64,000 nucleotides of DNA from an uncultured Pseudomonadales bacterium (lineage in GTDB: Bacteria > Patescibacteriota > Microgenomatia > UBA1400 > MFAQ01). The stretch lies in NCBI GenBank assembly GCA_964348455.1, contig CAYGCQ010000001.1, positions 58,450-122,449 on the forward strand, given 5' to 3'. Shown piece by piece: positions 1 to 64,000 of the stretch. How positions within the stretch are numbered: position 1 is the first letter of the stretch; every line of letters starts with the position of its first letter. The notes under the pieces are model-generated. The model made no database searches. It saw only the letters and a list, made by a program, of their open reading frames with translations, and had not been told where the DNA came from. The translations under genes were made by a program, and so were the position numbers.

Positions 1-728
1 CAATTTTAGATCCACTAGTCTTTGTTAAAACCAATGTTCTTGGCACCCAAATACTTTTGGAAGCCGCCAGGAAATATAAACTTCGCTTTCATCACATCTC
101 TACAGATGAAGTTTTTGGCGCACTACCTTTAAATTCGGAACTAAAGTTCACCGAAAATACACCCTATGATCCGCGAAGCCCATACTCGGCCTCCAAAGCA
201 GGATCTGATCATCTGGTTCGAGCTTATTTCCACACCTTTGATTTACCTATTACCATTACAAACTGCAGTAATAACTTTGGACCCTTTCAAGACACGGAGA
301 AATTTATTCCTCGCATGATCACCAATTTATTAATCGGTGAAAAGGTCAAAGTTTACGGCGATGGCAAGTATGTTCGTGATTGGCTTTACGTTTTAGATCA
401 CTGTCGTGCCATAGATGACGTACTTCACAGAGGTAAGGTAGGGGAGACATACTTGGTGGGCGGCCTTACCGAAGACATTTCAAACATGGAAATGGTCAAA
501 AAAGTTTTGAAGATCATGGGTAAAGGTGAAGATAGTATAGAGTATGTCAAAGATCGTCCTGGTCACGACCGACGATATGCTGTGGACTGGTCCAAAATGA
601 ATAAAGAGTTGGGCTGGGAACCAAGTAAGGACTTTGACTCTTGCCTGAAGTCCACTATTGAGTGGTATACTAGCAACCCTTCTTGGTGGAAACCAAACAA
701 GCAAAAGTCCGAATCGATATACAAATAA
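1..728 (+). CDS. rfbB: dTDP-glucose 4,6-dehydratase, C-terminal ~240 aa (5' end lies upstream of window)
   Basis: Translation contains the [15 protein letters not shown] catalytic YxxxK, NCSNNFGP and [13 protein letters not shown] motifs typical of RmlB-type short-chain dehydratases. The ORF is open to the window edge. Confidence 0.85.
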
Positions 729-741
729 ATTAAAAAATAAA

Positions 742-1305
742 ATGGGCCTGATAAAAATAAAACATAAATCTATCGCCCTGCCCAAAAACACAAAACTCTA
801 TCGTCAAACTTACGGAAAAGTTGAAGGAATCCAAGGTGTTTATGTTTTAAAGACAAGCGTCTTTGCTGATGATTATGGCGGTTGGTTCAAAGAGGCAATG
901 CGTCTGGATGCAAGTGGTAATGTAGTAGCTCTCAAAGAATTAGGTGTCAATTTCCATCCTATTCAAGTCAATACCTCATTCTTAGCTCCAAAAACCAAAA
1001 GATTCTGGCACATTCATCCAAAGCAGAATGAAATCTGGACCACGAGCGGCACCATTCTCATGGGATTAATTGATTACCGACCGGAGTCAATTTCCTATCG
1101 AACAAAGATGAAAGTGATTCTCTCCTCCGATAAGCAAATATATATTCCCGCCGGAGTGGCCCATGGCTTTATAAATCCAAATCTAAAATCCGTAACCTTA
1201 AATTACTTTACAGATCACTATTTTGTAGCCAACAAATTCACCCAGGAATGTCGTATAGATCCAAAAATTATTTCTTATGACTTCGTTCTGCCGGAAAAAA
1301 TGTAA
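742..1305 (+). CDS. rfbC: dTDP-4-dehydrorhamnose 3,5-epimerase-like cupin (RmlC family)
   Basis: ~187 aa cupin with GVYVLKTSVFADDYGGWFKEAMR and AHGFINP motifs resembling RmlC. It follows rfbB directly. Start chosen at the ATG at 742 in the ORF frame. Confidence 0.6.
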   Translation: MGLIKIKHKSIALPKNTKLYRQTYGKVEGIQGVYVLKTSVFADDYGGWFKEAMRLDASGNVVALKELGVNFHPIQVNTSFLAPKTKRFWHIHPKQNEIWTTSGTILMGLIDYRPESISYRTKMKVILSSDKQIYIPAGVAHGFINPNLKSVTLNYFTDHYFVANKFTQECRIDPKIISYDFVLPEKM

Positions 1306-1312
1306 CACATCC

Positions 1313-1386
1313 GTCATTGCGAGGAGTGAAGCGACGCGGCAATCTATAATATCAATTGTCATTCCCGACCTGATCGGGAATCTATA
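1313..1386 (+). repeat. two adjacent hairpin repeats (type C 1313-1348; canonical 29-mer 1358-1386) between rfbC and the rmlD-like gene
   Basis: gtcattgcgaggagtgaagcgacgcggcaatctata, then gtcattcccgacctgatcgggaatctata, 15 nt before ATG 1401. Confidence 0.9.
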
Positions 1387-1400
1387 AAAATAAATTCAAT

Positions 1401-2321
1401 ATGTCCAAAGAAAAAATACTCATCACCGGTGCCAGTGGTTTAGTTGGCTCTCGTTTTGTGGAAAAGTACGTCGACAATTTTCAATTAATAACTCCTGAAT
1501 ACCCAGACTTCGACTTAACAAGGTTGGAGGATGTTCGAAAAATAATTGAAAAAGAAAATCCCGACTGGATCATAAACTTCGCAGCTTTTACAGACGTAAA
1601 TTCTGCTGAGGCACAGTTTGGTGATGAGTCAGGTTCGGCATGGAAAATAAATGTTGAAGGTACAGAAAATTTACAAAAAACATTTTTATCCAAGAATTTT
1701 ATTCAAATTTCTACCGATATGGTTTTCCCTGGTGACCTTAGTCAGCCAGGTCCATATTCCGAGACCGATATTCCTCCAGATTCAAGCGACAAACTCACTT
1801 GGTATGGCTGGACAAAAAACCGGGCAGAAAAACTAGTTCTTTCTCAGGGTGGCACAGTGCTTAGAATTATTTATCCGGTTAGAGAAAAATTTAATTTAAA
1901 GCTAGATTACATCAGAGGTGCTCTAAAAAAATTCGCGGAAGGAAAGATGTATCCTCTCTTTGATGATCAACAGATTTGTATTTCATACATCGATGAAGTC
2001 GCCGACACTTTATCCAAAATTATCGAGACTGATTCTCATGGTGTTTTTCATTGTTCTTCCGACACTACTACTCCCTACGAATTAATTTCCTATGTCGTTG
2101 ATCAGCTGGGCGAAGACGCCTCTCTTGTTAAGTCAGCTTCTATTAACGAATTTCTAAAGTCACAAGCAAACCCAAATCGTTACCCGGTTTGGGGAGGGTT
2201 AAGAACCGTCATCACCGAAGAGGCTTTGGAAATGCATTTCTCAACCTGGCAAACAGTAGTTGAGTATCTCATCGGTCAAGGTCTAAGTTTGCCGAAAGTT
2301 GAGAGTAGTGGTCAAAATTAA
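1401..2321 (+). CDS. rfbD: NAD(P)-dependent sugar reductase/epimerase, dTDP-4-dehydrorhamnose reductase-like (RmlD family)
   Basis: N-terminal Rossmann motif ILITGASGLVGS, ~300 aa, third gene of an rml-like cluster. The start codon lies 15 nt downstream of a hairpin repeat. Confidence 0.6.
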   Translation: MSKEKILITGASGLVGSRFVEKYVDNFQLITPEYPDFDLTRLEDVRKIIEKENPDWIINFAAFTDVNSAEAQFGDESGSAWKINVEGTENLQKTFLSKNFIQISTDMVFPGDLSQPGPYSETDIPPDSSDKLTWYGWTKNRAEKLVLSQGGTVLRIIYPVREKFNLKLDYIRGALKKFAEGKMYPLFDDQQICISYIDEVADTLSKIIETDSHGVFHCSSDTTTPYELISYVVDQLGEDASLVKSASINEFLKSQANPNRYPVWGGLRTVITEEALEMHFSTWQTVVEYLIGQGLSLPKVESSGQN

Positions 2322-2340
2322 TCGTATATACTATTTACAG

Positions 2341-3222
2341 ATGACTTCACCAATTGCCATATCTGGGAAAGCGGGTCGATGGTCCCCGAAGGGGGAGATC
2401 CACACCCATATAACTACTCCATCTGTCATTCCCGACTTGATCGGGAATCTATTTAAATTAACTCTACTTTCTCTATTTATTATTCTTGCCGGAATTTTCT
2501 CCCCCTTTGTTTTCGCGGATGCCAAATCAGACTATGATTACCAGTATGGTCAATACCGCACTAGCTACGCCGAGTTCTCTCTTTTAAAACAGGATTATCT
2601 AAACACTCCTAGTTTGGACAATCAACAGAAAGTTATGATTTCAGCCAAACAAACCATTCTTAGTAGAGACTTGGCCAAAGCCTCCCTTGACTGGTATTTG
2701 CTTGATCTAATCAACCATTACCGTGTCGATTACGAGCCAATCAAACCAATCATTGCTGCTTTAAATACATCTAGGCAATATTTTTTAAATGAATCATTTA
2801 AGTCCCAGGGAATAGTGACAGAAACTGATTTAAAAAAATTCACCGAGAGTTATCTCGAAACTGTTCCGCTGCACGATGCCATGATGAAGTTTGGGATTCT
2901 GGCAAACAAGATTGCTGAGCTGGTAAGAATTCAAATAGACTCACAAACTGCTTTAGAAACAATTATTCCGAAGCTTCCTTCACCTATGCCTCAGAACTTA
3001 ACAGATAGAGTCCAGGAGTTACGCGACAAAACCAAGTTTATTGATTCCAAAATAGATATTTTTGCCAATAACCTTCCCATAGCTGATGCTGTTGTCGAGT
3101 CAGCCAACGATATTTTCTTTACATCTCGAGTCGAGCTTTTAGCCGAGATTCGCCTTCTCCAACTAGACTGGATTAATCGCCTTATAGATCTAGATATAAA
3201 CTATGTCCAACCCCAAATTTGA
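2341..3222 (+). CDS. hypothetical secreted/membrane-anchored protein; N-terminal region is built from two repeat copies
   Basis: ORF has a hydrophobic segment LTLLSLFIILAGIFSPFVFA after a repeat-derived stretch (GRWSPKGEIH...VIPDLIGNLFK). True start uncertain. Confidence 0.4.
   Translation: MTSPIAISGKAGRWSPKGEIHTHITTPSVIPDLIGNLFKLTLLSLFIILAGIFSPFVFADAKSDYDYQYGQYRTSYAEFSLLKQDYLNTPSLDNQQKVMISAKQTILSRDLAKASLDWYLLDLINHYRVDYEPIKPIIAALNTSRQYFLNESFKSQGIVTETDLKKFTESYLETVPLHDAMMKFGILANKIAELVRIQIDSQTALETIIPKLPSPMPQNLTDRVQELRDKTKFIDSKIDIFANNLPIADAVVESANDIFFTSRVELLAEIRLLQLDWINRLIDLDINYVQPQI
2356..2452 (+). repeat. long GGTCCCCGAAGGGGGA-containing unit (about 2356-2405) plus canonical variant 2425-2452 (loop cttga)
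   Basis: Both lie just after rmlD-like stop, overlapping the N-terminus of ORF 2341. Confidence 0.85.
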
Positions 3223-3568
3223 AATAACTAATCCTGAGGCTATCAAACTTATTGATAATATTAAGAGTGGAGTTTTTTTCACTCCTGTTAAAGTTTGGGC
3301 TATCAAATACAAATGGTTCCTGGTAACCGGAGCTGTTATTATCGTACTTTTGATTGCTCTTGCTATTGGTAAAGCAATCTCTGCTAGCCGCCAGGCACCG
3401 GTGTTTCTTCCTCCCGATATCGGTACCCCTGTTCCTACCACCACTACGACAGTTAAGTCTGACTATCAATGGATACGACAAAATATTCTGAATTACAGTA
3501 CAGACCTTCCGGACCCTGTTCTTCCAGTTTTGGATAATACAATAAATCTCGAAAGTGCTAATATATAA
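3203..3568 (+). CDS. hypothetical single-pass membrane protein with Pro/Thr-rich linker
   Basis: 121-aa ORF with one TM helix (WFLVTGAVIIVLLIALAIG) and a PVPTTTTT linker. Confidence 0.45.
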   Translation: MSNPKFEITNPEAIKLIDNIKSGVFFTPVKVWAIKYKWFLVTGAVIIVLLIALAIGKAISASRQAPVFLPPDIGTPVPTTTTTVKSDYQWIRQNILNYSTDLPDPVLPVLDNTINLESANI

Positions 3569-3571
3569 CTT

Positions 3572-4306
3572 ATGGCTAAAACACCTACCAAAAAAACAAT
3601 TAACAAAGTAAAACCAACCATGGCAGAAAAAAAGACAAAGTCAAAAAAATCCGTGAAGTCCATTAAAAATTTGAGAACTCCGGTCGAAGAAACATTTCCT
3701 GAAATGACAGAAATGAAGAAGTCACCCTTTAGTTTTATTGTCAAACTAGTTCTCATTGTTGCGCTTGGTTCCGCACTATATCTTTTGGCACAGAAATACA
3801 GGGGTCTAATTCTAGCTGGTACGGTTGATTCTTCGCCTATCAGTAGGTCAGAATTAAATAAAAAGATGGTTGAGAAGTACGGTGCTCAAACATTAGATGA
3901 AATCATTAATGAAAGAATACTGGAAGGTCAATTGAAGAAAAACAACATAAGTATTTCTGACCAGGAAGTCAACGACGAAATGGCTAAAGTTATCAAAGAC
4001 TACGGTGGTGAGGAGGCCTTTAAGTCAGCCCTATCTCAGTACGGGTTAACAGAAGACAAAGCCAAAGACTCCATCAAACAAAGTCTTGGGCTAAAGAAGT
4101 TGGTTGAAATGAACTACAAGGTTGAGATAACCGCTGATCAAATCAAAAAGTATTTTGACGACAACAAAACTCAATTTACTGACAAGAAATTGGAAGAAGT
4201 TTCAGACAGTATCAAAGACACCTTGTATCAGCAAGAGATATATGCCAAGACACAAGAGTGGTTTACCGGAGTCCGAAAAGCCGCAAAGGTCGTCACCTTT
4301 ATCTAA
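3572..4306 (+). CDS. membrane-anchored SurA-N-terminal-domain-like chaperone
   Basis: Lys-rich N-terminus, one TM helix, then a region (SRSELNKKMVEKYGAQTLDEIINERILEGQ...KSALSQYGLTEDKAKDSIKQSL) resembling SurA_N/PpiD-type domains. Confidence 0.5.
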   Translation: MAKTPTKKTINKVKPTMAEKKTKSKKSVKSIKNLRTPVEETFPEMTEMKKSPFSFIVKLVLIVALGSALYLLAQKYRGLILAGTVDSSPISRSELNKKMVEKYGAQTLDEIINERILEGQLKKNNISISDQEVNDEMAKVIKDYGGEEAFKSALSQYGLTEDKAKDSIKQSLGLKKLVEMNYKVEITADQIKKYFDDNKTQFTDKKLEEVSDSIKDTLYQQEIYAKTQEWFTGVRKAAKVVTFI

Positions 4307-4312
4307 AGAACT

Positions 4313-5116
4313 GTGAAAAAAACTGCCCAAGAAAAACAAGCAAAGAAAGCAAAATTCGAGTTCGTCCCTAAGCGCTGGATTGTTCCGGCGCTTACGGCTG
4401 TTATGGTGTTGATTCTTATTATCAATGCCATTGTTTTTAACAGTAGATCGACTAACAATGTTGACCCGGAGCAGTCAGCATCACCATCTGCCATTATAAA
4501 CGCCGATAATATTTCTCTCCCGAACCCTGACTTTAAAAGCAGTAGCTCTATCGAAAGCGTCTTACGGTCCAGACGGACCAGAAGAGCCTTCCAGGACACT
4601 CAGTTATCGTTGAAGCAGGTTTCTCAGATGCTTTGGGCTGCCCAGGGGATCACCGTCGACTGGGGTGGTCGGACAGCGCCATCAGCCAAGTCTACTTACC
4701 CTTTATCCATATTTTTAATAGCGAACGATGTTGCCGGTCTTGAACCGGGTGAGTACCAATACATTTCGGGTGACAGAACTCCCGTCCATCAGCTTAAACC
4801 ACTTAAACAGGTAGAGTTGCAAAAATCTATTTTTGAAGCTTTAAATGAATCATCTTTTCAGCACGCTCCTGCGGTATTGATTATTACCGGAAGTATGGGG
4901 AAGATGGCAGAAGCCTATGGAGGCATTCCTCACGACAAAGAAGTCTACTTGGAAGCCGGACACGCCGCTCAAAATCTATACCTTCAGGCCGAAAGTCTGA
5001 AGCTTGGCATGGTAACCATCACAGGTTTTGACGCAGATAAAATTCTTGGGTTGGTGACAATTCCGGATACCGATACTATAATCTACCTAATTCCTTTCGG
5101 AATCCCAAAACTATAA
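4313..5116 (+). CDS. SagB-type dehydrogenase / nitroreductase-family protein with N-terminal TM anchor
   Basis: Motifs RRTRRAF, MLWAAQGIT, PSAKSTYPL, LEPGEYQY and AGHAAQNLYLQAESLKLGMVTITGF match nitroreductase/SagB-like folds. Confidence 0.6.
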   Translation: MKKTAQEKQAKKAKFEFVPKRWIVPALTAVMVLILIINAIVFNSRSTNNVDPEQSASPSAIINADNISLPNPDFKSSSSIESVLRSRRTRRAFQDTQLSLKQVSQMLWAAQGITVDWGGRTAPSAKSTYPLSIFLIANDVAGLEPGEYQYISGDRTPVHQLKPLKQVELQKSIFEALNESSFQHAPAVLIITGSMGKMAEAYGGIPHDKEVYLEAGHAAQNLYLQAESLKLGMVTITGFDADKILGLVTIPDTDTIIYLIPFGIPKL

Positions 5117-5126
5117 ATTTCATTTT

Positions 5127-5387
5127 ATGACAGAAAAATGGACACCAGATGTTAATGAGCGTATTCGTCGTGAGACATATATTGCTGATCTGAAAGCAGG
5201 AGATCCAGAAAAGTACGAATCATTGCTGGCAGAATGCGATACGTTTAAGAAGTTCGAGACTGAGCAACAAATTCAAGCCGCAAAAACTATGATTGAGGAT
5301 GCGGTAGCGCTTGACGCTGAAGAAGCATACGAGATTATGTTATCAAGAAGGACAGAACCAACAAACGATCAATATCAAAACTTCTAA
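5127..5387 (+). CDS. hypothetical small acidic protein
   Basis: 86-aa ORF with no recognisable motif. Codon usage resembles neighbouring genes. Confidence 0.4.
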   Translation: MTEKWTPDVNERIRRETYIADLKAGDPEKYESLLAECDTFKKFETEQQIQAAKTMIEDAVALDAEEAYEIMLSRRTEPTNDQYQNF

Positions 5388-5410
5388 GTTAATAAATATT
5401 TATAATAAAT

Positions 5411-5596
5411 ATGGCCGAAAAAGAACACCAATCTTCAATGTTTAATATAGATCCGGGAGGTAATGAAACAGTAAGGCCTAAAGGAATATTGAAAAAATTT
5501 AAAAAAGAAAAGAAAATTAAGCCGGCAAAAGAAAAGAAGCAAAAACCCGATCCGTCAGATCGGTGGAGTTGGACAAATCAGGGTGACGAAAAATAG
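5411..5596 (+). CDS. hypothetical small Lys-rich protein
   Basis: 61-aa ORF, low complexity. Could be non-coding. Confidence 0.25.
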   Translation: MAEKEHQSSMFNIDPGGNETVRPKGILKKFKKEKKIKPAKEKKQKPDPSDRWSWTNQGDEK

Positions 5597-5649
5597 CTAT
5601 TTTATCTTTCCCTACTATCTTTTCTTCCCCACACCACCACCACCACATT

Positions 5650-5944
5650 GTCATTCCGGGTCGTAGAGTCGCCTTGGGAGACCTTGACCCGGAATCCAGC
5701 CCCACACCACCCACTCATTAATTTGTCATCCCCGCGAAGATGGACCACTGGCACCCGAGGGGATAGATCCACAATCACTCACCACCTCACCAGTCATTGC
5801 GAGTTTCGGTACCCGATCCCAGAGTCGCCTCAGGAGACACCGAAGCAACCTCACACCACCTCACCACACCGTCTCACCACCCACTCATTAATTTGTCATC
5901 CTCTTCGCACTCCTTGTCATTCCCGACCTGATCGGGAATCTATA
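5650..5944 (+). repeat. intergenic array of 5 heterogeneous hairpin-repeat units separated by CA-rich (caccac) spacers
   Basis: Units: GTCATTCCGGGtcgtagagtcgccttgggagaccttgACCCGGAATCC (5650-5697); GTCATCCCCGCGAAGatggaccactggcacccgaggggatagatcca (5725-5771); GTCATTGCGAGTTTCGGT...ACCGAAGCAACCTCAC (5793-5854); a degenerate unit; then the canonical 29-mer (5916-5944). Confidence 0.9.
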
Positions 5945-6345
5945 TAGATAAAGTACAATTTAATTGTGAAGAGATATTATGTGTATATTCTCGCAAGTTA
6001 TAAAAATGGTACGCTGTATATAGGTGTAACAGGAAATTTAGAAAATAGAATATCTATCCATAAAAACGATATTGTGAAGGGGTTTACAAAGAAATTTGCA
6101 GTACACAGTCTGGTTCATCTGGAGGAATTCGAGAATTCATTACAAGCTATAGCAAGAGAAAAACAACTAAAGCATTGGAAGAGAGATTGGAAAATTGAAC
6201 TCATTGAAAAATCAAATCCAGATTGGAATGATATATCTGATGAATTTCTCTAAAAAAAGTTGAACCCGTTTTTATAGATTCCCGATCAGGTCGGGAATGA
6301 CGATTGAAATATTCCACATATTTTTACTCCGTGATTCGCAATGAC
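5916..6345 (+). mobile_element. ~430 bp micro-element: GIY-YIG nuclease gene flanked by perfect 29-bp terminal inverted repeats (copy 1)
   Basis: Left end gtcattcccgacctgatcgggaatctata (5916-5944) is the exact reverse complement of tatagattcccgatcaggtcgggaatgac (6273-6301). A second partial inverted unit gtgattcgcaatgac lies at 6331-6345. The whole unit is duplicated identically at 9253-9682. Confidence 0.7.
5966..6253 (+). CDS. GIY-YIG nuclease superfamily protein (UPF0213/YhbQ-like), 95 aa
   Basis: YVYILASYKNGTLYIGVTGNLENRISIHKND matches the GIY-(x10)-YIG core with the conserved R and H/N that follow. Identical to the ORF at 9303-9590. Confidence 0.8.
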   Translation: MKRYYVYILASYKNGTLYIGVTGNLENRISIHKNDIVKGFTKKFAVHSLVHLEEFENSLQAIAREKQLKHWKRDWKIELIEKSNPDWNDISDEFL

Positions 6346-6350
6346 AACAA

Positions 6351-6980
6351 TTACTTCCTTTTCCTCCACTTCTCAATTTCCTTATGATTTCCGGAGAGCA
6401 GTACATCCGGCACCTTCCAGCCATTGTACTCAGCCGGTCTGGTGTACTGCGGGTACTCCACGGCCATATCTTCGCTGTAAGACTCTTCTTTAAGAGATTC
6501 CGGATTCCCCAGAACCCCGGGCATTAGTCGACAAATACTGTCCACAGCCACCATTACCGGAAGCTCACCACCGCTTAGGACGTAGGGGCCGATACTATAT
6601 ATCTCATCTGCCAAATGTTCGTGGACGCGGTGATCAATACCCTCAAAGTGCGGGGCAATAAAGATCAAATGCTCTTCTGTTTTCAGTTTTTCGGCACTTT
6701 TCTGGTCATACATTTTTCCCTTTGTATCCATCAAAATTACTTTAGTATTTTCAGTCTTGAGTTCTTTGATGGCTCGATCCACCACATCTATTTTCATCAC
6801 CATGCCGGCACCTCCACCAAAAGGGTGACCATCCACACTTTTGTAGTTATCATCACTCCAGTCCCGTAAATTTCGGACATTGATTTGTACAGCCTCGGTT
6901 CCCACAGCCCGGCCAATCATGGAAGTCTTAAAAACACCTTCGAACATCTCTGGGAATATCGTCAAAATATCAATCTTCAT
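6351..6980 (-). CDS. trmD: tRNA (guanine37-N1)-methyltransferase
   Basis: MKIDILTIFPEMF...HPFGGGAGMVMKIDVVDRAI...IYSIGPYVLSGGELPVMVAVDSICRLMPGVLGNPESL is a full-length TrmD with SPOUT knot motifs. Confidence 0.9.
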   Translation of the reverse strand: MKIDILTIFPEMFEGVFKTSMIGRAVGTEAVQINVRNLRDWSDDNYKSVDGHPFGGGAGMVMKIDVVDRAIKELKTENTKVILMDTKGKMYDQKSAEKLKTEEHLIFIAPHFEGIDHRVHEHLADEIYSIGPYVLSGGELPVMVAVDSICRLMPGVLGNPESLKEESYSEDMAVEYPQYTRPAEYNGWKVPDVLLSGNHKEIEKWRKRK

Positions 6981-6994
6981 TATGATAAATTTGG

Positions 6995-7501
6995 CTAAAG
7001 ATCTATTATCGTGGGTGCGTAACCCTTAGTGAAAAAGATATGAGTCTTTTGATCAGTGCCATTATCCACTTTAACCGTGCAAGTTTCATCGCTTGTTTCC
7101 AGACTTGTAACCTGATATTCCTGATTAGCCTTGATTATATCCGGTTTACCATTGTAAGAGATTCTACCATTTTTAAGGATGGTCAGAATATTGATATTGC
7201 CTGTATCTGGATCTGTATTAGTATAATACTCTTTAGTCTCTGCATCTGGATTTAACTCTCTTTTCCAGCCATCTCTAGGAATATGGCCGAGTACATACCC
7301 CATGGGAAATGCGAATTCGCTCCCATCCATACCAGGATAACCATTGTATCTTTTTCGTATCCCATCCAATAAATTCAACACACTCTCATTATCATGAGAT
7401 GTCTCCACTTCACTTTTGCTTCTATCTGAGGAATTTGTTTCCATATACTGATAATACACCTTCCATTCAATTAGGAGAATATGGCTATATAATATCCTCA
7501 T
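6995..7501 (-). CDS. hypothetical protein
   Basis: 168-aa ORF with no recognisable domain. An internal M (METNSSD) is an alternative start that would leave a short divergent intergenic spacer. Confidence 0.45.
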   Translation of the reverse strand: MRILYSHILLIEWKVYYQYMETNSSDRSKSEVETSHDNESVLNLLDGIRKRYNGYPGMDGSEFAFPMGYVLGHIPRDGWKRELNPDAETKEYYTNTDPDTGNINILTILKNGRISYNGKPDIIKANQEYQVTSLETSDETCTVKVDNGTDQKTHIFFTKGYAPTIIDL

Positions 7502-7823
7502 GCCCAGACTTGTAAAGAAAACCGCTCACGCCCCCATGAAAGTGGGAGATAAATATATTTGCATGTGTGGTCTATCCAAAGACCAGCCATTTTGCGACAA
7601 ATCGCATCTTAAGACCCTCAAGGAGGACGAAACCAAACTTTACTGGTACGAGAACGGTAAAGCCGAAGAAATCGTGACCGAACCCGGGGAGTGTGATTGT
7701 GAAGAATGCAAGGAAGAGAAAAACTGTTGTTCAGACAGGGAGTGTCAATGTGACGGATTGTCTTCTGACGAGAGTACCGGGGACTGTTCCGGAGAAAATT
7801 GCTGTGGCCGTTGCAAAAAATAA
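7500..7823 (+). CDS. CDGSH-type iron-sulfur domain protein with Cys-rich C-terminal tail
   Basis: CMCGLSKDQPFCDKSH matches the C-x-C-x2-S-x3-P-x-CDGSH signature. The tail has many Cys pairs (CDCEEC, CCSDRECQC, CCGRC). Confidence 0.6.
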   Translation: MPRLVKKTAHAPMKVGDKYICMCGLSKDQPFCDKSHLKTLKEDETKLYWYENGKAEEIVTEPGECDCEECKEEKNCCSDRECQCDGLSSDESTGDCSGENCCGRCKK

Positions 7824-7828
7824 TATTT

Positions 7829-9010
7829 ATGAAAAAACTTCCCATCGCAGTCATCGTCATCCCCACTTACAACGAAGCTGCTTCTATCGGGAAGATGATA
7901 GATCACCTCTTTACAGTTACTTTTCCAATCATCAAGAACTGGGATTGTAAAGTTTTAGTAGTTGACGACACATCTCCCGATGGCACCTACAAGGTAGTTC
8001 AAGAAAAGCAAAAGAAGTTCAAAAATTTATTTTTATCCCTTAGTGCCAAGAAGGCCGGTATTGGCGGCGCCTATGTCCGAGGATTCCGCTACGCCATGAA
8101 AGAGCTACATGCCGACGTGGTCATTGAGATGGATGGAGACTTCCAGCATCCTCCTCGACTAGTAAACAATTTACTGAAAGCCATTGACGACGGTTACGAC
8201 TACGTCATGGGTTCCAGAAAAATAAAAGGTGGCAGCAATCCGAAAGGTTGGGGGTTCAAGAGAGTTTTCTTTAGTGAAGTTGGCGGTATGGTCGCTCGCT
8301 TTGTATTATTCTTCCCCACCAAAAATTACTTCCGCATTACAGATCCTACCGGTGGTTTCAAGGCTTCACGAGTTAAAGGTTTTGTAGACACCATTGACAT
8401 GGATCATCTTTATTCCAGAAGTTTTGGGTACAAGTTGGAGTTTCTCTACAAAATGGTTCTGTTGGGAGCCAAGGTAAAAGAAATACCATTACAGTTCAAT
8501 GTTAGAAATGCCGGAGAATCCAAGATAGAGCCTCAGACAGCTAAAGAGATTTTCAAAACAGTTTTTCTGCTTCGGTGGAACGATTCAACTACTCAAAAAT
8601 TTATTAAATTTGGATGCATCGGACTTTTCGGTTTTGCCATTAACAAAATCGGCCTCGACGTCTTTGCTAAACTTCTGGGCAACGTAATCAGTGTAATAGG
8701 AGTTCGTAATACCGTCGCCAACGCCCTCGCCGCCGAGGTTTCTATTATCAGTAACTTTGTTTTTAACAATCTCTGGACCTTCAAGAATGAAAAACTTGTT
8801 TGGGGGTCCAAGTTAATCAAAAAGTTTACTACTTTCAATCTCAGTTCCGTAGTCTCCGGTATCATCATCCCTAGTTTGGTAATCGGTCTTGGCACTCAGA
8901 CTTTTGGTGATCAGTACCGCACCCTTTTCTTAGTCATTGCTGTCTTCCTCATTACTGTACCGCTAAACTGGTTCATCTACAACGTATTTATTTGGAAGAA
9001 GAATAAGTAA
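7829..9010 (+). CDS. GT2 polyprenyl-phosphate sugar synthase (DPM1-like) fused to C-terminal GtrA-like 4-TM domain
   Basis: AVIVIPTYNEAASI, VVDDTSPDGT and IEMDGDFQHPP are GT2 DxD-family motifs. The C-terminus FIKFGCIGLFGFAINKIGLD...NLWTF resembles GtrA-family domains. Start taken at MKKLPIAV. Confidence 0.75.
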   Translation: MKKLPIAVIVIPTYNEAASIGKMIDHLFTVTFPIIKNWDCKVLVVDDTSPDGTYKVVQEKQKKFKNLFLSLSAKKAGIGGAYVRGFRYAMKELHADVVIEMDGDFQHPPRLVNNLLKAIDDGYDYVMGSRKIKGGSNPKGWGFKRVFFSEVGGMVARFVLFFPTKNYFRITDPTGGFKASRVKGFVDTIDMDHLYSRSFGYKLEFLYKMVLLGAKVKEIPLQFNVRNAGESKIEPQTAKEIFKTVFLLRWNDSTTQKFIKFGCIGLFGFAINKIGLDVFAKLLGNVISVIGVRNTVANALAAEVSIISNFVFNNLWTFKNEKLVWGSKLIKKFTTFNLSSVVSGIIIPSLVIGLGTQTFGDQYRTLFLVIAVFLITVPLNWFIYNVFIWKKNK

Positions 9011-9016
9011 AAACCC

Positions 9017-9281
9017 GTCATTGCGAGTTTCGGTACCCGATCCCAGAGTCGCCTCTGGAGAGACCGTAGCAACCTCACACCTTTCACCACACCACCCACC
9101 ACACCACCCGTCATTGCGAGTTTCGGTACTACGAACCGAAGCAATCTCCGCTATTACACCACTCCACGAATGTCATCCTCGCGAAAGCGGGCCGATAGTA
9201 CCCGAATGGGTAGATCCACAAACACCACACAACACATCCTCAAAACACCCCAGTCATTCCCGACCTGATCGGGAATCTATA
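9017..9281 (+). repeat. intergenic array of 4 hairpin-repeat units with CA-rich spacers, ending in the left TIR of GIY-YIG element copy 2
   Basis: Units at 9017-9078 (GTCATTGCGAGTTTCGGT...long loop...AACCTCAC), 9110-9149 (GTCATTGCGAGTTTCGGTactacgaACCGAAGCAATCTCC), 9172-9219 (GTCATCCTCGCGAAAGCGGGccgatagtacccgaatgggtagatcca) and 9253-9281 (canonical 29-mer). Confidence 0.9.
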
Positions 9282-9682
9282 TAGATAAAGTACAATTTAA
9301 TTGTGAAGAGATATTATGTGTATATTCTCGCAAGTTATAAAAATGGTACGCTGTATATAGGTGTAACAGGAAATTTAGAAAATAGAATATCTATCCATAA
9401 AAACGATATTGTGAAGGGGTTTACAAAGAAATTTGCAGTACACAGTCTGGTTCATCTGGAGGAATTCGAGAATTCATTACAAGCTATAGCAAGAGAAAAA
9501 CAACTAAAGCATTGGAAGAGAGATTGGAAAATTGAACTCATTGAAAAATCAAATCCAGATTGGAATGATATATCTGATGAATTTCTCTAAAAAAAGTTGA
9601 ACCCGTTTTTATAGATTCCCGATCAGGTCGGGAATGACGATTGAAATATTCCACATATTTTTACTCCGTGATTCGCAATGAC
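9253..9682 (+). mobile_element. GIY-YIG micro-element copy 2, identical to 5916-6345
   Basis: Same 29-bp TIRs (9253-9281 and 9610-9638), same internal sequence and ORF, same gtgattcgcaatgac end (9668-9682). Flanking sequence diverges immediately outside. Confidence 0.7.
9303..9590 (+). CDS. GIY-YIG nuclease superfamily protein, identical second copy
   Basis: 95-aa translation identical to 5966-6253. Confidence 0.8.
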   Translation: MKRYYVYILASYKNGTLYIGVTGNLENRISIHKNDIVKGFTKKFAVHSLVHLEEFENSLQAIAREKQLKHWKRDWKIELIEKSNPDWNDISDEFL

Positions 9683-9691
9683 GCAAATTTT

Positions 9692-9723
9692 GAGTTTTAG
9701 AGTTTTTGAGTTTTAGAGTTTTT
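9692..9723. repeat. direct tandem repeat (gagttttagagttttt) x2 at the 3' end of the minus-strand gene
   Basis: Two adjacent 16-nt units. A related motif ttttagagttttagattttttgagttttt occurs at 61747-61779. Confidence 0.8.
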
Positions 9724-10838
9724 TACAAATATGGAGCCCAATCCGCTATTGGTGCAGTGTTGTTTAAAAGGAAATTCCACGTAAATAAGAAAATTGGGAC
9801 TATTAGCAAAGCTGCAATTACTTTAAACTCTTTTTTTTGAGCAAGTTTATCCCAGCCAATAAGTACAAATGGAGCTATCGGCAATATGTATCTACTGATA
9901 TCTCGGTGAGCTACAAAAAGAGTGGATAAGAAAAACAGTCCAGCAAAATAGTATTCAACATCCAGTTTTTTCTCTTTAAGCTTCATGACTCCGATTCCAA
10001 AAATCAACCATGTCCAGATAATATCTTCGAGCCAAAAATTTCCCACCCAAACTTGACCTTTGGGTGCAAACACACTAAATGGTGGCCAGAATAAATGCAT
10101 ATTATCTCCGCTGTGCAAATAAGCCCAGAAATCACCGGTTCGAATATTAAAGAACTGGAACAATCCAAAAATTGCAACCACTTGAATTAATAACGGCCAG
10201 TACTTCCATTGAATTTTCTCCTCTTTGACTGATTGAACTAACGCAAATATTCCATACGCAGCAAGTAGAATAATTGCCGGACTTTTGGTCAGTTGGGCTA
10301 ACGCACCAAATACACCTGCCCAAACATATCTTCCTTTTTTGAAGTAAAAAAGGCTGGCAATGATAAAAAGCATAAACCATGGCTCAGGTGAACCAATCCC
10401 TCTTAGTGCCAACCATCTTGCCGGAAGAATCATAAAAACTATTGTTAGCCAAAACGGGTTAACGCTCAGTTTAAACTCGCTAAGGTACTTGTAAAACATT
10501 AAGAAGCACAGAATGGTTCCGAGTAAAGTGGCAAGTAGCATCGCCGTCGGCCCTTTCAAGAAAGGATCAAACATCGATATAACTGCAGGGTAAAGTGGGA
10601 AGTGTGCTGCAAAATACTCCGCTGTTTCTGTCGTCGAGAATGCAGTCTTTATGTGTTCTCTGTCATACCATGTTTTTTCAACTATTAGGTAGTTTGGACC
10701 ATCATAATTCTGCCAAAGAATCTTTGTTCCTTCAGAAAAATCAAGATTCCACCCGGGAAGATTGCTTTTTAGGACAAAAGGTGCCCAAACAATCAAGGTA
10801 AATAAAATAGTAATTAACACTAAATAAGCTCGTTTCAT
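9723..10838 (-). CDS. polytopic membrane protein, GPI-mannosyltransferase-2 (PIG-V)-like GT-C family candidate
   Basis: About 9 predicted TM helices. The N-terminal loop WQNYDGPNYLIVEKTWYD...FPLYPAVI resembles the W-DG-WY...GY...FFPLYP signature of Mannosyl_trans2-type proteins. Paralogous to 55861-56994. Confidence 0.5.
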   Translation of the reverse strand: MKRAYLVLITILFTLIVWAPFVLKSNLPGWNLDFSEGTKILWQNYDGPNYLIVEKTWYDREHIKTAFSTTETAEYFAAHFPLYPAVISMFDPFLKGPTAMLLATLLGTILCFLMFYKYLSEFKLSVNPFWLTIVFMILPARWLALRGIGSPEPWFMLFIIASLFYFKKGRYVWAGVFGALAQLTKSPAIILLAAYGIFALVQSVKEEKIQWKYWPLLIQVVAIFGLFQFFNIRTGDFWAYLHSGDNMHLFWPPFSVFAPKGQVWVGNFWLEDIIWTWLIFGIGVMKLKEKKLDVEYYFAGLFFLSTLFVAHRDISRYILPIAPFVLIGWDKLAQKKEFKVIAALLIVPIFLFTWNFLLNNTAPIADWAPYL

Positions 10839-10857
10839 CTACCTCTAGTATATACTT

Positions 10858-11574
10858 GTGAGTATGTCGAGACAAATAGATAAACTATCCGTATTCTTAC
10901 CGGCTTACAACGAGGAGGCAAATCTTGATAAAACAGTCAGAAATGTTGTAGAAAACCTCAAAAAAAATGTTTCCACCTGGGAGCTAATCATTGTTAACGA
11001 TGGCTCCAAAGACAAGACCGGTGAAATTGCCGATCGATGGAGCAAGAAAGACAAGAGGGTTACCGCCATTCACCACAATCCAAATCGAGGTTACGGGGCC
11101 GCCTTAAAGAGTGGCTTATATGCTTGTAAATATCCCTGGATCTCCTTTATCGACTCCGACGGCCAGTTCGATTTCAGAGAGATAAATCGTTTTATGGATA
11201 CTCAAGAAAAAACCGGTGCCGACATGGTCATAGGTTACTATCTTGGTAGAAAAGTTTCCTTCACTAGAAAATTAAATACTTTTATGTGGCAAGTAATTGT
11301 CCGAATCTTATTCGGTTTGAATGTCAGAGACATCGACTGTGGCTTCAAATTAATTTCCAAGAGAGTTGTGGACAAAATCGAACCGTTACAAAGTGAGAGG
11401 GGAGCCTTTATTAGCAGTGAATTCTTAATTAAAGCCAAAAAAGCCAGGTTCAAAATAGTGGAGATTGGTGTTCAGCACTTTCCCAGAAAACAGGGTGAGG
11501 GCACGGGGGCCAATCTAGACGTCATCATTCAGAGTTTTGTTGATCTCTTCAAGCTATGGTACAAGCTGAAGTAA
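10858..11574 (+). CDS. GT2 glycosyltransferase, DPM1-like polyprenyl-phosphate sugar synthase
   Basis: LSVFLPAYNEEANL, IIVNDGSKDKT, FIDSDGQFD, HHNPNRGYGAA and GFKLISKRV motifs. Confidence 0.75.
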   Translation: MSMSRQIDKLSVFLPAYNEEANLDKTVRNVVENLKKNVSTWELIIVNDGSKDKTGEIADRWSKKDKRVTAIHHNPNRGYGAALKSGLYACKYPWISFIDSDGQFDFREINRFMDTQEKTGADMVIGYYLGRKVSFTRKLNTFMWQVIVRILFGLNVRDIDCGFKLISKRVVDKIEPLQSERGAFISSEFLIKAKKARFKIVEIGVQHFPRKQGEGTGANLDVIIQSFVDLFKLWYKLK

Positions 11575-11576
11575 CC

Positions 11577-11826
11577 GTCATCCCCGATCCAGGAGTCGCT
11601 TGGGAGACCCTGATCGGGGATCAATATAATTAAAATACTCTGTCATCCTCGCGAACGCGGGGATTCACAGAAACAAAAAAACAACACCATGTCATTCCAG
11701 CGAAGGCGGGCCGCTGGTCCCCGGAGGGGGAAATCCATCAAATAAAACAAATGATAAAAAACCCAAAAATCTTTATTAAAAAATAATAAATAACATTGTC
11801 ATTCCCGACCTGATCGGGAATCTATA
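11577..11826 (+). repeat. intergenic array of 4 hairpin-repeat variants ending in the canonical 29-mer directly upstream of the next start codon
   Basis: Units at 11577-11632 (GTCATCCCCGATCcaggagtcgcttgggagaccctGATCGGGGATC), 11642-11670 (GTCATCCTCGCGAACGCGGGGATTC), 11691-11740 (long GTCATTCCAGCGAAGGCGGGccgctggtccccggagggggaaatcca) and 11798-11826 (canonical). The ATG follows at 11830. Confidence 0.9.
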
Positions 11827-11829
11827 CAA

Positions 11830-13326
11830 ATGAACTCAATAATAAATTTTATAAAAAAGAACAAATCCGAGTCTATATTGCTTGGAGCAGTCCTCCTTCT
11901 TGCACTTGTACTTCGCGTCTATCGTATCGAAGATTTTATGACCTTTCTTGGTGACGAGGGTCGTGATGTCCGCATTGTTCGCGATTTAATTACTCAAGGC
12001 AACTTAGTCTTTATCGGTCCGCAAACCAGTATTGGAAACATGTATCTAGGACCTCTTTATTACTACATGATGGCCCCTGCACTTCTCCTTTCCGGTCTCA
12101 ACCCCGTTGGACCAGCCATTATGGTTGCTCTACTGGGAACACTGACAATCTGGCTGACTTGGTTCGTCGGTAGAAACTGGTTTGGCAAACAGGCTGCATT
12201 TATCGCTGCGCTGCTTTTTGCAGTCTCTCCGGTCGCCATTATTTACTCCCGCTCTTCATGGAATCCTAACCCGATGCCTTTTTTCGCTCTTCTGTGTATC
12301 TGGGGAATCTATGAAGTCTGGCAGAATAAAAAATATATTTGGCTTCCCTATACCAGCATCTCTTTTGCCTTTGCTCTTCAGATGCACTATCTGGGGTTAC
12401 TTTTGATTCCTACCCTAGGCCTGTTCTGGCTTTTTACTCTCATATCCATTAATAAAGCCAAAGACATAAGGTCTAGAAGGATTTTTCTACGATATTCTCT
12501 TTTTGGGTTTTTGATTTTTTTATTACTGATGTCTCCACTTTTGCTGTTCGACACAAAACACAACTGGATGAACTTTAATGCTTTCAAGTCATTTTTCTCA
12601 GATCGTCAGACAACTGTAAATCTAAACCCCGCCAGGTCAGATAGATTTCTTCCTGTCATGCTTATGACCATTTCAGACATGGTTTTAGCTCGCCAAGAGT
12701 ACTTTGCTCCCATAACCTTAGCACTCACTCTTCTGCTGTCAGGCTGGGTTTATTTTAAGTCCAAGTGGCAGACTCCTCTAAAGGTATTATTTGTTTGGCT
12801 CGGTCTAGCTATCCTTGGTCTTAGTGTCTATAAGCAACATGTCTACATTCACTATCTCGGATTTATCTACCCAGCCATCTACCTTCTCATTGGGGCGATT
12901 TTAGGATTCATGTTACAACGGAAAGTAGTCTTAAAAATTATTTCAGCTTCTCTGGTACTCTTTCTCTTTTTCTACAGTCTGGTTTACAGTCCGGTAAGAG
13001 AAACTCCAAATCGTCAACTTTGGCGCACAGAAGCGGCCGTAGATCTCATTATTAAGGAGTCGGGTGGCCAGCCGTTCAACTTTGGCTTACTTGCAAAACA
13101 AAACTATGATGAGTCCTATCGTTATTTTTTGGAGAACAAAAAAGCCAATTCTTTTAGAGCTGAAGATAAGGTAACGAATCAGATGTTTGTCATCTGTGAA
13201 GACGGTGATGCTTGTAGCCCGGAAGGAAGTCCTGCGTATCAAATAGCCAAGTTTGGACAAGCTCATGTAGTGGGCACATGGAATGTTGACTATCTGAAAA
13301 TTTATCGTTTAGCACATTTCAAATGA
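11830..13326 (+). CDS. GT-C fold membrane glycosyltransferase, ArnT/PMT-like (subfamily with GDEGRD loop motif)
   Basis: More than 10 TM helices. The first periplasmic loop RIEDFMTFLGDEGRDVRIVRD carries the DE motif. Paralogous to 27145-28878 and the N-terminal half of 37686-38273. Confidence 0.65.
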   Translation: MNSIINFIKKNKSESILLGAVLLLALVLRVYRIEDFMTFLGDEGRDVRIVRDLITQGNLVFIGPQTSIGNMYLGPLYYYMMAPALLLSGLNPVGPAIMVALLGTLTIWLTWFVGRNWFGKQAAFIAALLFAVSPVAIIYSRSSWNPNPMPFFALLCIWGIYEVWQNKKYIWLPYTSISFAFALQMHYLGLLLIPTLGLFWLFTLISINKAKDIRSRRIFLRYSLFGFLIFLLLMSPLLLFDTKHNWMNFNAFKSFFSDRQTTVNLNPARSDRFLPVMLMTISDMVLARQEYFAPITLALTLLLSGWVYFKSKWQTPLKVLFVWLGLAILGLSVYKQHVYIHYLGFIYPAIYLLIGAILGFMLQRKVVLKIISASLVLFLFFYSLVYSPVRETPNRQLWRTEAAVDLIIKESGGQPFNFGLLAKQNYDESYRYFLENKKANSFRAEDKVTNQMFVICEDGDACSPEGSPAYQIAKFGQAHVVGTWNVDYLKIYRLAHFK

Positions 13327-13868
13327 GTTCCACAACTCTCACCTCACCTTTAATCTGGCTAGATCTCGAGTTCACCGACCTTGATGTCAAGAAAGGTGTC
13401 ATCGTTGAGATAGCTACTGTTGTTACCGATGGTAACCTAAACATTATCGGTACCGGACCTGATATCGTCATCAACCAGCCGGAGTCTATTCTGACCAAGA
13501 TGGTGAAGTGGAATCAAGAACATTTTGGTGAGTCCGGTTTACTACAAGAAATCAGAAATTCCAAAGTAACCACAGCCGAAGCCGAAGAAGAAACCTTAAA
13601 TTTTCTGAAAAAACACTGTGCCCCACATACAGCACTCTTGGCTGGATCGTCCGTCTACATGGACCGAGAATTTTTGAGACTTTATATGCCCCGCTTATAC
13701 GACTTCGTACATTACCGGATTATAGACACCAATACCCTAAAAGAACTGATGCATCGCTGGTACCCAAGCATCCCGAACTATCCGAAAGTGGAGCCTCATA
13801 GAGCTAAGGGCGATATTCTTGAGTCCATAGATGAGTTAAAATACTACCAGTCACACTTATTTAAATAA
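13323..13868 (+). CDS. orn: oligoribonuclease (DEDDh 3'-5' exoribonuclease)
   Basis: LIWLDLEFTDLDVKKGVIVEIATVVTD, YMDREFL and the C-terminal HRAKGDILESIDEL match Orn exo motifs I-III. 181 aa. Confidence 0.85.
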   Translation: MSSTTLTSPLIWLDLEFTDLDVKKGVIVEIATVVTDGNLNIIGTGPDIVINQPESILTKMVKWNQEHFGESGLLQEIRNSKVTTAEAEEETLNFLKKHCAPHTALLAGSSVYMDREFLRLYMPRLYDFVHYRIIDTNTLKELMHRWYPSIPNYPKVEPHRAKGDILESIDELKYYQSHLFK

Positions 13869-13875
13869 TATTCTT

Positions 13876-13901
13876 GTCATTCCGGGCTTGACCCGGAATC
13901 C
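13876..13901 (+). repeat. hairpin repeat, type B (GTCATTCCGGGCTTGACCCGGAATCC), 10 nt upstream of ATG 13912
   Basis: Stem CCGGG/CCCGG, loop cttga. Intergenic between orn and a GT2 gene. Confidence 0.9.
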
Positions 13902-13911
13902 AGAAACTCAA

Positions 13912-14673
13912 ATGTCTCCAAAACTATCAATAGTCCTCAGTAACTATAACGAGCTTGCAAACCTAGAAAGGGGAGTGCTTGAGGAAATGTATTCTTATCT
14001 TAAGAAAGTAAAATTCACCTGGGAAGTTATCATTAACGATGATGGTTCTTCCGATGGCGGTGACAAGATTATAGGAAATTTTGTAAAGAAGCACTCCGGG
14101 TTCAAAATGATAAAGGGAAGTCATGGAGGTAAAGCTGCCGGTATTTGGAATGGTATCCAGGCCGCCAACGGTGAAGTGGTTCTCTATACCGACATGGATC
14201 AATCGACTCCATTAAAAGAATGCGAGAAACTCCTTCCTTGGTTTGATAAAGGCTACGACGTTGTCTTTGGTTCTAGAGGAAAGATGCGCAACAACTTTTC
14301 TCCCATTCGCCAGGTATCCTCATGGTCCTTCAGAACTTTCAGGGGATTTCTACTTCTTCATGATGTTGTCGATACTCAATGCGGCTTCAAGGCTCTCAGA
14401 ACAGACGTTGCCAAAAAAATATTTCCCATGCTTTCAGTAATCAAAAGCAACAAGACTGTAAGCAAAGGTTGGACGGTTTCTGCTTTCGATGTTGAGCTAT
14501 TATTTCTCGCCGAGAAACTTGGATACAAACTGAAAGAAGTTGATGTTATTTGGAAGAACGAAGATACTTCCACCAGCAAACAAAAGAGTTTTATTGGTGA
14601 GTCGGTGGACATGTTACAGCAAATAATTCAAGTCAAAATTAATGACCTAAAAGGTTTATATGATCAAAAATAA
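13912..14673 (+). CDS. GT2 glycosyltransferase
   Basis: LSIVLSNYNELANL, VIINDDGSSDG, YTDMDQSTP and QCGFKAL motifs. ATG start chosen. The ORF track extends upstream to a TTG inside the repeat. Confidence 0.75.
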   Translation: MSPKLSIVLSNYNELANLERGVLEEMYSYLKKVKFTWEVIINDDGSSDGGDKIIGNFVKKHSGFKMIKGSHGGKAAGIWNGIQAANGEVVLYTDMDQSTPLKECEKLLPWFDKGYDVVFGSRGKMRNNFSPIRQVSSWSFRTFRGFLLLHDVVDTQCGFKALRTDVAKKIFPMLSVIKSNKTVSKGWTVSAFDVELLFLAEKLGYKLKEVDVIWKNEDTSTSKQKSFIGESVDMLQQIIQVKINDLKGLYDQK

Positions 14674-16162
14674 ATTAGCTTGGTTGGTGGGACTTGCTCT
14701 AGCATCCGTCGCTTTGTTTTTATTTTTTCGACTTTATTCACTAAATAAAATTCCTGTTTTTGTTGATGAGGCGATCTATGTTCGCTGGTCTCAAGTCATG
14801 AGGACAGAACCCACCCTACGCTTTCTTCCGCTTTCAGATGGCAAGCAGCCACTATTTATGTGGATGACCATGCCTTCACTCAAATTTATTTCAGATCCTC
14901 TAGTTGCGGGGAGAATAGTCTCTGTTTTTGCCGGACTTGGTTCTATGATTGGTATTGGAGTTCTAACCTTTTTACTTTTTTCTGACCCCTTCATCGCTCT
15001 ATTTTCTTCACTTCTTTATGCCATTGTTCCTTTTTTCATGTTTTTCGATCGCATGGCCCTCGCCGATAGTCTTCTGGCCATGTTCGGAGTTTGGGCTCTT
15101 GTTTTTGCGATTAAATATGCCAAAACACTAACCACCGAGTACGCCATCTATCTTGGTTTTGCCATTGGCGGAGGTTTATTAACGAAGTCACCTGCCATGA
15201 TTTTTTATATTTGGTCTTTACTTGCACTCGTCTTTTTTCTTGACCTAAAAAATATTCATGCAAAAAATATTGGGAAATTACTCTGGGGATTATTCTTGGT
15301 CCTTGTTATTTCTCAGGTAATGTACGGCATACTCAGATTAGGTGTTGGTTTCCAGATGATTGGAGCCAGAAACCAGGACTACGTCTACTCCATTAGAGAA
15401 GTCCTGAGTCATCCACTTTCTCCTCTGATCGGAAATCTAAAGACCACCGGAAACTGGCTATTCCTTCTTTTGTCCCCGACAGTCTTAATTCTAGGAGTAC
15501 TGGGATACTTAAACACTAAGACTAGAAGGCAGTTTTTCTTTTTACTACTTATTTCATTTCTGCCACTTATTTTTCAAGCTTCAATCGCCAAAGTATATAC
15601 CAGTCGCTACATTATCTATGCCACACTACCACTTCTACCACTAGCCGGACTTGGACTTCACTGGCTATTTTGCCGAAAAGGGATTCTCATTAAGTCCTCC
15701 ATTGCATTGTTTTTGTCTGTCCCTCTACTACTTACCACAGTCTATTTGCTAAATCCCGGCATCGCTCCCATGTCATACGATATGAGTAGTGGCTACTTGC
15801 AAGAATGGACTGCCGGTACCGGGCAGAAAGAAGTTGCCGATTATCTTCTAAAAGAAGAAGCTAAAGGAAGCAAAATAGTGGTTTTTACCGAAGGTACTTT
15901 TGGCACACTTCCCGATGGTCTTCAGATTTATACCGAGGGTCACAAAGATATTACCATTGTCGGATCCACACCAAATATTTACGAAATTCCCGAGGGATTA
16001 CTGAACACAGATCCGGAGAATCAACGTTACTACGTTTTAAATTCTTCTAGAAATCATCTTCCGGCTTCGGAAATGGAAAAGCTGGAACTTATCAAGGAGT
16101 ATCCCAAGATGACGAGATTAGATGGTTCTCACGAATCTCTTTTGTTCTTCCGCCTCAAATAA
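14660..16162 (+). CDS. GT-C fold membrane glycosyltransferase, ArnT/PMT-like
   Basis: About 12 TM helices. First-loop motif IPVFVDEAIYVRWSQVM (DE). C-terminal soluble domain. Confidence 0.6.
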   Translation: MIKNKLAWLVGLALASVALFLFFRLYSLNKIPVFVDEAIYVRWSQVMRTEPTLRFLPLSDGKQPLFMWMTMPSLKFISDPLVAGRIVSVFAGLGSMIGIGVLTFLLFSDPFIALFSSLLYAIVPFFMFFDRMALADSLLAMFGVWALVFAIKYAKTLTTEYAIYLGFAIGGGLLTKSPAMIFYIWSLLALVFFLDLKNIHAKNIGKLLWGLFLVLVISQVMYGILRLGVGFQMIGARNQDYVYSIREVLSHPLSPLIGNLKTTGNWLFLLLSPTVLILGVLGYLNTKTRRQFFFLLLISFLPLIFQASIAKVYTSRYIIYATLPLLPLAGLGLHWLFCRKGILIKSSIALFLSVPLLLTTVYLLNPGIAPMSYDMSSGYLQEWTAGTGQKEVADYLLKEEAKGSKIVVFTEGTFGTLPDGLQIYTEGHKDITIVGSTPNIYEIPEGLLNTDPENQRYYVLNSSRNHLPASEMEKLELIKEYPKMTRLDGSHESLLFFRLK

Positions 16163-16190
16163 TCGTCTTAGACATATATAATTACACTAC

Positions 16191-18008
16191 ATGCGTTACT
16201 TCTCTCAGATTATTCCCTCAATAGCCAAATTTATTTCACGATTTAGAGTAGAGATTATTTTGTTGCTTTTAATTGTTCCTGCAATCAGCGACATATTTAA
16301 GCCTGGTTTTATGCCTATGCACGATGATCTTCAAGTTCTTCGCTTGGTAGAAGTTCATAAATGTGTATTGGACGGCCAGATTCCTTGCCGTTGGGTGCCG
16401 GATGCTGGTTATGGTTATGGCTACCCTCTTATGGAGTTCTATCCACCTATGCCTTACTACCCGATGGAGCTCATGGTACTACTCGGTTCCGACTTCTTCT
16501 TACCGGTCAAGGTCATGTTTGCCTTAGCCTTCTTACTTAGTGGTCTGGGTATGTATCTATTAGCCAAGGAGTTCTTTGGTAAATGGGGAGGTGTTATAGC
16601 CGCCGTTCTGTATGTCTATTCTCCGTATCACTCTGTAGATGTATATGTTCGAGGCGCCATGAACGAAGCCTGGGGGATGGTCTGGTTCCCCTTTGTCCTT
16701 CTCTACATTTATAGATTAATACATAGTCATTCCCGACCTGATCGGGAATCTATAAAAATAAAATCCCAAAATACAATTTCTCGCGACTTTATCTACTTAA
16801 GCATCGCCCTCGCTCTCCAGCTAACCTCACACAACGTTATGACTTTAGTTTTTGCCCCCACGGCTATTATCTGGGCATTTTTCTGGATGTGGAAAGCAGA
16901 CAAATTTGAAAGGTTCAAAGAGCTCTTTTTTGCCGGGTTACTTGCCTTAGGACTTTCAGCTTTCTTCTTTATTCCCGTAGTCTTGGAGCAGAAATTTGTT
17001 CACGTAGACACCATGACCATCGGTTATTTCAATTACTTAGCTCACTTTGCTGATTTAAATCAACTATTCTGGACCCGTTTCTGGGGTTATGGCGGCTCTA
17101 CTTGGGGTCCGGAAGATGGGATGTCTTTCTCGATTGGTCACATTCAGTGGATCGGTGCCATACTCGCTAGCACAGTAGCTATTATGAGACTTTATCGACT
17201 CAAGTTTTACAAAAATGTATCTGTCATTGCGAGTCTCGTAGCCGAGCCGAAGCAATCTAAAAGTACAAAATCATCGGAAATAAATATGATGATTCTTCTG
17301 ATGATTTCTTTCGGCTTATTTTACGCTTTTCTCACTCATAGTCGATCAAACTTTATCTGGGAAAGGCTGTCAGTTCTTCAGTTTGCTCAGTTTCCTTGGC
17401 GACTCGTGGCATTGATTGTCTTTTACTTCTCTTTTGCTGCCGGATATGTGGGTACTATTACTATTCCTAAGTTTTTTAAGGCTATTATTTTTCCCATATT
17501 AATCATTGGCATTATTTTATTTAACATTCCCTTCTTCCGGTTTGAGCGTCATGTAAGGGTAACGATTCAAGAAAAAATGTCTGGACTTCAATGGGAGAAT
17601 CAGGTTACGGGTGGTATCTTCGACTATCTTCCTAGGACGGCTACCAGACCACCCGGCGCCCCTGCCTTCACTATTCCTCAATACATCGAAGGCAATGGTG
17701 GAATCTTGAACTATCGATCAGGGTCAAACTGGATTGCCTTTGATGCTTTCGTTTCTACTTCCTCAGCCAAAGTCATGCTTCCCATGTTTACATTCCAAGG
17801 TTTAAAAACAAAAGTCGATTCCCAGAGAGTGCTAACTGAAATGGATCCGGATCTAGGAAGAATAATCGTCAACCTGGATCAAGGACTTCATCATGTAGAA
17901 GCCAAAATTGGCTACACGAAAGTAAGGCTCTTGTCAGACTTTTTAACTTTTATTTCTCTTGCCATATTAATAAAGCTAATCTACCGTGATCGAAAACACA
18001 CCACCTGA
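16191..18008 (+). CDS. large polytopic membrane protein (possible GT-C glycosyltransferase) carrying two in-frame hairpin repeats
   Basis: 605 aa with at least 12 TM helices. Repeats at 16726-16754 (read as HSRPDRESI) and 17223-17259 (SVIASLVAEPKQS) keep the frame open. Confidence 0.5.
   Translation: MRYFSQIIPSIAKFISRFRVEIILLLLIVPAISDIFKPGFMPMHDDLQVLRLVEVHKCVLDGQIPCRWVPDAGYGYGYPLMEFYPPMPYYPMELMVLLGSDFFLPVKVMFALAFLLSGLGMYLLAKEFFGKWGGVIAAVLYVYSPYHSVDVYVRGAMNEAWGMVWFPFVLLYIYRLIHSHSRPDRESIKIKSQNTISRDFIYLSIALALQLTSHNVMTLVFAPTAIIWAFFWMWKADKFERFKELFFAGLLALGLSAFFFIPVVLEQKFVHVDTMTIGYFNYLAHFADLNQLFWTRFWGYGGSTWGPEDGMSFSIGHIQWIGAILASTVAIMRLYRLKFYKNVSVIASLVAEPKQSKSTKSSEINMMILLMISFGLFYAFLTHSRSNFIWERLSVLQFAQFPWRLVALIVFYFSFAAGYVGTITIPKFFKAIIFPILIIGIILFNIPFFRFERHVRVTIQEKMSGLQWENQVTGGIFDYLPRTATRPPGAPAFTIPQYIEGNGGILNYRSGSNWIAFDAFVSTSSAKVMLPMFTFQGLKTKVDSQRVLTEMDPDLGRIIVNLDQGLHHVEAKIGYTKVRLLSDFLTFISLAILIKLIYRDRKHTT
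16726..16754 (+). repeat. canonical 29-mer hairpin repeat inside CDS, frame b (HSRPDRESI)
   Basis: gtcattcccgacctgatcgggaatctata, exact. Confidence 0.9.
17223..17259 (+). repeat. hairpin repeat type D (GTCATTGCGAG...CCGAAGCAATCTA) inside CDS, in-frame
   Basis: gtcattgcgagtctcgtagccgagccgaagcaatcta. Confidence 0.85.
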
Positions 18009-19464
18009 CGCTCCATCGATACTGGAAGTCCAAGAGGTAAAGAGGCGTAGTGTCTCAGGTGTTCTCGCGCTCATTTCTCGTACTTTTATAATCCAAATTA
18101 TTTCCTTTGTTGCCACTCTTGCTCTTACTATTTTTCTCGATCCCAATACCTATGGTATTTTTTATCTTGTTTCTTCCGTCGTAAACTTCTTGGCCTATTT
18201 CTCGGACGTCGGTTTAGCCGCAGCTCTCATACAGAAAAAAGAAGCTATAACAGACGAAGATCTCTCTACTACTTTTACTATTCAGCAACTTTTGGTACTT
18301 AGTCTTCTGACCTTGCTTTTTATTCTGTCACCTTTTATTGGAAGTCAGTATCACATAGATCAATCGGGAATGTATCTACTCTACGCCATGGGAGTTTCGC
18401 TTTTTCTGAGTTCTCTAAAGACTATCCCTTCCATAATGCTGGAGAGAGAAATCAAGTTTAACAAACTCATTCTTCCTCAGGTTCTGGAAACTCTTACCTT
18501 TAACGGAATCGCCGTTTTTCTTGCTTGGCAAGGTTTTGGTGTCACCGCTTTTACTTTTGCAGTGCTCGGTAGGGGAGTTGTGGGGTTGATCGCTATGTAC
18601 ATTGTTTACCCCTGGAAACCCAAGATTGGAGTCAATCGAACTTCGCTCAAACACCTGCTAAAGTTTGGCCTTCCTTATCAGGTAAATACTTTTTTGGCAG
18701 TTTTAAAGGATGATGGTATGACCATTATTCTCACCAAGATTATCGGTACTCAGGGTTTGGGCTACATAGGCTGGGCGTCTCGTTGGGCGGGCCTACCACT
18801 TAGAATTGTCATGGATAACCTTACCAAGGTTTCCTTCCCGACTTTTGCTCGCTTGCAGCACGACAAAGAAAGACTGGCTAAGGCAGTAGAAATCAGCCTT
18901 AAGTACATGTGTCTACTGGCTTTCCCTATTCTGGTCGGTATGGGGTTTTTGGCTATTCCCATGACGCACTTAATTCCAAGATACGTAAAATGGCTACCCG
19001 CCATTATTCCTCTTTATCTTTATCTCTACAACTCAGCTTGGGCTAGTATCAGTACCAGTCTGACAAATTTACTGAATGCTACCGGTCATATAAAATCCAC
19101 TTTTAAACTAATGCTTATGTGGACAGGTCTTACCTGGGCAATCATGCCGATACTATCCATCAAGTTTGGTTATATGGGTGTTGCTTATGCCACAGCTTTG
19201 ATCGCCACATCCTCAATAGTTACAATTATTATGGCCAAGAAGTACGTCAGCTTTAGTATGATTCGAATCATAAAAACTCCAGTGCTCTCTTTACTGCCTA
19301 TGATTTTGTGGTTGTATTTATCGGTTGGATCAATTGGTTCATATTCTGCTTTGATAGCTATCCTTATTAGTTCAGCCATTATTTACTTTGGATCCATATT
19401 TATTTTGGAAGGTAAAACATTTTTTACCGATACGCTTAGTTACTTTAAGATAAAACATGCTTAA
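17986..19464 (+). CDS. Wzx-like oligosaccharide flippase (MOP superfamily polysaccharide biosynthesis protein)
   Basis: At least 12 TM helices. The N-terminus ISRTFIIQIISFVATLALTIFLDPNTYGIFYLVSSVVNFLAYFSDVGLAAALIQ is typical of Wzx/RfbX-family proteins. Confidence 0.65.
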   Translation: MIENTPPDAPSILEVQEVKRRSVSGVLALISRTFIIQIISFVATLALTIFLDPNTYGIFYLVSSVVNFLAYFSDVGLAAALIQKKEAITDEDLSTTFTIQQLLVLSLLTLLFILSPFIGSQYHIDQSGMYLLYAMGVSLFLSSLKTIPSIMLEREIKFNKLILPQVLETLTFNGIAVFLAWQGFGVTAFTFAVLGRGVVGLIAMYIVYPWKPKIGVNRTSLKHLLKFGLPYQVNTFLAVLKDDGMTIILTKIIGTQGLGYIGWASRWAGLPLRIVMDNLTKVSFPTFARLQHDKERLAKAVEISLKYMCLLAFPILVGMGFLAIPMTHLIPRYVKWLPAIIPLYLYLYNSAWASISTSLTNLLNATGHIKSTFKLMLMWTGLTWAIMPILSIKFGYMGVAYATALIATSSIVTIIMAKKYVSFSMIRIIKTPVLSLLPMILWLYLSVGSIGSYSALIAILISSAIIYFGSIFILEGKTFFTDTLSYFKIKHA

Positions 19465-22400
19465 AAAATTTCTTATAATCATCACCTTTATTTTTCTTAG
19501 CCTTCCGGGGAAAACTCTTGCTTTTAAGCCAGAAACTTTTGTCACTTTTGCCAATCCTGTTCGTGGTCCTGAAAATTGGCAAGCCGGCAAGCAAGACCCT
19601 CTGGCTCTTCCTATGCTTCAGTATGCCGAGTCCACATCCTCTGCTTATCCAATTACCTGGTTGCTTCGGTATGATGCAGTCAGAGATGCGACGATGTCTG
19701 CTTTTTTCAATAATCTCTCGACATCTGACAAGACTCAGACTCTAGGAGCATTCCTAGAAATTACACCTAAGTTATCTGCCGAAGCCAACGTCTCGTATCC
19801 AAAGGGCACCACTCCATTCAATGCCAATCGCATTTTTCTTTCCGGCTACTCGATAGATAATCGAGAAAATCTTATAGATACTTACATGGCCGCCTTCTTT
19901 GTTGAGTACGGCTACTATCCCAAGTCTGTCTCAGCCTGGAACCTTGATAGTTATAGTTTGCAGTACCTCCAATCCAGGTACTCAGTCCTAACAGCCATGA
20001 ACTGCGACGATCAGTACACCACTGATAACTATCGCATCTGGGGTGGTTATTTAGGTAGTCCCTACTTCCCGGATAAGAACAACTCCCTTATTCCGGCTAA
20101 ATCAGCTGACGAGCGTGTGAACTTGGCCATGGTACGCTGGGCTCAGAGAGACCTATTTAATTTTTACGGATATCGTTCTGAGTCTTCTTACTCAGTACAA
20201 GTAAATGATTATTTAGCTCAGGGACAAAACACAAAGTACTTTGAGAAACTCTTGGGATTGTATTCTCAGAGAAATTTAAATGAATTCACTTATATTAATA
20301 TTGGTTTGGAAAACGATTACGGTCTCATTGAATATAAAGCTGAGATAAAAAATGTTTTCAAAGCTCTTAAAGTAAACGAAGAAAAATTCAATCTCCACTT
20401 TATTTCGTTGTCCGATTTTGGTGATTGGTTCAAAGCTCGATACCCCGAAAGCACCCCGGCCTACTACTACGAGACCACAGATCCTTTGGAAAGTAGAGAA
20501 GGTAAGGTGTTTTGGTACCAGAGTCCTTGGTATCGCATCGGTTTCAAATCGGAAAAGGGGATTACTAAGATTATAGATTTCCGTGTGTACAATCGGGAAA
20601 TATATGAAGACTACTTTGCCACCCCGAATCAAGAACTTAGTCTCTACCAGGAAATTCCTGCCGTCATAGACTCGGTAAAGACACCAGGAACAGAAGTCAT
20701 TTTAGATCTGGATTTGGAAAAAGCTGAATTAGTCCACTCAAAGCAGTGGGATTACTGGCAAATTGCTTTTAAGTCGGGAGATGAAATTGTGACGCTAGAA
20801 CCGGAAAGAATTGTTTTTTCAGGTGTTTCTGCTCCGACGATTTCATCCAAAGATATCAAAGTAATCTCTAAGAAAAAAACAACCACTTGGGAATTAACTC
20901 CATACACTCCCTTTAAAAACTCTTCAAAGTTTACTTGGTTATTCTGGCTTCTTGCATCCCTAATAGTTGTCATCCTCGCGAAAGCGGGGATCCATCCCAA
21001 ATCACGACCTCCAACCTCGTCATTGCGAGATTCGGTAGACCGAACCGAAGCAATCTCCTCCACCAAACAATCCGTAATCTCTAAAAAAAATTCTTCTAAT
21101 GCCACAAAATCATCTGTCATCCTCGCGAAAGAGTTTACACTCCTGGGCGGGGGGATCCATCCGAACACTCGCACTCTTATAATTAGCATCTTAATCTCTC
21201 TCCTCGCCACCCTTACCGTCTTCCGTAATGGCCTTCTCTACCCCTTTGGCATGGGTTTCTGGGGTCCCAACGGACACGACGCTATCTTCCATCTCTCGCT
21301 CATAGAAAAATTCGCAGCCAGCCCCTTTAGTTTTTTACACCCCCAGATAGCCGGAGAGAGAATTGCCAACTATCATTTCATTTTTGATTTTCTGTCGGGG
21401 TTAGTCGTTAAGCTCTTTGGCATCTCTTCTCTGGATCTTTACTTTCGAGTCTTTCCTGTCGCTGCCGGTATCACTATAGTCTTACTCTTAAACAAGTTAC
21501 TAATATCTTGGAAATATAATCGCCAAGAAAGATTACTGGCAATCTTTCTAGCATTTCTGGCCGGTTCATTTGGCTTTATCCCAAAGCTTCTTACCGGCCA
21601 AAATTTTTTTACCGGAGAGTCCGCTTTCTGGGCCAACCAATCGGTCTCTATTTTTCTCAACCCCCCCTACGCCCTCTCCCTCATCCTCCTCCTAATTTTT
21701 CTTAACCGTATCACTAGTCATTCCCGACCTGAGCGGGTCGCTGATACTCGAAGGGGTAAATCAATACAAGACAGTTCAAAATTCTCGCCTGTCATCCCTG
21801 CAAAGGCAGGAATCCATCAAATTATTCCTCTAATTATTCTTGGTGCCCTCCTTGCCCAAACAAAAATCTACGCATTTATCCTACTTCTAGGAGCATTGTT
21901 ATTCTCCAAAAAATACAAACTGTTCTTCGGCGTTCTTGTTCTCGGAGTATTAATATCTTTGCCATTTACCGCCTTCGGTGGACCGTCACCCTTTCTCTTT
22001 TCTCCACTTTGGTTTCCCAGAAGTCTTTTTGCTTCATTTGATCGTTTTTACTGGCCCCAAATAGTTCAGGCCTGGCAAGCGTACGAAGCCTCAGGAAACT
22101 TTATTAAGCTAGCCTTGGTAAATTTATTTGCCTTAACAGTCTTTTTGATAGGAAACTTGGGCATGCGTTTTCTCGGCCTTATCCGAATTGCAAAAACAAA
22201 GGCGCCTAATGATTCCGAGACAATTGTTCGCTGGGTTATCTTTTTTGGACTAATCATTCCATTACTTTTCGTTCAGAACATCAATCCCTGGAACACGATC
22301 CAGTTCATGTACTACTCACTTTTTTTCTTAGCCATCTTCACCGCAAAATATATAAGCTCTCTTTTCACAGAAAAAACTGTCATCCTCGCGAATGAGGGAC

Positions 22401-22972
22401 GCTGGTCCCCGAAGGGGGAGATCCACAAACTGCCTCACCTTGTCATTCCGGGCTTGACCCGGAATCTATACAAATCTTCCATATTTTTAGTATTCATTCT
22501 TTTTGCCACCCTCACCTCCATTGGCACTCTCAAGGATTACATTGGTTTCTTCTCTTCTTCCCGTATCGGGTACACAGAACTATTGGCCCTGGATAAATTC
22601 CGAGACCAACCCAGAGGTATTGTCCTAGCTCCTTTTTACAGTCAGCCAAAGGCTTCAACCATCTACGCCCCCAAACCACTTTACTCATACGTATCCACAG
22701 CTTACATCTCCGCCATTTCAGGTCAACCGGAGTTCCTAGCCGATACTATCAATTTAGACATTACCGGCTTCGATTATACTGATCGCGCTAGGGACGTTCA
22801 GCGCTTTTACATTACCGAAGATAAACTGTGGGCAAACGACTTTTTATCTAATAATCATATTGAATACGTCTACGAAACCCCACTCCAAAAAATCAAGCTA
22901 GCTCCGGAAGATCTCAAATTAAAAAAAATCTTTGACTCTGGTGAAATAAATGTCTACGTTCGAGCACTGTAA
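19457..22972 (+). CDS. 1171-aa ORF: N-terminal secreted domain (~500 aa) plus C-terminal polytopic membrane domain, bridged by seven in-frame hairpin repeats (possibly two genes)
   Basis: Signal-like N-terminus MLKKFLIIITFIFLSLPGKTLA. Repeats at 20969-21162, 21717-21818 and 22379-22470. The downstream half has more than 10 TM helices. No stop in 3.5 kb. Confidence 0.45.
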   Translation: MLKKFLIIITFIFLSLPGKTLAFKPETFVTFANPVRGPENWQAGKQDPLALPMLQYAESTSSAYPITWLLRYDAVRDATMSAFFNNLSTSDKTQTLGAFLEITPKLSAEANVSYPKGTTPFNANRIFLSGYSIDNRENLIDTYMAAFFVEYGYYPKSVSAWNLDSYSLQYLQSRYSVLTAMNCDDQYTTDNYRIWGGYLGSPYFPDKNNSLIPAKSADERVNLAMVRWAQRDLFNFYGYRSESSYSVQVNDYLAQGQNTKYFEKLLGLYSQRNLNEFTYINIGLENDYGLIEYKAEIKNVFKALKVNEEKFNLHFISLSDFGDWFKARYPESTPAYYYETTDPLESREGKVFWYQSPWYRIGFKSEKGITKIIDFRVYNREIYEDYFATPNQELSLYQEIPAVIDSVKTPGTEVILDLDLEKAELVHSKQWDYWQIAFKSGDEIVTLEPERIVFSGVSAPTISSKDIKVISKKKTTTWELTPYTPFKNSSKFTWLFWLLASLIVVILAKAGIHPKSRPPTSSLRDSVDRTEAISSTKQSVISKKNSSNATKSSVILAKEFTLLGGGIHPNTRTLIISILISLLATLTVFRNGLLYPFGMGFWGPNGHDAIFHLSLIEKFAASPFSFLHPQIAGERIANYHFIFDFLSGLVVKLFGISSLDLYFRVFPVAAGITIVLLLNKLLISWKYNRQERLLAIFLAFLAGSFGFIPKLLTGQNFFTGESAFWANQSVSIFLNPPYALSLILLLIFLNRITSHSRPERVADTRRGKSIQDSSKFSPVIPAKAGIHQIIPLIILGALLAQTKIYAFILLLGALLFSKKYKLFFGVLVLGVLISLPFTAFGGPSPFLFSPLWFPRSLFASFDRFYWPQIVQAWQAYEASGNFIKLALVNLFALTVFLIGNLGMRFLGLIRIAKTKAPNDSETIVRWVIFFGLIIPLLFVQNINPWNTIQFMYYSLFFLAIFTAKYISSLFTEKTVILANEGRWSPKGEIHKLPHLVIPGLTRNLYKSSIFLVFILFATLTSIGTLKDYIGFFSSSRIGYTELLALDKFRDQPRGIVLAPFYSQPKASTIYAPKPLYSYVSTAYISAISGQPEFLADTINLDITGFDYTDRARDVQRFYITEDKLWANDFLSNNHIEYVYETPLQKIKLAPEDLKLKKIFDSGEINVYVRAL
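20969..20998 (+). repeat. hairpin repeat type E (GTCATCCTCGCGAAAGCGGGGATCCATCCC), in-frame (VILAKAGIHP)
   Basis: Stem CCTCGCG/CGCGGGG with a T-G pair that is a G-U wobble only on the + strand RNA. Confidence 0.9.
21019..21058 (+). repeat. hairpin repeat type D (GTCATTGCGAGATTCGGTagaccgaACCGAAGCAATCTCC), in-frame
   Basis: Nested stems ATTGC/GCAAT and TTCGGT/ACCGAA. Confidence 0.9.
21116..21162 (+). repeat. type E repeat with 15-nt insertion in the loop, in-frame
   Basis: gtcatcctcgcgaaag[agtttacactcctgg]gcggggggatccatcc. Confidence 0.85.
21717..21773 (+). repeat. long hairpin-repeat variant (GTCATTCCCGACCTGAGCGGGtcgctgatactcgaaggggtaaatca), in-frame
   Basis: Same architecture as 61439-61496. 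Confidence 0.85.
21791..21818 (+). repeat. hairpin repeat type F (GTCATCCCTGCAAAGGCAGGAATCCATC), in-frame (VIPAKAGIHQ)
   Basis: Stem CCTGC/GCAGG. Confidence 0.9.
22379..22429 (+). repeat. long type E variant (GTCATCCTCGCGAATGAGGGacgctggtccccgaagggggagatcca), in-frame
   Basis: Contains the inner GGTCCCCGAAGGGGGA hairpin shared with the 2364, 11691 and 51816 units. Confidence 0.85.
22442..22470 (+). repeat. type B repeat GTCATTCCGGGCTTGACCCGGAATCTATA, in-frame (VIPGLTRNLYK)
   Basis: Exact match to other type B copies. Confidence 0.9.
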
Positions 22973-23004
22973 CAAGAAGTTTCGTATCGATTACAATTAA
23001 ATAC

Positions 23005-23922
23005 ATGGCAAAAACAAAAATATCAGCGATAGTAAACACTAGGAACGAAGCAGATAATGTATTTGATTGCTTAAAGTCACTTAGTTTTTGTGATGAAATA
23101 GTCGTCGTTGATATGGAGTCAGAAGATAATACGAAAGAAATTGCAAAGCAATTTACAGACCATATATTTGATCATCGCAAAACTGGCTATGTAGAACCTG
23201 CCAGGAATTTCGCTATAAAAAAAGCAGTCGGAGATTGGCTTTTAATAGTAGATGCTGACGAGCGAATCCCAAAAACTTTAGCTGTCAAATTAATCGAGAT
23301 AGCCAATAACGGCGAAGTAGACTTTGTTAGAATTCCCAGAAAAAATTTAGTCTTTGGTCAGTGGCTTCAACATTCTAGATGGTGGCCGGACTACAACATT
23401 CGTTTCTTCAAGAGGGGTACGGTAGAATGGCAAGATGAAATCCACTCTGTTCCTATTACTTATGGAAACGGAATAAATTTAGATGCCGAGTCGTCACTAG
23501 CCATAGAGCATCACCATTACCGCAGTATTGACGAGTACTTCATCAGGGCTCTCAGATACTCAAACCAACAAGCCAAAGAGCTCATTGAGTCCGGATACAA
23601 GTTCGAACCTGCCGATATTATCAAAAAACCCATGGGAGAATTTCTCTCCCGTTTCTTCGCCGGTGAAGGTTACAAAGATGGTCTTCATGGCCTCATTGTA
23701 GCTATGCTTCAGTTTTTCTCAATTCTGCTTGTTTACCTTAAGGTTTGGCAGTTCGAGGGCCGAAAACCCGTCAAAGGTAGCGAATTTACCAAAGTTTGGC
23801 AAAAAGCTTTCATGGAGAAGTTCAAAGAACTTCGATACTGGTATCTCACAGTCCTCATCCAGAACTCTAGATCTAAGACCGAAGCCTTTTTCCTCAAGCT
23901 CCGCCGCCGTCTCCAAAAATAA
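23005..23922 (+). CDS. GT2 glycosyltransferase
   Basis: ISAIVNTRNEADNV, IVVVDMESEDNT and LLIVDADERIP motifs. Paralogous to 25222-26022 and 52102-52983. Confidence 0.7.
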   Translation: MAKTKISAIVNTRNEADNVFDCLKSLSFCDEIVVVDMESEDNTKEIAKQFTDHIFDHRKTGYVEPARNFAIKKAVGDWLLIVDADERIPKTLAVKLIEIANNGEVDFVRIPRKNLVFGQWLQHSRWWPDYNIRFFKRGTVEWQDEIHSVPITYGNGINLDAESSLAIEHHHYRSIDEYFIRALRYSNQQAKELIESGYKFEPADIIKKPMGEFLSRFFAGEGYKDGLHGLIVAMLQFFSILLVYLKVWQFEGRKPVKGSEFTKVWQKAFMEKFKELRYWYLTVLIQNSRSKTEAFFLKLRRRLQK

Positions 23923-23939
23923 ATTGATATACTGAATAC

Positions 23940-24239
23940 ATGATCACAGATCAGGAATTTTCACAACTCAGGACAATAATTAAAGAGGAAATTAATCTCG
24001 AAGTAAGAAAGGTTGTGGAAGATGTATTAGAGGAGAAGCTGGAACAGAAGCTGGAACAGAAGCTGGAACAGAAGCTAGATCAGAAACTGGACGAAAAACT
24101 CAAACCTATACATAGAAAGCTCAACAAGCTAGAAAAAGATTTGCAAGCAACAAATCACTTCTTTGATAACGAATACTTAGGTCACGAAAGAAGAATTACC
24201 AGAATCGAAACTCACCTAAATATTTCAAATCGTCTCTAA
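23940..24239 (+). CDS. hypothetical coiled-coil protein with tandem KLEQ heptad-like repeats
   Basis: EEKLEQKLEQKLEQKLDQKLDEKL is encoded by direct 12-nt DNA repeats (ctggaacagaag x3-4). Confidence 0.45.
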   Translation: MITDQEFSQLRTIIKEEINLEVRKVVEDVLEEKLEQKLEQKLEQKLDQKLDEKLKPIHRKLNKLEKDLQATNHFFDNEYLGHERRITRIETHLNISNRL

Positions 24240-24289
24240 AATTGTTCTTTTTTTGGAAATCAAGCACAAATAGACTATAATTGAGCTAG

Positions 24290-25219
24290 ATGAAAATAGC
24301 TTTTATTACAGTTAACTTTCACAGCGACGAAGATACTTACGAAGTCGTGTCCCAGCTAGAGAAAAATATTCTCCCAAAAGGAGTCGAGATGACGGTGTAC
24401 TGCGTAGATAACTCCGTATCCGACAAACTAAAAAGAAATCTTTCCAAATACAAACACGCTGTCTATGTTAAATCACCCGGTAATGTTGGTTTTGCTGCGG
24501 GAAATAACTTAGGGTATATTCAAGCTATTCGTGACAAAGCCGATATCATCGTCTTGATAAATAATGATACGGTAGTTCCAACCGACCTGGTTAAAAATAT
24601 TTTAAATTCCCCAATCACAGATCCAAAAGTTGGAGTTGTTGGTGGATTAATATATTTCGCTAAGGGGTTTGAATTCCAATCGAACTACAAGAAATCAGAT
24701 CTTGGAAAGGTAATCTGGTACGCAGGAGGTAAACACGACTGGAAGAATGTCTACGCTAGTCATGTCGGCGTGGATGAGGTAAACAGGGGGCAGTACAAAG
24801 GCATCAGGGATACTGATTTTGTAACTGGATGTCTGTTCATTGCTCGTCGGAATGTTCTTGAAGAAGTTGGTCTACTAGATGAACGTTACTGCTTGTATTA
24901 CGAGGACTCTGATTTGTGTGCCAGGATAAAAAGAGCCGGCTATCGAATCGTCATTGATACAAGTATTGAGATAGGTCACAAAGTCGCACAAAGTTCCGGT
25001 ATCGGTTCTCCCCTGAATGATTATTTTTTAACCAGAAACCGTTTACTTTTCGGCACCACTTATGCCTCACCGAGAACCAAGTTTGCCCTCATCAGGGAAG
25101 CTATAAAAAAATTATTTATCGGTACCCCCGCTCAGAAAATTGCCATCAGAGATTTTTTTACTAAAAATTTTGGTTGGGGTAGTTGGAACAAGAAAGTCTC
25201 TGTTCCCGGAAAACAATAA
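24290..25219 (+). CDS. GT2 glycosyltransferase (rhamnosyltransferase/WbbL-like)
   Basis: IAFITVNFHSDEDT, YCVDNSVSD, GNVGFAAGNN and VLINNDTVV motifs. Confidence 0.7.
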   Translation: MKIAFITVNFHSDEDTYEVVSQLEKNILPKGVEMTVYCVDNSVSDKLKRNLSKYKHAVYVKSPGNVGFAAGNNLGYIQAIRDKADIIVLINNDTVVPTDLVKNILNSPITDPKVGVVGGLIYFAKGFEFQSNYKKSDLGKVIWYAGGKHDWKNVYASHVGVDEVNRGQYKGIRDTDFVTGCLFIARRNVLEEVGLLDERYCLYYEDSDLCARIKRAGYRIVIDTSIEIGHKVAQSSGIGSPLNDYFLTRNRLLFGTTYASPRTKFALIREAIKKLFIGTPAQKIAIRDFFTKNFGWGSWNKKVSVPGKQ

Positions 25220-25221
25220 AT

Positions 25222-26022
25222 ATGAAACTATCTACTATTATTCTAGCTAGAGATGTAGAGAAAGAAATAATTCCTGCCATAAAATCCTCACAATTTGCCG
25301 GTGAAGTAATCGTAGTAGATACTGGCTCTACAGATGGAACTCTCGATATTTGTCGAAAAATGGGAGTAAGGATTGTCCACACCACAGGTGATAGCTTTGC
25401 TAAATGGCGTAACGATGGAGCCAAAGCTGCCAAAGGTGAGTGGCTACTGTATCTTGACTCGGATGAACGAATTCCCTTCAAACTGGCCAAAGAGGTCCTT
25501 AGTACTATCGCCGATACCGATTTTGCAGCCTTTACGATTAGTCGCTACGAAATATTTCTAGGAAAACATCTGAACCACTGGGGGGACCCGCGCGTTCTAA
25601 GACTGATGAAGAAATCAGCCTTAAGGCGCTGGGAAGGAAAACTGCATGAGCAGCCGAAGATTAATGGCACCATCGGGGATCTTCGCGAGCAAATGGTACA
25701 CTTGTCTCACAAGAACATTGACGAAAAGCTTCCCAATACACTCGTATGGTCCAAGTTGGAGGCCAAAATGCTCCTAGATGCCGGACACCCTCCCATGGCA
25801 GGATGGAGATTCATTAGAATTATGCTTACTGAATTTTGGAGTCGCTGTATCAAACAGGGGCTGTGGCGAGACGGAACCGAAGGCTGGATAGAGATAATCT
25901 ATCAAATGTTTAGCAAATTCGTCACTTACGAACGTCTTTGGGAAATGCAACGCAAGCCTTCTCTCAAGGATACATATGACAACGTCGACAAGCAAATACT
26001 CGAAGAATGGAAAAATAATTAG
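25222..26022 (+). CDS. GT2 glycosyltransferase
   Basis: LSTIILARDVEKEI, VIVVDTGSTDGT and LLYLDSDERIP motifs. Start at the ATG at 25222 just after the upstream stop. Confidence 0.7.
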   Translation: MKLSTIILARDVEKEIIPAIKSSQFAGEVIVVDTGSTDGTLDICRKMGVRIVHTTGDSFAKWRNDGAKAAKGEWLLYLDSDERIPFKLAKEVLSTIADTDFAAFTISRYEIFLGKHLNHWGDPRVLRLMKKSALRRWEGKLHEQPKINGTIGDLREQMVHLSHKNIDEKLPNTLVWSKLEAKMLLDAGHPPMAGWRFIRIMLTEFWSRCIKQGLWRDGTEGWIEIIYQMFSKFVTYERLWEMQRKPSLKDTYDNVDKQILEEWKNN

Positions 26023-26032
26023 TTAGCACCCT

Positions 26033-26061
26033 GTCATTCCCGACCTGATCGGGAATCTATA
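26033..26061 (+). repeat. canonical 29-mer hairpin repeat, 15 nt upstream of ATG 26076
   Basis: gtcattcccgacctgatcgggaatctata followed by aatataaaaacaatATG. Confidence 0.9.
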
Positions 26062-26075
26062 AATATAAAAACAAT

Positions 26076-27140
26076 ATGAAAAAAGCACTGTTATACGACC
26101 CATACATGGACACCCTTGGAGGCGGAGAACGTTATATCTTTACCTTTGCCCTGGGATTAATAAAAAATGGCTACAAAGTTATCATTGCTTGGTCCTCTCG
26201 TGATGAGCTGGATGAGGCGGAAAAGCGCTTCGGCTTAGATCTTTCTAAGGTTGAAATAGATGAAGAAGCCTACGCACTCTGTAGCCAAAAAAGTGGCTAT
26301 GCAGAAAGATTACAATTTACTAAGAACTACGACTTAATTTTTTGGGTCAGCGATGGCAGCTTGCCCTTCCTGTTTTCGAAAAACAACATCATTCATCTCC
26401 AGGTGCCCTTCAAAAAAATGGGTAACAACCCTGTCATCATAAATCTTAAAACAGTCTTTGTTAGTAAATTCGTATACAACTCGAATTTTACCAAAGAAGT
26501 CCATGAGAAAAATCTACCAAAGAACAAGAGTTTTGTTCTCTACCCTCCCATAGATGTAAATGGTATTAAACCAGGCAAAAAAGAAAATATCATCCTTTCC
26601 GTAGGTAGATTTGATTCTCCCTCTCACAGTAAACGTCAAGATGCACTAATTGATGCTTTTAAAATTTTTTCAAAAAAGAACAAGGACTATCAATTGATAC
26701 TTGCCGGTGGGCTTGCTGGAGGAGAAGTAGTGATTAAGAAACTTAGGAGTGCTGCTAAAGGACTCAACGTCAAGTTTGTTACCAATCCTGATTTTTCTGA
26801 GCTGAAGAAGCTCTACTCGAAAGCCAAATTTTACTGGCACGCAGCCGGATTTGATGTGGATGAAAAGAAGAACCCTGAGAAGGTCGAGCATTTTGGAATG
26901 ACAACAGTGGAGGCCATGGCCTCAGGAGCAGTCCCTATCGTCATTGGAAAAGGTGGCCAGAGAGAAATACTTACTCCAGAAACAGGAGTCCTTTGTTACA
27001 CTTTGGACGATATGGCGAAGGAGACTCTTGACCTTGCAGCCGATTCTGCCAAGGTGACACAGATGTCAAAAAGTGCTATTGAAAGATCCAAGTTTTTCTC
27101 CGTTGACAACTTCTACGAAAAATTAAAAGTATTGATATAA
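26076..27140 (+). CDS. GT4 (GT-B fold) glycosyltransferase
   Basis: C-terminal EHFGMTTVEAMASGAVPIVIGKGGQREIL is the GT4 E-x7-E-like donor-binding motif. Confidence 0.75.
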   Translation: MKKALLYDPYMDTLGGGERYIFTFALGLIKNGYKVIIAWSSRDELDEAEKRFGLDLSKVEIDEEAYALCSQKSGYAERLQFTKNYDLIFWVSDGSLPFLFSKNNIIHLQVPFKKMGNNPVIINLKTVFVSKFVYNSNFTKEVHEKNLPKNKSFVLYPPIDVNGIKPGKKENIILSVGRFDSPSHSKRQDALIDAFKIFSKKNKDYQLILAGGLAGGEVVIKKLRSAAKGLNVKFVTNPDFSELKKLYSKAKFYWHAAGFDVDEKKNPEKVEHFGMTTVEAMASGAVPIVIGKGGQREILTPETGVLCYTLDDMAKETLDLAADSAKVTQMSKSAIERSKFFSVDNFYEKLKVLI

Positions 27141-27144
27141 CAAT

Positions 27145-28878
27145 ATGAGTTTTTTTAAAAAAAACTTTTGGATCATTATTCTATCTACACTGTTAATAGC
27201 CACATCAGCTATTAAAGTTGCCGAGGTCTACAACGGCAACTTCCCATTTACCACAGACCAAGGGAGAGACATGGTGGATATACGGCACATGGTCGTTACA
27301 CACACTCCTAGACTTGTGGGTCCGACAACCAGTATCAACGGAGTCCTCTTGGGTCCATTCTGGTACTACTTCAATCTAATCCCCTTTATAGCCGGCGGCG
27401 GAGATCCTTCATACATCGTTTACTGGCAGATTCTTTGGTACCAAATCTCAGTCATTACTCTTTGGTTAGTTCTGAAAAGAAAGAATGCAAACTTAGCCGG
27501 CATAATTTCCCTCATCTTACTGCTTATGCCCACAGGTTTTAACGCGGCACGGTATTTCTGGAACGCAAACTCCATGCCCATTTTTACTGCCTTATATTTT
27601 GCAGCTCTCATCTGGGCTCTATCCCCCGATGTCATTCCTGCGAAGGCAGGAATCCACAAACACCAAGCCGCATCACGTGTCATTCCGGGTTTGACCCGGA
27701 ATCTATACAAATCGCTCAACTTTAAATTATTTACCCTAGGCCTTATCTCTGGTCTTGCCATGCAAGTCGAAGCCGCCTTTGGCATTCTTTTATTTCCTTT
27801 CGCCTTTATATATTTGCTATATTGTCATCCCCGATCCAGGAGTCGCCTGGGAGACCCTGATCGGGAATCTATGCAAATGAAACTCAAAAAAACAATCCCC
27901 CTTATCTTTGGTTTTGGCTTAACACTCCTCCCTCAAATCTTGTTTGAACTCAAGCACGGCTTCATTATGACAAAGATCTTGATTAATGAGATTATAGGAA
28001 GAGGGGGTATGTTGGGCGAAAAAATTAATTTTTCAGAAAGATTAATTCAAAGAAAAGAGCATCTTCTAGATCTGATCCAGCACTCCAGCCACCTCCCTCC
28101 AAATACTATTCTTGGCCTCTTTATCCTCGCCCTCATCGTCTATATCATTAGTCATTCAAGATCTAATCGGGCATCTAAAAAAAATAATACAAATTCAAAT
28201 TATTTAGATATTTGGACCCTCTCTTTCTTCTTCATTCTCTTCTCAGCTATCTTCTACCTTCTTTTTCCACAGAAGCTAAAGATCTGGTACACCTTGGGTT
28301 TTTCGATTCCGCTAGCAATTTTTATCGGCAGTTTCTTTAATTACTTGTTTGAGCGTAAGCTTTTTATTTTCAAGCTTATGGCTATCGGACTGCTCATCAT
28401 GACAGTTTTCTACTCCTTAAAATCTCAAGTTGACTACACCAGAGATGTAGCCTCTAAGGTCTCGGACGATAGAAGTAATATGAAGAATGAGTTGTCTGCC
28501 ATTGATTGGGTTTATGAGAATGCAGCGGGTAGGGGATTTAATGTCTACAGCTATCTTCCTTCGGTCTACGACTTTCCCTACAATCATTTATTCTGGTGGT
28601 ATGGAAGCTCTAAATATGGCTACGAACCAGCAGAAACAGCTTATTTGCCTGGCCAGCCGGAGTACATCAGGGATGTTGATAAGCTCTGGACCAAGAAAAA
28701 GCCGGTAGACCTGGAATATCCAATCACCTTTCTTATCATCGAAGAAGACTTCGATATGCCGGAAAGAACCGAAGCTTGGCTGGGAAATTTTGCTCATCTA
28801 TGCATAGTTAAGAAAGAAGTGTTTCCGTGGCATGCTCAGGTAAGGATGCTAACGTCAAATTGTCTTCCAGATAATTAA
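27145..28878 (+). CDS. GT-C fold membrane glycosyltransferase (GDEGRD-subfamily paralog) carrying three in-frame hairpin repeats
   Basis: The loop TTDQGRDMVDIRHMV...GPTTSINGVLLGPFWYY is paralogous to the 11830 gene. Repeats lie at 27631-27660, 27679-27709 and 27824-27872. Confidence 0.6.
   Translation: MSFFKKNFWIIILSTLLIATSAIKVAEVYNGNFPFTTDQGRDMVDIRHMVVTHTPRLVGPTTSINGVLLGPFWYYFNLIPFIAGGGDPSYIVYWQILWYQISVITLWLVLKRKNANLAGIISLILLLMPTGFNAARYFWNANSMPIFTALYFAALIWALSPDVIPAKAGIHKHQAASRVIPGLTRNLYKSLNFKLFTLGLISGLAMQVEAAFGILLFPFAFIYLLYCHPRSRSRLGDPDRESMQMKLKKTIPLIFGFGLTLLPQILFELKHGFIMTKILINEIIGRGGMLGEKINFSERLIQRKEHLLDLIQHSSHLPPNTILGLFILALIVYIISHSRSNRASKKNNTNSNYLDIWTLSFFFILFSAIFYLLFPQKLKIWYTLGFSIPLAIFIGSFFNYLFERKLFIFKLMAIGLLIMTVFYSLKSQVDYTRDVASKVSDDRSNMKNELSAIDWVYENAAGRGFNVYSYLPSVYDFPYNHLFWWYGSSKYGYEPAETAYLPGQPEYIRDVDKLWTKKKPVDLEYPITFLIIEEDFDMPERTEAWLGNFAHLCIVKKEVFPWHAQVRMLTSNCLPDN
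27631..27660 (+). repeat. type F repeat GTCATTCCTGCGAAGGCAGGAATCCAC, in-frame (VIPAKAGIH)
   Basis: Stem CCTGC/GCAGG, loop gaag. Confidence 0.9.
27679..27709 (+). repeat. type B repeat GTCATTCCGGGTTTGACCCGGAATCTATACA, in-frame (VIPGLTRNLYK)
   Basis: Direct match. Confidence 0.9.
27824..27872 (+). repeat. long variant GTCATCCCCGATCcaggagtcgcctgggagaccctGATCGGGAATCTAT, in-frame, followed by gcaaATG
   Basis: Same architecture as 11577-11632 and the inverted copy at 47101-47143. Confidence 0.85.
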
Positions 28879-28888
28879 TTACTCCATA

Positions 28889-28915
28889 CCATCCGCCTAG
28901 GCGGATCTATATATT
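28889..28915 (+). repeat. divergent hairpin variant CCATCCGCCTAGGCGGATCTATATAT upstream of ATG 28923
   Basis: Palindrome CCGCC-ta-GGCGG followed by the same ATCTATATA tail as canonical repeats. Confidence 0.6.
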
Positions 28916-28922
28916 AAACAAA

Positions 28923-30380
28923 ATGAACCTTAAAAGAATTATTGCACTCATAGTAATTTTGATTTCTTCGCTTTTAATTTATAATCACAAACTTTTGGAA
29001 GTACCAACCAGTCTTACGGTTGATGAGGCGGCTTTTGGTTACAACGCAGCTCTTCTGGCTAAAACAGGTAGGGATGAAAGAGGTCTTCGTATGCCCATGT
29101 TTGTCCTTTCGATAAACGGTAAGGACTGGCGCCAGCCGGTAACACAGTACTATTTGGCAGGTCTCTTCAAAGTATTTGGATCCTCGTTATACTTATTAAG
29201 ATTTTCCAGTGTCATTATTGTTCTGGCTTCTGTCTGGGCCATATATATTTTGACTGCAGATTTGATGGGTGGAAATTGGGGGCTAGTCGCTGCTATATCA
29301 CTTGCAACCATGCCAATCATGCTCATACAAGGACACTTGGGGCTAGACAATATCATGCCTGTTCCTTTTACAATCCTTTGGCTATGGTCATTATTTTCAT
29401 ACAGACACAAGCGTGATTGGCGATGGCTTGCCCTTTCGGCTTTTGCCTTAGGTATCAGTTTCTACTCATATAAGGGGATGAGGGCTATTGTTCCCATGTG
29501 GTTAATTACTTCTGTTATCTATTTATTAGCTATCAGGAAAAACTGGAAAGAATGGTTCAAATCATCTTTTGTGCTGGGACTTAGCTTTCTTCCTTTTTTG
29601 GCGATAATTCCATATATTGAAAAAAACTTTAGTGGAGCCATACTAGGAGGAGCCAATCCTACCTGGAACAATTTTTACGAATTAGCTATTCCTTATTTAT
29701 CTTCCTTTGACTTATCCTACTTATTTGTAAGGGGTGACGCTTTGCTTTTTCACTCTACTGGTAGGCATGGCATGATGTTGCTGGCAACCTTACCATGGAT
29801 TCTTCTTGGTATTTATAGAATGTTGCTTGGAAAAAATGCAGAATTTAAAACGATGCTACTGGCTCTAGTTGCAGGCCCTTTGCTATACAGTGTGGTCGGC
29901 TCAGAGCATCGCTACAGTCGACTTCTCTGCATGTTGCCATTGTATGCATTAACCATCACCGTGGGTGTCAAGCATTTATGGGAAAACAGAAAAACTAAAT
30001 GGAGTATTTTGGGGGCTGTCGCGCTTCTAATGGTCTTTGTTAACTTTGGGGATTTTGTAAGATACTATTGGAAAACTTATCCTGGTGTTACTCTCACTCT
30101 TCTGGGGAAGATGGATTATTATCGAGACTTCGAAACACTGGCAACAGAGTCAAGGAAGCTAAACCTCGAACCAGTACTAAGTGGAATGGTAGCGAACACT
30201 ACAGGAGAGATCGGAAAATTCTTTCAAGTCGTGTATTTTGGTCGACTCCTAGAAACCGTCTCTGATGATAGAGGTGCACAAGAAGGGCAGGCTATGCTTA
30301 CACAAAGAAAAGAAATAGATGGAAATACATTGATGGGTACCAATCAGGCCCTATACTTTGTTCAGGTTCCAGAGCAATAG
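28923..30380 (+). CDS. ArnT/PMT-family (GT39/GT83-like) membrane glycosyltransferase
   Basis: First loop TVDEAAFGYNAALLAKTGRDERGLRMPMF. About 12 TM helices. Confidence 0.7.
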   Translation: MNLKRIIALIVILISSLLIYNHKLLEVPTSLTVDEAAFGYNAALLAKTGRDERGLRMPMFVLSINGKDWRQPVTQYYLAGLFKVFGSSLYLLRFSSVIIVLASVWAIYILTADLMGGNWGLVAAISLATMPIMLIQGHLGLDNIMPVPFTILWLWSLFSYRHKRDWRWLALSAFALGISFYSYKGMRAIVPMWLITSVIYLLAIRKNWKEWFKSSFVLGLSFLPFLAIIPYIEKNFSGAILGGANPTWNNFYELAIPYLSSFDLSYLFVRGDALLFHSTGRHGMMLLATLPWILLGIYRMLLGKNAEFKTMLLALVAGPLLYSVVGSEHRYSRLLCMLPLYALTITVGVKHLWENRKTKWSILGAVALLMVFVNFGDFVRYYWKTYPGVTLTLLGKMDYYRDFETLATESRKLNLEPVLSGMVANTTGEIGKFFQVVYFGRLLETVSDDRGAQEGQAMLTQRKEIDGNTLMGTNQALYFVQVPEQ

Positions 30381-30386
30381 ATAGGC

Positions 30387-32639
30387 TTACTTGCGTCTTT
30401 TGTAGAAGTAGGTCAGACTCCCAAGCGTCAGCAGAAGACTAATACCACTAATCTTCATTCCAAGCCAAAAGCTTGCAGGCTGATAATCAAACACGACTTC
30501 TCCAGTGTCATCATTTAGCTTGATGCATCTAAAGATTCCGTCGCATTTTTCTATATCGGTTTCTTTGTCATTCACAAAAGCCTTCCATCCCGGATACCAT
30601 GTATCGGCCAGTAACAGTGTTTTTCCTTTACCACCATCATAAGAAATTTTTACGATATTTGGGGTATAAGAAGTGATTTTTACGTCACCACCATTATCAC
30701 CTACGAGTCTTGCTCTGGCCTTGTAGTTAGTATTCTCTAGCACAGCTGTTTCGTTGGTTTCAAATACTTTTTTCCATTCTTTTTGATCAATCGTGTAGTT
30801 TATATCATCTCCGCCCAGCTTTCCCAACTTTCCACGTTTTACTACAAGAAGATACTTGACATTAAACTCTCCAAGAGCTTTTGAGTCATATCTCTCTAAT
30901 TGCGAATATCTAGATATATTCCCACTAAAATCAGCATTTATTATTTCCAAATAAGCCTCCGTATATTCCTTTACTGCCATTGGATCATATCCAGAGGGAC
31001 TCATCAGGCGATACTGCATCCACGTGGCCGGAGGCAAGACTTCAGCCCTTTCCCTGTCGATTCTAATCACCTCATTTTTAGATTTTTCCTTAAGATAGCT
31101 AATAGAAGGTGTCTCGGGATAAACAATTCTTGCAGGCACAAATGGTAAATATTTCCAGCCAAATCTAAACATTTCCAGACAAGTTGTGATAAGTAAAAGA
31201 GCGGTGAATATTTTCCATTTTTTAGACAATAGAAAAGTAACAGAATATACTCCGATTAATGCTCCTGGCAACAGAAGATTTCTAAGGGTAACAAGTCTTT
31301 TCTCATCTAAATTTAAAAAAGGGTTAGTGTTTGATGCAAGTATTGCATCATTTGTTTTGGCTAGGTAATATAAAACACTATAAGCAAGACAAACAATACC
31401 TATTGTGGCCAATATTTTTTTATAGTTAATTTTCTCCAGATTTGAAATTACGATACCGGAAAGCACAGCCAGACTCATCGAGAAGATTACAGCCACTCTC
31501 CCGGCTGCACTAGTAGAGATGCCCGGAACTTTATATTCATAAACAGACCGTCCCAAGGAAGTATCAAATCCGAATAAAAATGAAAGTATAGCTAGTGCAA
31601 CAAAAAATCTAACGTATTTGTTTTCTTTAAAGAGGAAAAGAGATAATATGAAGCCAAATACCGCCAAAACTCCGGTATAAAAAATTGCCTCATGGTAATT
31701 AAAAACTCCGAAGAAGTTCCCTGTGGCGGGGTTCCCAAAATAATCAGGGGCGATTAAAGTTGCAAGATATTTTAAGGGTAGTAAGCCATTGTTATATCCC
31801 GAAATATACTTATCCACGGTTCTCATTCCATATTTTGTTAATTCTATGGTTGGTAGTAGTTGGAGAGCAGAGAGTCCTACAGATAAAACACCGGGAATAA
31901 GCATAGCTCCAATGTCTCTAAAGTCTTTTTTCTCCACCCATTTCCACAAAAAATAAACGACGGTTAATATTGAGATATAAACCATTATTTGAAAGTGCCC
32001 CGATGTAATTAGAAGAAAGAATATAAAAGGTAACCAGTAAAGATGGTAGATTTTTTTAGAGCTAAAATAATTTTCAAGAACTATGAAAATGATAGGCATC
32101 CAAATCATCGCGTGAGCCGCAGTCACAAATTGAGCCCAGCTAATAGCAAAACCGGAAAAAGCATAAATAATTGCGCCAGTCGTGGCACCAATATCATTCA
32201 ATTTAATACGCTTGAGATATAAGTACATGGTTACAGCGCTTGCGAAAGACGGGAAAATCACCAGGAAATCCCAACCGGCTATATCACCGAATAGCACCGA
32301 CACAATATTGAATGGGTAAAATACTCCGGAGTGAAAGTTGGCAAGTAGGGGGTATCCGGAGTAAGAGTAGGGATTCCACAAGGGGATTTGGAGATGCCTC
32401 CAACTTTCTGCTATTAGACTCTTCCACATATAGAACTGAGAAAAAATATCGGAAATTAAAGGATTTTTAATGGGAACACCTGCGACATATCCCCATTTAC
32501 TCTCGAGCCAAGGCTCGTAAGCCCCCACCATTAGGTCCCCGGGGAATGGCACATACCCTTTGAGAAATACTTTCCAAAAATAACCAATGGTCGCCAGTAA
32601 GAAAACTAAAATTGGCCAATATTGAAGAATTTTTTTCAT
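30387..32639 (-). CDS. YfhO-like polytopic membrane protein (putative glycosyltransferase)
   Basis: About 750 aa. N-terminal GDLMVGAYEPW...WNPYSYSGYPLLANFHSGVFYPFN is typical of YfhO-family proteins. Start set at the MKKILQYW internal Met, whereas the ORF track extends to 32693. Confidence 0.55.
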   Translation of the reverse strand: MKKILQYWPILVFLLATIGYFWKVFLKGYVPFPGDLMVGAYEPWLESKWGYVAGVPIKNPLISDIFSQFYMWKSLIAESWRHLQIPLWNPYSYSGYPLLANFHSGVFYPFNIVSVLFGDIAGWDFLVIFPSFASAVTMYLYLKRIKLNDIGATTGAIIYAFSGFAISWAQFVTAAHAMIWMPIIFIVLENYFSSKKIYHLYWLPFIFFLLITSGHFQIMVYISILTVVYFLWKWVEKKDFRDIGAMLIPGVLSVGLSALQLLPTIELTKYGMRTVDKYISGYNNGLLPLKYLATLIAPDYFGNPATGNFFGVFNYHEAIFYTGVLAVFGFILSLFLFKENKYVRFFVALAILSFLFGFDTSLGRSVYEYKVPGISTSAAGRVAVIFSMSLAVLSGIVISNLEKINYKKILATIGIVCLAYSVLYYLAKTNDAILASNTNPFLNLDEKRLVTLRNLLLPGALIGVYSVTFLLSKKWKIFTALLLITTCLEMFRFGWKYLPFVPARIVYPETPSISYLKEKSKNEVIRIDRERAEVLPPATWMQYRLMSPSGYDPMAVKEYTEAYLEIINADFSGNISRYSQLERYDSKALGEFNVKYLLVVKRGKLGKLGGDDINYTIDQKEWKKVFETNETAVLENTNYKARARLVGDNGGDVKITSYTPNIVKISYDGGKGKTLLLADTWYPGWKAFVNDKETDIEKCDGIFRCIKLNDDTGEVVFDYQPASFWLGMKISGISLLLTLGSLTYFYKRRK

Positions 32640-32676
32640 TGTATTCTTATTATAGCTAGCGAGTATAATTTTCGAT

Positions 32677-35007
32677 ATGGTGCAATCTATCAAGTCTAAT
32701 TTGTTTAGGATTAAGCTTGTTTCGGGGTTTTTGGTGCCTGTCTTAACAATGCTGTTTGTTGTTGGGTTGCTATTTTATCCGTATTTCAAAGACAATCGTG
32801 CCCCGATTGCTTTGGATATTCCAGTTGGAATGTATTATCCCTGGTATAACGACACGTTTGGATATGCTGTCCGGCCACCAGTTAAGAATTCTCTAATTTC
32901 AGATACTGTAAGTCAATTTTGGATCTGGAGAAATAGAGCTGTACCGCAATTAGGATTGGGAAAGGTTGATATTTGGAATCCTTACTCATTTTCTGGATAT
33001 GAGATGTCTCCTTGGTTCCATACTATATTATTTTCTCCTCTTAACATATTCTATTTTGTTCTTCCGGTTGTGGATGCAATGTCATTCATTGTTATATCTC
33101 AAGTAATTGTGTCATTGGTGGGTGGATTCTTGCTTGGTAAGTCTCTCTATTCCAGCTCTCTAGTTGGAGGATTCTTGGCTATTGGTTGGACAATGTCTAG
33201 TTATTTTGTGGGATGGCTCACCTGGGGGACTATTTCGTTCGCTTTGGCAATGATTCCATGGTCTTTGTATTTTATTGAAAAGTATTTAAAAAGTAAAAAT
33301 CAAAAAATTTTCTTATTTCTTACTGTATTATCTATTGCCGCGTTAATACTGTCTGGACATCCTCAGACTATTGGCTATGGGATGATAATCTTTTTTATAT
33401 GGAGTTCTACAAGAAGTCTTACTGCAGGAAAAAGATTGTTACCTTCATTGCTTATGTCTACATCTGTCATTATAGTTGGGCTTTTGCTCTGTTCTCCGGC
33501 CATCTTTCCAAGCATAGAGATAGTCAAGAACTCGATCCGTTCGCATGAGTCGCTAGCAAATGTAAATTATGGCTTTATACCATGGAGTAAAATTCTTGTC
33601 GGCTTGTTCTCTGTAAATTTCTTTGGTAATCCATCTTCAGGAAACTACTTCGGTGGAGATTACAATTTTCAGGAGAAGTTTGTGAACTTTGGAACCATAC
33701 CTCTCTTCTTTGCCATATATCAAACTATTAAGCTTGTTCGAACTCGGAAGTTTTCCTCATTGGATATACTGGGATTGAGCTTTTTTCTTATTGGTATTTT
33801 AATGGCCACTTCAGCTCCCTTGGGGTATTTAATCTATCGGTTTAATATGCCTTTACTTTCTACTAGTCCGGCTGGTAGAGCCACTATAATCATGATTTTT
33901 GGTGGAATGATCATGTCATGCTCAGGTTTAATAGATATTATTCAAAAGAAGCTTAACACCAGAGCTCTAGTTCACACAATAATATATTTTTTATCATTCC
34001 ATTTAGCTGCCTACGGAATAGTGCTTGGATATTTGCGTCTAATTTCCACATTCCCTGTTGATGTAGCATTTTTCTACCAATCAATAAAATCAAATTTTAC
34101 TACTGCGGCTCGAAATACGATTTATCCTATGGGTATATTCTTTATCCTATCTTCATTAATTCTGTTTATCAAAAAAACTGGAAAATTTACCCTACCAATT
34201 TCATTTTTTATAGTCATTTTAATGTTTCTAGAAGGCTTTATATTCTTTAGAAAAATTACCCCATTTGTTCCCAAGAACTTATACTTTCCCAGCACTCCAT
34301 CCTTGAACTACATCCAAGAAAGATACAAATCTACTCAAGATTTCTTCAGAGTAGAGCGAGAGTCTGGAGAGCTGCTACCGCCAAATATGTGGGAGGTATT
34401 TGGATTCTACTCAACTTCTGGATATGACCCCATCGCACCTCTTCCCTATGAAAAATATATGATTAAAAAAGAGGTAAAGGGTAACTACAGTCGCTACTTT
34501 GAAAATGGAGATGCTGTAGATAAGCTTGAAAATCTGGGAGTACGATATTTTTTGGTACTAAGACGCAATAAAGAAGCGATTCCTGTAAGTGGTAGTTCCC
34601 TCTCCTACAAGATAAATCAGAAGGTGTGGAAACCAGTTTTTTCAGAGGGACCAGTTGAGATATTAGAGAACTCAAATTACAAACCGCCTTACTTCTTAGA
34701 TAAGCAGCAGAAGTCTGATTTTATTTCACTTGTAGGCAAAAAGTCTGACTACTGGGAATTCGAGATTCAGTCCAGTACAAGCCAAAATTTTGTCCTTATG
34801 GAAAACAATTCCAAAAGCTGGTTGGCGTATGTTGACGGCAACAAAGTAGCTATAAGTTCATATGAGGGTACATTTAAACAGGTTGCCATTCCCAGTGGAA
34901 AGCATAAACTTCAGTTTTCATACCAGAATAAAGATCTCAGAACTGGATTGATCATTTCAGTCGTTATTTGGGTTTCCTGTGTAGTTTATCTGCTTCTGTT
35001 CTCGTAA
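32677..35007 (+). CDS. YfhO-like polytopic membrane protein, divergent paralog of the upstream gene
   Basis: 776 aa with MYYPWYNDTFGYAVRPPVKNSLISD...WNPYSFSGYEMSPWFHTILFSPLN and a conserved C-terminal beta-rich domain. Confidence 0.55.
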   Translation: MVQSIKSNLFRIKLVSGFLVPVLTMLFVVGLLFYPYFKDNRAPIALDIPVGMYYPWYNDTFGYAVRPPVKNSLISDTVSQFWIWRNRAVPQLGLGKVDIWNPYSFSGYEMSPWFHTILFSPLNIFYFVLPVVDAMSFIVISQVIVSLVGGFLLGKSLYSSSLVGGFLAIGWTMSSYFVGWLTWGTISFALAMIPWSLYFIEKYLKSKNQKIFLFLTVLSIAALILSGHPQTIGYGMIIFFIWSSTRSLTAGKRLLPSLLMSTSVIIVGLLLCSPAIFPSIEIVKNSIRSHESLANVNYGFIPWSKILVGLFSVNFFGNPSSGNYFGGDYNFQEKFVNFGTIPLFFAIYQTIKLVRTRKFSSLDILGLSFFLIGILMATSAPLGYLIYRFNMPLLSTSPAGRATIIMIFGGMIMSCSGLIDIIQKKLNTRALVHTIIYFLSFHLAAYGIVLGYLRLISTFPVDVAFFYQSIKSNFTTAARNTIYPMGIFFILSSLILFIKKTGKFTLPISFFIVILMFLEGFIFFRKITPFVPKNLYFPSTPSLNYIQERYKSTQDFFRVERESGELLPPNMWEVFGFYSTSGYDPIAPLPYEKYMIKKEVKGNYSRYFENGDAVDKLENLGVRYFLVLRRNKEAIPVSGSSLSYKINQKVWKPVFSEGPVEILENSNYKPPYFLDKQQKSDFISLVGKKSDYWEFEIQSSTSQNFVLMENNSKSWLAYVDGNKVAISSYEGTFKQVAIPSGKHKLQFSYQNKDLRTGLIISVVIWVSCVVYLLLFS

Positions 35008-35032
35008 TATCAACTAAGACTATAATAAACCT

Positions 35033-35914
35033 GTGACCAGACAAGCAAGAATCGATATCATCATTCCCTCTTACAACGCTCGATATTTACTGGAGAAAAA
35101 CCTCCCATCAATTATCAAGAATACTGAAAATATCGGGAAATTGATAATAATCGATAATGGCAGTGAAGATGACACTGTAGACTGGCTAAAGAAAAACTAC
35201 CCCAAAACAGTTATCGTGAGAAACAATTCTAACCTTGGTTATACCAAACCAATAAATCAGGGAGTAACAAAGTCTGACTCAGAGCTATTTATTCTCATCA
35301 ACAATGATGTTCTTCCTAAGAAGGGTTATGAAACCTCAGCTTTACCATATTTTACAGATCCTGAAGTTTTTGCCGTTACCTTCAATGAAGAAGGTGCCTC
35401 TTGGCCAGACATGAATTGGTCCCAGGGAAAAATGCAGTTTTCTCATGGAAAGGACAAATCCAAACCTGTCCTGTCCGCCTGGGCGTCAGGCGGAAGTGCA
35501 ATCTTTAGGAGGTCAATTTGGAATGAACTAGGTGGATTGGACGAAATCTATGCTCCATTTTACTGGGAAGATATTGACATTGGTTACCGAGCTTGGAAGT
35601 CGGGTTTTAAAATCATCTGGGAGCCTCGTGCTGCTGTTGTTCACGATCATGAATCCACTTCCAAAAAACTAAACCCAAAATACATTAGCACGATAAAACA
35701 AAGGAATGAACTACTCTTTAACTGGCTAAACATTACAAATAAGAAATATATTCGCCAGCATTTATATTTTTTGTTATCACACACTTTCCGACATCCAGGA
35801 TATCTAAGAATAATTTTGATTGCCGGATGGAGATACCTAACGCATCCACACTTAAAAAGAAAATTTATTATTTCCGATGAGAATGTCCTCTCTCATATTT
35901 CAAAGGCTATATGA
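35033..35914 (+). CDS. GT2 glycosyltransferase
   Basis: IDIIIPSYNARYLL, IIIDNGSEDDT, NLGYTKPINQG and a DxD-like FILINNDV motif. Confidence 0.7.
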   Translation: MTRQARIDIIIPSYNARYLLEKNLPSIIKNTENIGKLIIIDNGSEDDTVDWLKKNYPKTVIVRNNSNLGYTKPINQGVTKSDSELFILINNDVLPKKGYETSALPYFTDPEVFAVTFNEEGASWPDMNWSQGKMQFSHGKDKSKPVLSAWASGGSAIFRRSIWNELGGLDEIYAPFYWEDIDIGYRAWKSGFKIIWEPRAAVVHDHESTSKKLNPKYISTIKQRNELLFNWLNITNKKYIRQHLYFLLSHTFRHPGYLRIILIAGWRYLTHPHLKRKFIISDENVLSHISKAI

Positions 35915-36726
35915 AACCTGAACTATCCATTATTACTGTTGGATTCAGGTCAGAAAAGACCATGGGTCCATTTCTGGACTCAATCCAGAAAAACCGTGAC
36001 GGTATAAAAAAAGAAATTATAGTCGTGGATAACTATCCTGCAGATAAGGGAGCAACAGTCGCCGAAAAACACTCCACAAAACCAACCGTCATTCGAAACA
36101 CAGAAAACGTCGGATTCTCTATTGCCATCAATCAGGGGATAAAGGTTTACAAGGGAAAATACATTTTGATTATCAATCCGGACACTAGAATCATTGGTTC
36201 TGCTTTGAAGAAGTTATTGGACTTTGCCAAGTCCACTTCCAAGCTCGGAGCTGTTGCTCCTAGACTCTTAAATTATAATGGCAAAATTCAGCCATCGTGC
36301 TTCAAGTTCCCCACCATATGGAACGCTATAAAGTACAATTTTTTTGGCTGCAAGACGTGTTTCAAGAAGTACAATCCTGGGGACAAGATTACTACTGTAG
36401 ATGTAGCTGTCATGGCGGCATTCTTGGTCCCTAAAGCTACTTTAGACTACGTTGGCGGACTTGATGAGAGATATTTCCTCTACTATGAAGACGTTGAGTT
36501 TTGTAGAAGGCTTCACAAGTTTGGCCTACCTGTTTACTATCTTCCCGAGGCCAAGGTTAAGCATGCCCATGGTGTCAGTGGTAACTTCACTATGCATCTA
36601 AAAAGCCCCTTGTTAGCCTCTGCCAAGCTTTACTATGGTCCAGTGTATTTTGCCATATTAAATGCAGTTCTCTGGATTGGGCACAAGTGGCAAGTAATCT
36701 TAAGAGGAAAGCGTTTCCGAGATTAA
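35911..36726 (+). CDS. GT2 glycosyltransferase
   Basis: LSIITVGFRSE, IIVVDNYPAD, NVGFSIAINQG and LIINPD motifs. Overlaps the upstream stop (ATGA). Confidence 0.7.
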   Translation: MKPELSIITVGFRSEKTMGPFLDSIQKNRDGIKKEIIVVDNYPADKGATVAEKHSTKPTVIRNTENVGFSIAINQGIKVYKGKYILIINPDTRIIGSALKKLLDFAKSTSKLGAVAPRLLNYNGKIQPSCFKFPTIWNAIKYNFFGCKTCFKKYNPGDKITTVDVAVMAAFLVPKATLDYVGGLDERYFLYYEDVEFCRRLHKFGLPVYYLPEAKVKHAHGVSGNFTMHLKSPLLASAKLYYGPVYFAILNAVLWIGHKWQVILRGKRFRD

Positions 36727-36730
36727 GTTC

Positions 36731-38273
36731 CTATTTGGGAAAATTTTCAGTCAGGCATCTACTATCAAGGGATATTCTCTTTTCAAGTAGAAAATATCCG
36801 AATTCAAAAGTGTCTTCTATTTTAGAAAATTCATCTTCATCTTTTTCGTCTTTCTCGATTAAATGTTTTGGTATACCACCGATAGGTTCTCTGATTAAGA
36901 ATCTCACACATGTTACTCCTGATGTTGGTTGGGGGATATAGCCCGGAAAACCGAGAACATTCCCTGTTTCGTAATATGGAGAATATCCATGTACCGGTTT
37001 CCCATATTGATCGATCAAGTATGCCCATACAGTCTGCATGTTGTAGGGCATAGAGGTAATTCTCATGGTAAAAGATTTGTTGTCGGCCAGAGAATACATT
37101 TTATTTATTATCTTTATTTCATCCGCAAGGAACATAAACTGCTGAGTCTTGATGTCTTCTATCAAGCCGTCTTTGTTCAATGCTCTGATCTGATAAATAT
37201 TCCCCGCTAGAGCCAGCAGTATTACAGCAAATCCCACATATTTACTTTGGTCAATAGCCTTATCAGCAAAAGCAGCCAAGCCAATAATGAGTCCAGTGCC
37301 TATACCTACATTAATATAGTAAGCACTGTATGCACCAAATATAAATATTGCCACTCCACCAAAAATCCAAGTAAGAAGCAGACGATACTCTACTTTTTTT
37401 AGAGCTTGGTAAATCCAGAATAGCAAAAAGACACTCGCAATCACCCATAAAACACGAGAATCAGCAGGGAAAAAGTTATCATGAAAAAGTTTTATCCACC
37501 TCTTTTCATAAATAATCCATTTAGACGCATCGCCCGAAACACTATATCCACCTGTGGCTAAATTGAGAGCTGTTTTAACTCCATTAAAATTACTTCTGAT
37601 TTCAGTCAAGATATACGGAGAATCTATTCCCAGGCCGACAACTATTGCCAGAATCCAGGACTTAATGCTGATTTTCTTTAGGTTCTTAAACAGTATCAGT
37701 AGAATTACTATTCCGACTATAAAGAGTCACCAGAAAAAGTTCTAACTGAGCACCAGAAGCTATTCCAAGTGCCATCAATGGAAGTCCCCAAAATTTATTT
37801 TTATTTTTATAAATAACCACTGCGCCGGCAAAAAGGCTAATCCAGGAGAATATCGCCAGACTTGGGTTTCCATAATACATAGAGTACTGAGTCGCTTCGA
37901 AAGAGACGGCAAAGATTGCTGAAGCTATGTAGGCCGCTCGCTTACCAAAAAGTTTATCTGTAATCCAGAATATCGGGAAAATAGCCAAAGCATTTATAAT
38001 TCTAAAAACAGCAGCTACAAAGAAGGGGTTTCCGAGTCCAACTATATAAAGAATCCCCATTAAATACCAGTGAAGTACTCCATGATTAAGACCTGGGGCA
38101 TTTGCTGGTGGTCCAATTATTTTCCAATCTCCCTGAGTGTAAATGGCTTGAGAGACAAATGCATCTCTAGCTTCATCAAACCCAAAATATACATTTCCAG
38201 TAAACCCGTAAAATCTTAAAAACAAAGCTAGGATGAAAATTAGGCCCAGAGGCCACCATTTGTTCAATTTCAC
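36731..38273 (-). pseudogene. GT-C fold glycosyltransferase (GDEGRD subfamily) split into two ORFs (37686-38273 N-terminal part; 36731-37609 C-terminal part), probably by a frameshift or stop
   Basis: The N-terminal ORF has FYGFTGNVYFGFDEARDAFVSQAIYTQGDW, paralogous to the 11830 and 27145 genes, but stops after 195 aa. A second TM-rich ORF continues 76 nt downstream on the same strand. Confidence 0.45.
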
Positions 38274-38314
38274 ACACTAATTTTATCAAATAATATCATT
38301 TATGATGCAAGAAG

Positions 38315-39580
38315 TTGGTATACTCAACTTACATGAAACTGGCCAAAAATTTATGGATTGCGCTGATTATCGCCGTTATTCTTAGATTGTTTGTGATGGG
38401 CATCTCATACCATCCAGACCTTTCAGGTCAGTTGCTTTCGGGCTACTTCTTCGCTTTTGAGGGGGTGACAAATGTTTACGACCACCTGGCTAACCTCTCA
38501 TCGGACCATGCTTTGGTAAAAAACTTTGGAGTAGGGGACATCTTTATATATCCACCTCTAACGTACTTTACCATCGGTTCATTTATAAAACTCTCTAGCG
38601 TTATCGTTCCGGAAAAATTCTTTTTGGATATCATGAACGGCTTATCAATATATCAACCCGGACTCAGCTGGAATCTCATCATTCTTAAGTTTCCTTATCT
38701 TTTGGTAGATATCTGTATGGCTTTTGCTTTAGCGTCTCTGTTTGATAAAGAAAAGCAGAAAAAATGGGCCTTTTTACTCTGGCTTTTTAATCCTGTCACC
38801 TTTTACGCGACATTTTCCATGGGAGTATTTGATATTATTCCTGCCATTTTTACAGTTCTGTCACTGTATTTTGCCAAGCAAAAGAAGCTTCCCCTAGCCG
38901 CTGTGATGCTTTCAATCGGCGCTGCATATAAGCAATATCCCATCTTTTTACTTCCATATATCGTTTTCTCCGCTAAAAATTTCAGAGAAGGGATAAAGAT
39001 AGTTCTTTGCGGACTCCTCCCTTACCTTCTAACTATAGCTCCATTTCTTAATTCTTCTGCCTTCAAATATATGGTCTTTGGAGCCAAGTCTCAGAAAGAG
39101 TTTTATATGCAGTGGATGGTCTCGGGCTCAGAAGGAATCTTCCCATATCTCCTCGGAGTGGTTGTGCTCTACCTTCATGCTTTCAGAAATAAATATCTGG
39201 TTCCAAGACTGTGGAAATATTATCTGGGAATTTTTCTACTACTTTTTTCCGTCACTCATTATCACCCTCAATGGTTTATTTGGATCGCCCCCTTCCTGGT
39301 TATTGAGCTAGTCAGTACAGATTTCTACAATCTTTGGCTAGATCTTACTCTTTTTGCCTGCTACGTATTCATTGTTCTGACTTTCGACAACTCGCTTTCT
39401 GTGGGAATGTTCTCGGTACTCAATCAAAATCTAAATAAGTTCCAAGGGATAGATAAATTAATTTCCGCTAAGACAGATATCTTTGCACTCAAGAGTTACG
39501 TCAGGACTCTTTTTGCAGGAGTCAGTCTGTTCTTGGTCTTTGATTTGCTAAAGTCAGGTAAAAAGCCAAAAGAGGCATGA
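38315..39580 (+). CDS. hypothetical polytopic membrane protein (possible GT-C/DUF2029-like)
   Basis: 421 aa with at least 10 TM helices. Weak resemblance only. Confidence 0.45.
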   Translation: MVYSTYMKLAKNLWIALIIAVILRLFVMGISYHPDLSGQLLSGYFFAFEGVTNVYDHLANLSSDHALVKNFGVGDIFIYPPLTYFTIGSFIKLSSVIVPEKFFLDIMNGLSIYQPGLSWNLIILKFPYLLVDICMAFALASLFDKEKQKKWAFLLWLFNPVTFYATFSMGVFDIIPAIFTVLSLYFAKQKKLPLAAVMLSIGAAYKQYPIFLLPYIVFSAKNFREGIKIVLCGLLPYLLTIAPFLNSSAFKYMVFGAKSQKEFYMQWMVSGSEGIFPYLLGVVVLYLHAFRNKYLVPRLWKYYLGIFLLLFSVTHYHPQWFIWIAPFLVIELVSTDFYNLWLDLTLFACYVFIVLTFDNSLSVGMFSVLNQNLNKFQGIDKLISAKTDIFALKSYVRTLFAGVSLFLVFDLLKSGKKPKEA

Positions 39581-40332
39581 TCCCTCAACTTTTCCTGTCA
39601 TTTGTATTTTCTTTGATATTCTTTGCCAGAGAAAAATCAGGCTGGTTTGGTATTCTATATCTCGCATTTCTTCCATTTATTATTTTCTCCGGCTTAGAAC
39701 CACTCCTCTTATTTATCTCACTATTACTCGGGTATCTCCTCTTTTGTCTTTTCCGAAAACCAACCGCTTCTAACTTCGTAATCTTTATAATTGTTGTTAT
39801 TACTTCTCTTGCTATAGTCCAGCCAAGGAGTGGAATTGATCTGGGCATGCTCAATGCAATCAATTCTCAAAGAGGGGAGCACTCCGATTTTGAAAACTCA
39901 CTATTGCCAAAGCTACTTCACAACAAATCAGACCTTTTCCAATCTTTTATAAACAATTTTGACAAGCTTTTGTCTCCAGTTGCCATTTTTGCTTCCGGAT
40001 TTTGGCACAATATCAGTCCTTATTATCCTCTTGGATTCTTGTTTCCTTGGGATCTATTTTTTATCTATTACTTCTTCAAGAATCAATCGACTTCTTGGAC
40101 TCGAAAATCTTACTGGTTTTTTGCAGTAGCCTTGATTCTACTTATCCTGCTTACGGGATTTGTCTACCTTGACCAGGCAGAGGTTTACTGTTTCGCTGTC
40201 GTTTATTTCTTGGCTATTTTGGCTTTCCTTGGATATTCGCAGTCATCCATAAAGACCAGATATATTTTCCTACTCATCAACTCAATTTACTTGGTCTACC
40301 ATCTGGTCGTCACTAGTTACTTTCCCATATGA
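39577..40332 (+). CDS. hypothetical polytopic membrane protein
   Basis: 251 aa with about 7 TM helices. Overlapping start and stop with its neighbours. Confidence 0.45.
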   Translation: MIPQLFLSFVFSLIFFAREKSGWFGILYLAFLPFIIFSGLEPLLLFISLLLGYLLFCLFRKPTASNFVIFIIVVITSLAIVQPRSGIDLGMLNAINSQRGEHSDFENSLLPKLLHNKSDLFQSFINNFDKLLSPVAIFASGFWHNISPYYPLGFLFPWDLFFIYYFFKNQSTSWTRKSYWFFAVALILLILLTGFVYLDQAEVYCFAVVYFLAILAFLGYSQSSIKTRYIFLLINSIYLVYHLVVTSYFPI

Positions 40333-42062
40333 CAAAGTCGAATTTTAATCATAAATATGTCATTCCCGACCTGATCGGGAATCCATCCCCTGTTAAATTT
40401 ATGTTTTGGATCATAATTTTATTTGTCATATTTTTTACCAGATTCTACAAACTAGATTCTATCCCTCCATCTTTAACCATCGATGAAGTTTCCATAGGTT
40501 ACAACGCATTCTCAATACTCAAAACCGGCCGAGATGAGTGGGGAAATCTTTTACCTATTTCGTTTAGATCTGTGGGGGACTTCAAAGCGCCTACTCTAAT
40601 CTATCTCACGGTTCCCTTTATCAGGATTTTTGGGCTAAATGAATTTGGTGTCAGACTTCCAGTTGCCATCTTTTCTGCCCTAAATATCCTTTTGTTTTGG
40701 ATACTGGTTAAACTTTTTGTATTTAATAGGAAATTTATTTGGTCACCATACATAGCCACTCTAATCTTCTCGCTTTCGCCTTGGCTAATTCCATTCTCAC
40801 GTTCCGGCTTCGAAGCTGTTATTGCATTAACCTTTTTACTCACCAATCTAATTTTTGCTTTCAAGTTTAAGCAGTCAGGCAGCTTGCAACATTTCTTTTT
40901 TATGTTCTTATTTGCATTTCTTTCCGCCATCACATATCACTCGACCAAAATAGTTGTTCCCTTGATTAATCTATTCTTTATTGGTTTTGAATTTAGTTAT
41001 TTTAGATCTCGTCTCAAAGCCTGGTCAAGAGAAAACAAAACAGCTTTAATTTTTACATCCACAGTATTCTTATTGCTCATGGCTTTCTTCGTTGGGAATT
41101 TTATTCTTGGACCAGGATCCTCGCGGGCAAGTATGACGATGCTTTCGAAAGATTTTGATTTTTCCAGAGGCTTGCTTCCTCAGTTCCAACAGCATCCCTT
41201 CTCTGGACTTACTTCCTCAATTGGCTTGTTTTCACTTTGGTTTAAACGCTTGTTGGAATATTTTTCTCCAAATTTCTATCTTACGTCTGGACTTGGACTA
41301 GTTACACCAGGTCAGCCGGGTCAGGGTGTAATTTACTCCATCGAGTTTCCATTTTTAATTCTCGGGTTTTTGCTCTTAATTTTTAAGTCCAATATTTTGA
41401 ACACACTACTTGCTTCGACACTGGCTACAAAACTTCTGATTGTTTGGCTATTTATTTCTTTACTCCCAGCTTCTGTTACCAACAACAGTCAGCATGCTTT
41501 AAGAACTTTAAACATCGTACCGGTTATTACCATTCTTATCGTCGTTGGTTTTGAGTATACTTACTCGTTTCTCAAGAAGAATTTCTTGAGATATCTTTTC
41601 TTTACGCTGGTTCTTATTGGCTATATGTATGGACTACTAAGATTTACTGACTACTATAGCCTCCACTATCCGGTAGAGCTTTCAGAAACTCGTTCATACG
41701 GTTGGAAACAAATGGCAATATTTGCTAGAGGTCACCACACTGAATACGACTCTGTGTACGTAGACCCTAGGTTTGGTACTCAGGGTCCGTACACTTATGG
41801 TGTGCCATATCTCTATTTTCTCTTTTATTCTAAATACGATCCAAAAACCTATATTGACGATCCAAGAAGAAATTCTGGAACAGATTTTGAAAATTATATT
41901 TTCGAACCAATTGAGCGAATGTATGTAGATCAAGAAAAAAATAATTTATACATAGCCAGCCCTTGGACTTTTCCGAGCGAGCTAATATCCTCAAAAAATC
42001 AGAAGTATTACGTGCCTTTTCTCAACAACTCCTCTGGTTTATACGCCATTTCCGACAGGTAG
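40329..42062 (+). CDS. ArnT/PMT-family membrane glycosyltransferase (tandem paralog 1 of 6)
   Basis: TIDEVSIGYNAFSILKTGRDEWGNLLPISFRSVGDFKAP...GVRLPVAIFSALN. A canonical repeat at 40359-40390 lies in the N-terminal extension, and an alternative ATG at 40401 follows it. Confidence 0.7.
   Translation: MTKSNFNHKYVIPDLIGNPSPVKFMFWIIILFVIFFTRFYKLDSIPPSLTIDEVSIGYNAFSILKTGRDEWGNLLPISFRSVGDFKAPTLIYLTVPFIRIFGLNEFGVRLPVAIFSALNILLFWILVKLFVFNRKFIWSPYIATLIFSLSPWLIPFSRSGFEAVIALTFLLTNLIFAFKFKQSGSLQHFFFMFLFAFLSAITYHSTKIVVPLINLFFIGFEFSYFRSRLKAWSRENKTALIFTSTVFLLLMAFFVGNFILGPGSSRASMTMLSKDFDFSRGLLPQFQQHPFSGLTSSIGLFSLWFKRLLEYFSPNFYLTSGLGLVTPGQPGQGVIYSIEFPFLILGFLLLIFKSNILNTLLASTLATKLLIVWLFISLLPASVTNNSQHALRTLNIVPVITILIVVGFEYTYSFLKKNFLRYLFFTLVLIGYMYGLLRFTDYYSLHYPVELSETRSYGWKQMAIFARGHHTEYDSVYVDPRFGTQGPYTYGVPYLYFLFYSKYDPKTYIDDPRRNSGTDFENYIFEPIERMYVDQEKNNLYIASPWTFPSELISSKNQKYYVPFLNNSSGLYAISDR
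40359..40390 (+). repeat. canonical hairpin repeat (GTCATTCCCGACCTGATCGGGAATCCATCCCC)
   Basis: Lies between the ORF-track start 40329 and the alternative start 40401. Confidence 0.9.
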
Positions 42063-42083
42063 CGCATATAATTACTAAGCAAC

Positions 42084-42920
42084 ATGAAAAAACTAATATT
42101 TTTTGTCTCGGCAGTTTTGATGTTGGCTTTCTGGCCTCTCTCTTTCCTATTTGCCAATCAGGACTCCTGGGTACCCTTTTTCGTAGCTCTCACAATACTT
42201 CTGGTAGATTGGCTTCTTTATCTAAATAAGTTTAAATACCACTACTTCCTATATCTCCTCTTCCCTCTCATCCATCCTGCGTTGCTCCTCTTCCCAATTA
42301 TTTCACTTATTTTTATTGTTATTTCGACCGAGGGTAAGCCCAGGTGGAGAAATCTCACACTAGCAATATTCACCTCGCTCCTAATTATTGTCTCTTTTTT
42401 TTCCTACAAAACCTTCTATGCTTACTCCATCTTCACTCCAGATCCACTAGCTTTTGATACCCTAAACAAAAAGATTTCTCTAATCCCAAATCGCAATCTA
42501 GCCAAAGTTTTCATGAACAAAACTACAATTTTTCAGGATAAATTTAAATCCAATATTTTTATCTCTTTAGACCCAAACAACTACTTTTTTGGACTTCACC
42601 CACAAGAGTTGGGAAACAACCAGAACTTAACAAAATTTCCATATCTAGCCATTTTTCCCTTTCTGATAGGTTTGTACTATTTATTGGACAGTAAGTCCAA
42701 GCATTGGATAATATCTATCTTTGTTGCCATAGCATCTTCCATCGCCTTTATAAACAATCAGGATCGATTCGACATCCTACTTTACTTACCCATAGTCCTC
42801 ATTTGTCTTAATGGGCTGAAAAAGATCTTCGATTCATCATCTTTTAATTTCTCCATTTTTTCTGCCTTTTTCATCCCCATTTCAATTATCGAACTAGCTA
42901 GGCTAATTATATTTAGATAA
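42084..42920 (+). CDS. hypothetical polytopic membrane protein
   Basis: 278 aa with about 8 TM helices, interleaved between PMT paralogs. Confidence 0.45.
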   Translation: MKKLIFFVSAVLMLAFWPLSFLFANQDSWVPFFVALTILLVDWLLYLNKFKYHYFLYLLFPLIHPALLLFPIISLIFIVISTEGKPRWRNLTLAIFTSLLIIVSFFSYKTFYAYSIFTPDPLAFDTLNKKISLIPNRNLAKVFMNKTTIFQDKFKSNIFISLDPNNYFFGLHPQELGNNQNLTKFPYLAIFPFLIGLYYLLDSKSKHWIISIFVAIASSIAFINNQDRFDILLYLPIVLICLNGLKKIFDSSSFNFSIFSAFFIPISIIELARLIIFR

Positions 42921-44624
42921 ATGAAAAAATTAAGCAAACATCTCCCGCTTTTTCTTTTATTCATTGCTATCATCGTTGGGGCATTCTTCCGATTTTACAA
43001 AATCGGAGACTCTCCAAAAGGTGTTTATGTGGACGAAGCCGCCCTTGGTTACAATGCCTACTCGATTTTGAAAACAGGTAAGGACGAGTTTGGAAAAGCA
43101 TTTCCCATAATGTTTAGATCCTTCGCCACTTTCCAAAGTCCTGTATATACCTATCTCACAGTGCCCTTTATTTCCATGTTTGGATTATCCTCATTTTCCA
43201 CTCGCTTGCCTTCGGCATTATTCGGGTTGCTCACCATCCCCCTCCTATATTTTCTTGTTAAGCAGTTATCAGGTACAGATCCAGTCACCAAGAACCAAGT
43301 TCCTCGCACCAATCACTTCGCACTATTTTCTGCCCTCCTCCTCGCCATTTCTCCTTGGCACATTCAGTATAGTCGGACAGCATACGAATCAAACATTGCG
43401 CTCTTTTTCTTACTTCTGGGATCACTGCTGTTTATCAAAGCTTTGAAAAAACCTTGGCTTTTTACTCTCTCTGCTCTTTCATTTGGAATTTCTTTTATAG
43501 CCTACAGAGCCGAGATTCTGATTGTGCCAGTGTTACTCGCGGTATTTACCGTTCGATTTGGTAAGGTAATAATTACAAACCTAAAATCTTTCCTATTTCC
43601 AATCTTCATTGGAAGTATTCTTGGACTCGTGGTAATTGCTCCCACAGTTCTGATATTGCGCACCCCAGGATTCCAAGCAAGGACTTCAGCAATGAATATT
43701 TTTTCACTGTCCCTTCAGGCTCCCTGGGGTTATAAAGAGGGTGGTGGACCCCTTGAAAAATTAACGAACAATCCCCAGCTACTTTCAGGCAAAGAGTTTC
43801 TTTCACTTTACTCTTCTTATCTTTCACCTAGATACATGTTCTCTCTGGGAGACTCTGGTCCTAGAAAGCCGTATACAGACCTTGGCACTTTTTACGCATG
43901 GCAATTCCCTTTCTTTTTGGTTGGCCTTTATTTATTACTCAAGTCCAAAGATCAGAATGGTCTAAAAACTTTTATTCTTACATTGCTTTTGGTTTCTCCT
44001 ATTCCGGCGGCTCTTACCCGAGATCCTTACTCCACTCTCAGATCACTACCACTGGTAGTGCCCATAATCCTAATCATTTCGTACGGACTGGTGAAAATCT
44101 TCGAGATAAATTGGCGGTACGCAAATAGATGGAAGTACACCGCTCTCACAATTTTGATACTCCTATCTTCGTTAAAGATGTTTATATCTGCTTTCTATCA
44201 TCACGATTATTTCAGATCTGTTTTTTGGAACTACGGTTGGCAAAATGTAGTCGAGAGCTTTCAGGACTTGGATCCTACGTTGCCAATCATCGTGGACAAT
44301 TCCCGTGGAGATTCCTACATTGAGCTATTGTTCTTTTTAAAATACTATCCGGCTACATATCAGCAAGATAACCTAGAAGTGCCTCTTTCGGAGTACTATA
44401 CCAATATGACGCGCAACACCACAAAACACTTGGGAAAAATTACGGTTAAGGGCTTTCAATGGGGTGTTGATACTGACAATGTCGAACAGTATATTGTGGC
44501 TGATAGCATTGCTATCTCAGACCCACAAGTGGAGTATCACGGCCTAACAGTAGTTTCAGAGACTCGACTGCCCAACAACGGAGGCTCATTGCGCATACTA
44601 AAAACAAACCCTAAATCAAAATGA
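42921..44624 (+). CDS. ArnT/PMT-family membrane glycosyltransferase (tandem paralog 2)
   Basis: VDEAALGYNAYSILKTGKDEFGKAFPIMFRSFATFQSPVYTYL...STRLPSALFGLL. Confidence 0.7.
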   Translation: MKKLSKHLPLFLLFIAIIVGAFFRFYKIGDSPKGVYVDEAALGYNAYSILKTGKDEFGKAFPIMFRSFATFQSPVYTYLTVPFISMFGLSSFSTRLPSALFGLLTIPLLYFLVKQLSGTDPVTKNQVPRTNHFALFSALLLAISPWHIQYSRTAYESNIALFFLLLGSLLFIKALKKPWLFTLSALSFGISFIAYRAEILIVPVLLAVFTVRFGKVIITNLKSFLFPIFIGSILGLVVIAPTVLILRTPGFQARTSAMNIFSLSLQAPWGYKEGGGPLEKLTNNPQLLSGKEFLSLYSSYLSPRYMFSLGDSGPRKPYTDLGTFYAWQFPFFLVGLYLLLKSKDQNGLKTFILTLLLVSPIPAALTRDPYSTLRSLPLVVPIILIISYGLVKIFEINWRYANRWKYTALTILILLSSLKMFISAFYHHDYFRSVFWNYGWQNVVESFQDLDPTLPIIVDNSRGDSYIELLFFLKYYPATYQQDNLEVPLSEYYTNMTRNTTKHLGKITVKGFQWGVDTDNVEQYIVADSIAISDPQVEYHGLTVVSETRLPNNGGSLRILKTNPKSK

Positions 44625-46318
44625 AAATAAAAAATTTCATTCTCAACTACTGGCCCTTAATATTAGCTCTTTTCGTCGCAGGTATCATAAGGCTTTACGG
44701 CCTACTTCAAAATCCAATCAGTCTATATTCAGATGAGGTAGATATCGGTTATCAGGTACATACTTTGCTCACTACAGGCAGAGATTATCAAGGTAATTTC
44801 TTACCTTTACAGTTTCATTCATTTTCTGATGTTCGCACACCTCTCCCGATATACTTCACTGCTTTAGTTAATCTTATTGGTGTTCCATTAGATCTCGCTA
44901 TTCGTCTTACTCCGGCAATTTTTGGAATTCTGGGCATTTTGGCCACTTATCTTTTTTTAGAGAATCTATCAAAAAAAGAAATATTCGACCTGAAAGTATC
45001 CCATCTCGGATTAATTGGTTCAGCTATTCTAGCTTTAATCCCTTGGCACGTAACTTTTTCCAGAATAGGATTCGAACTATCCATGCTATATTTCTTTGCT
45101 ATTTTTGGCTTCTACCTATACACAGAATACTTGATAATGAAAAAAAATAAATTTCTTTATCTTTCTACACTTTTTCTTGGTCTCACTCCTATGGTGTATA
45201 GCACTGCCAAGCTGGCGGTGCTCGCATACCCAATTCTGCTATTGATGTTATCTGGTGATACCAAGGTCTTCAAATCTCTGAAACAGATTTTGACAGCTTT
45301 AGTGATTTTATTTCTACCCCTTGTCCTTTTACTACTCAGTGGGGGAGCTGCTTCTAGATTCCAATATATTTCCATCTTCACAAACCCAACGACGGTTCCG
45401 GAAATAAATCTTGAAAGACAGTCGGATTTTGGTCCCGTCTCTGCTGTGGGTTCCAGTCCCTCAATATTTACAAAAATATTTCACAATAAGCCTCTCTGGT
45501 ACTCTAACGATCTCACAAATAACTTGTTTGATTTAATCTCTACGCAATTTTTATTTACACAAGGCGACCCAAACCTTCGTCATTCACCAGAAAACTGGGG
45601 TGTATTGTATCGCGCAATATTCCCACTATTAGTGATTGGGGTGTATTTCCTCATTAGGTATCAAAAAAGCAGATTAGTGTTATTCTTGGGATCTTTTTTG
45701 ATTGTCGCCATGTCCGCATCAGTGATTACCAGAGGAGGTGGAACACATGCAAGTCGATCATATATGATGATCTTGCCTTTTGTGGTTGTTAGCGGAATTG
45801 GCTTAGCTTATTTAAGCTCCTTCAAAAAAATATTATTTTATCTATTTTCTTTAGCTGTTGTGTTTGAATCGATATTTTTTCTTCATAGCTACTGGACACA
45901 TTATCGATACGATTCTGCGGGTTTTTGGAGCTATGGCATGAAGCAAGCAATCATTTCTTCTGAGAAATACCCCGGACAGCCAATTGTGATTTCTCCGAAA
46001 AATGAAAACCCCTTGATTTTTTATCTGTACTACACAAGATTTGACCCTAGTAGATTTCAAAAATTTGTTCAAGACAATACCGTATACATCAATATGTCTG
46101 GCGAGCACAATCTTGAGGGTAACAGGATTGGAGACAGCAATCTCTATATTGCCACACTCAGCGACATGAACAATAAATCAGAAAACCTACTGCCTGAAGC
46201 AGTCTATTATTTTGCAAAACTCGAGACCATTAATAGTCAAGTCCGAACAGTAGGAACAAACAGTGACATAATTACATCACCTTCCGGTGAACCAATATTT
46301 TATGAAATCCATTTTTAA
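44621..46318 (+). CDS. ArnT/PMT-family membrane glycosyltransferase (tandem paralog 3)
   Basis: SDEVDIGYQVHTLLTTGRDYQGNFLPLQFHSFSDVRTP...AIRLTPAIFGIL. Confidence 0.7.
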   Translation: MKIKNFILNYWPLILALFVAGIIRLYGLLQNPISLYSDEVDIGYQVHTLLTTGRDYQGNFLPLQFHSFSDVRTPLPIYFTALVNLIGVPLDLAIRLTPAIFGILGILATYLFLENLSKKEIFDLKVSHLGLIGSAILALIPWHVTFSRIGFELSMLYFFAIFGFYLYTEYLIMKKNKFLYLSTLFLGLTPMVYSTAKLAVLAYPILLLMLSGDTKVFKSLKQILTALVILFLPLVLLLLSGGAASRFQYISIFTNPTTVPEINLERQSDFGPVSAVGSSPSIFTKIFHNKPLWYSNDLTNNLFDLISTQFLFTQGDPNLRHSPENWGVLYRAIFPLLVIGVYFLIRYQKSRLVLFLGSFLIVAMSASVITRGGGTHASRSYMMILPFVVVSGIGLAYLSSFKKILFYLFSLAVVFESIFFLHSYWTHYRYDSAGFWSYGMKQAIISSEKYPGQPIVISPKNENPLIFYLYYTRFDPSRFQKFVQDNTVYINMSGEHNLEGNRIGDSNLYIATLSDMNNKSENLLPEAVYYFAKLETINSQVRTVGTNSDIITSPSGEPIFYEIHF

Positions 46319-48245
46319 AAGCAAAACTTTTATTTTTCTACTTCTAACCACCTTATTGGGTGGTGTTCTCAGATTTTGGAAATTGGCCGACTTCCCTGTA
46401 GCACCCAACTGGGATGAGGTGAGTCATGGAGTTAATGCCTACTCGATACTCTTGACCGGAAAAGATGAATGGGGAATTTCATTCCCTCATATTTTTCGAG
46501 CATTTGGTGACTACAAACTTCCTTTGTATATTTATCTCTCTACTATCCCAGTTTGGCTTTTTGGATTAAACGTATTTGCTGTGAGATTCATTTCTGCCTT
46601 AGCCGGAACTCTCGCCATCCCCGGAATTTACTTACTAACACGAGAACCCTTCACAAATAAAGACACATCAAAGGACTCACCTGTCATTCCCGACCAGATC
46701 GGGAATCTATATAAAGACCTTCCGCTCCTCTCTGCCCTCCTTCTTGCCATCTCTCCATGGCACTTCTTCATTTCTCGTCCCGCTCTGGAAGCCAATCTAT
46801 CACTTACCCTAATAATTTTCGGCTTTTATTTCTTATTACGATTTTTGAAGCAAAATCAACCTGTCATCCCGACCGCAGTGGAGGGATCTCAAACCACAAA
46901 AAAATCTTTATCTCGAAAGATTTCTCTTCTCCCCGCGGTCCTACTTCTTGGTCTTTCCCTCCACACTTACAACACCGCCCGCGTCTTCGTCCCATTAATG
47001 GTTATCACAACACTTTTAATCTATAAAGAAAAATTTCTATCTAACATTCGTCATTCCGGGCTTGACCCGGAATCCATCCGGAAACAAAAAAATTTAAATA
47101 GATTCCTAATCAGGGTCTCCCAGTCGCTACGATCGGGAATGACAAGTAATATTTTTGCACTGCTCCTGGTAGTTATTTTCTCCGGCCTCGTCATCTTTCA
47201 AGTCTTCGTTGGAGAGGGCACAGCCCGCTACGAAAAATTAAAGATTTTATCGCCAGCTGCCGTTTTTCAAATAGGGGAAAGTCGAGCTAATAGCCAGCTA
47301 GCACCTCTATTTGCCAAGCTGATTCATAATCGACCTGTTTTCTTTGTTGGCACCGCACTCAGAAATTACATAGGGTATTTCACTCCCGATTTTTTCTCTC
47401 AGAAATGGGGAGCCCAGTTCCAGTTTGCAATTCCGGATCAGAACCTTTTGACTCTTCCTGTATTCCTCTTGGCCTTTCTCGGCTTCTTCTCTTTCCTTAG
47501 ACGAATCAACCCCCTTACGAATCATAAAATCATAAGTCATTCCCGACCTGATCGGGAATCTATACAAATGAATTCCATCAAATCCTTTCAGTTTCTTTAT
47601 TCCTGGCTCTTACTATCCCCGATAGCAGCGTCTCTCACTATAGATCCACCACAAGCCCTTCGCCCAAATCCCATGATCCCAGCCCTGATCATTTTTGCTG
47701 CACTGGGTTTTTACCGGCTTTTAAGTCTCGTTGGGTCCAAATGGAAAACAACAATCTCTGTCCTTCTTGCCTTGTGGATATCTATTTCTTTCGGTTTTTA
47801 TCTCAAGAATTACTTCGGTGATTATTCTCAAAAGTATTCTTCTTCATGGCAACATAGCTACGCTGAAGTAATGGATTACGTTAAAGATCACCAATCTGAA
47901 TACGACAAAATTTTTATAACCAAGCGCTTAGGCGAACCTCACATTTTCTATGCTTTTTACACCAAGTTAAATCCGGAACTGCTTCAGCTAGGGGGTGACA
48001 ATATCCGTTTTGAGAAGTCTGACTGGTTCTGGACAGATAAGATAGATAACATCTATTTTGTAAACGATTGGCAAATCCCAACTACCGGTATAAAAACTCT
48101 GCCATTAGAAAGTGGCGGTCAAATTCCCACCCAGAGAAGTCTCCTTATAACTTCTCCGGAACATGTACCGGTCAACGCTCATGTCATAAAAACAGTCAAT
48201 TTCTTAGATGGTACTCCAGCGTTTATAATTACTTCTGTCCCATGA
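46287..48245 (+). CDS. ArnT/PMT-family membrane glycosyltransferase (tandem paralog 4) carrying five in-frame hairpin repeats
   Basis: WDEVSHGVNAYSILLTGKDEWGISFPHIFRAFGDYKLP...AVRFISALAGTL. 652 aa versus ~565 for the siblings. The excess is accounted for by repeats at 46683, 46863, 47050, 47101 (inverted) and 47536. Confidence 0.65.
   Translation: MNQYFMKSIFKSKTFIFLLLTTLLGGVLRFWKLADFPVAPNWDEVSHGVNAYSILLTGKDEWGISFPHIFRAFGDYKLPLYIYLSTIPVWLFGLNVFAVRFISALAGTLAIPGIYLLTREPFTNKDTSKDSPVIPDQIGNLYKDLPLLSALLLAISPWHFFISRPALEANLSLTLIIFGFYFLLRFLKQNQPVIPTAVEGSQTTKKSLSRKISLLPAVLLLGLSLHTYNTARVFVPLMVITTLLIYKEKFLSNIRHSGLDPESIRKQKNLNRFLIRVSQSLRSGMTSNIFALLLVVIFSGLVIFQVFVGEGTARYEKLKILSPAAVFQIGESRANSQLAPLFAKLIHNRPVFFVGTALRNYIGYFTPDFFSQKWGAQFQFAIPDQNLLTLPVFLLAFLGFFSFLRRINPLTNHKIISHSRPDRESIQMNSIKSFQFLYSWLLLSPIAASLTIDPPQALRPNPMIPALIIFAALGFYRLLSLVGSKWKTTISVLLALWISISFGFYLKNYFGDYSQKYSSSWQHSYAEVMDYVKDHQSEYDKIFITKRLGEPHIFYAFYTKLNPELLQLGGDNIRFEKSDWFWTDKIDNIYFVNDWQIPTTGIKTLPLESGGQIPTQRSLLITSPEHVPVNAHVIKTVNFLDGTPAFIITSVP
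46683..46715 (+). repeat. canonical repeat variant (loop ccaga), in-frame (VIPDQIGNLYKD)
   Basis: gtcattcccgaccagatcgggaatctatataaa. Confidence 0.9.
46863..46892 (+). repeat. short degenerate variant GTCATCCCGACCGCAGTGGAGGGATCTCA, in-frame
   Basis: Resembles the 5' part of 61321-61371. Confidence 0.6.
47050..47080 (+). repeat. type B repeat GTCATTCCGGGCTTGACCCGGAATCCATCCGG, in-frame (RHSGLDPESI)
   Basis: Read in frame b. Confidence 0.9.
47101..47143 (-). repeat. inverted-orientation copy of the long GATC-stem variant (gattcctaatcagggtctcccagtcgctacgatcgggaatgac), still in-frame
   Basis: Reverse complement is gtcattcccgatcgtagcgactgggagaccctgattaggaatc. One of only three minus-orientation copies in the window. 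Confidence 0.85.
47536..47570 (+). repeat. canonical 29-mer plus CAAATG tail inside CDS, frame b (SHSRPDRESIQMN)
   Basis: Identical to the promoter-proximal copies at 11798 and 1358. Followed by an in-frame ATG. Confidence 0.9.
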
Positions 48246-49966
48246 AGAAATACACCATACTGATTGTTGCTCTGGTTCTAGGTACATTCCTTCGGCTGTG
48301 GCAGTTGTCTGCAGTTCCAAATGGATTGACCTGGGACGAAGCAGCTATTGGCTACAATGCTTTTTCGATTCTAAAGACCGGTCGAGATGAGCATGGCGCA
48401 TTCTTACCACTTATCTTCAAAAGTTTTGGGGATTACAAGCCAGGCGCATATATTTACCTCACTGTTCCCTCAGTCGCTATATTTGGCTTGAATGAATTCG
48501 CTGTGCGCTTTCCATCTGCTCTTGCCGGCATTCTGGGCATATTGGGCATTTACCTTCTCACCAATGAAATATTCTCAAATAAGTCTAAATCAAAATCAAA
48601 ATCAAAAAACAATGTCATTCCCGACCTGATCGGGAATCTATATAAATCAAATTCAACTTTTAATTTAGGGTCTTTCGCCGCTCTTGCCTTCGCCATTTCT
48701 CCCTGGTCTGTTCACTTTAGCCATGGATCTTGGGAGGTGAATGTTTTCTCCACTTTGACAATTTTTGCACTCTACTACTTCTTGAGATTTATAAAAAATA
48801 AATCATCTCTATACCCATCACTTCTTTTGGCTTGTTTGTCACTGGCCATGTATCAAGCTGCCAAGCTTCTTACACCTCTAGTATTCCTTCTATTTGTCAT
48901 AATTTACTGGAAAGAATTTTGGTTGGAATTTAAGAAATATCTCAATCCAAGAAAACTGTTATTAGTATTACCCTTTGTACTATTTGGCTTATTTATCTTT
49001 TTTGGATCTATCTTTGGTAGTGCTGGTAATAGACTTAGTACTCTTAGTATCTTTAACTACAAGCCAAATCTCGCAGAAAAAGCACTGCCAATAGACGGGC
49101 CAAATTCATTTGCTACTCCCATATTTCATAATCAGACCCAGTTGTCCACCTCACTAGTGATCTCCCGCTACATCTATCATTTTTCTCCGGAAGTCCTACT
49201 TTATGAGGGTCCGATAATCTCTGAAAGGGGACACATCCCTGGCCTTGGAGTTTTGAACCCTCTCGAATTTATTTGGCTTGTGTTTGGATTCATCTGGCTC
49301 GCTCGTCAAATTTTTCCAGGCAGTCATGACTCACCAAGTAAGCCCACTCTTTTAATCCTTGGACTATTGTTTATCGCCCCGATACCCGCTTCGCTGACTT
49401 TGGCCGAATTTTCAACCGTTCGCGCGCTATTTATGTTAGTTCCACTTGCCATAATTTCCGGTATTGGTATGGCCTATTCGATTCAGCAATTAAAATACTT
49501 TGCAGTTCCCATAGTTATCTTGTATGGTTTGGTCACCGTTTACACTTTTGATGTCTACTTTTTTCACAGCCAAACAGCTTTTGCAAAAGAATTTAATTAT
49601 GGATACAAACAAGTAGTTGGATTAATCAAAGAAAATCCAACCAAAAGAGTTGTGTTTACTGATGTCTTCGGTCAGCCATATATTTATTATCTCTTTTATA
49701 CCGCTTACGATCCCGATACATATCAAAAAAACAATGGCTTTATAGACGGAGGACTTGATGTGGGAAAAGTTGATAAAGTCGCCAACGTAGAGTTCCATCA
49801 ATTTAATTCCGATGACATGAATACTGGTAAGGACACTCTCTTTATCGGGAGTGAGGGTAATATCAATAACCAGTTCGACATAGCCGGGTCAAACGTGTCT
49901 CTTTTTCGCCAATTTGAAACTCCTGATCTAAAAATCTTATTTAGAGTCATTAAAACTAAACAATGA
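48242..49966 (+). CDS. ArnT/PMT-family membrane glycosyltransferase (tandem paralog 5)
   Basis: TWDEAAIGYNAFSILKTGRDEHGAFLPLIFKSFGDYKPG...AVRFPSALAGIL. The start MKKYTILIVAL overlaps the upstream stop. Carries a KSKSKSKSK low-complexity run and a repeat at 48614. Confidence 0.7.
   Translation: MKKYTILIVALVLGTFLRLWQLSAVPNGLTWDEAAIGYNAFSILKTGRDEHGAFLPLIFKSFGDYKPGAYIYLTVPSVAIFGLNEFAVRFPSALAGILGILGIYLLTNEIFSNKSKSKSKSKNNVIPDLIGNLYKSNSTFNLGSFAALAFAISPWSVHFSHGSWEVNVFSTLTIFALYYFLRFIKNKSSLYPSLLLACLSLAMYQAAKLLTPLVFLLFVIIYWKEFWLEFKKYLNPRKLLLVLPFVLFGLFIFFGSIFGSAGNRLSTLSIFNYKPNLAEKALPIDGPNSFATPIFHNQTQLSTSLVISRYIYHFSPEVLLYEGPIISERGHIPGLGVLNPLEFIWLVFGFIWLARQIFPGSHDSPSKPTLLILGLLFIAPIPASLTLAEFSTVRALFMLVPLAIISGIGMAYSIQQLKYFAVPIVILYGLVTVYTFDVYFFHSQTAFAKEFNYGYKQVVGLIKENPTKRVVFTDVFGQPYIYYLFYTAYDPDTYQKNNGFIDGGLDVGKVDKVANVEFHQFNSDDMNTGKDTLFIGSEGNINNQFDIAGSNVSLFRQFETPDLKILFRVIKTKQ
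48614..48645 (+). repeat. canonical repeat, in-frame (VIPDLIGNLYKS)
   Basis: gtcattcccgacctgatcgggaatctatataaa. Confidence 0.9.
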
Positions 49967-51813
49967 AATCAACTGTCATTCCGGGCTTGACCCGGAATCT
50001 ATACAAATTTATTCCTATTATTCTTGTCTTGCTATTAGCTGCCTTTCTAAGATTAATCTCTCTGGACAAATTTCCGGCTGGTTTAAACGCAGATGAAGCC
50101 GCGATTGGGTACAACGCTTGGTCTTTGATCCAGACAGGTAAAGATGAACATTCTATGTCTTGGCCATTAGTATTTAGATCTTTCGATGACTACAAGCCTC
50201 CAGTTTATTTTTATCTTGTCCTCCCATTCGTAAAATTTTTAGGACTGAATGTCTGGTCTGTCCGTCTTCCCTCAGCACTAGACGGTATTGCCTCTGTCTA
50301 CCTCCTTTACTTAGTTGTCATTCTTTTATTCAAAAAAACAAATTCCACTAACAATCATGTCATCCTCGCGAAGGCGGGGATCCATCCGGATCACAATTCT
50401 TCTGATTTAGAATGTGACACAAAGACATATCGATTTGCCCTCCTCTCCGCCCTCCTTCTCGCTATTTCTCCTTGGCATCTTCAGTTCTCTCGGGGAGGAT
50501 GGGAGGTAAACGCAGCACTCTTTTTTATCCTTTTGGGGATTTGGTCTTTCTTCAAGGGCTTGGAAAAGCCAAAATATTTTTATCTCTTTGTCATTTCTAT
50601 GGCCGTCAGCCTCTACACATATCACTCCGCCCGCATCATCTCTCCCTTACTTGCCCTCACTCTCGTCATCCTCTTCTGGAAACAACTCTTCCCAATATCA
50701 TTACCCAAAGTCCATCGTGTCATTCCCGACCTGATCGGGAATCTATATAAATCTACCGCTTCAAAAACCTGTCTCATCGCCTGTCTTCTCGGCCTCCTCC
50801 TCTCCCTCCCTCTCGCCGGCCAGCTTCTATCCAAAGAAGGTCAATCGCGTTTTTCAGGAGTTTCTGTTTTTTCAGATACCGGTCCACTCTGGCAAGCACT
50901 GGAACAGCGTAGAGCTCACACCCCTGAAACTATTTTTATCAAATCTATTCACAACCAATATCTTTCCTACGGACTAAGATTTGTCAAAAATTATTTATCT
51001 CACTTTTCACCACGCTTTCTATTTGTTACCGGAGACGAGATTGCTCGTAGTAAAGTGCCTGGTATGGGGCAGACTTATTTGTTCTTGATACCATTTTATT
51101 TTCTAGGACTTTACTCCTTACTGAAACTAGATTCGAAGGGTAAAAAACTTATTTTTATTTGGTTCTTGATAGCGCCATTGGCTGCTGCTCTAACTTTTCA
51201 GTCACCTCATGCCCTACGCTCTCAGAACATGGTAGTGCCTCTATCGGTAATCTCTGCGCTTGGACTTTCAGTATTTATAAACCTGCTTCTAAGAGTAAAT
51301 AAGAAATGGCTCACTATTACGATTTCAACTTTACTATTTCTTTCTGGCACCTACTCCGTCGCTCGGTATCTACATCTATACTATGTTCATTACCCCAAAG
51401 AGCTCCCCTTTGCTTGGCAATTCGGTTTTGATCAAGTCGCTGCTTATACCAACGACAACTATGATAATTATGACCGTATCTTAATTTCCGATCGTTATGA
51501 TCAGCCCTACATACTTATGGCCTTTTTCCTAAAATATCCACCTGAAGTGCTCCAAAAAGAACTTGTCATGACCCCTCGCGATAAGTTTGGTTTCTCCACG
51601 GTCAGAAAGTTCGGAAAGTTTGAATTCCGATCAATTGACTATGGTCAAGATAAGTTGCTTCCAAATACCCTTATAATGGCCGCAGACGAGGCCGTCGATG
51701 ATGAAGCCGTAATCCATATTATCAACGACCCCGCCGGAATCCCAATGTACAAATTCATCTCGACAGAACCTGTTTTAAAAATTGATCTACCTATCACTGC
51801 CAAAGAAAAATAA
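49963..51813 (+). CDS. ArnT/PMT-family membrane glycosyltransferase (tandem paralog 6) carrying three in-frame repeats
   Basis: NADEAAIGYNAWSLIQTGKDEHSMSWPLVFRSFDDYKPP...SVRLPSALDGIA. Repeats at 49975 (N-terminus, MKSTVIPGLTRNLYKF), 50359 (VILAKAGIHP) and 50719 (VIPDLIGNLYKS). Confidence 0.7.
   Translation: MKSTVIPGLTRNLYKFIPIILVLLLAAFLRLISLDKFPAGLNADEAAIGYNAWSLIQTGKDEHSMSWPLVFRSFDDYKPPVYFYLVLPFVKFLGLNVWSVRLPSALDGIASVYLLYLVVILLFKKTNSTNNHVILAKAGIHPDHNSSDLECDTKTYRFALLSALLLAISPWHLQFSRGGWEVNAALFFILLGIWSFFKGLEKPKYFYLFVISMAVSLYTYHSARIISPLLALTLVILFWKQLFPISLPKVHRVIPDLIGNLYKSTASKTCLIACLLGLLLSLPLAGQLLSKEGQSRFSGVSVFSDTGPLWQALEQRRAHTPETIFIKSIHNQYLSYGLRFVKNYLSHFSPRFLFVTGDEIARSKVPGMGQTYLFLIPFYFLGLYSLLKLDSKGKKLIFIWFLIAPLAAALTFQSPHALRSQNMVVPLSVISALGLSVFINLLLRVNKKWLTITISTLLFLSGTYSVARYLHLYYVHYPKELPFAWQFGFDQVAAYTNDNYDNYDRILISDRYDQPYILMAFFLKYPPEVLQKELVMTPRDKFGFSTVRKFGKFEFRSIDYGQDKLLPNTLIMAADEAVDDEAVIHIINDPAGIPMYKFISTEPVLKIDLPITAKEK
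49975..50006 (+). repeat. type B repeat 12 nt after the annotated ATG, in-frame
   Basis: gtcattccgggcttgacccggaatctatacaaa. Confidence 0.9.
50359..50389 (+). repeat. type E repeat GTCATCCTCGCGAAGGCGGGGATCCATCCGG, in-frame
   Basis: T-G wobble position conserved. Confidence 0.9.
50719..50750 (+). repeat. canonical repeat, in-frame (VIPDLIGNLYKS)
   Basis: Exact 29-mer plus TATAAA. Confidence 0.9.
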
Positions 51814-51815
51814 AC

Positions 51816-52088
51816 GTCATTCCTGCGCAGGAATGACGCTGGTACCCGAAGGGGGAAATCCATCAAATCAATTTCATCCCCTTTCGTCATTGCGAGTTTC
51901 GTAACCGATCCCAGAGTCGCCTCAGGAGACACCGAAGCAATCTCACTCCACCCTTGTCATTCTGAACTTGATTCAGAATCCATCCCCTCATCTCACACAA
52001 ACAATCTCACTCCACACACCACACCACACGTCATGGGGTTAATCCGCCGTGGCGGAAGTTTTGGTATTCCGAACCGAAGCAATCTATA
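51816..52088 (+). repeat. intergenic array of 4 hairpin-repeat variants with CA-rich spacers
   Basis: Starts with the perfect 22-nt palindrome GTCATTCCTGCGCAGGAATGAC (51816-51837), extended by gctggtacccgaagggggaaatcca. Type D long unit at 51886-51946. GTCATTCTGAACTTGATTCAGAATCCATCCC at 51956-51986. A GTCATGGGGTTAATCCGCCGTGGCGGAAG... unit ending AAGCAATCTATAAT at about 52029-52088. Confidence 0.9.
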
Positions 52089-52101
52089 ATATAAATATTC
52101 A

Positions 52102-52983
52102 ATGAAAGCCACTCGTCAAACAATCTCCGTCACTATGGCCTCGTACAACAACGAGGATAGTATTGCCGACACTCTCAATTCCGTCAAAGGCTGGGTTGAT
52201 GAGATCATCGTAGTCGATGGCACCTCTTCCGACAAGACTGCAGAGATTGCCAAGAAAATGGGAGCCAGGGTCATGATAAGAGAGAACAACCCTATCTTCC
52301 ACATTCAAAAGAGAATAGCAAATGATGCTGCCAAATCGGACTGGATTCTTCAACTCGACACAGACGAAGTGGTAACTCCTGAAATGAAAAAAGAAATTAT
52401 TGGTATCCTGGAAGGCCGATACTTCGGTTATAACTGGTGGATCTCACCTCTTAAACTTTCGTTAAATAAAATTTATAAAATCTTCCCCGAACCAAAACTT
52501 TTGCATTCACCTGCATCAGCCTACTGGTTACCACGCAAAAATTATTTTCTCAAAGGCACTCTGATGCACTCCGGCCAATATCCAGATCCGGTAATTAGAT
52601 TATTTCAAAAAGGAAAGGCCGAGCTGCCGGGCAAAGATGTCCACGAACAAATGGTAGTTAAAGGCGTTACTGGCTGGTTGAGGTCAAATCTCGATCACTT
52701 TGGAACCCCAAACTTTTCCAGATACCTTATCAGAGAAGATCGCTACTCAAGTTTGAACGCCCATCAGCTGAAAGAAAAAGGTCTAAAAATAAACATCTTG
52801 AATACGATAAATTATTTATTCTTCAAGCCTCTTGGAACTTTTTGCAGTCTATACTTCCGTTACCGGGGTTTCTTGGATGGCTTTCCTGGTTTTGTTTTTG
52901 CTCTCTACTCCGGACTTCATCACGCTTTCTCATACATGAAACTCTGGGAATTATATAAAGACATTGACTATGGAACCCATTAA
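52102..52983 (+). CDS. GT2 glycosyltransferase
   Basis: ISVTMASYNNEDSI, IIVVDGTSSDKT and ILQLDTDEVVTPEM motifs. Paralogous to 23005 and 25222. Confidence 0.7.
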   Translation: MKATRQTISVTMASYNNEDSIADTLNSVKGWVDEIIVVDGTSSDKTAEIAKKMGARVMIRENNPIFHIQKRIANDAAKSDWILQLDTDEVVTPEMKKEIIGILEGRYFGYNWWISPLKLSLNKIYKIFPEPKLLHSPASAYWLPRKNYFLKGTLMHSGQYPDPVIRLFQKGKAELPGKDVHEQMVVKGVTGWLRSNLDHFGTPNFSRYLIREDRYSSLNAHQLKEKGLKINILNTINYLFFKPLGTFCSLYFRYRGFLDGFPGFVFALYSGLHHAFSYMKLWELYKDIDYGTH

Positions 52984-53986
52984 AGTATTTATTAACAGCG
53001 GTGGCCACTCTGCCGGAAGAGGAGTCGGGGTCTATGCCGACAATCTCTCCAAGTCACTAACTAAGTTTCCGGAAATTATATTAACGGATAAAAATCCGGA
53101 CATTATTCACTACCCATTCTTTGATCTTTTTTATCCTACTCTCAAAATAAAAAAAGAAAAACCAACTGTAGTAACCATTCACGATCTTACACCTCTGGTA
53201 ATGTCGGATAGATATCCAAGAGGCGTCATGGGTACCATTAATCTGCTTAGGCAGTGGTATTCACTTCGCTCTGTCGCTGCCATTATCACCGATTCAAATA
53301 ATTCGAAGCAGGATATCGAGAAATATTTTAGAATTTCCCCGGAAAAAATATTCGTCACCCCTCTTGCAGTAGGGGATAGTTACAAGGTTAAACCAAGCCC
53401 TGCCAAGATTGCCGAGGTGAAAAAGAAATACAACTTGCCGAACAAATTTGTCTTCACCATTTCTTCTGGTCCGAACCCAAACAAGAATCTACCATCACTG
53501 GCTGAGGTAACTGATCGACTAGGTGTCCCCCTCGTAATTGTTGGAAAAAACATGATTCAGGAAATAGTAAAGCCTGTTCACCCAGAGCTAATCGACCTCG
53601 TAAGGCTTCAGGTGTATAACCACATTAATATTCTAGGAGCCATTCCAAACGAAGACGTAAACGCCATATTCCACCTCGCCTCTCTTTACGTTCAACCATC
53701 TTACTACGAAGGGTTTGGCTTACCACTACTGGAAGCCATGACAAAAGGCTGTTTAATAGCTTCTTCAAACACTTCCAGCTCTCCTGAGATCTATCATGAG
53801 GGGGCCATCACCTTCAATCCCCGAAAATTAAAATCCATGGAGAAAGCGATTCAAAAAGCACTCAGTCTTTCGCCAAAACAAAAAGCCCACCAAATTGAAA
53901 TGGCAAGAGAGCGCTCCAGAGACTTTACCTGGGCCAAAACCGCCAAACAAACTCTCGAAGTCTACAAAAAGGTAGGCTCTCTATAA
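52964..53986 (+). CDS. GT4 (GT-B fold) glycosyltransferase
   Basis: YYEGFGLPLLEAMTKGCLIASSNTSSSPEI donor-binding motif. Confidence 0.7.
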   Translation: MTMEPIKVFINSGGHSAGRGVGVYADNLSKSLTKFPEIILTDKNPDIIHYPFFDLFYPTLKIKKEKPTVVTIHDLTPLVMSDRYPRGVMGTINLLRQWYSLRSVAAIITDSNNSKQDIEKYFRISPEKIFVTPLAVGDSYKVKPSPAKIAEVKKKYNLPNKFVFTISSGPNPNKNLPSLAEVTDRLGVPLVIVGKNMIQEIVKPVHPELIDLVRLQVYNHINILGAIPNEDVNAIFHLASLYVQPSYYEGFGLPLLEAMTKGCLIASSNTSSSPEIYHEGAITFNPRKLKSMEKAIQKALSLSPKQKAHQIEMARERSRDFTWAKTAKQTLEVYKKVGSL

Positions 53987-55552
53987 TTTTCTTGCCAGAG
54001 TAAAATACTCAAAAAACTTTTGATATGCAGGAGTTCCTTTGTTGGGGTTGGGATCACTTAAAAATTTGTACGCCAAGTTTCGATATATTCTAACCTCAGA
54101 TGGAGTGATGATTTCAGAAAGTTGCTTTGCTGTTCGTTCAATAATAAAGTTAATTTCAGTTTTAAGAATCAATTTCTCAACGTCTATAGCTTCATCATCG
54201 TGTGATCCGAATTTCACAATATCTATTCCATATCTTGCCATTTCCATAATTATTTCTTCATGGTGTGGATCTTCTATTGATACAAAACGTGGCCAGCCGA
54301 GAACAATTTCTAGACTATTTCCAGAGTCTTCGGCCTTCTTATATTCTAAGTAAATATGGGTCAAGTCATTATACTTTCTGGGTTCATCTGCTAAATATCT
54401 AAAGAGTTTAGCTCTTTCCCCGGTTGGATTTCTGATAGATTCAATCTCCCAACCATACCAAACATCATGGTGGTGAATATCATTTCTACCACCGTCGTTG
54501 TTGTAAGATCGTTCAGGGTCAAACTCGAGATTTGGTCGAATGATCATTATTGGGGTTTCCTTGTTGATTGATGGATTTTTCATTATTAACCCTCTAAACT
54601 CAACAGCTTCTGACGGATACTCTTCCAGCCTCTGTTTCATATACTGCATATCTTCTTCAAAAAATTTTCTTGCAAGCATGACAGCTTCTAGGTCTGAAAT
54701 GATCTCTTTTTGACTTGGTCTTTCTTTCGATTTTTGCACTCCAATCTCTAACTTAAAATTTGATTCCAGCATGCTACTGTCAAACCATGTCTTCTCAAAT
54801 GAATTATCTGAATCATCGGGGTATTCGCGGTTAACTCTGTCTATGGGACCATAATAATCTAGCTCATCAAAGTCAGTATGATTTTTGATATCTAGGGGGT
54901 AATAATATGTCTTAGCTTCGTTAAGGTTACCGGTTGAAAATAGCTGCGTAAACTCTCTTACTTTATTTGCTAATTTGCTGGTAAAAACATCTTTGCTTGC
55001 AGCTACTAATGAGTGGATATGTGCAAGCTCTCTAGGATCCAGAAATACAGTTACCTTTATCATATTAAACAAGTCCATCCTTGCCAGCTCCGCTGTTCTG
55101 TTATCTACATCCTCATATTTTTCTATTAGCTTGATGATCTGCTCAATTGCCTTTTTTATATTTCCGACTGTTATTTCATTCGGAAGATTAGAGGATTCCT
55201 CTGAAATCGACAGCAAGCTTTCAATTACATCAGATTTGCAACTTCGGTCAGTGGATTGAATAATGCTCGGTTCAGAGATAATTTTGGCAAGCAAAGAAAC
55301 ATCTTCTCCTTTCCATTGTTTTTCTAGTACTCGTAATATGCTTAGCTTCTCAGTAGAGGAGTTTATTGTCAGGATGTTTTCAGTCATTGCCTCCTTCCAA
55401 TTATCTCCTAAGATATTTTTTGCTTTGTTAGCGAGCCTTATCTTTTCTTCAGAGTCAAGATAGCCAACTTGATATATTTCTTGGAATAATAGATCAGTTT
55501 CGGACAGTATTCCTTCATTCACATTTGATAATATTTTGTCAGAATCAATCAT
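53981..55552 (-). CDS. hypothetical soluble protein (523 aa), no recognisable domain
   Basis: Long uninterrupted minus-strand ORF with Glu/Lys-rich composition. Convergent with the upstream + strand genes. Confidence 0.5.
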   Translation of the reverse strand: MIDSDKILSNVNEGILSETDLLFQEIYQVGYLDSEEKIRLANKAKNILGDNWKEAMTENILTINSSTEKLSILRVLEKQWKGEDVSLLAKIISEPSIIQSTDRSCKSDVIESLLSISEESSNLPNEITVGNIKKAIEQIIKLIEKYEDVDNRTAELARMDLFNMIKVTVFLDPRELAHIHSLVAASKDVFTSKLANKVREFTQLFSTGNLNEAKTYYYPLDIKNHTDFDELDYYGPIDRVNREYPDDSDNSFEKTWFDSSMLESNFKLEIGVQKSKERPSQKEIISDLEAVMLARKFFEEDMQYMKQRLEEYPSEAVEFRGLIMKNPSINKETPIMIIRPNLEFDPERSYNNDGGRNDIHHHDVWYGWEIESIRNPTGERAKLFRYLADEPRKYNDLTHIYLEYKKAEDSGNSLEIVLGWPRFVSIEDPHHEEIIMEMARYGIDIVKFGSHDDEAIDVEKLILKTEINFIIERTAKQLSEIITPSEVRIYRNLAYKFLSDPNPNKGTPAYQKFFEYFTLARKL

Positions 55553-55559
55553 TTCCTAA

Positions 55560-55802
55560 TTAGATCATAGTGGAGCGATAGACACAATAAGTTGAGCCAT
55601 AGTTTTCGATATCTATGTTTCTAATAGAAGTTGTTCTTTCTGTGATATTATTGGTTTCTTCCTGTAGGATAAATTCTTCAAGATTAATATACTCTAAATC
55701 TTCCTCAAAAAACCTCACAGATATCCTTGTCGCTTCCTCAGTAGCGATAATCTTTTCAGTATCATGAGCTACAGCCATTTCCTCTTGTAGATAATCTAGC
55801 AT
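55560..55802 (-). CDS. hypothetical small protein
   Basis: 80-aa ORF directly downstream of the 523-aa ORF on the same strand. Confidence 0.3.
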   Translation of the reverse strand: MLDYLQEEMAVAHDTEKIIATEEATRISVRFFEEDLEYINLEEFILQEETNNITERTTSIRNIDIENYGSTYCVYRSTMI

Positions 55803-55860
55803 AGTTGAATATTACTACACCGCAAACTTGGAAGCGAAATTGATATAATCATCCTTACCC

Positions 55861-56994
55861 ATGTCTCTAAAAGAAATATTTAAGCTGATTTTAGGTTGGA
55901 GACTAATCTTGATTCTTATTGCCATCCCGGCAATGTTCCTTCTAGTACCCCGCCCTCGTTTCACCAACGTCTCCGAAAAGCCTGCCTTTGGAAACATTTT
56001 TTCCATGTGGTCCAACTTCGATGGATCTCGCTATCTAGATATAGCCCAAAATGGATATGGTTATCAGCGCAAGACAAACGCAGACTATGCTTTCTATCCC
56101 GTTTACCCCTGGTTGGTAAGAAGTTTTAGTTTCCTTGGTGGCTACTTATCTTCCGGTCTGATTATTTCTCATGCTTCATTTGTCTTGGCTTTGTATTTTC
56201 TCTACAAGCTAATTTTGCTGGACTTCAAGTCCAAGATTGCCAAGTCCACTATCTACCTTCTACTATTATTTCCTACAGCTTTCTTTTTTGGCTCGGTTTA
56301 TACCGAATCTGTATTTTTGTTGCTAGTTATTCTCAGTTTTTACTTTGCCAGGAAAAATAATTTTTTTCTCGCTTGTGCTATGGCGGGTATTGCCTCTGCC
56401 ACCAGAGTCACCGGAATTTTTCTCTGGCCCGCCCTCATCTATGAATTCTGGTTGCTTTACGGTAAAGATAAAAAATTTGAAATTAACCCCTCTTCTATCT
56501 GGCTTAGTCTCCCCCCCATAGGTCTAATTTCATTTCTAAGATATCAATTTCTTCAGACAGGAGATCTATTTTTCTTCATTAAGTACCAGACTGATTTAGC
56601 CGGGATGGCGGGGAACAAACTGATTCTTCTCCATCAAGTGTTTTTTAGATATTCCAGAATGGTATTGTTTATGGATCACTTAGACCCCTTATTCTTTACA
56701 GTTTTGCTGGAACTACTAAGTGCCGCCTTAATAGTTTTGGTGCTAATATTTTCGCTTAAGAAGATAAGGTTTTCTTACTGGATTTTTACCTTTTTGTCTT
56801 TCCTGCTTCCCACTTTTATTGGATCATTTTCCAGCATGCCTAGGTTTACACTAGTTCTCTTTCCTATCTTTATCTATCTGGCTCTATGGCTAGACAGGAA
56901 TCACCCATACTTCAAATATTTTTATTACCTTATTTGTGTGGTTTTCACAATCTTTTCTGTAATCTTCTTCACCCGTGGCTACTTTGTTGCCTAG
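55861..56994 (+). CDS. polytopic membrane protein, PIG-V/Mannosyl_trans2-like GT-C candidate
   Basis: WSNFDGSRYLDIAQNGYGY...YAFYPVYPWLV. Paralogous to 9723-10838(-). Confidence 0.5.
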   Translation: MSLKEIFKLILGWRLILILIAIPAMFLLVPRPRFTNVSEKPAFGNIFSMWSNFDGSRYLDIAQNGYGYQRKTNADYAFYPVYPWLVRSFSFLGGYLSSGLIISHASFVLALYFLYKLILLDFKSKIAKSTIYLLLLFPTAFFFGSVYTESVFLLLVILSFYFARKNNFFLACAMAGIASATRVTGIFLWPALIYEFWLLYGKDKKFEINPSSIWLSLPPIGLISFLRYQFLQTGDLFFFIKYQTDLAGMAGNKLILLHQVFFRYSRMVLFMDHLDPLFFTVLLELLSAALIVLVLIFSLKKIRFSYWIFTFLSFLLPTFIGSFSSMPRFTLVLFPIFIYLALWLDRNHPYFKYFYYLICVVFTIFSVIFFTRGYFVA

Positions 56995-58428
56995 CTACCA
57001 AATCCTTTTAAAGAGATAAAAGTGTCCCTGGTGGAATTCAAGGCTATATTTCTCATCCACTAGTAGTTTTTCAATTACGGATCCCTCGAAATCTTTTGGC
57101 TTATAGTCCCCGATAATACGGTTTTGATCTACCATGGCAACGTAGTCAGCTCCAAATACCATTTGTGGTAAATTAAACGCATTTTCTCTATGTGTAATGT
57201 GCCCTCTTACCTCAGATGATGCGGCTACAGAAGCTTCTTTTGGAATTGCCCTAAGCGCCTTCTCAAAAGCAATCTCATCTTGGCCAACATCATACATTGG
57301 TCTCCAGTATGATGGGGTAGTCGGAAGTGGGCTGTAGTGATAATTTGTTCTAATCGCAACAGCCAGTAGCCATACCCCGATTAACCAGCCAATCCACTTA
57401 TATTTTTTGAATATAATATCTATCAGCTTCCAAGCCAAGATTGTCGACATCACCAGTCCGACCACTATAATACTGTCATAGTGAAATGTGTTGCTTCTCA
57501 TCTGGCTTTGAGTGCTCATCATGTTAATAAAGAAGTCCGGCACCGCCAAGAAGAACCATGGAAAGCCGAGAAGTGGAATGAATCCAAAAGGTTTGAGAAG
57601 TGTAAGGTAATATGGCCCTGAGTCTATGTTGGTAAATTTCCAAAGTATCTTACTAATATCAAAGCCCACACCGGAATCATTAGAGTATTTGGAAATATCA
57701 AACCAGTTCCATACCCAAAAAGCTCCACTTACAGCAGCGTGAGGAATTAGATAGAAAACGGTTACTATAAACCATACCGCTCCGGCTACCATCAGGATCG
57801 TCCCCCTCAGCCATTGTCTATAGAAAATAAATATATAGACTCCTAGCATAACTACGGCCAGAGATGCGCTTTCCTTGGTCAGTAGTGTCAGAAATGAAAA
57901 TAAGAACATCCAGTTCCATTTTTTCTTATATGCACTATAGAAAGCCGCCGGGAGAAAAGCCATAGCCATGGTAACTCCATGAAAGTCATAAATATTAGAC
58001 CACTGTACACCTGGATTGAGAAGATAGACTGAAGCAATCACAAGACCCTTTACCTTATTCTTTAATACGTCACGAGCAAGAAGGTATATTGGAATCGCAG
58101 CCAGTCCGATAACTAAGCTTTGCAGAAATAATAAAGTATCAATACGATCATAGATAAGGTAAAAAGGCGAAAGCAAGGCCAGAATTAGATCAGCATGATA
58201 ACTAAATCTTGAGGTGGTCCCAGTCATTCCCGAGACAGCAAAAAAACGACCATTAGCAGTGTTCCATACAGTCTGATCCATATTTGCGAGATCAAAGCTG
58301 GAAGCAAAGGCATAGTGTCTTCGAATAGACAGGTAAGACAAGGTGATTACATAAACAGCAACTAGAATCGAAAGTGTTATTCCGGCCCAGTTTTTTTTGG
58401 CAAATTTTAGCAATTTATTTATTTTCAA
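56995..58428 (-). CDS. DUF2079-like polytopic membrane protein
   Basis: SFDLANMDQTVWNTANGRFF N-terminal loop plus about 12 TM helices. Commonly found in clusters with GT2 polyprenyl-phosphate glycosyltransferases. Confidence 0.5.
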   Translation of the reverse strand: MKINKLLKFAKKNWAGITLSILVAVYVITLSYLSIRRHYAFASSFDLANMDQTVWNTANGRFFAVSGMTGTTSRFSYHADLILALLSPFYLIYDRIDTLLFLQSLVIGLAAIPIYLLARDVLKNKVKGLVIASVYLLNPGVQWSNIYDFHGVTMAMAFLPAAFYSAYKKKWNWMFLFSFLTLLTKESASLAVVMLGVYIFIFYRQWLRGTILMVAGAVWFIVTVFYLIPHAAVSGAFWVWNWFDISKYSNDSGVGFDISKILWKFTNIDSGPYYLTLLKPFGFIPLLGFPWFFLAVPDFFINMMSTQSQMRSNTFHYDSIIVVGLVMSTILAWKLIDIIFKKYKWIGWLIGVWLLAVAIRTNYHYSPLPTTPSYWRPMYDVGQDEIAFEKALRAIPKEASVAASSEVRGHITHRENAFNLPQMVFGADYVAMVDQNRIIGDYKPKDFEGSVIEKLLVDEKYSLEFHQGHFYLFKRIW

Positions 58429-59353
58429 TGATTTTTTTTATCATCCAAGATTTTTCTTGAGTATTATTTTTAATTACCAGGTCGGCAAGTATTCCGGAAA
58501 CCAGTAGCTGTATTCCCGCTAGAAGCCCAACTAGCCCAACTAGTGGCCATATCTTGTCTGATAAAGTATATCCGAAAAAGATTTTCATCCATGCCATGGT
58601 AAAAAGTAAAACAGAAGAAAATAAAATCAGAAACAATCCCGCGCCCCCAAAGAGATGTAGTGGTCTAGAATTATATTTTCTGGTAAACCAGATCAGAAGC
58701 ATATCTAAGAATCCCTTGACCATTCTACTCGGACCATACTTACTGACTCCAGCTATACGAGGGCGATGATTTACTATTATCTCTGTGATTTTAAAACCTC
58801 TCCATCGTAGTATAGCCGGTATCATCCGATGCATTTCTCCACTCAAGTCCAAGTCCTCAAAGCAATCTCTTTTGTAAACTCTCAAAGTACATCCCGCATC
58901 GTGAACTGTGTCATCTACCAGTATGGATCTTAAATTCCTGGCCACGCTAGATATAAATCTTTTATCAAAACTATCCTTCCTCTGATATCTCCAGCCACAA
59001 ACCACTTCATACCCCTCCTCCATTTTTTGAATTAGTTTGAGAAAGTCGGCTGGATCATTTTGCCCATCTCCATCAAGAGTTATTATTTTCTCTCCCACGG
59101 AAGCTTTTATACCGGTATCTAAGGCAGTTGACTGACCAAAATTTCTTCTAAGTGAAATTATTTTGACACTTTCGATCTTTGCAAGCACCTTTTCGGTATC
59201 ATCTGTCGAACCGTCGTTCACTACGATAATTTCATATTCACCGGCAACTTTTTTCATCGACACCTTGATCTCTTTAATCAAAGTTTCTACGTTGCTCTCT
59301 TCATTAAAGACGGGAATCACAACTGAATATCTGGGACTATTTTGCTTTTGCAT
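58415..59353 (-). CDS. GT2 polyprenyl-phosphate glycosyltransferase (ArnC/DPM1-like) with C-terminal TM helices
   Basis: YSVVIPVFNEESNV, IIVVNDGSTDDT, RRNFGQSTALDTG, ITLDGDGQNDP and GCTLRVYKR motifs. Confidence 0.8.
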   Translation of the reverse strand: MQKQNSPRYSVVIPVFNEESNVETLIKEIKVSMKKVAGEYEIIVVNDGSTDDTEKVLAKIESVKIISLRRNFGQSTALDTGIKASVGEKIITLDGDGQNDPADFLKLIQKMEEGYEVVCGWRYQRKDSFDKRFISSVARNLRSILVDDTVHDAGCTLRVYKRDCFEDLDLSGEMHRMIPAILRWRGFKITEIIVNHRPRIAGVSKYGPSRMVKGFLDMLLIWFTRKYNSRPLHLFGGAGLFLILFSSVLLFTMAWMKIFFGYTLSDKIWPLVGLVGLLAGIQLLVSGILADLVIKNNTQEKSWMIKKIIENK

Positions 59354-59621
59354 TTGAAATAAGGTTAATGTTGCGCATATAGATGGCTATTTGTAAAAAA
59401 ATACTGATTAAAAAAACCACGTCTCTTCTCTGTAATACGTAAAAAATTAACATAATAGAAGCAATTATTCTCAATACCCAAAAACCAGTTGGGATGACGC
59501 TTCTTTTTTCTTTCTCCGAAACAGCCCACTGAAAAACAAAGCTTAAGAAAAATATACCTTGAGCAGCCAACCCCCAAACAGTCCACAAGTCTATTTTAAA
59601 TCCGGCAAATTCCATGCTCAA
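59337..59621 (-). CDS. small membrane protein with lipid-A-biosynthesis N-terminal (LAB_N)-like domain
   Basis: WTVWGLAAQGIFFLSFVFQWAVSEKEKRSVIPTGFW...DVVFLI matches the LAB_N pattern. Sits immediately upstream of the ArnC-like GT2. Confidence 0.55.
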   Translation of the reverse strand: MSMEFAGFKIDLWTVWGLAAQGIFFLSFVFQWAVSEKEKRSVIPTGFWVLRIIASIMLIFYVLQRRDVVFLISIFLQIAIYMRNINLISNAKAK

Positions 59622-59652
59622 ATTATAGACTACTTGTTATATTAGTGCGGAG

Positions 59653-60927
59653 ATGAGACTAGTGTTAAACTTACCTGTGAAACGCATTATCAAAGTTTTT
59701 TCTACACCCACCGCCAGATCTTCTACGGTATTTTATTTCTCAAATTTTTTCCTAAGTGTGATTCGCTATCTCTTTCACTTAATTCTTCTTAGACTTCTAT
59801 CTCCTGGCCAGTACGGAGAGTTTCTCTCCTATCTAAGCCTAATCTACTTACTAGGTATACCGGCAGGTACCATTGCCGGGGTAGTCACCAAATATGTTTC
59901 GGAATTTAACGGAAAAGGGGACAAGGCCTCAATCAATCATTTCTTCTACTACATTTTGAGGATAATCAGCCCTATTACTTACGGACTTGGATTTTTACTC
60001 ATTCTCTTCGCTCATCCACTAGCCACACTTTTCAAAGCTCACTCCATCGCTTTTGTTGTCCTTGGGGTTAGTATGTTTATTTCTCTCTATCAAACAGTCA
60101 TCAGCTCATATCTTATTGCCTTTCAGAAATTTATTTTCCAGTCGATCGTTGGTTTTTTTGGAGCCTTGCTAACTATCGGTATTTCCATTCTTTTTATAAA
60201 CCTCGGTTTTGGAGCTACTGGAGCGGTGATTGGTCAAATCTTGGCCGGCATCCTAACCACAATTGTAATTTTTTGGAATATTAGAAAATCCATAACTCCG
60301 AAGATAATTGCAAAGTCCACTGTCAAGTTCTCTCTTGCAGGTTTCACAGGATACAGTTTTATTTATTCTCTGGGTACCATGGCTCTAATCTCGGTAGATA
60401 TTTTATTAGCTAGAATTTTTTTCGACCCACATTTATCAGGCATTTATTCCTCTTTATCTATCTTGGGTCGCATGATCCTTTTTGGTCTTACTCCCATCAT
60501 CGCTTTAGTTTTACCGATTGCTTCGCATAGACACGCTTCGTCTGGTTCGACTAAGTCTGTTCTGATTAAGCTGGGCGGGGTCATAGTTATCTTTGGGCTC
60601 ATTGGCGCCGGCATTTTTGCAACTTTCCCAGCATTAATCATTAGAGTACTATCCGGATCAGCTTATCTAGAAGCTGCCCCATTTTTGTCAATCTTTGCCT
60701 TTTCCATGGTTTTCTTTGCTCTTAGCCAGTTTATGCTTTCGTACCAAATGGCTATTGGCCGTCCACAAGCAAATAAGCTAATGCTAGTTGCCGTTATTCT
60801 TCAGCCCATCGCTCTCTACTTTTTTAGAGGTAGCTTTTCCGGCTTCATATGGTCCGGCTTCGTTATCCAGCTTTTACTGACAACATCTCTGCTCTTGAGC
60901 TTGTTTCGATCCTCAAATCGTGCCTAG
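59653..60927 (+). CDS. Wzx-like flippase / polysaccharide biosynthesis membrane protein
   Basis: About 12 TM helices. N-terminal LLRLLSPGQYGEF is typical of MOP flippases. Confidence 0.5.
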   Translation: MRLVLNLPVKRIIKVFSTPTARSSTVFYFSNFFLSVIRYLFHLILLRLLSPGQYGEFLSYLSLIYLLGIPAGTIAGVVTKYVSEFNGKGDKASINHFFYYILRIISPITYGLGFLLILFAHPLATLFKAHSIAFVVLGVSMFISLYQTVISSYLIAFQKFIFQSIVGFFGALLTIGISILFINLGFGATGAVIGQILAGILTTIVIFWNIRKSITPKIIAKSTVKFSLAGFTGYSFIYSLGTMALISVDILLARIFFDPHLSGIYSSLSILGRMILFGLTPIIALVLPIASHRHASSGSTKSVLIKLGGVIVIFGLIGAGIFATFPALIIRVLSGSAYLEAAPFLSIFAFSMVFFALSQFMLSYQMAIGRPQANKLMLVAVILQPIALYFFRGSFSGFIWSGFVIQLLLTTSLLLSLFRSSNRA

Positions 60928-60997
60928 CTTCCTTGACAAAGACCCATAATAGTAGTATATTCAAGACAATCGCATCTTAAAAAAGAAGGAGGCCATC

Positions 60998-61240
60998 GTG
61001 CCCATAAACAAGTACAAACCTGCTATCAGGAGAGCTATTCAGCCTGATAACAACAAAAAGATATTTGTGACATTCGTAAGAATATTTTTCGGGAGTCTGG
61101 CATTGCTCTTTTTTTCACTTGCCATATATTGCTTTAGCCTTGGCGCTGCGCTAGGGGGAACAGTCTACGCAATATGTGGTTGCTTAGCAATAATTGTTGG
61201 TGCAGTTGGTGAAGCGACTTATCCCGGGACTCCTAAATAG
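60998..61240 (+). CDS. hypothetical small two-TM membrane protein (GTG start)
   Basis: An AAGGAGG Shine-Dalgarno at 60982-60988 sits 9 nt before GTG. 80-aa ORF. Confidence 0.4.
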   Translation: MPINKYKPAIRRAIQPDNNKKIFVTFVRIFFGSLALLFFSLAIYCFSLGAALGGTVYAICGCLAIIVGAVGEATYPGTPK

Positions 61241-61320
61241 GAGTCCTTTTTTTTGTCAATAAAGTTATTAGCTAACAATCTCGCACCCATAAACAACAGC
61301 TATTCACTCCACCCGATACT

Positions 61321-61736
61321 GTCATCCCGACCGTAGGGGCCGATGGTACCCGAAGGGGTAGATCTCACCCCACTGTCATTCTGAACTTGATTCAGAATCC
61401 ATCCACCATCTTTCATCATTGCGAGGTACCACACCCTAGTCATTCCCGACCTGAGTGGGCCGCTGGTACCCGAAGGGGTGAATCTATATAAATTATTCCA
61501 CCCTCTCGTGATCCCTACCAAATGAAATGAGTGGAGGAATCTCTCTCCACTGTCATTCTGAACTTGATTCAGAATCCATCCCCACACCACCACTCACAAC
61601 TCAACCCGTCATGGAGTTTATCCGCCGTGGCGGAAGTTTCGGCAACCGATCCCAGAGTCGCCTCAGGAGACACCGAAGCAATCTCACACCCTCTACCAAA
61701 CCATTCGTCATTCCCGCGAAGGCGGGAATCCATCCC
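61321..61736 (+). repeat. largest intergenic array: 7 heterogeneous hairpin-repeat units
   Basis: Units at 61321-61371, 61375-61405 (GTCATTCTGAACTTGATTCAGAATCC), 61414-61437 (degenerate GCGAGG type), 61439-61496, 61552-61583 (second TGAA/TTCA unit), 61608-61687 (GTCATGGAGTTTATCCGCCGTGGCGGAAG...ACCGAAGCAATCTCAC) and 61707-61736 (GTCATTCCCGCGAAGGCGGGAATCCATCCC). Confidence 0.9.
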
Positions 61737-61783
61737 ATTTATTCCAATTTTAGAGTTTTAGATTTTTTGAGTTTTTCAGCTAG

Positions 61784-62629
61784 TTGTTAATATATAATCT
61801 CCTCATGCCCACAAAGGCAAAGAAAAAAACATTCAAAGTCGGCAAAGTTGACACCAGTCTACTTTCTGTTATTGTTCCGACTTACAACTGTAAAACCATT
61901 TTCAAAGACCTATCTTTCATCAAACTCCATTTAGATATCCTAAATCGTCCCTACGAAATCATCTGCGTTGTCGACGGTCTAGTCTCTCCCAGAGATAAAA
62001 CTTATAAGCATGCAAAAAAATTCAGAGCAGACAAAACCAAAATATATTTTTACAAAAACAATAAAGGCAAGGGCTACGCCATCCGCTACGGCATGGCCAG
62101 GGCCAAAGGTGGGCTGATCGCCTTTATAGATGCAGGGGGTGATCTCCATGCAAAAGGTATTTCTCTAGCGCTTGAGCATATGAAGTGGTATGACGCGGAC
62201 ATTATAATAGGCAGCAAGCGTCACAAGGCTAGTAAAGTCGAGTATCCATTACAGAGAAAAATTCTTTCTTTCATTGTGCAGAAGGCTACCAAATTCATGT
62301 TCGGATTAAACGTTTCGGATACTCAAACAGGACTTAAACTTTTCAAAAGAAATGTGTTGGTAAAGGTTTTGCCTCGTTTGATCGTGAAGCGCTGGGCTTT
62401 CGACCTCGAAGTCCTTACAGTTGCTAACCATCTTGGGTTTAAAAGAATATTTGAGTCACCTGTCGAAATTAGTCACAATTTTATGAGCAATATCGGACTC
62501 TCCTCTGTCCAGAACTTTGCGATGGATTATCTTGCCATTCTTTACCGTACTTACATTCTTCGTTACTATGATGATGGAGGATCAGACCACTGGGAGGGAG
62601 ACCCAAATCTCACCCTCCGCTACAAATAA
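61784..62629 (+). CDS. GT2 glycosyltransferase
   Basis: LSVIVPTYNCKTIF, ICVVDGLVSP, AFIDAGGDL and QTGLKLFKR motifs. Alternative start MPTKAKKK at 61805. Confidence 0.65.
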   Translation: MLIYNLLMPTKAKKKTFKVGKVDTSLLSVIVPTYNCKTIFKDLSFIKLHLDILNRPYEIICVVDGLVSPRDKTYKHAKKFRADKTKIYFYKNNKGKGYAIRYGMARAKGGLIAFIDAGGDLHAKGISLALEHMKWYDADIIIGSKRHKASKVEYPLQRKILSFIVQKATKFMFGLNVSDTQTGLKLFKRNVLVKVLPRLIVKRWAFDLEVLTVANHLGFKRIFESPVEISHNFMSNIGLSSVQNFAMDYLAILYRTYILRYYDDGGSDHWEGDPNLTLRYK

Positions 62630-62644
62630 ATATTCTAAAATCTT

Positions 62645-62677
62645 GTCATTCCTGCGAAGGCAGGAATCCATCAAATG
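62645..62677 (+). repeat. type F repeat GTCATTCCTGCGAAGGCAGGAATCCATCAAATG running into the start codon of the next gene
   Basis: ATG 62675 lies 3 nt after the repeat body. Confidence 0.9.
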
Positions 62678-63817
62678 AATTCCACAAAAAAAACACAAGC
62701 CACTCTGCACCAAAAACTTCCCAAAGTCTCCATCATCATTGTCGACTACAAAAAGAAAAATCCATATTTAGTCGAGTGTTTGGACGCCATCCAAAATCAA
62801 ACCTACAAAAATTTCGAAATCATTCTCGTCTGTGACTATCCAGTTACATTGTCATCCTCGCGAAGGCGTGGATCCATCCCCTCACTCCGCCAAAAATCCT
62901 ACGGTCACTACGTCGGTCCGGCCGAAAAGCGAGATGTTGGTGCCAAGATGGCAAAGGGGGAAATTCTGGCCTTTATCGATGACGATGCTTTTCCATCACC
63001 TGACTGGTTAGCTAAAATAGTTCCTCATTTAAAAAACAAAGATATCGCAGGTGTGGGCGGTCCAGGAATCACCCCGACCAATGTATCCTGGCAGGAGCAG
63101 TCTTCCGGGTGGGCATCTGCCTCACCTGCTGGAGCTGGGAACTACACCTATCGATTTCTTCCCGGAAAAATGCAGTTTGTCGACGACTACCCCTCTATGA
63201 ATCTTGCAGTTCGCAAAACAGACTTCGATAGAGTCGGTGGTTTTGACTCGAATTTCTGGCCAGGCGAGGACACTAAGCTTTGCTTGGATCTTACACACAA
63301 GTTGGGCAAGAAAATAATTTATGAGCCAAAAGCTATTGTTTATCATCATAGACGCCCCATCTGGAAAGGTCACTTAATGCAAAACGGTAACTTCGGTCTT
63401 CATCGAGGATTTTTTGCTCGTATTCTTCCGGAAACATCCCTTAAGCTCATTTATTTCGCGCCATCATTTTTACTTCTCGGTCTTATTTATCTTTTATTTT
63501 TATCAAAATTAAATCAACCACCTTTTAACTATCTGCACTCATATGGCTGGTTGGCACTCAAACTATATTTCCTCCTCCTCACCCTCAACTCTCTCTGGAT
63601 TTTCTCCATCATTGCGAGGAGTGAAACGACGTGGCAATCCAGCACATCAACTTCCTTACACTCTGTCATTCCTGGCTTGACCAGGAATCCATCAAATAAA
63701 GTTCAATCAGCTATCCTCCAATCCCTCATTTCCATCCCCGTCATCTTTGTCACCCATCTTTGGTACGGCACCCGTTTCCTTCAAGGCTTCCTCTTTACCG
63801 AAAAATTATCCCGATAG
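62675..63817 (+). CDS. GT2 glycosyltransferase carrying three in-frame hairpin repeats
   Basis: VSIIIVDYKKKN, FIDDDAFPSPDW and GGPGITP GT2 motifs. Repeats at 62851-62881 (VTLSSSRRRGSIP), 63607-63640 and 63665-63694 (VIPGLTRNPSNK). Confidence 0.7.
   Translation: MNSTKKTQATLHQKLPKVSIIIVDYKKKNPYLVECLDAIQNQTYKNFEIILVCDYPVTLSSSRRRGSIPSLRQKSYGHYVGPAEKRDVGAKMAKGEILAFIDDDAFPSPDWLAKIVPHLKNKDIAGVGGPGITPTNVSWQEQSSGWASASPAGAGNYTYRFLPGKMQFVDDYPSMNLAVRKTDFDRVGGFDSNFWPGEDTKLCLDLTHKLGKKIIYEPKAIVYHHRRPIWKGHLMQNGNFGLHRGFFARILPETSLKLIYFAPSFLLLGLIYLLFLSKLNQPPFNYLHSYGWLALKLYFLLLTLNSLWIFSIIARSETTWQSSTSTSLHSVIPGLTRNPSNKVQSAILQSLISIPVIFVTHLWYGTRFLQGFLFTEKLSR
62851..62881 (+). repeat. type E repeat GTCATCCTCGCGAAGGCGTGGATCCATCCCC, in-frame, splitting the GT2 catalytic domain
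   Basis: Inserted between the conserved CDYP and the DxD region. Confidence 0.9.
63607..63640 (+). repeat. type C repeat (CATCATTGCGAGGAGTGAAACGACGTGGCAATCC), in-frame
   Basis: Same variant as 1313-1348. Confidence 0.85.
63665..63694 (+). repeat. type B-like repeat GTCATTCCTGGCTTGACCAGGAATCCATCA, in-frame
   Basis: Compensatory change: stem CCTGG/CCAGG instead of CCGGG/CCCGG with an identical loop. Confidence 0.9.
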
Positions 63818-64000
63818 CTCATGACTGGAACAATTTGTAATATAAAGTTGTTGCAAAAAATGCAACAACTGAAGCGTATAAACTATTTCCAATTTAGAAA
63901 GAGTTGCGGTAGGGAAGTGAATTTATCGCACATTACTCAGTTCGAGGTATAAACTCAATTTTCAACTTCTTACCAAAAGCCATTGCAATCTTATTCATAG

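Follow-up and report, generated by a model that had tools for sequence, protein, structure and literature searches.

The closest described relatives of the repeats analysed here are the NTS/SRM hairpins of Neisseria, which SsnA binds and cuts solely as single-stranded DNA (ssDNA) and on one strand, with no action on RNA and no binding of the RNA form of the hairpin (Chenal et al., Nat Commun 2025, PMC11893778). In Neisseria, cleavage and binding depend on the GTC tag, on the AT with which the stem opens and on the C that follows the stem, and altering the stem sequence with the hairpin kept abolishes cutting (PMC11893778), from which we conclude that not only the shape of the stem but also its sequence counts. 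The role published for Neisseria SsnA is to limit transformation, which presupposes natural competence, and an Ssn-related motif (SRM) flanks 71% of Ssn homologues (PMC11893778). The CGTC-tagged REPs form a second described group, which includes Neisseria dRS3 and Rickettsia RPE-4 and RPE-6 (Di Nocera, De Gregorio and Rocco, BMC Genomics 2013, PMC3733652). In REP/BIME-RAYT systems, an IS200/IS605-like Y1 enzyme is encoded between inverted hairpins and accompanied by hundreds of solo hairpins and by mosaic arrays. Rickettsia RPE-1 and its relatives, reportedly described by Ogata et al. in 2000, are said to be palindromic repeats that lie in frame within genes and do not destroy them.

We consider it highly probable that the repeats found in the 64,000-nucleotide stretch of DNA analysed here (the window) are Candidatus Collierbacteria (CPR) representatives of the CGTC-tagged REP/NTS/Ssn-related motif family, and that they are ssDNA hairpins recognised strand-specifically by Ssn. 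The idea of an unknown structured element, or one of a new kind, was rejected, since the anatomy of the repeats matches that of both the CGTC-REPs (PMC3733652) and the NTS/SRM hairpins (PMC11893778).

Abundance and anatomy of the hairpins

With a covariance model trained on the short copies, 32 full-length canonical 28-nt hairpins are identified in the window (30 on the plus strand, 2 on the minus strand), and hand curation of composite, degenerate and truncated copies brings the total to 61 (56 plus, 5 minus), or about one per kb and 3.3% of the window. These figures agree with the strong orientation bias and the more than 55 copies, about one per kb, described in an earlier note on this DNA; the three exceptions to the common orientation that it counted come close to the five found by curation. 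The motif GTCATYC is present 61 times where 14.8 would be expected (reached in 0 of 100 shuffles) and GGAATCYAT 25 times where 1.6 would be. Wherever independent contigs from ENA and Logan cover the window, they match it at 100% identity, so the repeats are not the assembly artefact that had been raised as a possible refutation. Genome stretches with an exact match to a 25-mer of the repeats number at least 118 and come from many phyla, in keeping with the earlier argument against neutral decay.

Each unit has a tag, (C/T)GTC, that stays unpaired, a stem of 8 bp beginning with AT and a loop of 4-5 nt (GAAG/GAAA or YYTGA); a C comes immediately after the stem, and the tail is CAT/TAT. The GTC of the 5' tag, conserved overall as (C/T/A)GTC, the AT opening the stem and the C that follows it are invariant or nearly so. 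The stem is 97.5% paired across 25 distinct sequences, with five of its eight pairs altered on both sides; its covariation score of 0.455 exceeds the 0.158 of shuffled sequences (0 of 500), and pairing collapses if the register is slid. All the stem pairs listed in the earlier note are present (CCCGA/TCGGG, CCGGG/CCCGG, CCTGG/CCAGG, CCTGC/GCAGG, TCTGAA/TTCAGA and CCTCGC/GCGGGG), and their variation does preserve base pairing, although the stem is not 5-8 bp within GTCAT(T/C)C but 8 bp including the AT of GTCAT. Such compensatory variation had been read as selection on structure. The variants are, however, discrete palindromic sub-families whose members pair by construction, and pair-preserving change is therefore insufficient alone to show selection.

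Folded as ssDNA, the short copies reach -6.4 to -7.7 kcal/mol (z -2.9 to -4.0), and the hairpin with a loop insert at 11577 folds at z -4.0. An additional class (GTCATTGCGAG...GAAGCAATC) and longer composites also exist; the latter had been described as nested hairpins, but three of four folded as whole molecules do no better than shuffles (z -0.1 to -1.2). In the CCTCGC/GCGGGG variant, which has a conserved T.G pair, the GTCAT strand folds at -6.4 kcal/mol and its complement, with a C.A mismatch, at -4.5 kcal/mol.

The units share with the NTS/SRM hairpins the CGTC/TGTC tag, the ATTCC...GGAAT stem, the 4-5 nt loop and the post-stem C (PMC11893778). With the CGTC-REPs they share the same tag, stems of 8-9 bp starting from AT, loops of 4-5 nt, several stem sub-families per genome and a tail close to the unpaired CCA consensus of that group (PMC3733652). 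They differ from the NTS/SRM hairpins in their CPR host, no CPR appearing in the main text of PMC11893778, in the extra modules of their composite units, and in their dominant stems (CCCGA, CCGGG and TCTGAA), which lie outside the published degenerate SRM pattern. Three of the 32 short copies match that pattern where 0.12 would be expected, which supports membership of the family, but a share of only 3 in 32 counts against recognition by Ssn. CCCGA is both the commonest stem (14 of the 32) and the variant flanking ssn. Only one type of Ssn is encoded in the window and, given that Neisseria SsnA does not cut a stem of changed sequence, a single Ssn is probably unable to serve all seven stem variants.

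The ssn units and their nuclease

The window holds two ssn units of 430 bp on the plus strand, 5916-6345 and 9253-9682, which are 100% identical to each other, indicating recent duplication or movement. The identity begins precisely at GTCAT and stops precisely at ATGAC. Each unit consists of a CCCGA hairpin at its left end (5916-5943 and 9253-9280), a GIY-YIG gene (5966-6253 and 9303-9590), an inverted CCCGA hairpin on the minus strand (6274-6301 and 9611-9638), a 29-nt spacer and, as right terminus, an inverted 15-nt fragment of the GTCATTGCGA class (GTCATTGCGAATCAC at 6331-6345, and 9668-9682). These inverted hairpins and fragments account for four of the five minus-strand copies, the fifth being an intragenic composite at 47098-47143.

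The gene encodes a predicted 95-aa single-domain GIY-YIG nuclease homologous to SsnA (Pfam GIY-YIG match, 4.2e-15). It shares 51% identity (E 4e-29) with the SsnA orthologue of N. gonorrhoeae, a protein of 94 aa, in which the catalytic residues Y6, Y17 and E64 correspond to its own Y7, Y18 and E65. The nuclease of about 95 aa, the NTS-ssn-NTS layout and the clustering of repeats near envelope-protein genes are all features of the Neisseria system (PMC11893778). The gonococcal orthologue itself lies in a dense NTS array, a Planctomycetota homologue is flanked on both sides by inverted hairpins as in the window, and a Collierbacteria homologue sits within a hairpin cluster with one same-orientation copy on either side. 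A point against the involvement of Ssn is that an ssn homologue lies no farther than about 8 kb away in just 4 of the 118 stretches bearing the identical 25-mer.

The layout of a gene between inverted hairpins, with many solo hairpins and mosaic arrays, is also that of REP-RAYT systems, and strand-specific recognition of an ssDNA hairpin would be common to RAYT and Ssn, although the two belong to different enzyme classes, an HUH tyrosine transposase and a GIY-YIG nuclease. The repeats might thus be REPs or MITEs whose transposase (a Y1 enzyme of the RAYT/IS200-IS605 type, or a DDE enzyme) has its gene at another place, with the GIY-YIG gene as a passenger, and our analysis covers only about 76 kb of the genome. 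We nevertheless regard this as very unlikely. The tag is (C/T)GTC, whereas RAYT-associated REPs carry GTAG (PMC3733652); scanning of window ORFs turned up neither a RAYT nor any other transposase domain, and the gene calls of the 12 kb flanks include none; and no target-site duplications are present at the ends of either ssn unit. Moreover, the gene that recurs beside the hairpins across phyla is the GIY-YIG gene, as the frequency of flanking SRMs among its homologues attests (PMC11893778). The CGTC-REPs had no dedicated enzyme reported (PMC3733652), and it is the GIY-YIG gene that fills this role both here and in PMC11893778.

Copies between and within genes

The intergenic copies number 33, and direct-orientation arrays are prominent; all copies described from here on are on the plus strand unless stated. 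An intergenic class B repeat (GTCATTGCGAG...GCAATC, 1313-1347) is followed by a short CCCGA/TCGGG hairpin (1358-1385) 16 nt 5' of an rmlD-like start codon, and a 5'-truncated long variant with a GGTCCCCGAAGGGGGA module (2366-2406) by a CCCGA hairpin (2425-2452) within the N-terminal extension of the ORF 2299/2341-3222. The array 5650-5943 opens with a CCGGGTC/GACCCGG hairpin carrying a 20-nt AGAGTCGCC module in its loop (5650-5699) and continues through a long composite (5725-5772), a class B copy with the AGAGTCGCC module (5793-5856) and a 5' fragment (GTCATCCTC..., 5895-5915) to the left end of ssn unit 1. The array 9017-9280 similarly runs from a class B copy with module (9017-9080) through a class B copy (9110-9149) and a long composite (9172-9220) to the left end of unit 2. 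A CCCCGATC hairpin with a loop module (11577-11625) begins 3 nt past the stop codon of a GT2 gene, and is followed by a CCTCGC/GCGGGG hairpin with the T.G pair and a degenerate tail (11642-11668), a long composite (11691-11738) and a CCCGA hairpin (11798-11825) 4 nt 5' of the ATG of a PMT_2 gene. Further short hairpins are found at 13876-13903 (CCGGG/CCCGG, intergenic), 26033-26060 (CCCGA, intergenic, 5' of a GT1 gene) and 40359-40386 (CCCGA, in the first 20 codons of the ORF 40329-42062, the true start of which may be 40407).

The intergenic array 51816-52091 comprises a long variant (51816-51863), a class B copy with module (51886-51948), a TCTGAA/TTCAGA hairpin (51956-51983) and a GTCATGGGG...CCGCCGTGGCGG...GAAGCAATC variant (52030-52091). 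The array 61321-61733 contains long variants (61321-61368 and 61439-61486), TCTGAA hairpins (61375-61402 and 61552-61579), a class B fragment (61417-61432), a GTCATGGAG...CCGCCGTGGCGG... variant with the AGAGTCGCC module (61608-61690) and a CCCGC/GCGGG hairpin (61707-61733) that, including the preceding C (61706), has one mismatch to the Neisseria NTS consensus. Both of these arrays are missing from the syntenic relative L128, in which the site orthologous to a CCTGC hairpin 3 nt 5' of the ATG of a GT2 gene (62645-62671) is occupied by a CCCGA variant. Neisseria ssnA is surrounded by repeats of mixed orientation, and the CGTC-REPs, mainly from Alphaproteobacteria, are mostly head-to-head dimers (PMC3733652), in contrast to the single units and same-orientation arrays that make up nearly all copies here.

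The most unusual point about the locus, absent from the earlier note, is that nearly half of the copies (28 of 61, ~46%) lie in frame within genes, compared with 2% intragenic in N. meningitidis (PMC11893778). They occupy permissive loops in eight genes, the hosts being envelope or membrane glycosyltransferase genes. A 605-aa PMT_2-like gene carries a CCCGA hairpin encoding SHSRPDRESI (16726-16753) and a class B copy (VIASLVAEPKQS, 17223-17260). A 1171-aa gene carries a CCTCGC/GCGGGG hairpin that fits the published SRM pattern (20969-20995), a class B copy (21019-21058) and long variants at 21116-21160, 21717-21764 and 22379-22426; also in frame are a CCCTGC/GCAGGA hairpin encoding VIPAKAGIH (21791-21817) and a CCGGG hairpin encoding VIPGLTRNLYK (22442-22469). 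In a 577-aa gene we find CCTGC/GCAGG (27631-27657) and CCGGG (27679-27706) hairpins, a hairpin with a loop module (27824-27872) and a degenerate short copy (28151-28178). The GT39-like gene 46302-48245 has a CCCGA hairpin at loop site 1 (46683-46710), and further in-frame copies are a variant hairpin (GTCATCCCGACCGCAGTGGAGGGATC, 46863-46891), a CCGGG hairpin (47050-47077) that forms a convergent pair with the hairpin and loop module at 47098-47143, the sole reverse-oriented intragenic copy, and a CCCGA hairpin (SHSRPDRESIQMNS, 47536-47563). A CCCGA hairpin (48614-48641) occupies loop site 1 of the gene 48242-49966, and a CCGGG hairpin (49975-50002) lies just past codon 4 of the gene 49963-51813; these are followed by a CCTCGC/GCGGGG hairpin at loop site 1 (50359-50385), which most orthologues lack, and a CCCGA hairpin at loop site 2 (50719-50746), where orthologues have no copy or a different one. 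Lastly, a CCTCGC/GCGTGG hairpin encoding LSSSRRRGSIP (62851-62877) lies in frame in the gene with the GT2 catalytic domain, and a degenerate class B copy (ATCATTGCGAGG...GGCAATCCAG, 63608-63642) and a CCTGG/CCAGG hairpin (63665-63692) are in frame in the GT2 gene.

Comparison with relatives shows that the same loops are occupied by copies in paralogues and orthologues, that the same two loops either have no insert or hold other variants in orthologues about 545 aa long, and that collinear homologues of the 1171-aa gene are 1064-1068 aa long and lack three repeat blocks. At corresponding sites related genomes have either no copy or one with another stem, so copies must have been inserted or replaced repeatedly. 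In-frame translation of intragenic copies is also seen for CGTC-REPs in R. conorii (PMC3733652). Permissive surface positions and presence or absence between related genomes are likewise features of the Rickettsia palindromic elements, although the host here is a free-living or episymbiotic CPR bacterium, and RPE-1 is set apart by its description as a 100-150 bp element of unrelated sequence.

Occupation of identical loops in paralogues and orthologues, together with the nature of the hosts, which are envelope glycosylation enzymes, and the preference for one reading frame (frame 0 in 17, frame 1 in 7 and frame 2 in 2 of the 26 forward intragenic copies scored), might suggest that the copies are retained as useful peptide loop modules (VIPDLIGNLYK, VIPAKAGIH, SHSRPDRESI and others), for instance for surface variation, with the hairpin incidental. 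We find this extremely improbable, as the same repeat DNA is read in three different frames, many orthologues do without the inserts, 33 copies are intergenic, and it is the DNA palindrome and GTC tag that are conserved across phyla whatever the coding context.

Strand bias and a possible route of spread

Nearly all copies share the orientation of the genes, many intergenic copies stop 3-45 nt short of a start codon and have a common 3' extension (CTATAYAAAT), and the T.G pair would become a G.U pair in RNA. Many REPs are transcribed, as argued by Di Nocera et al. (PMC3733652). The hairpins could accordingly work in the transcript, by stabilising mRNA, by attenuation or termination, or by tuning translation of the next gene, with selection on the transcript producing the bias. 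We judge this unlikely. A regulatory hairpin has no obvious role in the copies within coding sequence, none of the copies has a T-tract, terminator-like or promoter-like sites are not enriched, and Rfam, which the earlier note had named as a place to look, gave no match to the repeats. A perfect palindrome folds equally well in both RNA orientations, so RNA structure alone fails to explain the bias in most variants; the same units occur in other genomes as convergent pairs in both orientations; and the RNA form is the one that SsnA does not bind (PMC11893778). Of the 'RNA or ssDNA level' proposed earlier, the ssDNA half is thus favoured, by the NTS/SRM match, the ssDNA-only activity of SsnA and the presence of ssn twice with inverted copies, and the RNA half disfavoured. 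An ssDNA hairpin read strand-specifically by Ssn is the best explanation of the data, which makes an RNA-level function unlikely.

By homology with the Neisseria system, the GTCAT strand would fold into a hairpin once single-stranded, and Ssn would bind this hairpin and nick the ssDNA a few nt 5' of the tag. The solo copies are non-autonomous and related to the hairpins that bound the ssn units; they would spread via an ssDNA or repair-coupled route, possibly with Ssn making the nick and another unit serving as the template. GIY-YIG nucleases only cut and are not known to join DNA, which counts against insertion driven by Ssn itself. The near-uniform orientation probably stems from a process that discriminates between the strands of a chromosome with strand-wide asymmetry, and the GC skew across the window is strand-wide. 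Intragenic copies may be subject to an additional orientation filter, each repeat having two or three open frames in the forward orientation and one in reverse. Because gene direction, GC skew and the intragenic frame filter all point the same way, the orientation bias is not assignable to transcription.

The novelties specific to this organism are the Candidatus Collierbacteria host, the in-frame genic copies, the direct arrays and a dominant stem beyond the published SRM search pattern. As members of their family, the repeats are unusual only in their packing at about one per kb, their near-single-strand placement and the position of almost half of them in frame within membrane glycosyltransferase genes.

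A dense hairpin family with pair-preserving stems

The dense hairpin family described in the earlier note is real, as judged from motif enrichment, a curated set of copies and the identity of independent assemblies. GTCATYC occurs 61 times in the window against 14.8 expected, and GGAATCYAT 25 times against 1.6. Enumeration of GTCAT contexts on both strands of the window yielded one family in several classes: a short hairpin of 27-28 nt (for example GTCATTCCCGACCTGATCGGGAATCTAT), the short hairpin with a ~20-nt AGAGTCGCC module within its loop, long variants bearing a GGTMCCCGAAGGGG module, a GTCATTGCGAG...GAAGCAATC type, and fragments. Within the window the AGAGTCGCC and GGTMCCCGAAGGGG modules are confined to the repeats. 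A covariance model trained on 25 distinct short copies picks out, across the window, 30 full-length copies on the + strand and two on the - strand (32 in all), with nothing further above noise; the curated total, composites and fragments included, is 61 copies (56 +, 5 -), making up 3.3% of the window. Independent assemblies are identical to the window over the regions they cover, so the family is not an assembly artefact; four of the compared stretches (L124, L123, L001 and L002) are the same genome as the window, at 100% identity. The window is ~40% GC and contains no tRNA or tmRNA genes, and a search of Rfam at gathering threshold, as the earlier note had proposed, gave no match in the 64 kb.

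The stem is 8 bp long and its variation preserves pairing, as had been claimed: 97.5% of cells are paired, five of the eight pairs are changed on both sides, and the covariation score is 0.455 against 0.158 when shuffled (0/500), with pairing collapsing when the register is slid. Short copies folded as ssDNA give -6.4 to -7.7 kcal/mol (z about -3 to -4). Of four composites folded whole as ssDNA, the hairpin with a loop insert gives z -4.0 and the other three are no better than shuffles; for these long variants we claim no defined nested structure. In the tag of the 32 short copies G2, T3 and C4 are invariant and position 1 is T, C or A; the AT at the start of the stem occupies invariant or near-invariant columns, at least 90% of copies have a C in column 26, directly after the stem, and the unpaired tails are CCAT or CTAT. 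Several variants have cores, GCGAAGGC and GCGAAAGC, that resemble d(GCGAAGC) and d(GCGAAAGC), two DNA mini-hairpins of unusual stability. The CCTCGC/GCGGGG variant has a conserved T.G pair, so that the GTCAT strand (the one on which the tag reads GTC before the stem) folds at -6.4 kcal/mol and its complement, with a C.A mismatch, at -4.5 kcal/mol. This asymmetry agrees with an ssDNA hairpin on the GTCAT strand.

The surroundings of the copies have features of their own. On the 3' flanks of most short copies (for example 11823-11840, 47561-47580 and 62669-62685) the conserved unit runs on as ATC-TATAYAAAT or ATC-CATCAAAT, followed by approximately AATTCC. A start codon lies 3-45 nt past the end of many intergenic copies, and a few intragenic copies supply an in-frame ATG (QMNS, QMKL). 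Scans for sigma-70 promoters and for terminators at the copies found no enrichment, and we therefore reject the copies as classical terminators or sigma-70 promoters. The spacers within arrays (5630-5915, 9081-9252, 51984-52029 and 61580-61607) are C/A-rich, with CCACACCACC and CTCACTCCACCC, and recur between arrays to give a BIME/NIME-like mosaic. A T-rich tandem motif, TTTTGAGTTTTAGAG (9688-9718 and 61749-61779; five occurrences at two or fewer mismatches against 0.46 expected), lies in each case directly 3' of an ssn unit or repeat array, and may be a further small repeat or a piece of the array boundary. Shortly before the array at 61321, a small ORF at 60998-61260, which starts with GTG at 60998 behind an AAGGAGG ribosome-binding site and encodes a short hydrophobic product, ends at a hairpin and T-run (AGGAGTCC-TAAATA-GGAGTCCTTTTTTTT) that, unlike the repeats, looks like a genuine intrinsic terminator.

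The ssn units and their relation to known repeats

Two 430-bp units in the window combine the hairpins with a nuclease gene. The ORF at 5966-6253 encodes a 95-aa single-domain GIY-YIG protein (Pfam 4.2e-15, residues 4-77); its second Pfam match, and the only other, is the related T5orf172, at E 1e-3 over the same residues. NCBIfam lacks a model specific to this protein, and its PDB relatives are weak (UPF0213 structures; 1zg2, E 3e-4). Its tblastn E value of 3e-19 in a 7.3-Gb database lies below the published homology criterion of E < 1e-10, and in pairwise comparison it is 51% identical (E 4e-29) to a 94-aa ORF from within a dense NTS array of the gonococcal chromosome, which is the N. gonorrhoeae orthologue and not N. 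meningitidis SsnA itself. The catalytic Y6, Y17 and E64 of the meningococcal protein correspond to Y7, Y18 and E65 here, so that the window protein shares with SsnA its size (95 versus ~94 aa), its single GIY-YIG domain, its homology and its catalytic residues. Homologues of 60-69% identity occur in many phyla; one from Planctomycetota has inverted hairpins on both flanks, and one from Collierbacteria, situated within a cluster of hairpins, has a copy to either side, the two in the same orientation.

The ORF lies between inverted copies of the most frequent hairpin, at 5916-5943 (+) and 6274-6301 (-), and the block 5916-6345 is identical to 9253-9682 (100%), with limits exactly at GTCAT and ATGAC. 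Both gene copies are thus flanked by inverted hairpins, in the NTS-ssn-NTS layout, and the unit has been recently duplicated. No target-site duplications were seen at the ends of the two units. Short-read contigs of the same population break in the duplicated unit: L126 ends at window position 6024, and L124 and L001 begin at ~6220 and 6309, respectively. The repeats fragment CPR (candidate phyla radiation) assemblies, and gene callers give varied starts and extended ORFs around them; in practice, they break short-read assemblies and inflate or fuse CPR gene calls.

Two published descriptions bear directly on these elements. CGTC-REPs are defined by a CGTC/TGTC tag, an 8-9 bp stem starting AT, a 4-5 nt loop and a tail of approximately CCA; multiple sub-families may share one genome, among the members are Neisseria dRS3 and Rickettsia RPE-4 and RPE-6, many of which lie within genes, and a dedicated transposase was not known (Di Nocera et al. 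2013, PMC3733652). The 28-nt Neisseria NTS, CGTCATTCCCGCGMAVGCGGGAATCYRG, and related SRMs accompany the 94-aa GIY-YIG gene ssnA across phyla, often with a hairpin on both sides of the gene (Chenal et al. 2025, PMC11893778). SsnA binds the hairpin as ssDNA only, on one strand only and not as RNA, and cuts a few nucleotides upstream; cleavage is governed by the three nucleotides before the palindrome and binding by the C after it, loop identity is irrelevant and loop extensions are tolerated, and altered stem sequence abolishes activity (PMC11893778).

The window repeats have the tag, stem, loop and tail of CGTC-REPs. They also have the unpaired HGTC tag, the ATTCC...GGAAT-type hairpin and the C after the palindrome of the NTS and SRMs, and are spatially associated with ssn, on both sides of both gene copies. 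The copy at 61706-61733 differs from the NTS consensus by one mismatch (0 such copies expected by chance), all others having more than three. The published SRM pattern, HGTCWYN(0-2)YYVSBRHN(0-5)WNVSBRGN(0-2)RNCYNB, hand-built from 29 genomes (PMC11893778), matches three copies (20968, 50358 and 61706; 0.12 when shuffled), and the 29 other short copies fail it solely at the inner stem. CGTC-REPs are mostly head-to-head dimers, as against 56 of 61 copies in one orientation in the window, although this is an organisational tendency and not a sequence criterion. There is no support for mobilisation of the hairpins by a RAYT or by another transposase: REP/RAYT systems have a GTAG tag and a Y1 transposase, whereas the tag here is GTC(A) and the scanned window ORFs contain no transposase domain. 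By sequence, the window repeats are hairpins of the CGTC-REP/NTS/SRM kind with their Ssn nuclease, a known kind of element. New relative to this kind are the CPR host (as against the main text of PMC11893778), a widespread stem variant outside the published search pattern, the repeat density, the one-strand direct arrays, and how far in-frame copies have colonised envelope glycosyltransferase genes. Literature searches for a link between GIY-YIG proteins and Rickettsia palindromic elements, or between CPR and palindromic repeats inside genes, yielded no relevant work.

Intragenic copies and strand orientation in a glycosylation locus

One very large locus for envelope glycosylation makes up the window, and named best hits place the host in Candidatus Collierbacteria, of the Microgenomates group of the CPR. 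The locus contains at least 13 GT39/PMT_2-like membrane glycosyltransferase paralogues and many GT2 and GT4 genes, together with two YfhO-like genes, one GT87-like gene, a Polysacc_synt flippase and rfb (dTDP-sugar) genes. The hairpins are concentrated in and around a subset of the envelope glycosylation genes, a clustering reminiscent of Neisseria, where NTS lie close to membrane-protein genes.

Nearly half of the copies are intragenic and in frame, which the earlier note had missed. On our own gene map 27 of 60 scored copies lie within eight genes and 33 are intergenic; the degenerate copy at 63608-63642 is also in frame in a gene, bringing the intragenic total to 28 of 61 (~46%). These copies lie within long ORFs and introduce no stop codons. 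Frame 0 yields peptides such as VIPDLIGNLYK, VIPGLTRNLYK and VIPAKAGIH, frame 1 yields SHSRPDRESI and frame 2 LSSSRRRGSIP; of the 26 forward intragenic copies scored, 17, seven and two use these frames, respectively. Frame 2 is rare because every YYTGA-loop variant has a TGA stop in it, and the reverse orientation is open in only one of three frames.

The genes hosting the inserts are real and intact. GT39/PMT_2-like paralogues align on either side of the inserts, with the repeat-coded peptides as alignment gaps. The gene at 49963-51813 (616 aa) has ~545-aa orthologues without inserts, and in further orthologues the two loops concerned carry other repeat variants; likewise, homologues of a 1171-aa gene, collinear with it and 1064-1068 aa long, are without three repeat blocks (seven copies). 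Selection for the insert-encoded peptides is an unlikely explanation of these copies, given that the same DNA is used in three reading frames and that the inserts are absent from many orthologues. The in-frame inserts are tolerated, and a reduced genome here accommodates dozens of presumably translated hairpin inserts in envelope glycosyltransferases.

The strong + orientation claimed for the family was confirmed in the curated set. Apart from both ssn units, the only inverted arrangement in the window is a convergent pair (47050/47143), and the - strand genes, ~10 kb in total, contain zero copies. The + strand carries 83% of coding bases. Cumulative GC skew falls steadily along the entire window, and GC3 skew read on the + strand is -0.21 for + genes and -0.07 for - genes; since it is negative for both gene directions, a strand-wide component exists. 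The reading-frame filter within genes also favours the forward orientation. Gene direction, strand-wide skew and frame filter coincide in the window, and the orientation bias seen there does not single out one of them. Collierbacteria and their relatives have a monotonic whole-chromosome GC skew, one strand being C-rich throughout (Kadnikov et al. 2020, PMC7143001), and the window skew fits the whole-chromosome strand disparity described for Collierbacteria and the order UBA1400 (PMC7143001). A one-strand hairpin orientation, were it to hold across the whole genome, would agree with a strand-specific ssDNA process.

Distribution, turnover and possible mobility

The family is not restricted to one island: copies occur further along the contig, in a relative and in other phyla. 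An exact 25-mer with the CCCGA stem, GTCATTCCCGAYYTRATCGGGAATC, which the published SRM pattern misses, is present in at least 118 genome stretches, with hosts that, among the matches listed, range from CPR groups to Campylobacterota, Chloroflexota, Bacteroidota, Planctomycetota and Verrucomicrobiota. Four of the 118 stretches listed have an ssn homologue within the stretch. Across the compared stretches L005-L122 the 25-mer mostly stands alone or precedes, by 15-40 nt, an inverted copy of another variant, GGATTCCCGC...GCGGGAATGAC, in an arrangement that resembles an ssn unit minus the gene. The listed stretches, all chosen for having a copy, average ~1.6 hits of the model in 8 kb, and these are of mixed orientation; the window has ~4 short copies per 8 kb, or ~8 with composites, nearly all on one strand.

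This mixed orientation in other genomes bears on the alternative that the hairpins act at the RNA level. That reading is further weakened by the ~46% of copies in coding sequence, by the absence of a T-tract, of any excess of promoter- or terminator-like sites and of an Rfam match, and by the equal folding of most variants in both orientations.

On the window's own contig, the 3 kb directly past the window contain six more copies, two of them within a radical-SAM gene; the following 7 kb, and 2.2 kb upstream of the window, have none. In this flanking stretch (L125, 11259-14150) a HigB/HigA-like toxin-antitoxin pair (Gp49 and HTH_3) on the - strand is followed by the radical-SAM gene, which is B12-binding and has its in-frame copies at L125 positions 12968 and 13025. 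A syntenic 17-kb stretch from a related Collierbacteria genome (L128) carries ~11 copies, of which a single one is off the gene strand and several lie within genes. It is without the arrays matching 51816-52091 and 61321-61733, the genes abutting at these points. At the orthologous site upstream of a GT2 gene the window has a CCTGC-GAAG copy (62645-62671) and L128 a CCCGA-CCTGA copy (17012-17037), a difference that implies replacement or independent insertion and not point-mutational drift. Gain or replacement thus recurs at the same sites in related genomes.

By homology with SsnA, the hairpin would form in ssDNA on the GTCAT strand and Ssn would nick directly upstream of it. GIY-YIG enzymes cut and are not known to join. 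The variant differences at orthologous sites suggest that solo copies may arise by nick-stimulated copying from another unit. It is possible, if on balance improbable, that the Collierbacteria Ssn-hairpin unit is mobile and active, as an ssDNA element that writes itself strand-specifically. Its target would be one strand of a chromosome with whole-genome asymmetry, including in-frame sites in essential envelope genes, and resident copies would be overwritten by other variants through nick-and-copy repair. Were this so, the one-strand orientation would track replication and not transcription.

These findings extend the Ssn/hairpin-repeat system to the candidate phyla radiation. The commonest variant of the window, present across many phyla, is one that the published search pattern does not detect. 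The two identical ssn units, the arrays absent in a relative and the site-specific variant differences provide comparative material on repeat behaviour, and the locus could help to test the role of Ssn outside Neisseria and the insertion of solo hairpins. If the unit is indeed a strand-specific mobile element, small Collierbacteria genomes would be a natural system for learning how CGTC-REPs move.

Follow-up and report, generated by a model that had tools for sequence, protein, structure and literature searches.

The window, meaning the whole 64,000-nucleotide stretch of DNA that was analysed, carried two copies of a 430-bp unit in which a small GIY-YIG nuclease gene lay between inverted hairpin repeats. 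The names Ssn for the nuclease and NTS or SRM for the hairpins were taken from the system described for SsnA of Neisseria meningitidis (Chenal et al., Nat Commun 2025; PMC11893778). TIR stands for the terminal inverted repeat of the unit. The features were as follows, with their basis in brackets.

1358-1382, + strand: dispersed copy of the TIR variant, one of ten outside the cassettes (TIR-core search)
Starts at 2425, 11798, 16726, 26033, 40359, 46683, 47536, 48614 and 50719, + strand: the other nine dispersed copies (TIR-core search)
5650-5915, + strand: heterogeneous array of SRM hairpins with CA-rich spacers before copy 1 (sequence)
5916-6345, + strand: putative Ssn cassette, copy 1, in the order SRM, ssn, SRM, degenerate SRM (identical to 9253-9682)
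5916-5944, + strand: left terminal hairpin of copy 1, SRM variant GTCATTCCCGACCTGATCGGGAATCTATA (perfect inverted repeat with 6273-6301)
5966-6253, + strand: ssn gene of copy 1, predicted 95-aa single-domain GIY-YIG nuclease, GTG start (Pfam; alignment to the SsnA orthologue)
6273-6301, - strand: right terminal hairpin of copy 1, the same SRM inverted (complementarity; TIR-core search)
6302-6345, - strand: outermost right end of copy 1, degenerate GTCATTGCGA-type unit (ends in AATGAC)
9017-9252, + strand: SRM hairpin array before copy 2, starting 6 bp past the GT2-GtrA stop codon (sequence)
9253-9682, + strand: putative Ssn cassette, copy 2 (both junctions confirmed in the independent assembly L001)
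9253-9281, + strand: left terminal hairpin of copy 2 (perfect inverted repeat)
9303-9590, + strand: ssn gene of copy 2, GTG start (ORF)
9610-9638, - strand: right terminal hairpin of copy 2 (complementarity; TIR-core search)
9639-9682, - strand: degenerate outer unit of copy 2 (shared 430-bp identity)
47050-47143, no strand assigned: REPIN/MITE-like inverted doublet of SRMs without a gene, in frame within a glycosyltransferase ORF (hairpin census)

The two copies, only 3.3 kb apart, shared exactly 430 bp at 100% identity. Their flanks were unrelated, and identity was lost at the first outside base on both sides, at the G of GTCAT on each strand, so that the duplicate was bounded exactly by GTCAT/ATGAC. 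The 29-bp arms were exact reverse complements, with 100% complementarity in both copies. The unit extended 44 bp past the right TIR, and its last part was a second GTCATTGCGA unit, degenerate and in minus orientation; therefore the 430 bp began with GTCATT and finished with AATGAC. The end of copy 1 lay 5 bp from the trmD stop codon. A hairpin array preceded each copy, and the array units adjoining the cassettes were only 76-94% alike (families D2-D6). A sequence-only reading of this DNA had described two identical copies of a discrete duplicated unit with perfect 29-bp terminal inverted repeats, each copy preceded by a heterogeneous hairpin array, and all of this was confirmed. An independent assembly (ENA contig k141_1621037, locus L001) was 100% identical to window positions 6318-12590 and spanned copy 2 together with its two junctions. 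Its coordinates placed the end of the contig about 98 bp upstream, near window position 6220, within copy 1. Such a break is expected of a true repeat and not of an assembly artefact. Copy 2 was confirmed by this assembly, as was the right-hand junction of copy 1.

We looked for the marks of an insertion sequence. The perfect terminal inverted repeats were present. The target-site duplications that the same reading had proposed to look for were not, since no direct repeat flanked copy 1 (CTCCTT on the left, AACAAT on the right) or copy 2 (ACCCCA on the left, GCAAAT on the right). The GIY-YIG gene was the sole ORF of the unit, which encoded none of the known classes of transposase (DDE, Y1/HUH, serine or tyrosine). 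No conventional transposase was found among 30 other ORFs scanned in the window either, in line with the absence that had been claimed.

The 95-aa protein matched the Pfam GIY-YIG domain at residues 4-77 (E 4e-15) and had no other domain, which agreed with the standalone GIY-YIG gene proposed before. It was 51% identical over 85 residues to a 94-aa protein of Neisseria gonorrhoeae (NZ_CP119140.1, 1882275-1882559; pairwise E 4e-29, 87 bits), and tblastn against 7.3 Gb gave E 3e-19 for the same protein. The gonococcal protein is probably the SsnA orthologue, judging from its length, its Y6, Y17 and E64, and the NTS repeats that flank its gene. Y7, Y18 and E65 of the window protein aligned to Y6, Y17 and E64, whose mutation in the meningococcal enzyme abolishes cleavage (PMC11893778). 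These three residues were invariant among 21 homologues, as were R28 and H32. The sequence-only reading had named a lack of catalytic residues as one ground for refutation, and they were present. A C-terminal block, K-x-W-x-R-x-W-K...LIE..NP.W, was also invariant in the Ssn group of 21 homologues. More than 8000 homologues with 55-70% identity were found across many phyla, and the family was rare in viral contigs, with 34 matches in 2.9 million. A GIY-YIG homing endonuclease of the I-TevI type was rejected, as the NCBIfam model grpIintron_endo scored 16.8 bits against a cut-off of 56 and the protein has a single domain. UPF0213/YhbQ was rejected as the closest family. It gave 24 bits with PDB 1zg2 and 19 bits with 1ywl, compared with 87 bits for the SsnA orthologue, so the YhbQ/UPF0213-like label given earlier described a distant relationship only.

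Published Ssn proteins are single-domain GIY-YIG nucleases of about 94 aa (cd10448). They bind hairpin repeats (CGTCATTCCCGCG..GCGGGAATC) only as single-stranded DNA and cut just upstream, and the characterised enzymes are without activity on double-stranded DNA or RNA (PMC11893778). The window protein resembled this family in its homology to SsnA, which lay within the family limit of E < 1e-10, and in its single-domain form (95 aa against about 94-100 aa, without an added DNA-binding domain). The oriented hairpins at its flanks, which were also dispersed, were a further feature of the family. These results suggested that the protein is a member of the Ssn family (CDD cd10448), with a predicted activity and specificity of a site-specific single-strand DNA endonuclease.

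The arrangement was surveyed at 78 homologous genome loci from many phyla, where a hairpin was counted if it lay within 130 bp of the gene. A forward GTCAT hairpin was present upstream at 49 of the 78 loci and an inverted one downstream at 41. At 35 loci (45%) the same inverted hairpins stood on both sides, while about 1.4 were expected per flank. This agreed with the published 42% (PMC11893778), and the hairpin consensus across loci, GTCATTCCCGCGAAAGCGGGAATCCAG, was the published NTS.

About 50 dispersed GTCAT...AATC hairpins were present in the window, and the cassette TIR was the commonest variant, as had been claimed. Its core occurred 14 times at three or fewer mismatches, compared with none in 100 shuffles. 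Twelve occurrences were on the plus strand, and the two on the minus strand were the right arms of the cassettes. Folding of the left terminal hairpin as single-stranded DNA was predicted to give a stem of 8 bp closed by a loop of 5 nt, at -7.6 kcal/mol and z -4.4. The TIR had the structure GTC-ATTCCCGA-CCTGA-TCGGGAAT-C and contained the functionally critical SRM/NTS positions, namely GTC 5' of the palindrome, the ATTCCC/GGGAAT arms and C on the 3' side. It did not match the published SRM string HGTCWYN(0-2)YYVSBRHN(0-5)WNVSBRGN(0-2)RNCYNB, which serves as a search heuristic and does not define the protein family. Two inner positions of the stem and loop departed from it, the TIR having GATCGGG in place of WNVSBRG: its palindrome spacer is N9 and not N8, and A-T stands where the string has an inner G-C pair. 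Only three window hairpins matched the string (20968, 50358 and 61706), compared with 0.12 expected. Nearly all hairpins were on the coding strand of the plus-strand gene run, and many stood just ahead of start codons. About 15 were in frame inside ORFs, and about a third of the hairpins were in frame within glycosyltransferase genes. The hairpin subfamilies outnumbered the Ssn types, of which the 64 kb held one.

The comparison of occupied and empty sites that had been suggested gave differences. At least 16 related genomes lacked the intergenic space of site 2 (0-15 bp), and site 1 was empty in several relatives. Relatives had 0, 1 or 2 hairpins between the small upstream ORF and trmD. In one relative (loci L082 and L083), site 2 was occupied by a different Ssn, 42% identical, accompanied by hairpins of its own, of the GTCATTGCGAG type. 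One MAG carried a pair of paralogous cassettes that were 81% identical only between the TIRs, and the TIRs were 100% conserved. A 73%-identical cassette with the same TIR lay in an unrelated gene context (L182), a truncated remnant of SRM plus 5' ssn was found beside a full copy (L162), and gene-less inverted doublets adjoined the cassette of a Collierbacteria genome (L183). Identical proteins on many contigs of other populations occupied one fixed locus, and the Bradyrhizobium orthologues were vertically inherited with no hairpins nearby. Most family members therefore behaved as resident genes and not as jumping elements.

Based on these results, we consider it likely that the 430-bp unit is an Ssn cassette bracketed by SRMs, that the approximately 50 hairpins are the SRM population of the host genome, and that the unit was copied through recombination or repair between SRMs that nicks or breaks would initiate. 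By analogy with the Neisseria and Wolbachia enzymes, the protein would bind the hairpin only as single-stranded DNA and only in the forward orientation. Recognition would need GTC 5' of the palindrome and C on the 3' side, and the strand would be hydrolysed a few nucleotides upstream of GTCAT. Because the cassette SRMs face inward, each predicted cut would lie just beyond one end of the cassette, the two on opposite strands. These predicted positions would coincide exactly with the points at which copy identity stops. The Neisseria repeats face outward, and thus the fit of cut sites to cassette ends is not universal. Copying as a unit between SRMs would be homing-like or gene-conversion-like and not cut-and-paste transposition, and SRM arrays and cassettes may have been gained and lost at intergenic junctions. 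There was some support for the hypothesis that the small repeats have the ssn gene as their autonomous partner, from the empty sites, the non-orthologous cassette at the same site, the TIR-bounded paralogues and the gene-less doublets. A further proposal is more tentative. SRM-ssn-SRM might be an active self-propagating element, whose nuclease would start the copying of the element and of its gene-less hairpin derivatives. The hairpins would then have densely colonised one strand of this reduced CPR genome, in frame in surface glycosyltransferases, where they might diversify these genes or control recombination. If true, repeats would spread here by means of a nuclease and without a transposase.

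An autonomous DNA transposon would explain several of the same observations. The GIY-YIG protein would be the transposase, the 29-bp hairpins its TIRs, and the solo hairpins and doublets non-autonomous MITEs. The perfect TIRs, the two identical copies with different flanks, the empty sites in relatives, the non-orthologous cassette at site 2 and the paralogous cassettes bounded by TIRs were consistent with it, as were the gene-less doublets in the window and in L183. However, GIY-YIG enzymes hydrolyse DNA, and we know of none with strand-transfer chemistry. Neither copy had a target-site duplication, the gene was usually single-copy at a fixed locus within populations, viral contigs rarely carried it, and one Ssn type was accompanied by several hairpin subfamilies. 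We consider this explanation unlikely, although an IS-like layout was remarked in the Ssn paper (PMC11893778). It is somewhat less probable still that the hairpins are REP/REPIN repeats moved by a RAYT (an IS200/IS605-like Y1 transposase) encoded elsewhere, with Ssn as a host or hitch-hiking nuclease that does no more than recognise them. In Neisseria, the identical repeat ATTCCCGCGCAGGCGGGAATC was assigned as the REPIN of a Group 2 RAYT (Bertels and Rainey, bioRxiv 10.1101/2021.07.10.451892), and doublets of the REPIN kind were present here and in L183. However, no Y1 transposase was found among 30 ORFs scanned in the 64-kb window. It was the ssn gene that the hairpins flanked in 45% of loci across phyla, and Ssn is encoded in 81% of the genomes that contain over 200 SRMs (PMC11893778).

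Two other explanations were far less probable. A local segmental duplication of the ordinary kind, or a gene conversion, in which the nuclease had no part would fit the short distance between the copies, both of which stand beside similar hairpin arrays able to support recombination. Against this, identity stopped exactly at the outer GTCAT of the inverted hairpins while the adjoining array units differed, and the same TIR-bounded homology occurred in an unrelated MAG. An assembly artefact, which we judged equally improbable, was opposed by the independent assembly. The coding-strand bias and the hairpins ahead of start codons would suit RNA-level elements (terminators, attenuators or stabilisers) with the GIY-YIG gene merely among them. 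We give this very little weight, since the hairpins had no T-tract terminators and no Rfam match, and some lay in frame inside ORFs. In addition, SsnA does not bind RNA, and the GTCAT and AATC flanks conserved across phyla are determinants of single-stranded DNA recognition (PMC11893778).

Among known systems, UPF0213/YhbQ proteins (PDB 1zg2, 1ywl) are likewise small stand-alone GIY-YIG proteins of about 100 aa. However, the similarity was weak (E 3e-4, 24 bits), they are without the C-terminal block, and we know of no hairpin association for them. Rickettsia palindromic elements are short palindromes that insert in frame into protein genes, whose products tolerate them as additional peptide loops. 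By this description, they resemble the in-frame repeats of the window, which differ in being SRM hairpins with a cognate nuclease gene. REP/REPIN-RAYT systems share with the window a resident gene flanked by its genome-dispersed short hairpins, inverted doublets, hairpin recognition on single-stranded DNA, and mostly vertical inheritance with occasional copy gain. The enzyme here is a predicted hydrolytic GIY-YIG nuclease and not an HUH/Y1 transposase. To our knowledge, GIY-YIG nucleases form no covalent intermediate and carry out no strand transfer. No repeat-flanked RAYT gene was found within the 64-kb window.

The closest system was Ssn/SRM itself, which restricts recombination of incoming motif-bearing single-stranded DNA in N. 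meningitidis and whose ssn genes are typically repeat-flanked (PMC11893778). The sequence-only reading had suggested a previously uncharacterised mobile element class. This did not hold, as the gene with its flanking hairpins, the spread over phyla, the biochemistry and the parallel to REP/RAYT were already published in 2025 (PMC11893778). The window shared with Ssn the single domain of 94-95 aa, the catalytic Y, Y and E, flanking hairpins of the form GTCATTCCC-loop-GGGAATC, and hairpins dispersed in many copies and clustered near membrane and surface genes. It differed in its host, probably of the CPR/Patescibacteria, a group absent from PMC11893778, and in its main hairpin variant, whose 9-nt spacer and A-T inner pair fail the published string. 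Moreover, the cassette was present twice in identical form, its hairpins faced inward and not outward as in N. gonorrhoeae, almost all hairpins were on one strand, and about a third of them were intragenic and in frame, compared with 2% in N. meningitidis. The exact duplicate bounded by GTCAT/ATGAC, the empty sites, the different cassette at the same site, the gene-less doublets and the in-frame hairpins are new here. They add evidence that the Ssn cassette can be copied as a unit.

Two identical copies of an Ssn cassette, each carrying a small GIY-YIG nuclease gene between inward-facing hairpins, were located in the window:

5916-6345: cassette copy 1, 430 bp, 100% identical to 9253-9682
9253-9682: cassette copy 2, 430 bp, 100% identical to 5916-6345

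The sequence-only reading had described copies of about 430 bp with differing flanks. Direct reading and a repeat search showed that exactly 430 bp were alike, with a mismatch from the first outer base at either end. Each cassette opened with GTCATTCCCGACCTGATCGGGAATCTATA, its exact reverse complement followed 328 bp further on, and the 95-aa ORF (GTG start) lay between these arms, as that reading had stated. Beyond the right arm, each cassette ran another 44 bp to a degenerate minus-oriented GTCATTGCGA unit, so the cassette starts with GTCATT and ends with AATGAC. The mixed array of related hairpins reported before each copy was read directly upstream of both, with CA-rich spacers. An independent public assembly (L001) was 100% identical to window 6318-12590. 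It spanned copy 2 and, judged from its coordinates, stopped about 98 bp upstream, within copy 1. This meant that the duplication was not an artefact of a single assembly.

A literature search with the hairpin sequence led to the Neisseria dRS3/REPIN repeat, ATTCCCGCGCAGGCGGGAATC, and then to Chenal et al. (PMC11893778), who defined the NTS as CGTCATTCCCGCGMAVGCGGGAATCYRG. Their SsnA is a 94-aa single-domain GIY-YIG protein (cd10448) whose binding of NTS is limited to ssDNA in the forward orientation. Cleavage depends on three bases 5' of the palindrome and is lost in Y6A, Y17A and E64A, binding depends on the C directly 3', and loop extensions in the hairpin are tolerated (PMC11893778). The cassette arms kept the critical GTC, the ATTCCC/GGGAAT arms and the 3' C of NTS. 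As ssDNA, the arm had a folding energy of -7.6 kcal/mol (z -4.4). It was confirmed that the terminal repeat belonged to a dispersed hairpin family, since the window contained 14 copies of its 25-nt core with ≤3 mismatches, compared to 0 in 100 shuffles. Twelve of these were + strand copies; the other two, on -, were the right arms of the two cassettes.

The window protein matched GIY-YIG in Pfam (E 4e-15) with no other noteworthy match, and its sole NCBIfam match, to a group I intron endonuclease, fell below threshold. Among 5.8 billion proteins searched, the window protein had over 8000 relatives (90-110 aa, 55-70% identity), spread over Patescibacteria, Planctomycetota, Fibrobacterota, Latescibacterota, Zixibacteria and other hosts. 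In an alignment of 21 relatives, Y7, Y18, G20, R28, H32 and E65 were invariant, the catalytic residues among them, and the C-terminal block REKQLKxWxRxWKxxLIExxNPxW was very conserved. The protein had been called YhbQ/UPF0213-like. The data did not bear this out: the UPF0213 proteins 1zg2 and 1ywl were the closest solved structures, yet only weakly (24 and 19 bits), and UPF0213 proteins are without the C-terminal block. A 94-aa GIY-YIG ORF with Y6, Y17, E64 and flanking NTS repeats was found in the N. gonorrhoeae record NZ_CP119140.1 (L218), which PLSDB files as a non-mobilizable plasmid and which is evidently a 2.17-Mb chromosome. This ORF, probably the SsnA orthologue, served as a stand-in reference for N. 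meningitidis SsnA. Over 85 residues the window protein shared 51% identity with this ORF (E 4e-29), and its Y7, Y18 and E65 aligned with the three residues mutated in SsnA. Homology, aligned catalytic residues and kept hairpin positions together indicate, at the level of sequence, that the window protein is a member of the Ssn family and that the window hairpins are a variant of its recognition repeat, the SRM.

The same architecture was observed across phyla. Homologous loci were fetched from one-genome-per-species contigs, and 78 of 80 were usable. A forward GTCAT[TC][CG]C hairpin lay ≤130 bp upstream of ssn in 49 of the 78, an inverted one ≤130 bp downstream in 41, and both flanks carried hairpins in 35, whereas the background density expects about 1.4 loci per flank. 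In many loci the two flanking hairpins were the sole occurrences within 6 kb. The arm consensus was GTCATTCCCGCGAAAGCGGGAATCCAG, and hairpin-bounded ssn units elsewhere were 343-520 bp long. The literal SRM string of the paper did not match the main window variant, which differs at two inner positions, with a 9-nt instead of an 8-nt spacer and an A-T inner pair; it matched only three window hairpins. We rejected this string as a membership test because it was hand-built from 29 genomes; it serves as a heuristic for searching and does not define the family. The main window variant also flanked ssn homologues in Dehalococcoidia, Armatimonadota and Cloacimonadota (L054, L063, L069).

In three CPR cassettes (window 5944-5966, L182 and the Collierbacteria locus L183), the spacer from left hairpin to start codon kept AAAGTACAAT, and TACAAT ended 6 nt ahead of the GTG/ATG start. 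The sequence suggests that TACAAT may be a -10 box of a leaderless or near-leaderless ssn transcript, with a promoter overlapping the hairpin. A promoter and terminator scan of window 5550-6400 scored no better than shuffles and gave zero terminators, and Rfam and tRNA scans of the window gave no matches.

Occupied and empty sites were then compared in relatives. Metagenomes were scanned with the neighbouring protein GT2-GtrA, which yielded 80 related loci (L082-L161), many with the common gene order nitroreductase - small ORF - trmD(-) - CDGSH - GT2-GtrA - membrane protein(-) - GT2 - PMT. Site 2, the gap between GT2-GtrA and the convergent membrane gene that holds copy 2, was 712 bp in the window and 0-15 bp in at least 16 relatives; others carried unrelated cargo. 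In L082/L083, site 2 held a different Ssn (42% identical), with three tandem GTCATTGCGAG...CGAAGCAATC hairpins before it and an inverted one after. Site 1, the gap between the small ORF and trmD, was 754 bp in the window and 0-1 bp in L142 and L105; L107 and L138 had a single hairpin there, and L095 had two. Identical copies ending at the predicted cleavage-side hairpin ends, empty orthologous sites and a different Ssn cassette in the same place suggested that the cassette is a copyable module. The GT2-GtrA junction was also a hot spot at which this lineage carries small accessory genes: L090, L107 and L110 had four-helix-bundle (23S rRNA IVS-like) proteins there, L099-L102 had a 232-aa protein, and L091, L095, L112 and L115 had larger ORFs.

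Elsewhere, L182 carried an Ssn 73% identical with the same TIR in a quite different gene context. The 81% identity of two cassettes in a single unrelated MAG was confined to the stretch from GTCAT to ATGAC, in which the arms were fully conserved, and in one population a truncated SRM-plus-ssn 5' remnant lay beside a full copy. Other observations spoke against active jumping. Identical Ssn proteins on many contigs sat at a single locus (e.g. P0075 and P0017, on 14 and 18 contigs); jumping within populations was ruled out for these two because one locus had been sampled in many samples. Near-identical cassettes among the 80 genome loci were only orthologous Bradyrhizobium loci, which were vertical. 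A search of 2.9 million viral contigs gave just 34 matches, so the family is not notably phage-borne. The lack of a target-site duplication at the two copies and of a transposase among 30 window ORFs likewise counted against jumping.

For Ssn relatives, cleavage directly 5' of the hairpin has been shown to be specific for ssDNA and for orientation. In the window, homology and catalytic residues were seen, the hairpins faced inward, and copy identity stopped at the G of GTCAT on either strand. The nuclease would nick directly outside each cassette end, on opposite strands, while the DNA is single-stranded. Recombination or repair between SRMs would then copy the cassette. Such copying agrees with the lack of a target-site duplication at either copy and with both copies adjoining SRM arrays. 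Alternatively, a RAYT encoded outside the 64-kb window may move the hairpins; among the 30 window ORFs there was no transposase, as the sequence-only reading had noted.

The hairpin population was larger than the cassette arms. A looser pattern gave about 45 genuine GTCAT...AATC hairpins, 39 on the + strand, and about nine further hairpins of the GTCATCCT/GTCATTCT type were all on +. At least 48 hairpins over the whole window were forward on + and six on -: four cassette ends, one in the doublet at 47143 and one palindromic (51816/51837). Since most window genes are also on +, replication and transcription were inseparable as the cause of this bias, and the GC skew, uniformly negative and dominated by coding bias, was uninformative on replication direction. 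Several types recurred:

47050-47143: gene-less SRM doublet, of the same kind as the tandem SRM(+)-8 nt-SRM(-) doublets that adjoin the cassette in L183
5650-5695, 5793-5857, 9017-9081, 11577-11621, 27824-27868, 47100-47143, 51886-51950: several composite hairpins, from different subfamilies, each with a 21-24-nt module [AG]GAGTCGCCnnnGGAGAC inserted in its loop
5725, 9172, 11691, 21717, 51816, 61321, 61439: two-hairpin SRM variant, GTCATTCCCGCGAAGGCGGG-CCGCTGGTACCCGAAGGGG-AAATCC
1313, 5793, 9017, 9110, 17223, 21019, 51886: second subfamily, GTCATTGCGAG...CGAAGCAATC hairpins, also in L082 (6670-7190) and L103
9683-9722, 61740-61775: short repeat TTTTAGAGTTTTTGAGTTTT beside hairpins, also in L107 near trmD

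In a Smithella MAG (L051), the two-hairpin variant formed the left arm of the ssn cassette, so it is a conserved subtype rather than an accident of this window. In relatives, the second subfamily flanked a distinct Ssn subtype (42% identical), in which KGGSRRRK replaces KxWxRxWK; no such second Ssn was found in the window.

The window forms a surface-glycosylation island: it carries genes for rhamnose synthesis and for GT2, GT1/GT4, PMT_2, DUF2079 and GT87 proteins. Six tandem paralogous PMT_2-type genes of about 560-650 aa each occupied 40329-51813. Most of their boundaries carried an SRM hairpin, and several start codons fell in its conserved 3' flank (CTATACAAATG). The most unexpected observation, one beyond the duplicated cassette itself, was about 15 SRM hairpins in frame within long PMT_2/ArnT-like membrane glycosyltransferase ORFs:

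16726, 20969-22465, 27631-27868, 46683-47560, 48614, 50359, 50719, 62851: in-frame hairpins, + strand ORFs

They encoded inserts such as VIPDLIGNLYK, VILAKAGIH and HSRPDRESI, which were gap columns separating conserved blocks in the paralogue alignment, with the frame kept. The gene at 46302-48245 contained five, an inverted doublet among them. The main variant has a TGA in its third reading phase. If general, hairpins tolerated in frame in glycosyltransferase genes would tie Ssn/SRM to variation in the surface structures of episymbiotic bacteria.

The in-frame hairpins resemble Rickettsia palindromic elements. Their share is far above that in N. meningitidis, where 2% of NTS are intragenic (PMC11893778). 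In the N. gonorrhoeae chromosome L218, the NTS repeats flanking ssnA face outward, in contrast to the majority arrangement. Among published homologues, 71% have SRMs nearby and 42% on both sides, and in N. meningitidis the Ssn system reduces transformation by NTS-bearing DNA (PMC11893778). The cassette had been proposed as an uncharacterised mobile element class, but this kind of architecture and its biochemistry were already in Chenal et al. (PMC11893778); no later SsnA paper was found in our literature search. Their Discussion likened the NTS-ssnA-NTS layout to an insertion sequence and drew the REP/RAYT parallel, offering no mobility evidence, and mentioned neither CPR bacteria nor multiple copies (PMC11893778). 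The window cassette belongs to this known kind of system, and the mobility evidence leaves that classification unaffected. With it, the family now reaches a probable CPR/Patescibacteria genome in which hairpins are very dense. For a system described only in 2025, whose possible mobile-element origin has so far been argued from likeness alone, the locus adds concrete comparative evidence for the cassette as a copyable module.

Follow-up and report, generated by a model that had tools for sequence, protein, structure and literature searches.

The 64,000 nucleotides of Collierbacteria DNA analysed here (the window) contain five intergenic arrays of short hairpin repeats of unlike sequence, two of which abut small GIY-YIG genes. 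An earlier note regarded the arrays as possible landing pads, recombination hot spots or structured non-coding RNAs, and the question raised by this locus is what kind of system the repeats and the genes make up. Very probably, the arrays are clusters of Ssn-related motifs (SRMs), oriented DNA hairpins of the CGTC-tagged REP class that includes the NTS/dRS3 of Neisseria and the Rickettsia palindromic elements RPE-4/-6, and the GIY-YIG elements represent two copies of a gene for an Ssn-type (single-strand-specific) nuclease, which would bind such hairpins, arranged in the published SRM-ssn-SRM layout. The locus would thus be a new example, in a bacterium of the Candidate Phyla Radiation (CPR), of a system described in 2025. 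The unit class, the Ssn/SRM system and NIME-like mosaics (NIMEs, Neisseria intergenic mosaic elements) have already been described, a match that the earlier note missed; what is specific to the Collierbacteria window is the pair of identical cassettes, the in-frame units in glycosyltransferase genes, the 57:5 strand bias of the units and the lineage-specific composites.

The five arrays lie where they had been placed, hold 4-7 units each and have every unit on the + strand. By direct sequence reading, repeat families (D1-D12) and a head census, array 1 (5650-5944, five GTCAT heads) consists of a B-type SRM with an extended loop (5650-5698), a C-type composite (5725-5772), a D-long unit (5793-5852), a truncated head (5895-5915) and the canonical A1 29-mer (5916-5944). 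Array 2 (9017-9281, four heads) runs from D-long (9017-9076) and D-short (9110-9149) through C-type (9172-9219) to canonical A1 (9253-9281), and array 3 (11577-11826, four heads), with a PMT_2 gene downstream, comprises B-type (11577-11623), A5 (11642-11668), C-type (11691-11738) and canonical A1 (11798-11826). In array 4 (51816-52088, four heads), a C-type unit (51816-51863), the first 22 nt of which are a perfect palindrome, is followed by D-long (51886-51945), A3 (51956-51984) and E-type (52030-52087). Array 5 (61321-61736) is made up of C' (61321-61367), A3 (61375-61403), a truncated D head (61404-61438), C'' (61439-61487), a headless hairpin (about 61496-61545) beside its six GTCAT heads, a further A3 (61552-61580), E plus D-long (61608-61686) and A4 (61707-61735). 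The spacers, of 7-45 nt, are themselves repeated, and modules are shuffled between arrays. The rule that an array ends in the canonical 29-mer holds for arrays 1 and 2, where this 29-mer serves as the left-hand inverted repeat for the GIY-YIG gene, and fails for arrays 4 and 5; similarly, the spacers are CA-rich in array 2 (with 2.1 copies of CACCACACCACC at 9085-9109) but A-rich in array 3. Clusters beyond the five arrays were found at 1313-1386, a two-unit mini-array (D-like plus canonical A1, + strand) 15 nt 5' of the start of an rmlD-like gene, at 2356-2453, at 27631-27870 and at three places within the 1171-aa ORF 19457-22972.

GTCAT[TC][CG] heads are far in excess on the + strand of the 64-kb window (69 observed against 14.8 ± 4.2 expected from 100 dinucleotide shuffles) whereas those on the − strand are about as many as chance predicts (12 against 11.7 expected from dinucleotide shuffles). 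At their densest, 5 heads fall within 300 nt, where shuffled sequences reach 1.65. Twenty-seven short + strand units share a head (H)GTCAT, a perfect 8-9 bp stem opening with AT, a loop of 3-5 nt and a tail ATC(C/T)A. When units were picked by head and tail alone, the inner six stem positions were all paired in 26 of 30 window units and in 149 of 164 units from 80 other genomes, in both cases with several pair types per position; this covariation was observed directly, and the hairpin is held by selection, with compensatory changes at the DNA hairpin level. Folded as ssDNA, A1 and B reach z = -4.1 and -4.0, respectively; folding is weak in the composites C, D and E (z = -0.2 to -2), and none of the other 81 loci fetched contains module C or the B-insert, two points against the SRM reading. 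The composite units are a lineage-specific feature of the Collierbacteria window. The units are assigned to the CGTC-tagged REPs, families CGTC-1 to -4 (Di Nocera et al., BMC Genomics 2013, PMC3733652), because their anatomy is that of the published definition: a (C/T)GTC tag, an 8-9 bp stem opening with AT, a loop of 4-5 nt and a CCA-like three-base tail, with intragenic copies. That survey, outside which the CPR phyla lay, recorded chiefly head-to-head dimers, found clusters to be rare and reported "no dedicated transposase" (PMC3733652), whereas the units of the window follow one another head to tail in a single direction and are associated with ssn.

To judge by their sequence, the two "GIY-YIG elements" look like ssn-type nuclease genes in an SRM-ssn-SRM layout. 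Pairwise alignment and blastn delimit two + strand cassettes (5916-6345 and 9253-9682), each of 430 bp, 100 % identical and 3.3 kb apart, and tblastn finds exactly two ssn copies in the window. In copy 1, the gene for the single-domain GIY-YIG nuclease (5966-6253, + strand) is followed by a right end on the − strand (6273-6345; inverted repeats I20-I23 and head census), which contains two reverse units, not one: a canonical 29-mer (6273-6301) and a GTCATTGCGA-headed unit (6302-6345). In copy 2, the gene lies at 9303-9590 and the reverse SRMs at 9610-9638 and 9639-9682. Arrays 1 and 2 indeed end at the left inverted repeats of these genes, as had been noticed, and the hairpins act as the inverted terminal repeats. 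The protein, of 91-95 aa depending on the choice of start codon, has Pfam PF01541 as its sole significant domain (E = 1.1e-14) and more than 7990 homologues across phyla at 55-70 % identity, and the homologue alignment shows no variation at the catalytic residues (Tyr, Tyr, Arg, His, Glu and Asn).

This would correspond to the Ssn family (Chenal et al., Nat Commun 2025, PMC11893778), in which the gene is flanked as NTS-ssnA-NTS, the enzyme cuts ssDNA specifically, on the upstream side of the motif, and motifs cluster around surface-protein genes. Both systems share a single-domain GIY-YIG protein of ~94 aa with inverted hairpins 5' and 3' (PMC11893778), the CGTCAT-type head, the ATTCC...GGAAT stem and the C(C/T)A tail, as well as hundreds of oriented copies clustered round envelope/surface genes in a cross-phylum family. 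The present case differs in its CPR host, in its nearly one-strand units and in the duplicated identical cassette of a putative ssn gene. Moreover, and against the SRM reading, its dominant variant, ATTCCCGA-CCTGA-TCGGGAAT, falls narrowly outside the published degenerate SRM pattern, the canonical 29-mer being off by one position; only three window units match the pattern (0.09 expected), A4 at 61707-61735 being the one match in array 5.

The linkage of gene and motif was observed across phyla. Among 82 homologous genes in 80 other genomes of many phyla, a forward SRM lies within 150 nt upstream in 54, a reverse SRM downstream in 53 and SRMs on both sides in 45, against a background of 0.013 SRMs per 150 nt per strand; the exact published NTS consensus has ten matches, spread over 5 of these loci. 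At least two forward heads occur within 300 nt upstream of 21 of the 82 homologues (background, 1.9 %), and the closest CPR relatives, L203-L205, show the same pattern. In the closest relatives, at 72 %, 69 % and 66 % identity, the cassette recurs, preceded by arrays or truncated heads. Arrays, and GIY-YIG genes next to them, are thus common elsewhere, the opposite of what would have refuted the earlier note. Gain and loss of units between relatives was observed as well: in the related genome L082, the intergenic region orthologous to array 3 measures 56 nt and has a single unit, and ssn is missing from the cassette-2 position.

The cassettes could also be taken for autonomous selfish transposons, in which the nuclease of SRM-ssn-SRM would excise and insert through ssDNA intermediates, the hairpins and doublets being MITE/REPIN-like derivatives and the arrays insertion nests. 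We consider this possible rather than probable, and it extends the SRM reading without excluding it. On either strand, the GTCAT heads are the exact limits of identity between the two cassettes (in copy 1, at 5916 on the top strand and 6345 on the bottom strand), and an independent assembly breaks within copy 1; the duplication could equally well stem, however, from gene conversion, or from unequal recombination of array 1 with the similar array 2. A gene-less forward-plus-reverse doublet (47050-47143, of which 47093-47143 is a genuine reverse unit inside a + strand gene), truncated heads 5' of complete units (5895, 50665 and 61404; also in L204, L018 and L073), different units in the same loops of orthologues, and an architecture called identical to an IS (PMC11893778) are all in its favour. 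Nevertheless, no target-site duplication is visible, no pair of empty and filled sites came to light for the cassette itself, ssn copies are few in most genomes, and GIY-YIG proteins are hydrolytic nucleases. No strand-transfer activity is known in GIY-YIG enzymes and, unlike the REP/RAYT systems, an Ssn-type system is not known to have transposition chemistry.

In addition to the arrays, about 25 of some 60 units (~40 %, against 2 % in N. meningitidis; PMC11893778) are in frame inside genes, each read through by its ORF without stops, and sit within loops of membrane/envelope glycosyltransferase genes. ORF 19457-22972 reads through three clusters (20969-21160, 21717-21822 and 22379-22470, + strand), ORF 27145-28878 holds A4, A2 and B (27631-27870, + strand), and the head census places further units in three tandem PMT_2 paralogues (46683-50747, + strand), with heads at 46683, 46863, 47050, 47536, 48614, 50359, 50665 and 50719. 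The units occupy variable loops between conserved segments, and among 11 orthologues of the 1171-aa protein the three cluster loops hold different units or none. RPE-4/-6, equated with CGTC-4/-1 (Di Nocera 2013, PMC3733652), are likewise in-frame hairpin repeats of coding genes that add short loop peptides and leave the ORF intact, whereas here several units are concatenated per loop and concentrated in membrane glycosyltransferases. It is very unlikely that the peptides themselves (VIPDLIGNL, SHSRPDRESI, VILAKAGIH) were selected in membrane proteins and that the intergenic arrays are decayed coding sequence: the stop-free reading of all intragenic units, and of arrays 1 and 2 in one frame, would suit this, but one and the same DNA unit is translated in two frames, depending on the gene, the peptides are missing or unrelated at the same loop in orthologues, the units are confined to variable loops, and the conservation is that of the DNA hairpin.

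A role at the RNA level such as that suggested for classical REPs, with transcribed hairpins that stabilise mRNA, terminate transcription, mark processing sites or serve as small RNAs, is improbable, and the structured non-coding RNAs of the earlier note are likewise unsupported. It is true that 57 of 62 window units are co-oriented with the surrounding genes, that many lie 12-50 nt 5' of start codons or directly past stop codons, and that Di Nocera et al. regarded transcription of many REPs as plausible (PMC3733652); but in other low-GC genomes 44 units point the same way as the nearest ORF and 36 the opposite way, orientation there being unrelated to gene strand, and the high intragenic share fits poorly. 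Furthermore, an Rfam search gave no match for the hairpins even at E <= 1, no T-run follows the stems, terminator- or promoter-like sites are not in excess, and SsnA of N. meningitidis does not bind RNA (PMC11893778).

The likeness to a CRISPR array, an integron attC cassette array or a REP/RAYT (BIME) system is superficial (short-spaced repeats, hairpin units, a nuclease gene between inverted repeats), and there is next to no chance that the locus is one of these. The first two had already been set aside, rightly in view of the heterogeneous units and repeated spacers, and neither the scanned window ORFs nor the L081 and L082 gene tables contained a gene for a Cas protein, an integrase or a Y1 transposase. 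REP/BIME with RAYT (REPtron, REPIN) has in common with the window a nuclease gene between inverted copies of a genome-dispersed hairpin, recognition of an ssDNA hairpin with an unpaired tag, and forward-plus-reverse doublets, but its tag is GTAG rather than GTC, and its enzyme an HUH Y1 transposase rather than a hydrolytic GIY-YIG nuclease.

Returning to the SRM reading, the closest counterparts of the arrays are the NIMEs (dRS3 plus RS repeats), intergenic mosaics of mixed, shuffled modules and dRS3/NTS-type hairpins near surface-related genes; here modules B, C, D and E and the CA-rich tails are lineage-specific, and the arrays are shorter (250-420 bp). Such NIME-like mosaics most likely arose as units were repeatedly inserted, duplicated and recombined at, or immediately 5' of, units already in place, as the truncated heads, the shuffled shared modules and the gain and loss at orthologous sites suggest, and units in this genome would also have colonised the glycosyltransferase loops in frame. 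Regarding nuclease specificity, cleavage position and biological role, we infer the behaviour of the window protein from the characterised Neisseria and Wolbachia enzymes. Once the + strand is single-stranded (in replication, recombination or incoming transforming DNA), a unit would fold into its 8-9 bp hairpin, and the ~94-aa Ssn would bind hairpin and GTCAT head and nick the same strand within a few nucleotides of the head on its 5' side, sparing dsDNA, RNA and the complementary strand. Through such strand-specific nicking, the motifs would mark strand-specific breaks and recombination boundaries. Among the roles first proposed, recombination hot spots would fit best, by way of the published biology of the class (ssDNA cut beside the motif, shorter recombination tracts; PMC11893778), and landing pads agree with the finding that orthologues from different Collierbacteria bear different units in the same three loops of the protein. 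Since SsnA of N. meningitidis is sequence-specific as well as structure-specific (PMC11893778), and the window has at least five stem variants (A1-A5) and one ssn type, some units may not be substrates of its enzyme. Each of the variants A1-A5 is likewise found beside ssn homologues of other phyla.

With a G+C content of 40 %, the window carries many short units on its + strand, which start with (C/T/A)GTCAT and continue into a G+C-rich hairpin. Heads of the form GTCAT[TC][CG] number 69 on the + strand and 12 on the - strand, against 14.8 ± 4.2 and 11.7 ± 3.4, respectively, expected from 100 dinucleotide-preserving shuffles, and their peak density reaches 5 per 300 nt versus 1.65 in the shuffles. 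Curation leaves about 57 genuine units on the + strand and 5 on the - strand, a load of approximately 1 unit per kb. The five hairpin-repeat arrays of the earlier note (arrays 1 to 5: 5650-5944, 9017-9281, 11577-11826, 51816-52088 and 61321-61736) hold overall as described, with 5, 4, 4, 4 and 6 heads, respectively, every one on the + strand, although several details have to be amended. The 29-mer GTCATTCCCGACCTGATCGGGAATCTATA, held to be the usual array end, closes arrays 1 and 2 and recurs as its reverse complement downstream of each GIY-YIG gene, but arrays 4 and 5 terminate in other variants; the spacers, described as CA-rich, are A-rich in array 3; additional small arrays of GTC-headed units lie at 1313-1386, 2356-2453 and 27631-27870; and a large share of the units, taken to be intergenic, is found within ORFs (about 25 of about 60). 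The first 22 nt of array 4 (GTCATTCCTGCGCAGGAATGAC, 51816-51837) form a perfect palindrome, which thus presents a GTCAT head on both strands.

The short units consist of an unpaired head GTC, a stem of 8-9 bp starting with AT, a loop of 3-5 nt (CCTGA or CTTGA, or of the GAAA/GAAG/GCAG type) and a tail C(C/T)A. The stem variants are A1 (CCCGA/TCGGG), to which the 29-mer belongs, A2 (CCGGG/CCCGG), A3 (CTGAA/TTCAG), A4 (CC(C/T)GC/GC(G/A)GG) and A5 (CCTCGC/GCGGGG). The features that define an oriented hairpin, namely an unpaired 5' GTC(A/W) head, a palindromic stem and a C after the stem, are found in 27 short + strand units, the base directly 3' of the stem being C in all of them. When hits were chosen by the head GTCAT and the tail ATC[CT]A at the correct spacing alone, the six inner positions were all paired in 26 of the 30 + strand hits of the window (chance rate about 0.3 % per hit), and the same selection in 80 other genomes gave 149 fully paired hits out of 164, with several Watson-Crick pair types at every stem position. 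The hairpin is no artefact of the search design, and the motifs are DNA hairpins under selection that are oriented by their head. As ssDNA, the 29-mer folds with -7.6 kcal/mol (z = -4.1).

The observation is genuine, but its system was already published in 2013 and 2025 (PMC3733652, PMC11893778), and because it falls in an existing category it does not rank as a discovery. Di Nocera et al. (2013) defined the CGTC-tagged REPs, among them Neisseria dRS3 and Rickettsia RPE-6 (both CGTC-1) and Rickettsia RPE-4 (CGTC-4), and found no dedicated transposase for them (PMC3733652). These repeats possess a (C/T)GTC tag, an AT-starting stem of 8-9 bp, a loop of 4-5 nt and a 3-nt tail close to CCA, and the units of the window fit this definition, their tails being CCA or CTA. 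Subsequently, Chenal et al. (2025) reported an oriented motif, CGTCATTCCCGCGMAVGCGGGAATCYRG (NTS; generally SRM), as the binding site of SsnA. This single-domain GIY-YIG protein of 94 aa (family cd10448) cuts ssDNA only, on the motif strand only and a few nt 5' of the motif, and is inactive on dsDNA and RNA (PMC11893778). [quoted passage not shown] The window matches this description point by point, its cassettes likewise consisting of a gene for a single-domain GIY-YIG protein of about 94 aa, SRM-flanked by inverted hairpins. The published SRM pattern HGTCWYN(0-2)YYVSBRHN(0-5)WNVSBRGN(0-2)RNCYNB, hand-built from 29 genomes, finds 3 matches on the + strand and 0 on the - strand, with 0.09 expected; the 29-mer misses it by one position (A vs the required G), and the pattern is too strict for the local variant.

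The two ssn cassettes (5916-6345 and 9253-9682) form a duplication of 430 bp with 100 % identity, the only copies within the window by tblastn. In cassette 1 the inverted 29-mers lie at 5916-5944 (+) and 6273-6301 (-), and copy 2 is arranged likewise. On the top strand the identity begins at the G of GTCAT, and on the bottom strand it runs as far as the G of another reverse unit, which is headed by GTCATTGCGA. This ending exactly at GTCAT heads on both strands is the only hint here of site-specific ssDNA cleavage. The identical cassettes probably stem from a recent event, and their ends coincide with the predicted cut sites; the event may have been either transposition or SRM-bounded gene conversion. 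An independent assembly, ENA contig k141_1621037 (L081), is 100 % identical to window 6220-19590 over 13.4 kb and ends inside ssn copy 1, a break that is to be expected if the cassette is a true repeat. This contig was found through its 99 %-identical protein P0001 and comes from the same genome, so that it is informative for the break point alone.

The ssn genes (5966-6253 and 9303-9590) encode a protein of 91-95 aa that matches Pfam PF01541 over residues 1-73 (E = 1.1e-14). The other Pfam match, to T5orf172, is sub-threshold (E 0.0012; 19.8 bits with a cut-off of 20) and covers the same GIY-YIG stretch, and no second domain is therefore assigned. More than 7990 database homologues with 55-70 % identity are distributed over CPR phyla, Planctomycetota, Alpha-, Beta- and Gammaproteobacteria, Chloroflexota, Cyanobacteria, Bacteroidota and others, with homologue lengths of 86-130 aa. 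A PDB sequence search gives only distant UPF0213 proteins as the best relatives (E = 3e-4). In a 30-sequence alignment Y7, Y18, R28, H32, E65 and N84 are invariant, numbered from V1 at 5966 with a presumed one-residue offset relative to N. meningitidis SsnA, in which mutation of Y6, Y17 or E64 abolishes cleavage (PMC11893778). Furthermore, homologues 55-60 % identical, in Betaproteobacteria and other groups, are flanked by the exact published NTS consensus (10 matches at 5 loci). The protein is filed as a putative member of the Ssn family (cd10448) by its architecture, domains, catalytic residues, size and NTS-flanked homologues. Between the left hairpin and the start codon of ssn, the leader (5945-5965) contains a conserved AAAGTACAAT with a -10-like TACAAT, found also in the related loci L203 and L205 and, as the one-base variant AAAATACAAT, in L204; the position of the hairpin at that of a -35 element suggests possible autoregulation of ssn.

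The association of gene and hairpins was examined in 82 homologous genes from 80 species-representative genomes. A forward GTC-headed hairpin lies at most 150 nt upstream in 54 of the 82 genes, a reverse hairpin at most about 170 nt downstream in 53, and hairpins on both sides in 45, the background at the same loci being 0.013 per 150 nt per strand. Within 300 nt upstream, 21 of the 82 have two or more forward heads, vs 1.9 % of control windows. All stem variants of the window also flank ssn-like genes in other phyla. The exact A1 25-mer is present in more than 120 metagenome contigs, in 4 of which (L083, L096, L123 and L032, one of them from Dehalococcoidia) it stands immediately beside ssn homologues that share only about 55-60 % identity with the window protein; judged from these sequences, the A1 hairpin is better conserved than the nuclease. 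The closest relatives carry the same cassette: L203 (72 % identity) has two tandem A1 units upstream of ssn, L204 (69 %) a truncated head, a CA-rich spacer and a full unit, and L205, from Collierbacteria (66 %), a tandemly duplicated forward-plus-reverse doublet followed by a unit. In the latter, a 92-nt unit (forward A5 and reverse A1 hairpin) stands in tandem duplicate 5' of ssn (2740-3000), which shows array growth by doublet duplication in a related genome. In L082, from a related species (73 % aa identity), a single unit occupies the site of the 4-unit array 3, and ssn is absent at the position of cassette 2. Across bacteria the motifs are physically associated with an ssn-type nuclease gene, and they show turnover among related genomes. 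The observation of the earlier note would have been refuted if arrays were absent elsewhere and GIY-YIG copies elsewhere lacked them; given this linkage and the upstream arrays, it is not refuted.

In addition to the short units, extended and composite types exist. In the B type, an SRM stem of 10 bp encloses a GAGTCGCC..GGAGAC hairpin, and the unit folds as ssDNA with z = -4.0 and -3.6, whereas the C, D and E types fold weakly. The C type is the 5' half of an A-type unit fused to the module GGGCCGNTGGTACCCGAAGGGGNAGATC, D-long is D-short with a B-like insert, and E has its 3' part in common with D. Modules recur in differing order among the arrays (repeat families D5, D7, D9, D12 and D19), which makes the arrays mosaics. 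The CA-rich spacers also follow intragenic units on their 3' side (e.g. 20992-21018 and 27654-27678), and one spacer is duplicated together with the following head (5706-5730 and 5876-5900); the spacers thus act like 3' tails carried along with the units. Module C and the B insert are absent from the other 81 loci compared, apart from L081 of the same genome, and the composite modules appear to be lineage-specific. Similar intergenic mosaics, built from different repeat modules with dRS3-type hairpins at the borders of each, are the NIMEs, a genus-specific name in Neisseria; the arrays share the module-shuffled layout and probably correspond to them.

Other repeat systems each fail in their defining features. 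CRISPR loci combine near-identical direct repeats, unique spacers of about 30 nt and cas genes, whereas the repeats of the window are heterogeneous, its spacers measure 7-45 nt and are repeated, and no cas gene was found among the ORFs scanned or in the gene tables of L081 and L082. Integron attC sites bound gene cassettes beside an intI integrase; the window contains no gene cassettes between units, and its scanned ORFs show no integrase, so that its arrays are, as originally maintained, neither CRISPR nor attC. The REP/RAYT system pairs GTAG-tagged REPs with a Y1 (HUH) transposase gene; here the head is GTC rather than GTAG, and neither the scan of 30 ORFs nor the Pfam tables of L081 and L082 gave a Y1_Tnp or any other transposase.

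By the orthologues of its 1171-aa ORF, the genome belongs to Candidatus Collierbacteria (Microgenomates, CPR). The whole window forms a single large locus for envelope glycans, with rmlB- and rmlD-like genes, many GT2 and GT1/4 genes, at least 8 PMT_2/ArnT-like paralogues, YfhO, DUF2079 and a flippase; a tRNA/tmRNA scan gave no hits. The intragenic units are read in frame, in either of two stop-free frames, and encode peptides such as VIPDLIGNL (VIPDLIGNLYK), SHSRPDRESI and VILAKAGIH. When 11 orthologues of the 1171-aa protein were aligned, the units fell in three variable loops with conserved flanks, and the same loops hold A1, A2, A5, D-type, other units or none, depending on the genome; the alignment thus shows fixed hot spots of the protein at which units were repeatedly gained, lost or replaced. 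The in-frame units at variable loops have a parallel in the Rickettsia RPEs. A role of the encoded peptides at the protein level is contradicted by the reading of the units in two frames and by the absence of the peptides in orthologues.

The 1171-aa membrane protein (19457-22972) is about 100 aa longer than its orthologues of about 1060 aa, and the extra length appears to consist mainly of translated hairpin units in the three loops; other Collierbacteria and Woesebacteria orthologues show different units or none there (alignment A3). Hammerhead-like ribozymes or small introns within this ORF were also considered and dropped, because the ORF reads through, the orthologues show simple indels and neither ribozyme cores nor Rfam matches were found. 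The PMT_2/ArnT-like paralogues, at least 8 in tandem (28923-30380 and 40329-51813), include 3 with a unit in the same loop, just before a conserved LLAISPWH. In the paralogue 46287-48245, a forward A2 and a reverse B-type hairpin, 19 nt apart, lie in frame (47050-47143); this doublet, which includes the sole genuine reverse unit outside the ssn cassettes, resembles an ssn cassette minus the gene (REPIN-like SRM-x-SRM).

The ratio of + to - units is 57:5 in the window and 18:0 in L082. In other low-GC genomes, 44 units have the same orientation as the nearest ORF and 36 the opposite one, without bias, from which it follows that the strand bias of the window is local and does not reflect a coupling to transcription in general. 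In + and - genes alike, C predominates over G on the + strand (GC skew -0.09), which carries 46 of the 58 ORFs. On these window-scale data, the C-rich + strand together with the 57:5 orientation suggests a replication-strand effect. An action of the hairpins at the RNA level, such as the structured non-coding RNAs once considered, is unlikely. Rfam searches returned nothing relevant, either over the whole window at the gathering threshold or at E <= 1 over 5600-12000, and a promoter and terminator scan of 1-14000 yielded counts at the shuffle level, with none at hairpins. Many units are intragenic, the other genomes show no orientation rule, and SsnA ignores RNA (PMC11893778).

By analogy with characterised enzymes, the nuclease would recognise the folded + strand and nick it just 5' of the head while that strand is single-stranded. 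Within a hypervariable envelope locus, the arrays are likely to mark the boundaries of strand-specific breaks and recombination. New units probably arise beside old ones: at 5895, 50665 and 61404, and likewise in the loci L018, L073 and L204, a truncated head stands on the 5' side of a complete unit. A bolder possibility, which we regard as rather doubtful, is that mobility persists in the SRM-ssn-SRM cassette and in the single hairpins derived from it, with Ssn driving their propagation and diversifying envelope enzymes. Ssn would make a nick in the exposed strand, immediately 5' of a head already present, at which new units (hairpin and CA-rich tail) would be copied in; copying-in at this side would lead to unidirectional array growth on one replication strand. 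Units nested in units would give the composite B, C and D types, and the same loops of envelope glycosyltransferases would be struck repeatedly, in frame. If such mobility were true, the system would be a generator of loop diversity in surface enzymes, it would supply a mechanism of spread for the CGTC REPs, left without a dedicated transposase in Di Nocera 2013 (PMC3733652), and MITE-like propagation by a GIY-YIG nuclease would have a first example in bacteria.

The window is a CPR example whose motif population is unusually dense, runs in one direction and lies partly within genes. Its value is that of a natural experiment on the role of Ssn and its motif outside Neisseria and on IS-like cassette mobility, for which this small CPR genome offers a dense motif load, a recently duplicated identical cassette and unidirectional arrays, as well as in-frame insertions whose gain and loss can be traced across the available Collierbacteria genomes. 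With regard to annotation, the units explain recurrent "hypothetical" peptides such as those quoted above, and the duplicated cassette, which breaks short-read assemblies, explains assembly breaks at ssn copies.

Finally, some other repeats were observed. A T-rich repeat with a period of 8 nt (TTTAGAGT, 4.4 copies, 9688-9722) lies immediately 3' of ssn cassette 2, and a similar T-rich stretch (61745-61793) immediately 3' of array 5. A 99-aa ORF (23940-24239), without a match in the Pfam search, contains a 12-nt coding tandem repeat (AGAAGCTGGAAC, 4.8 copies, 24034-24091).
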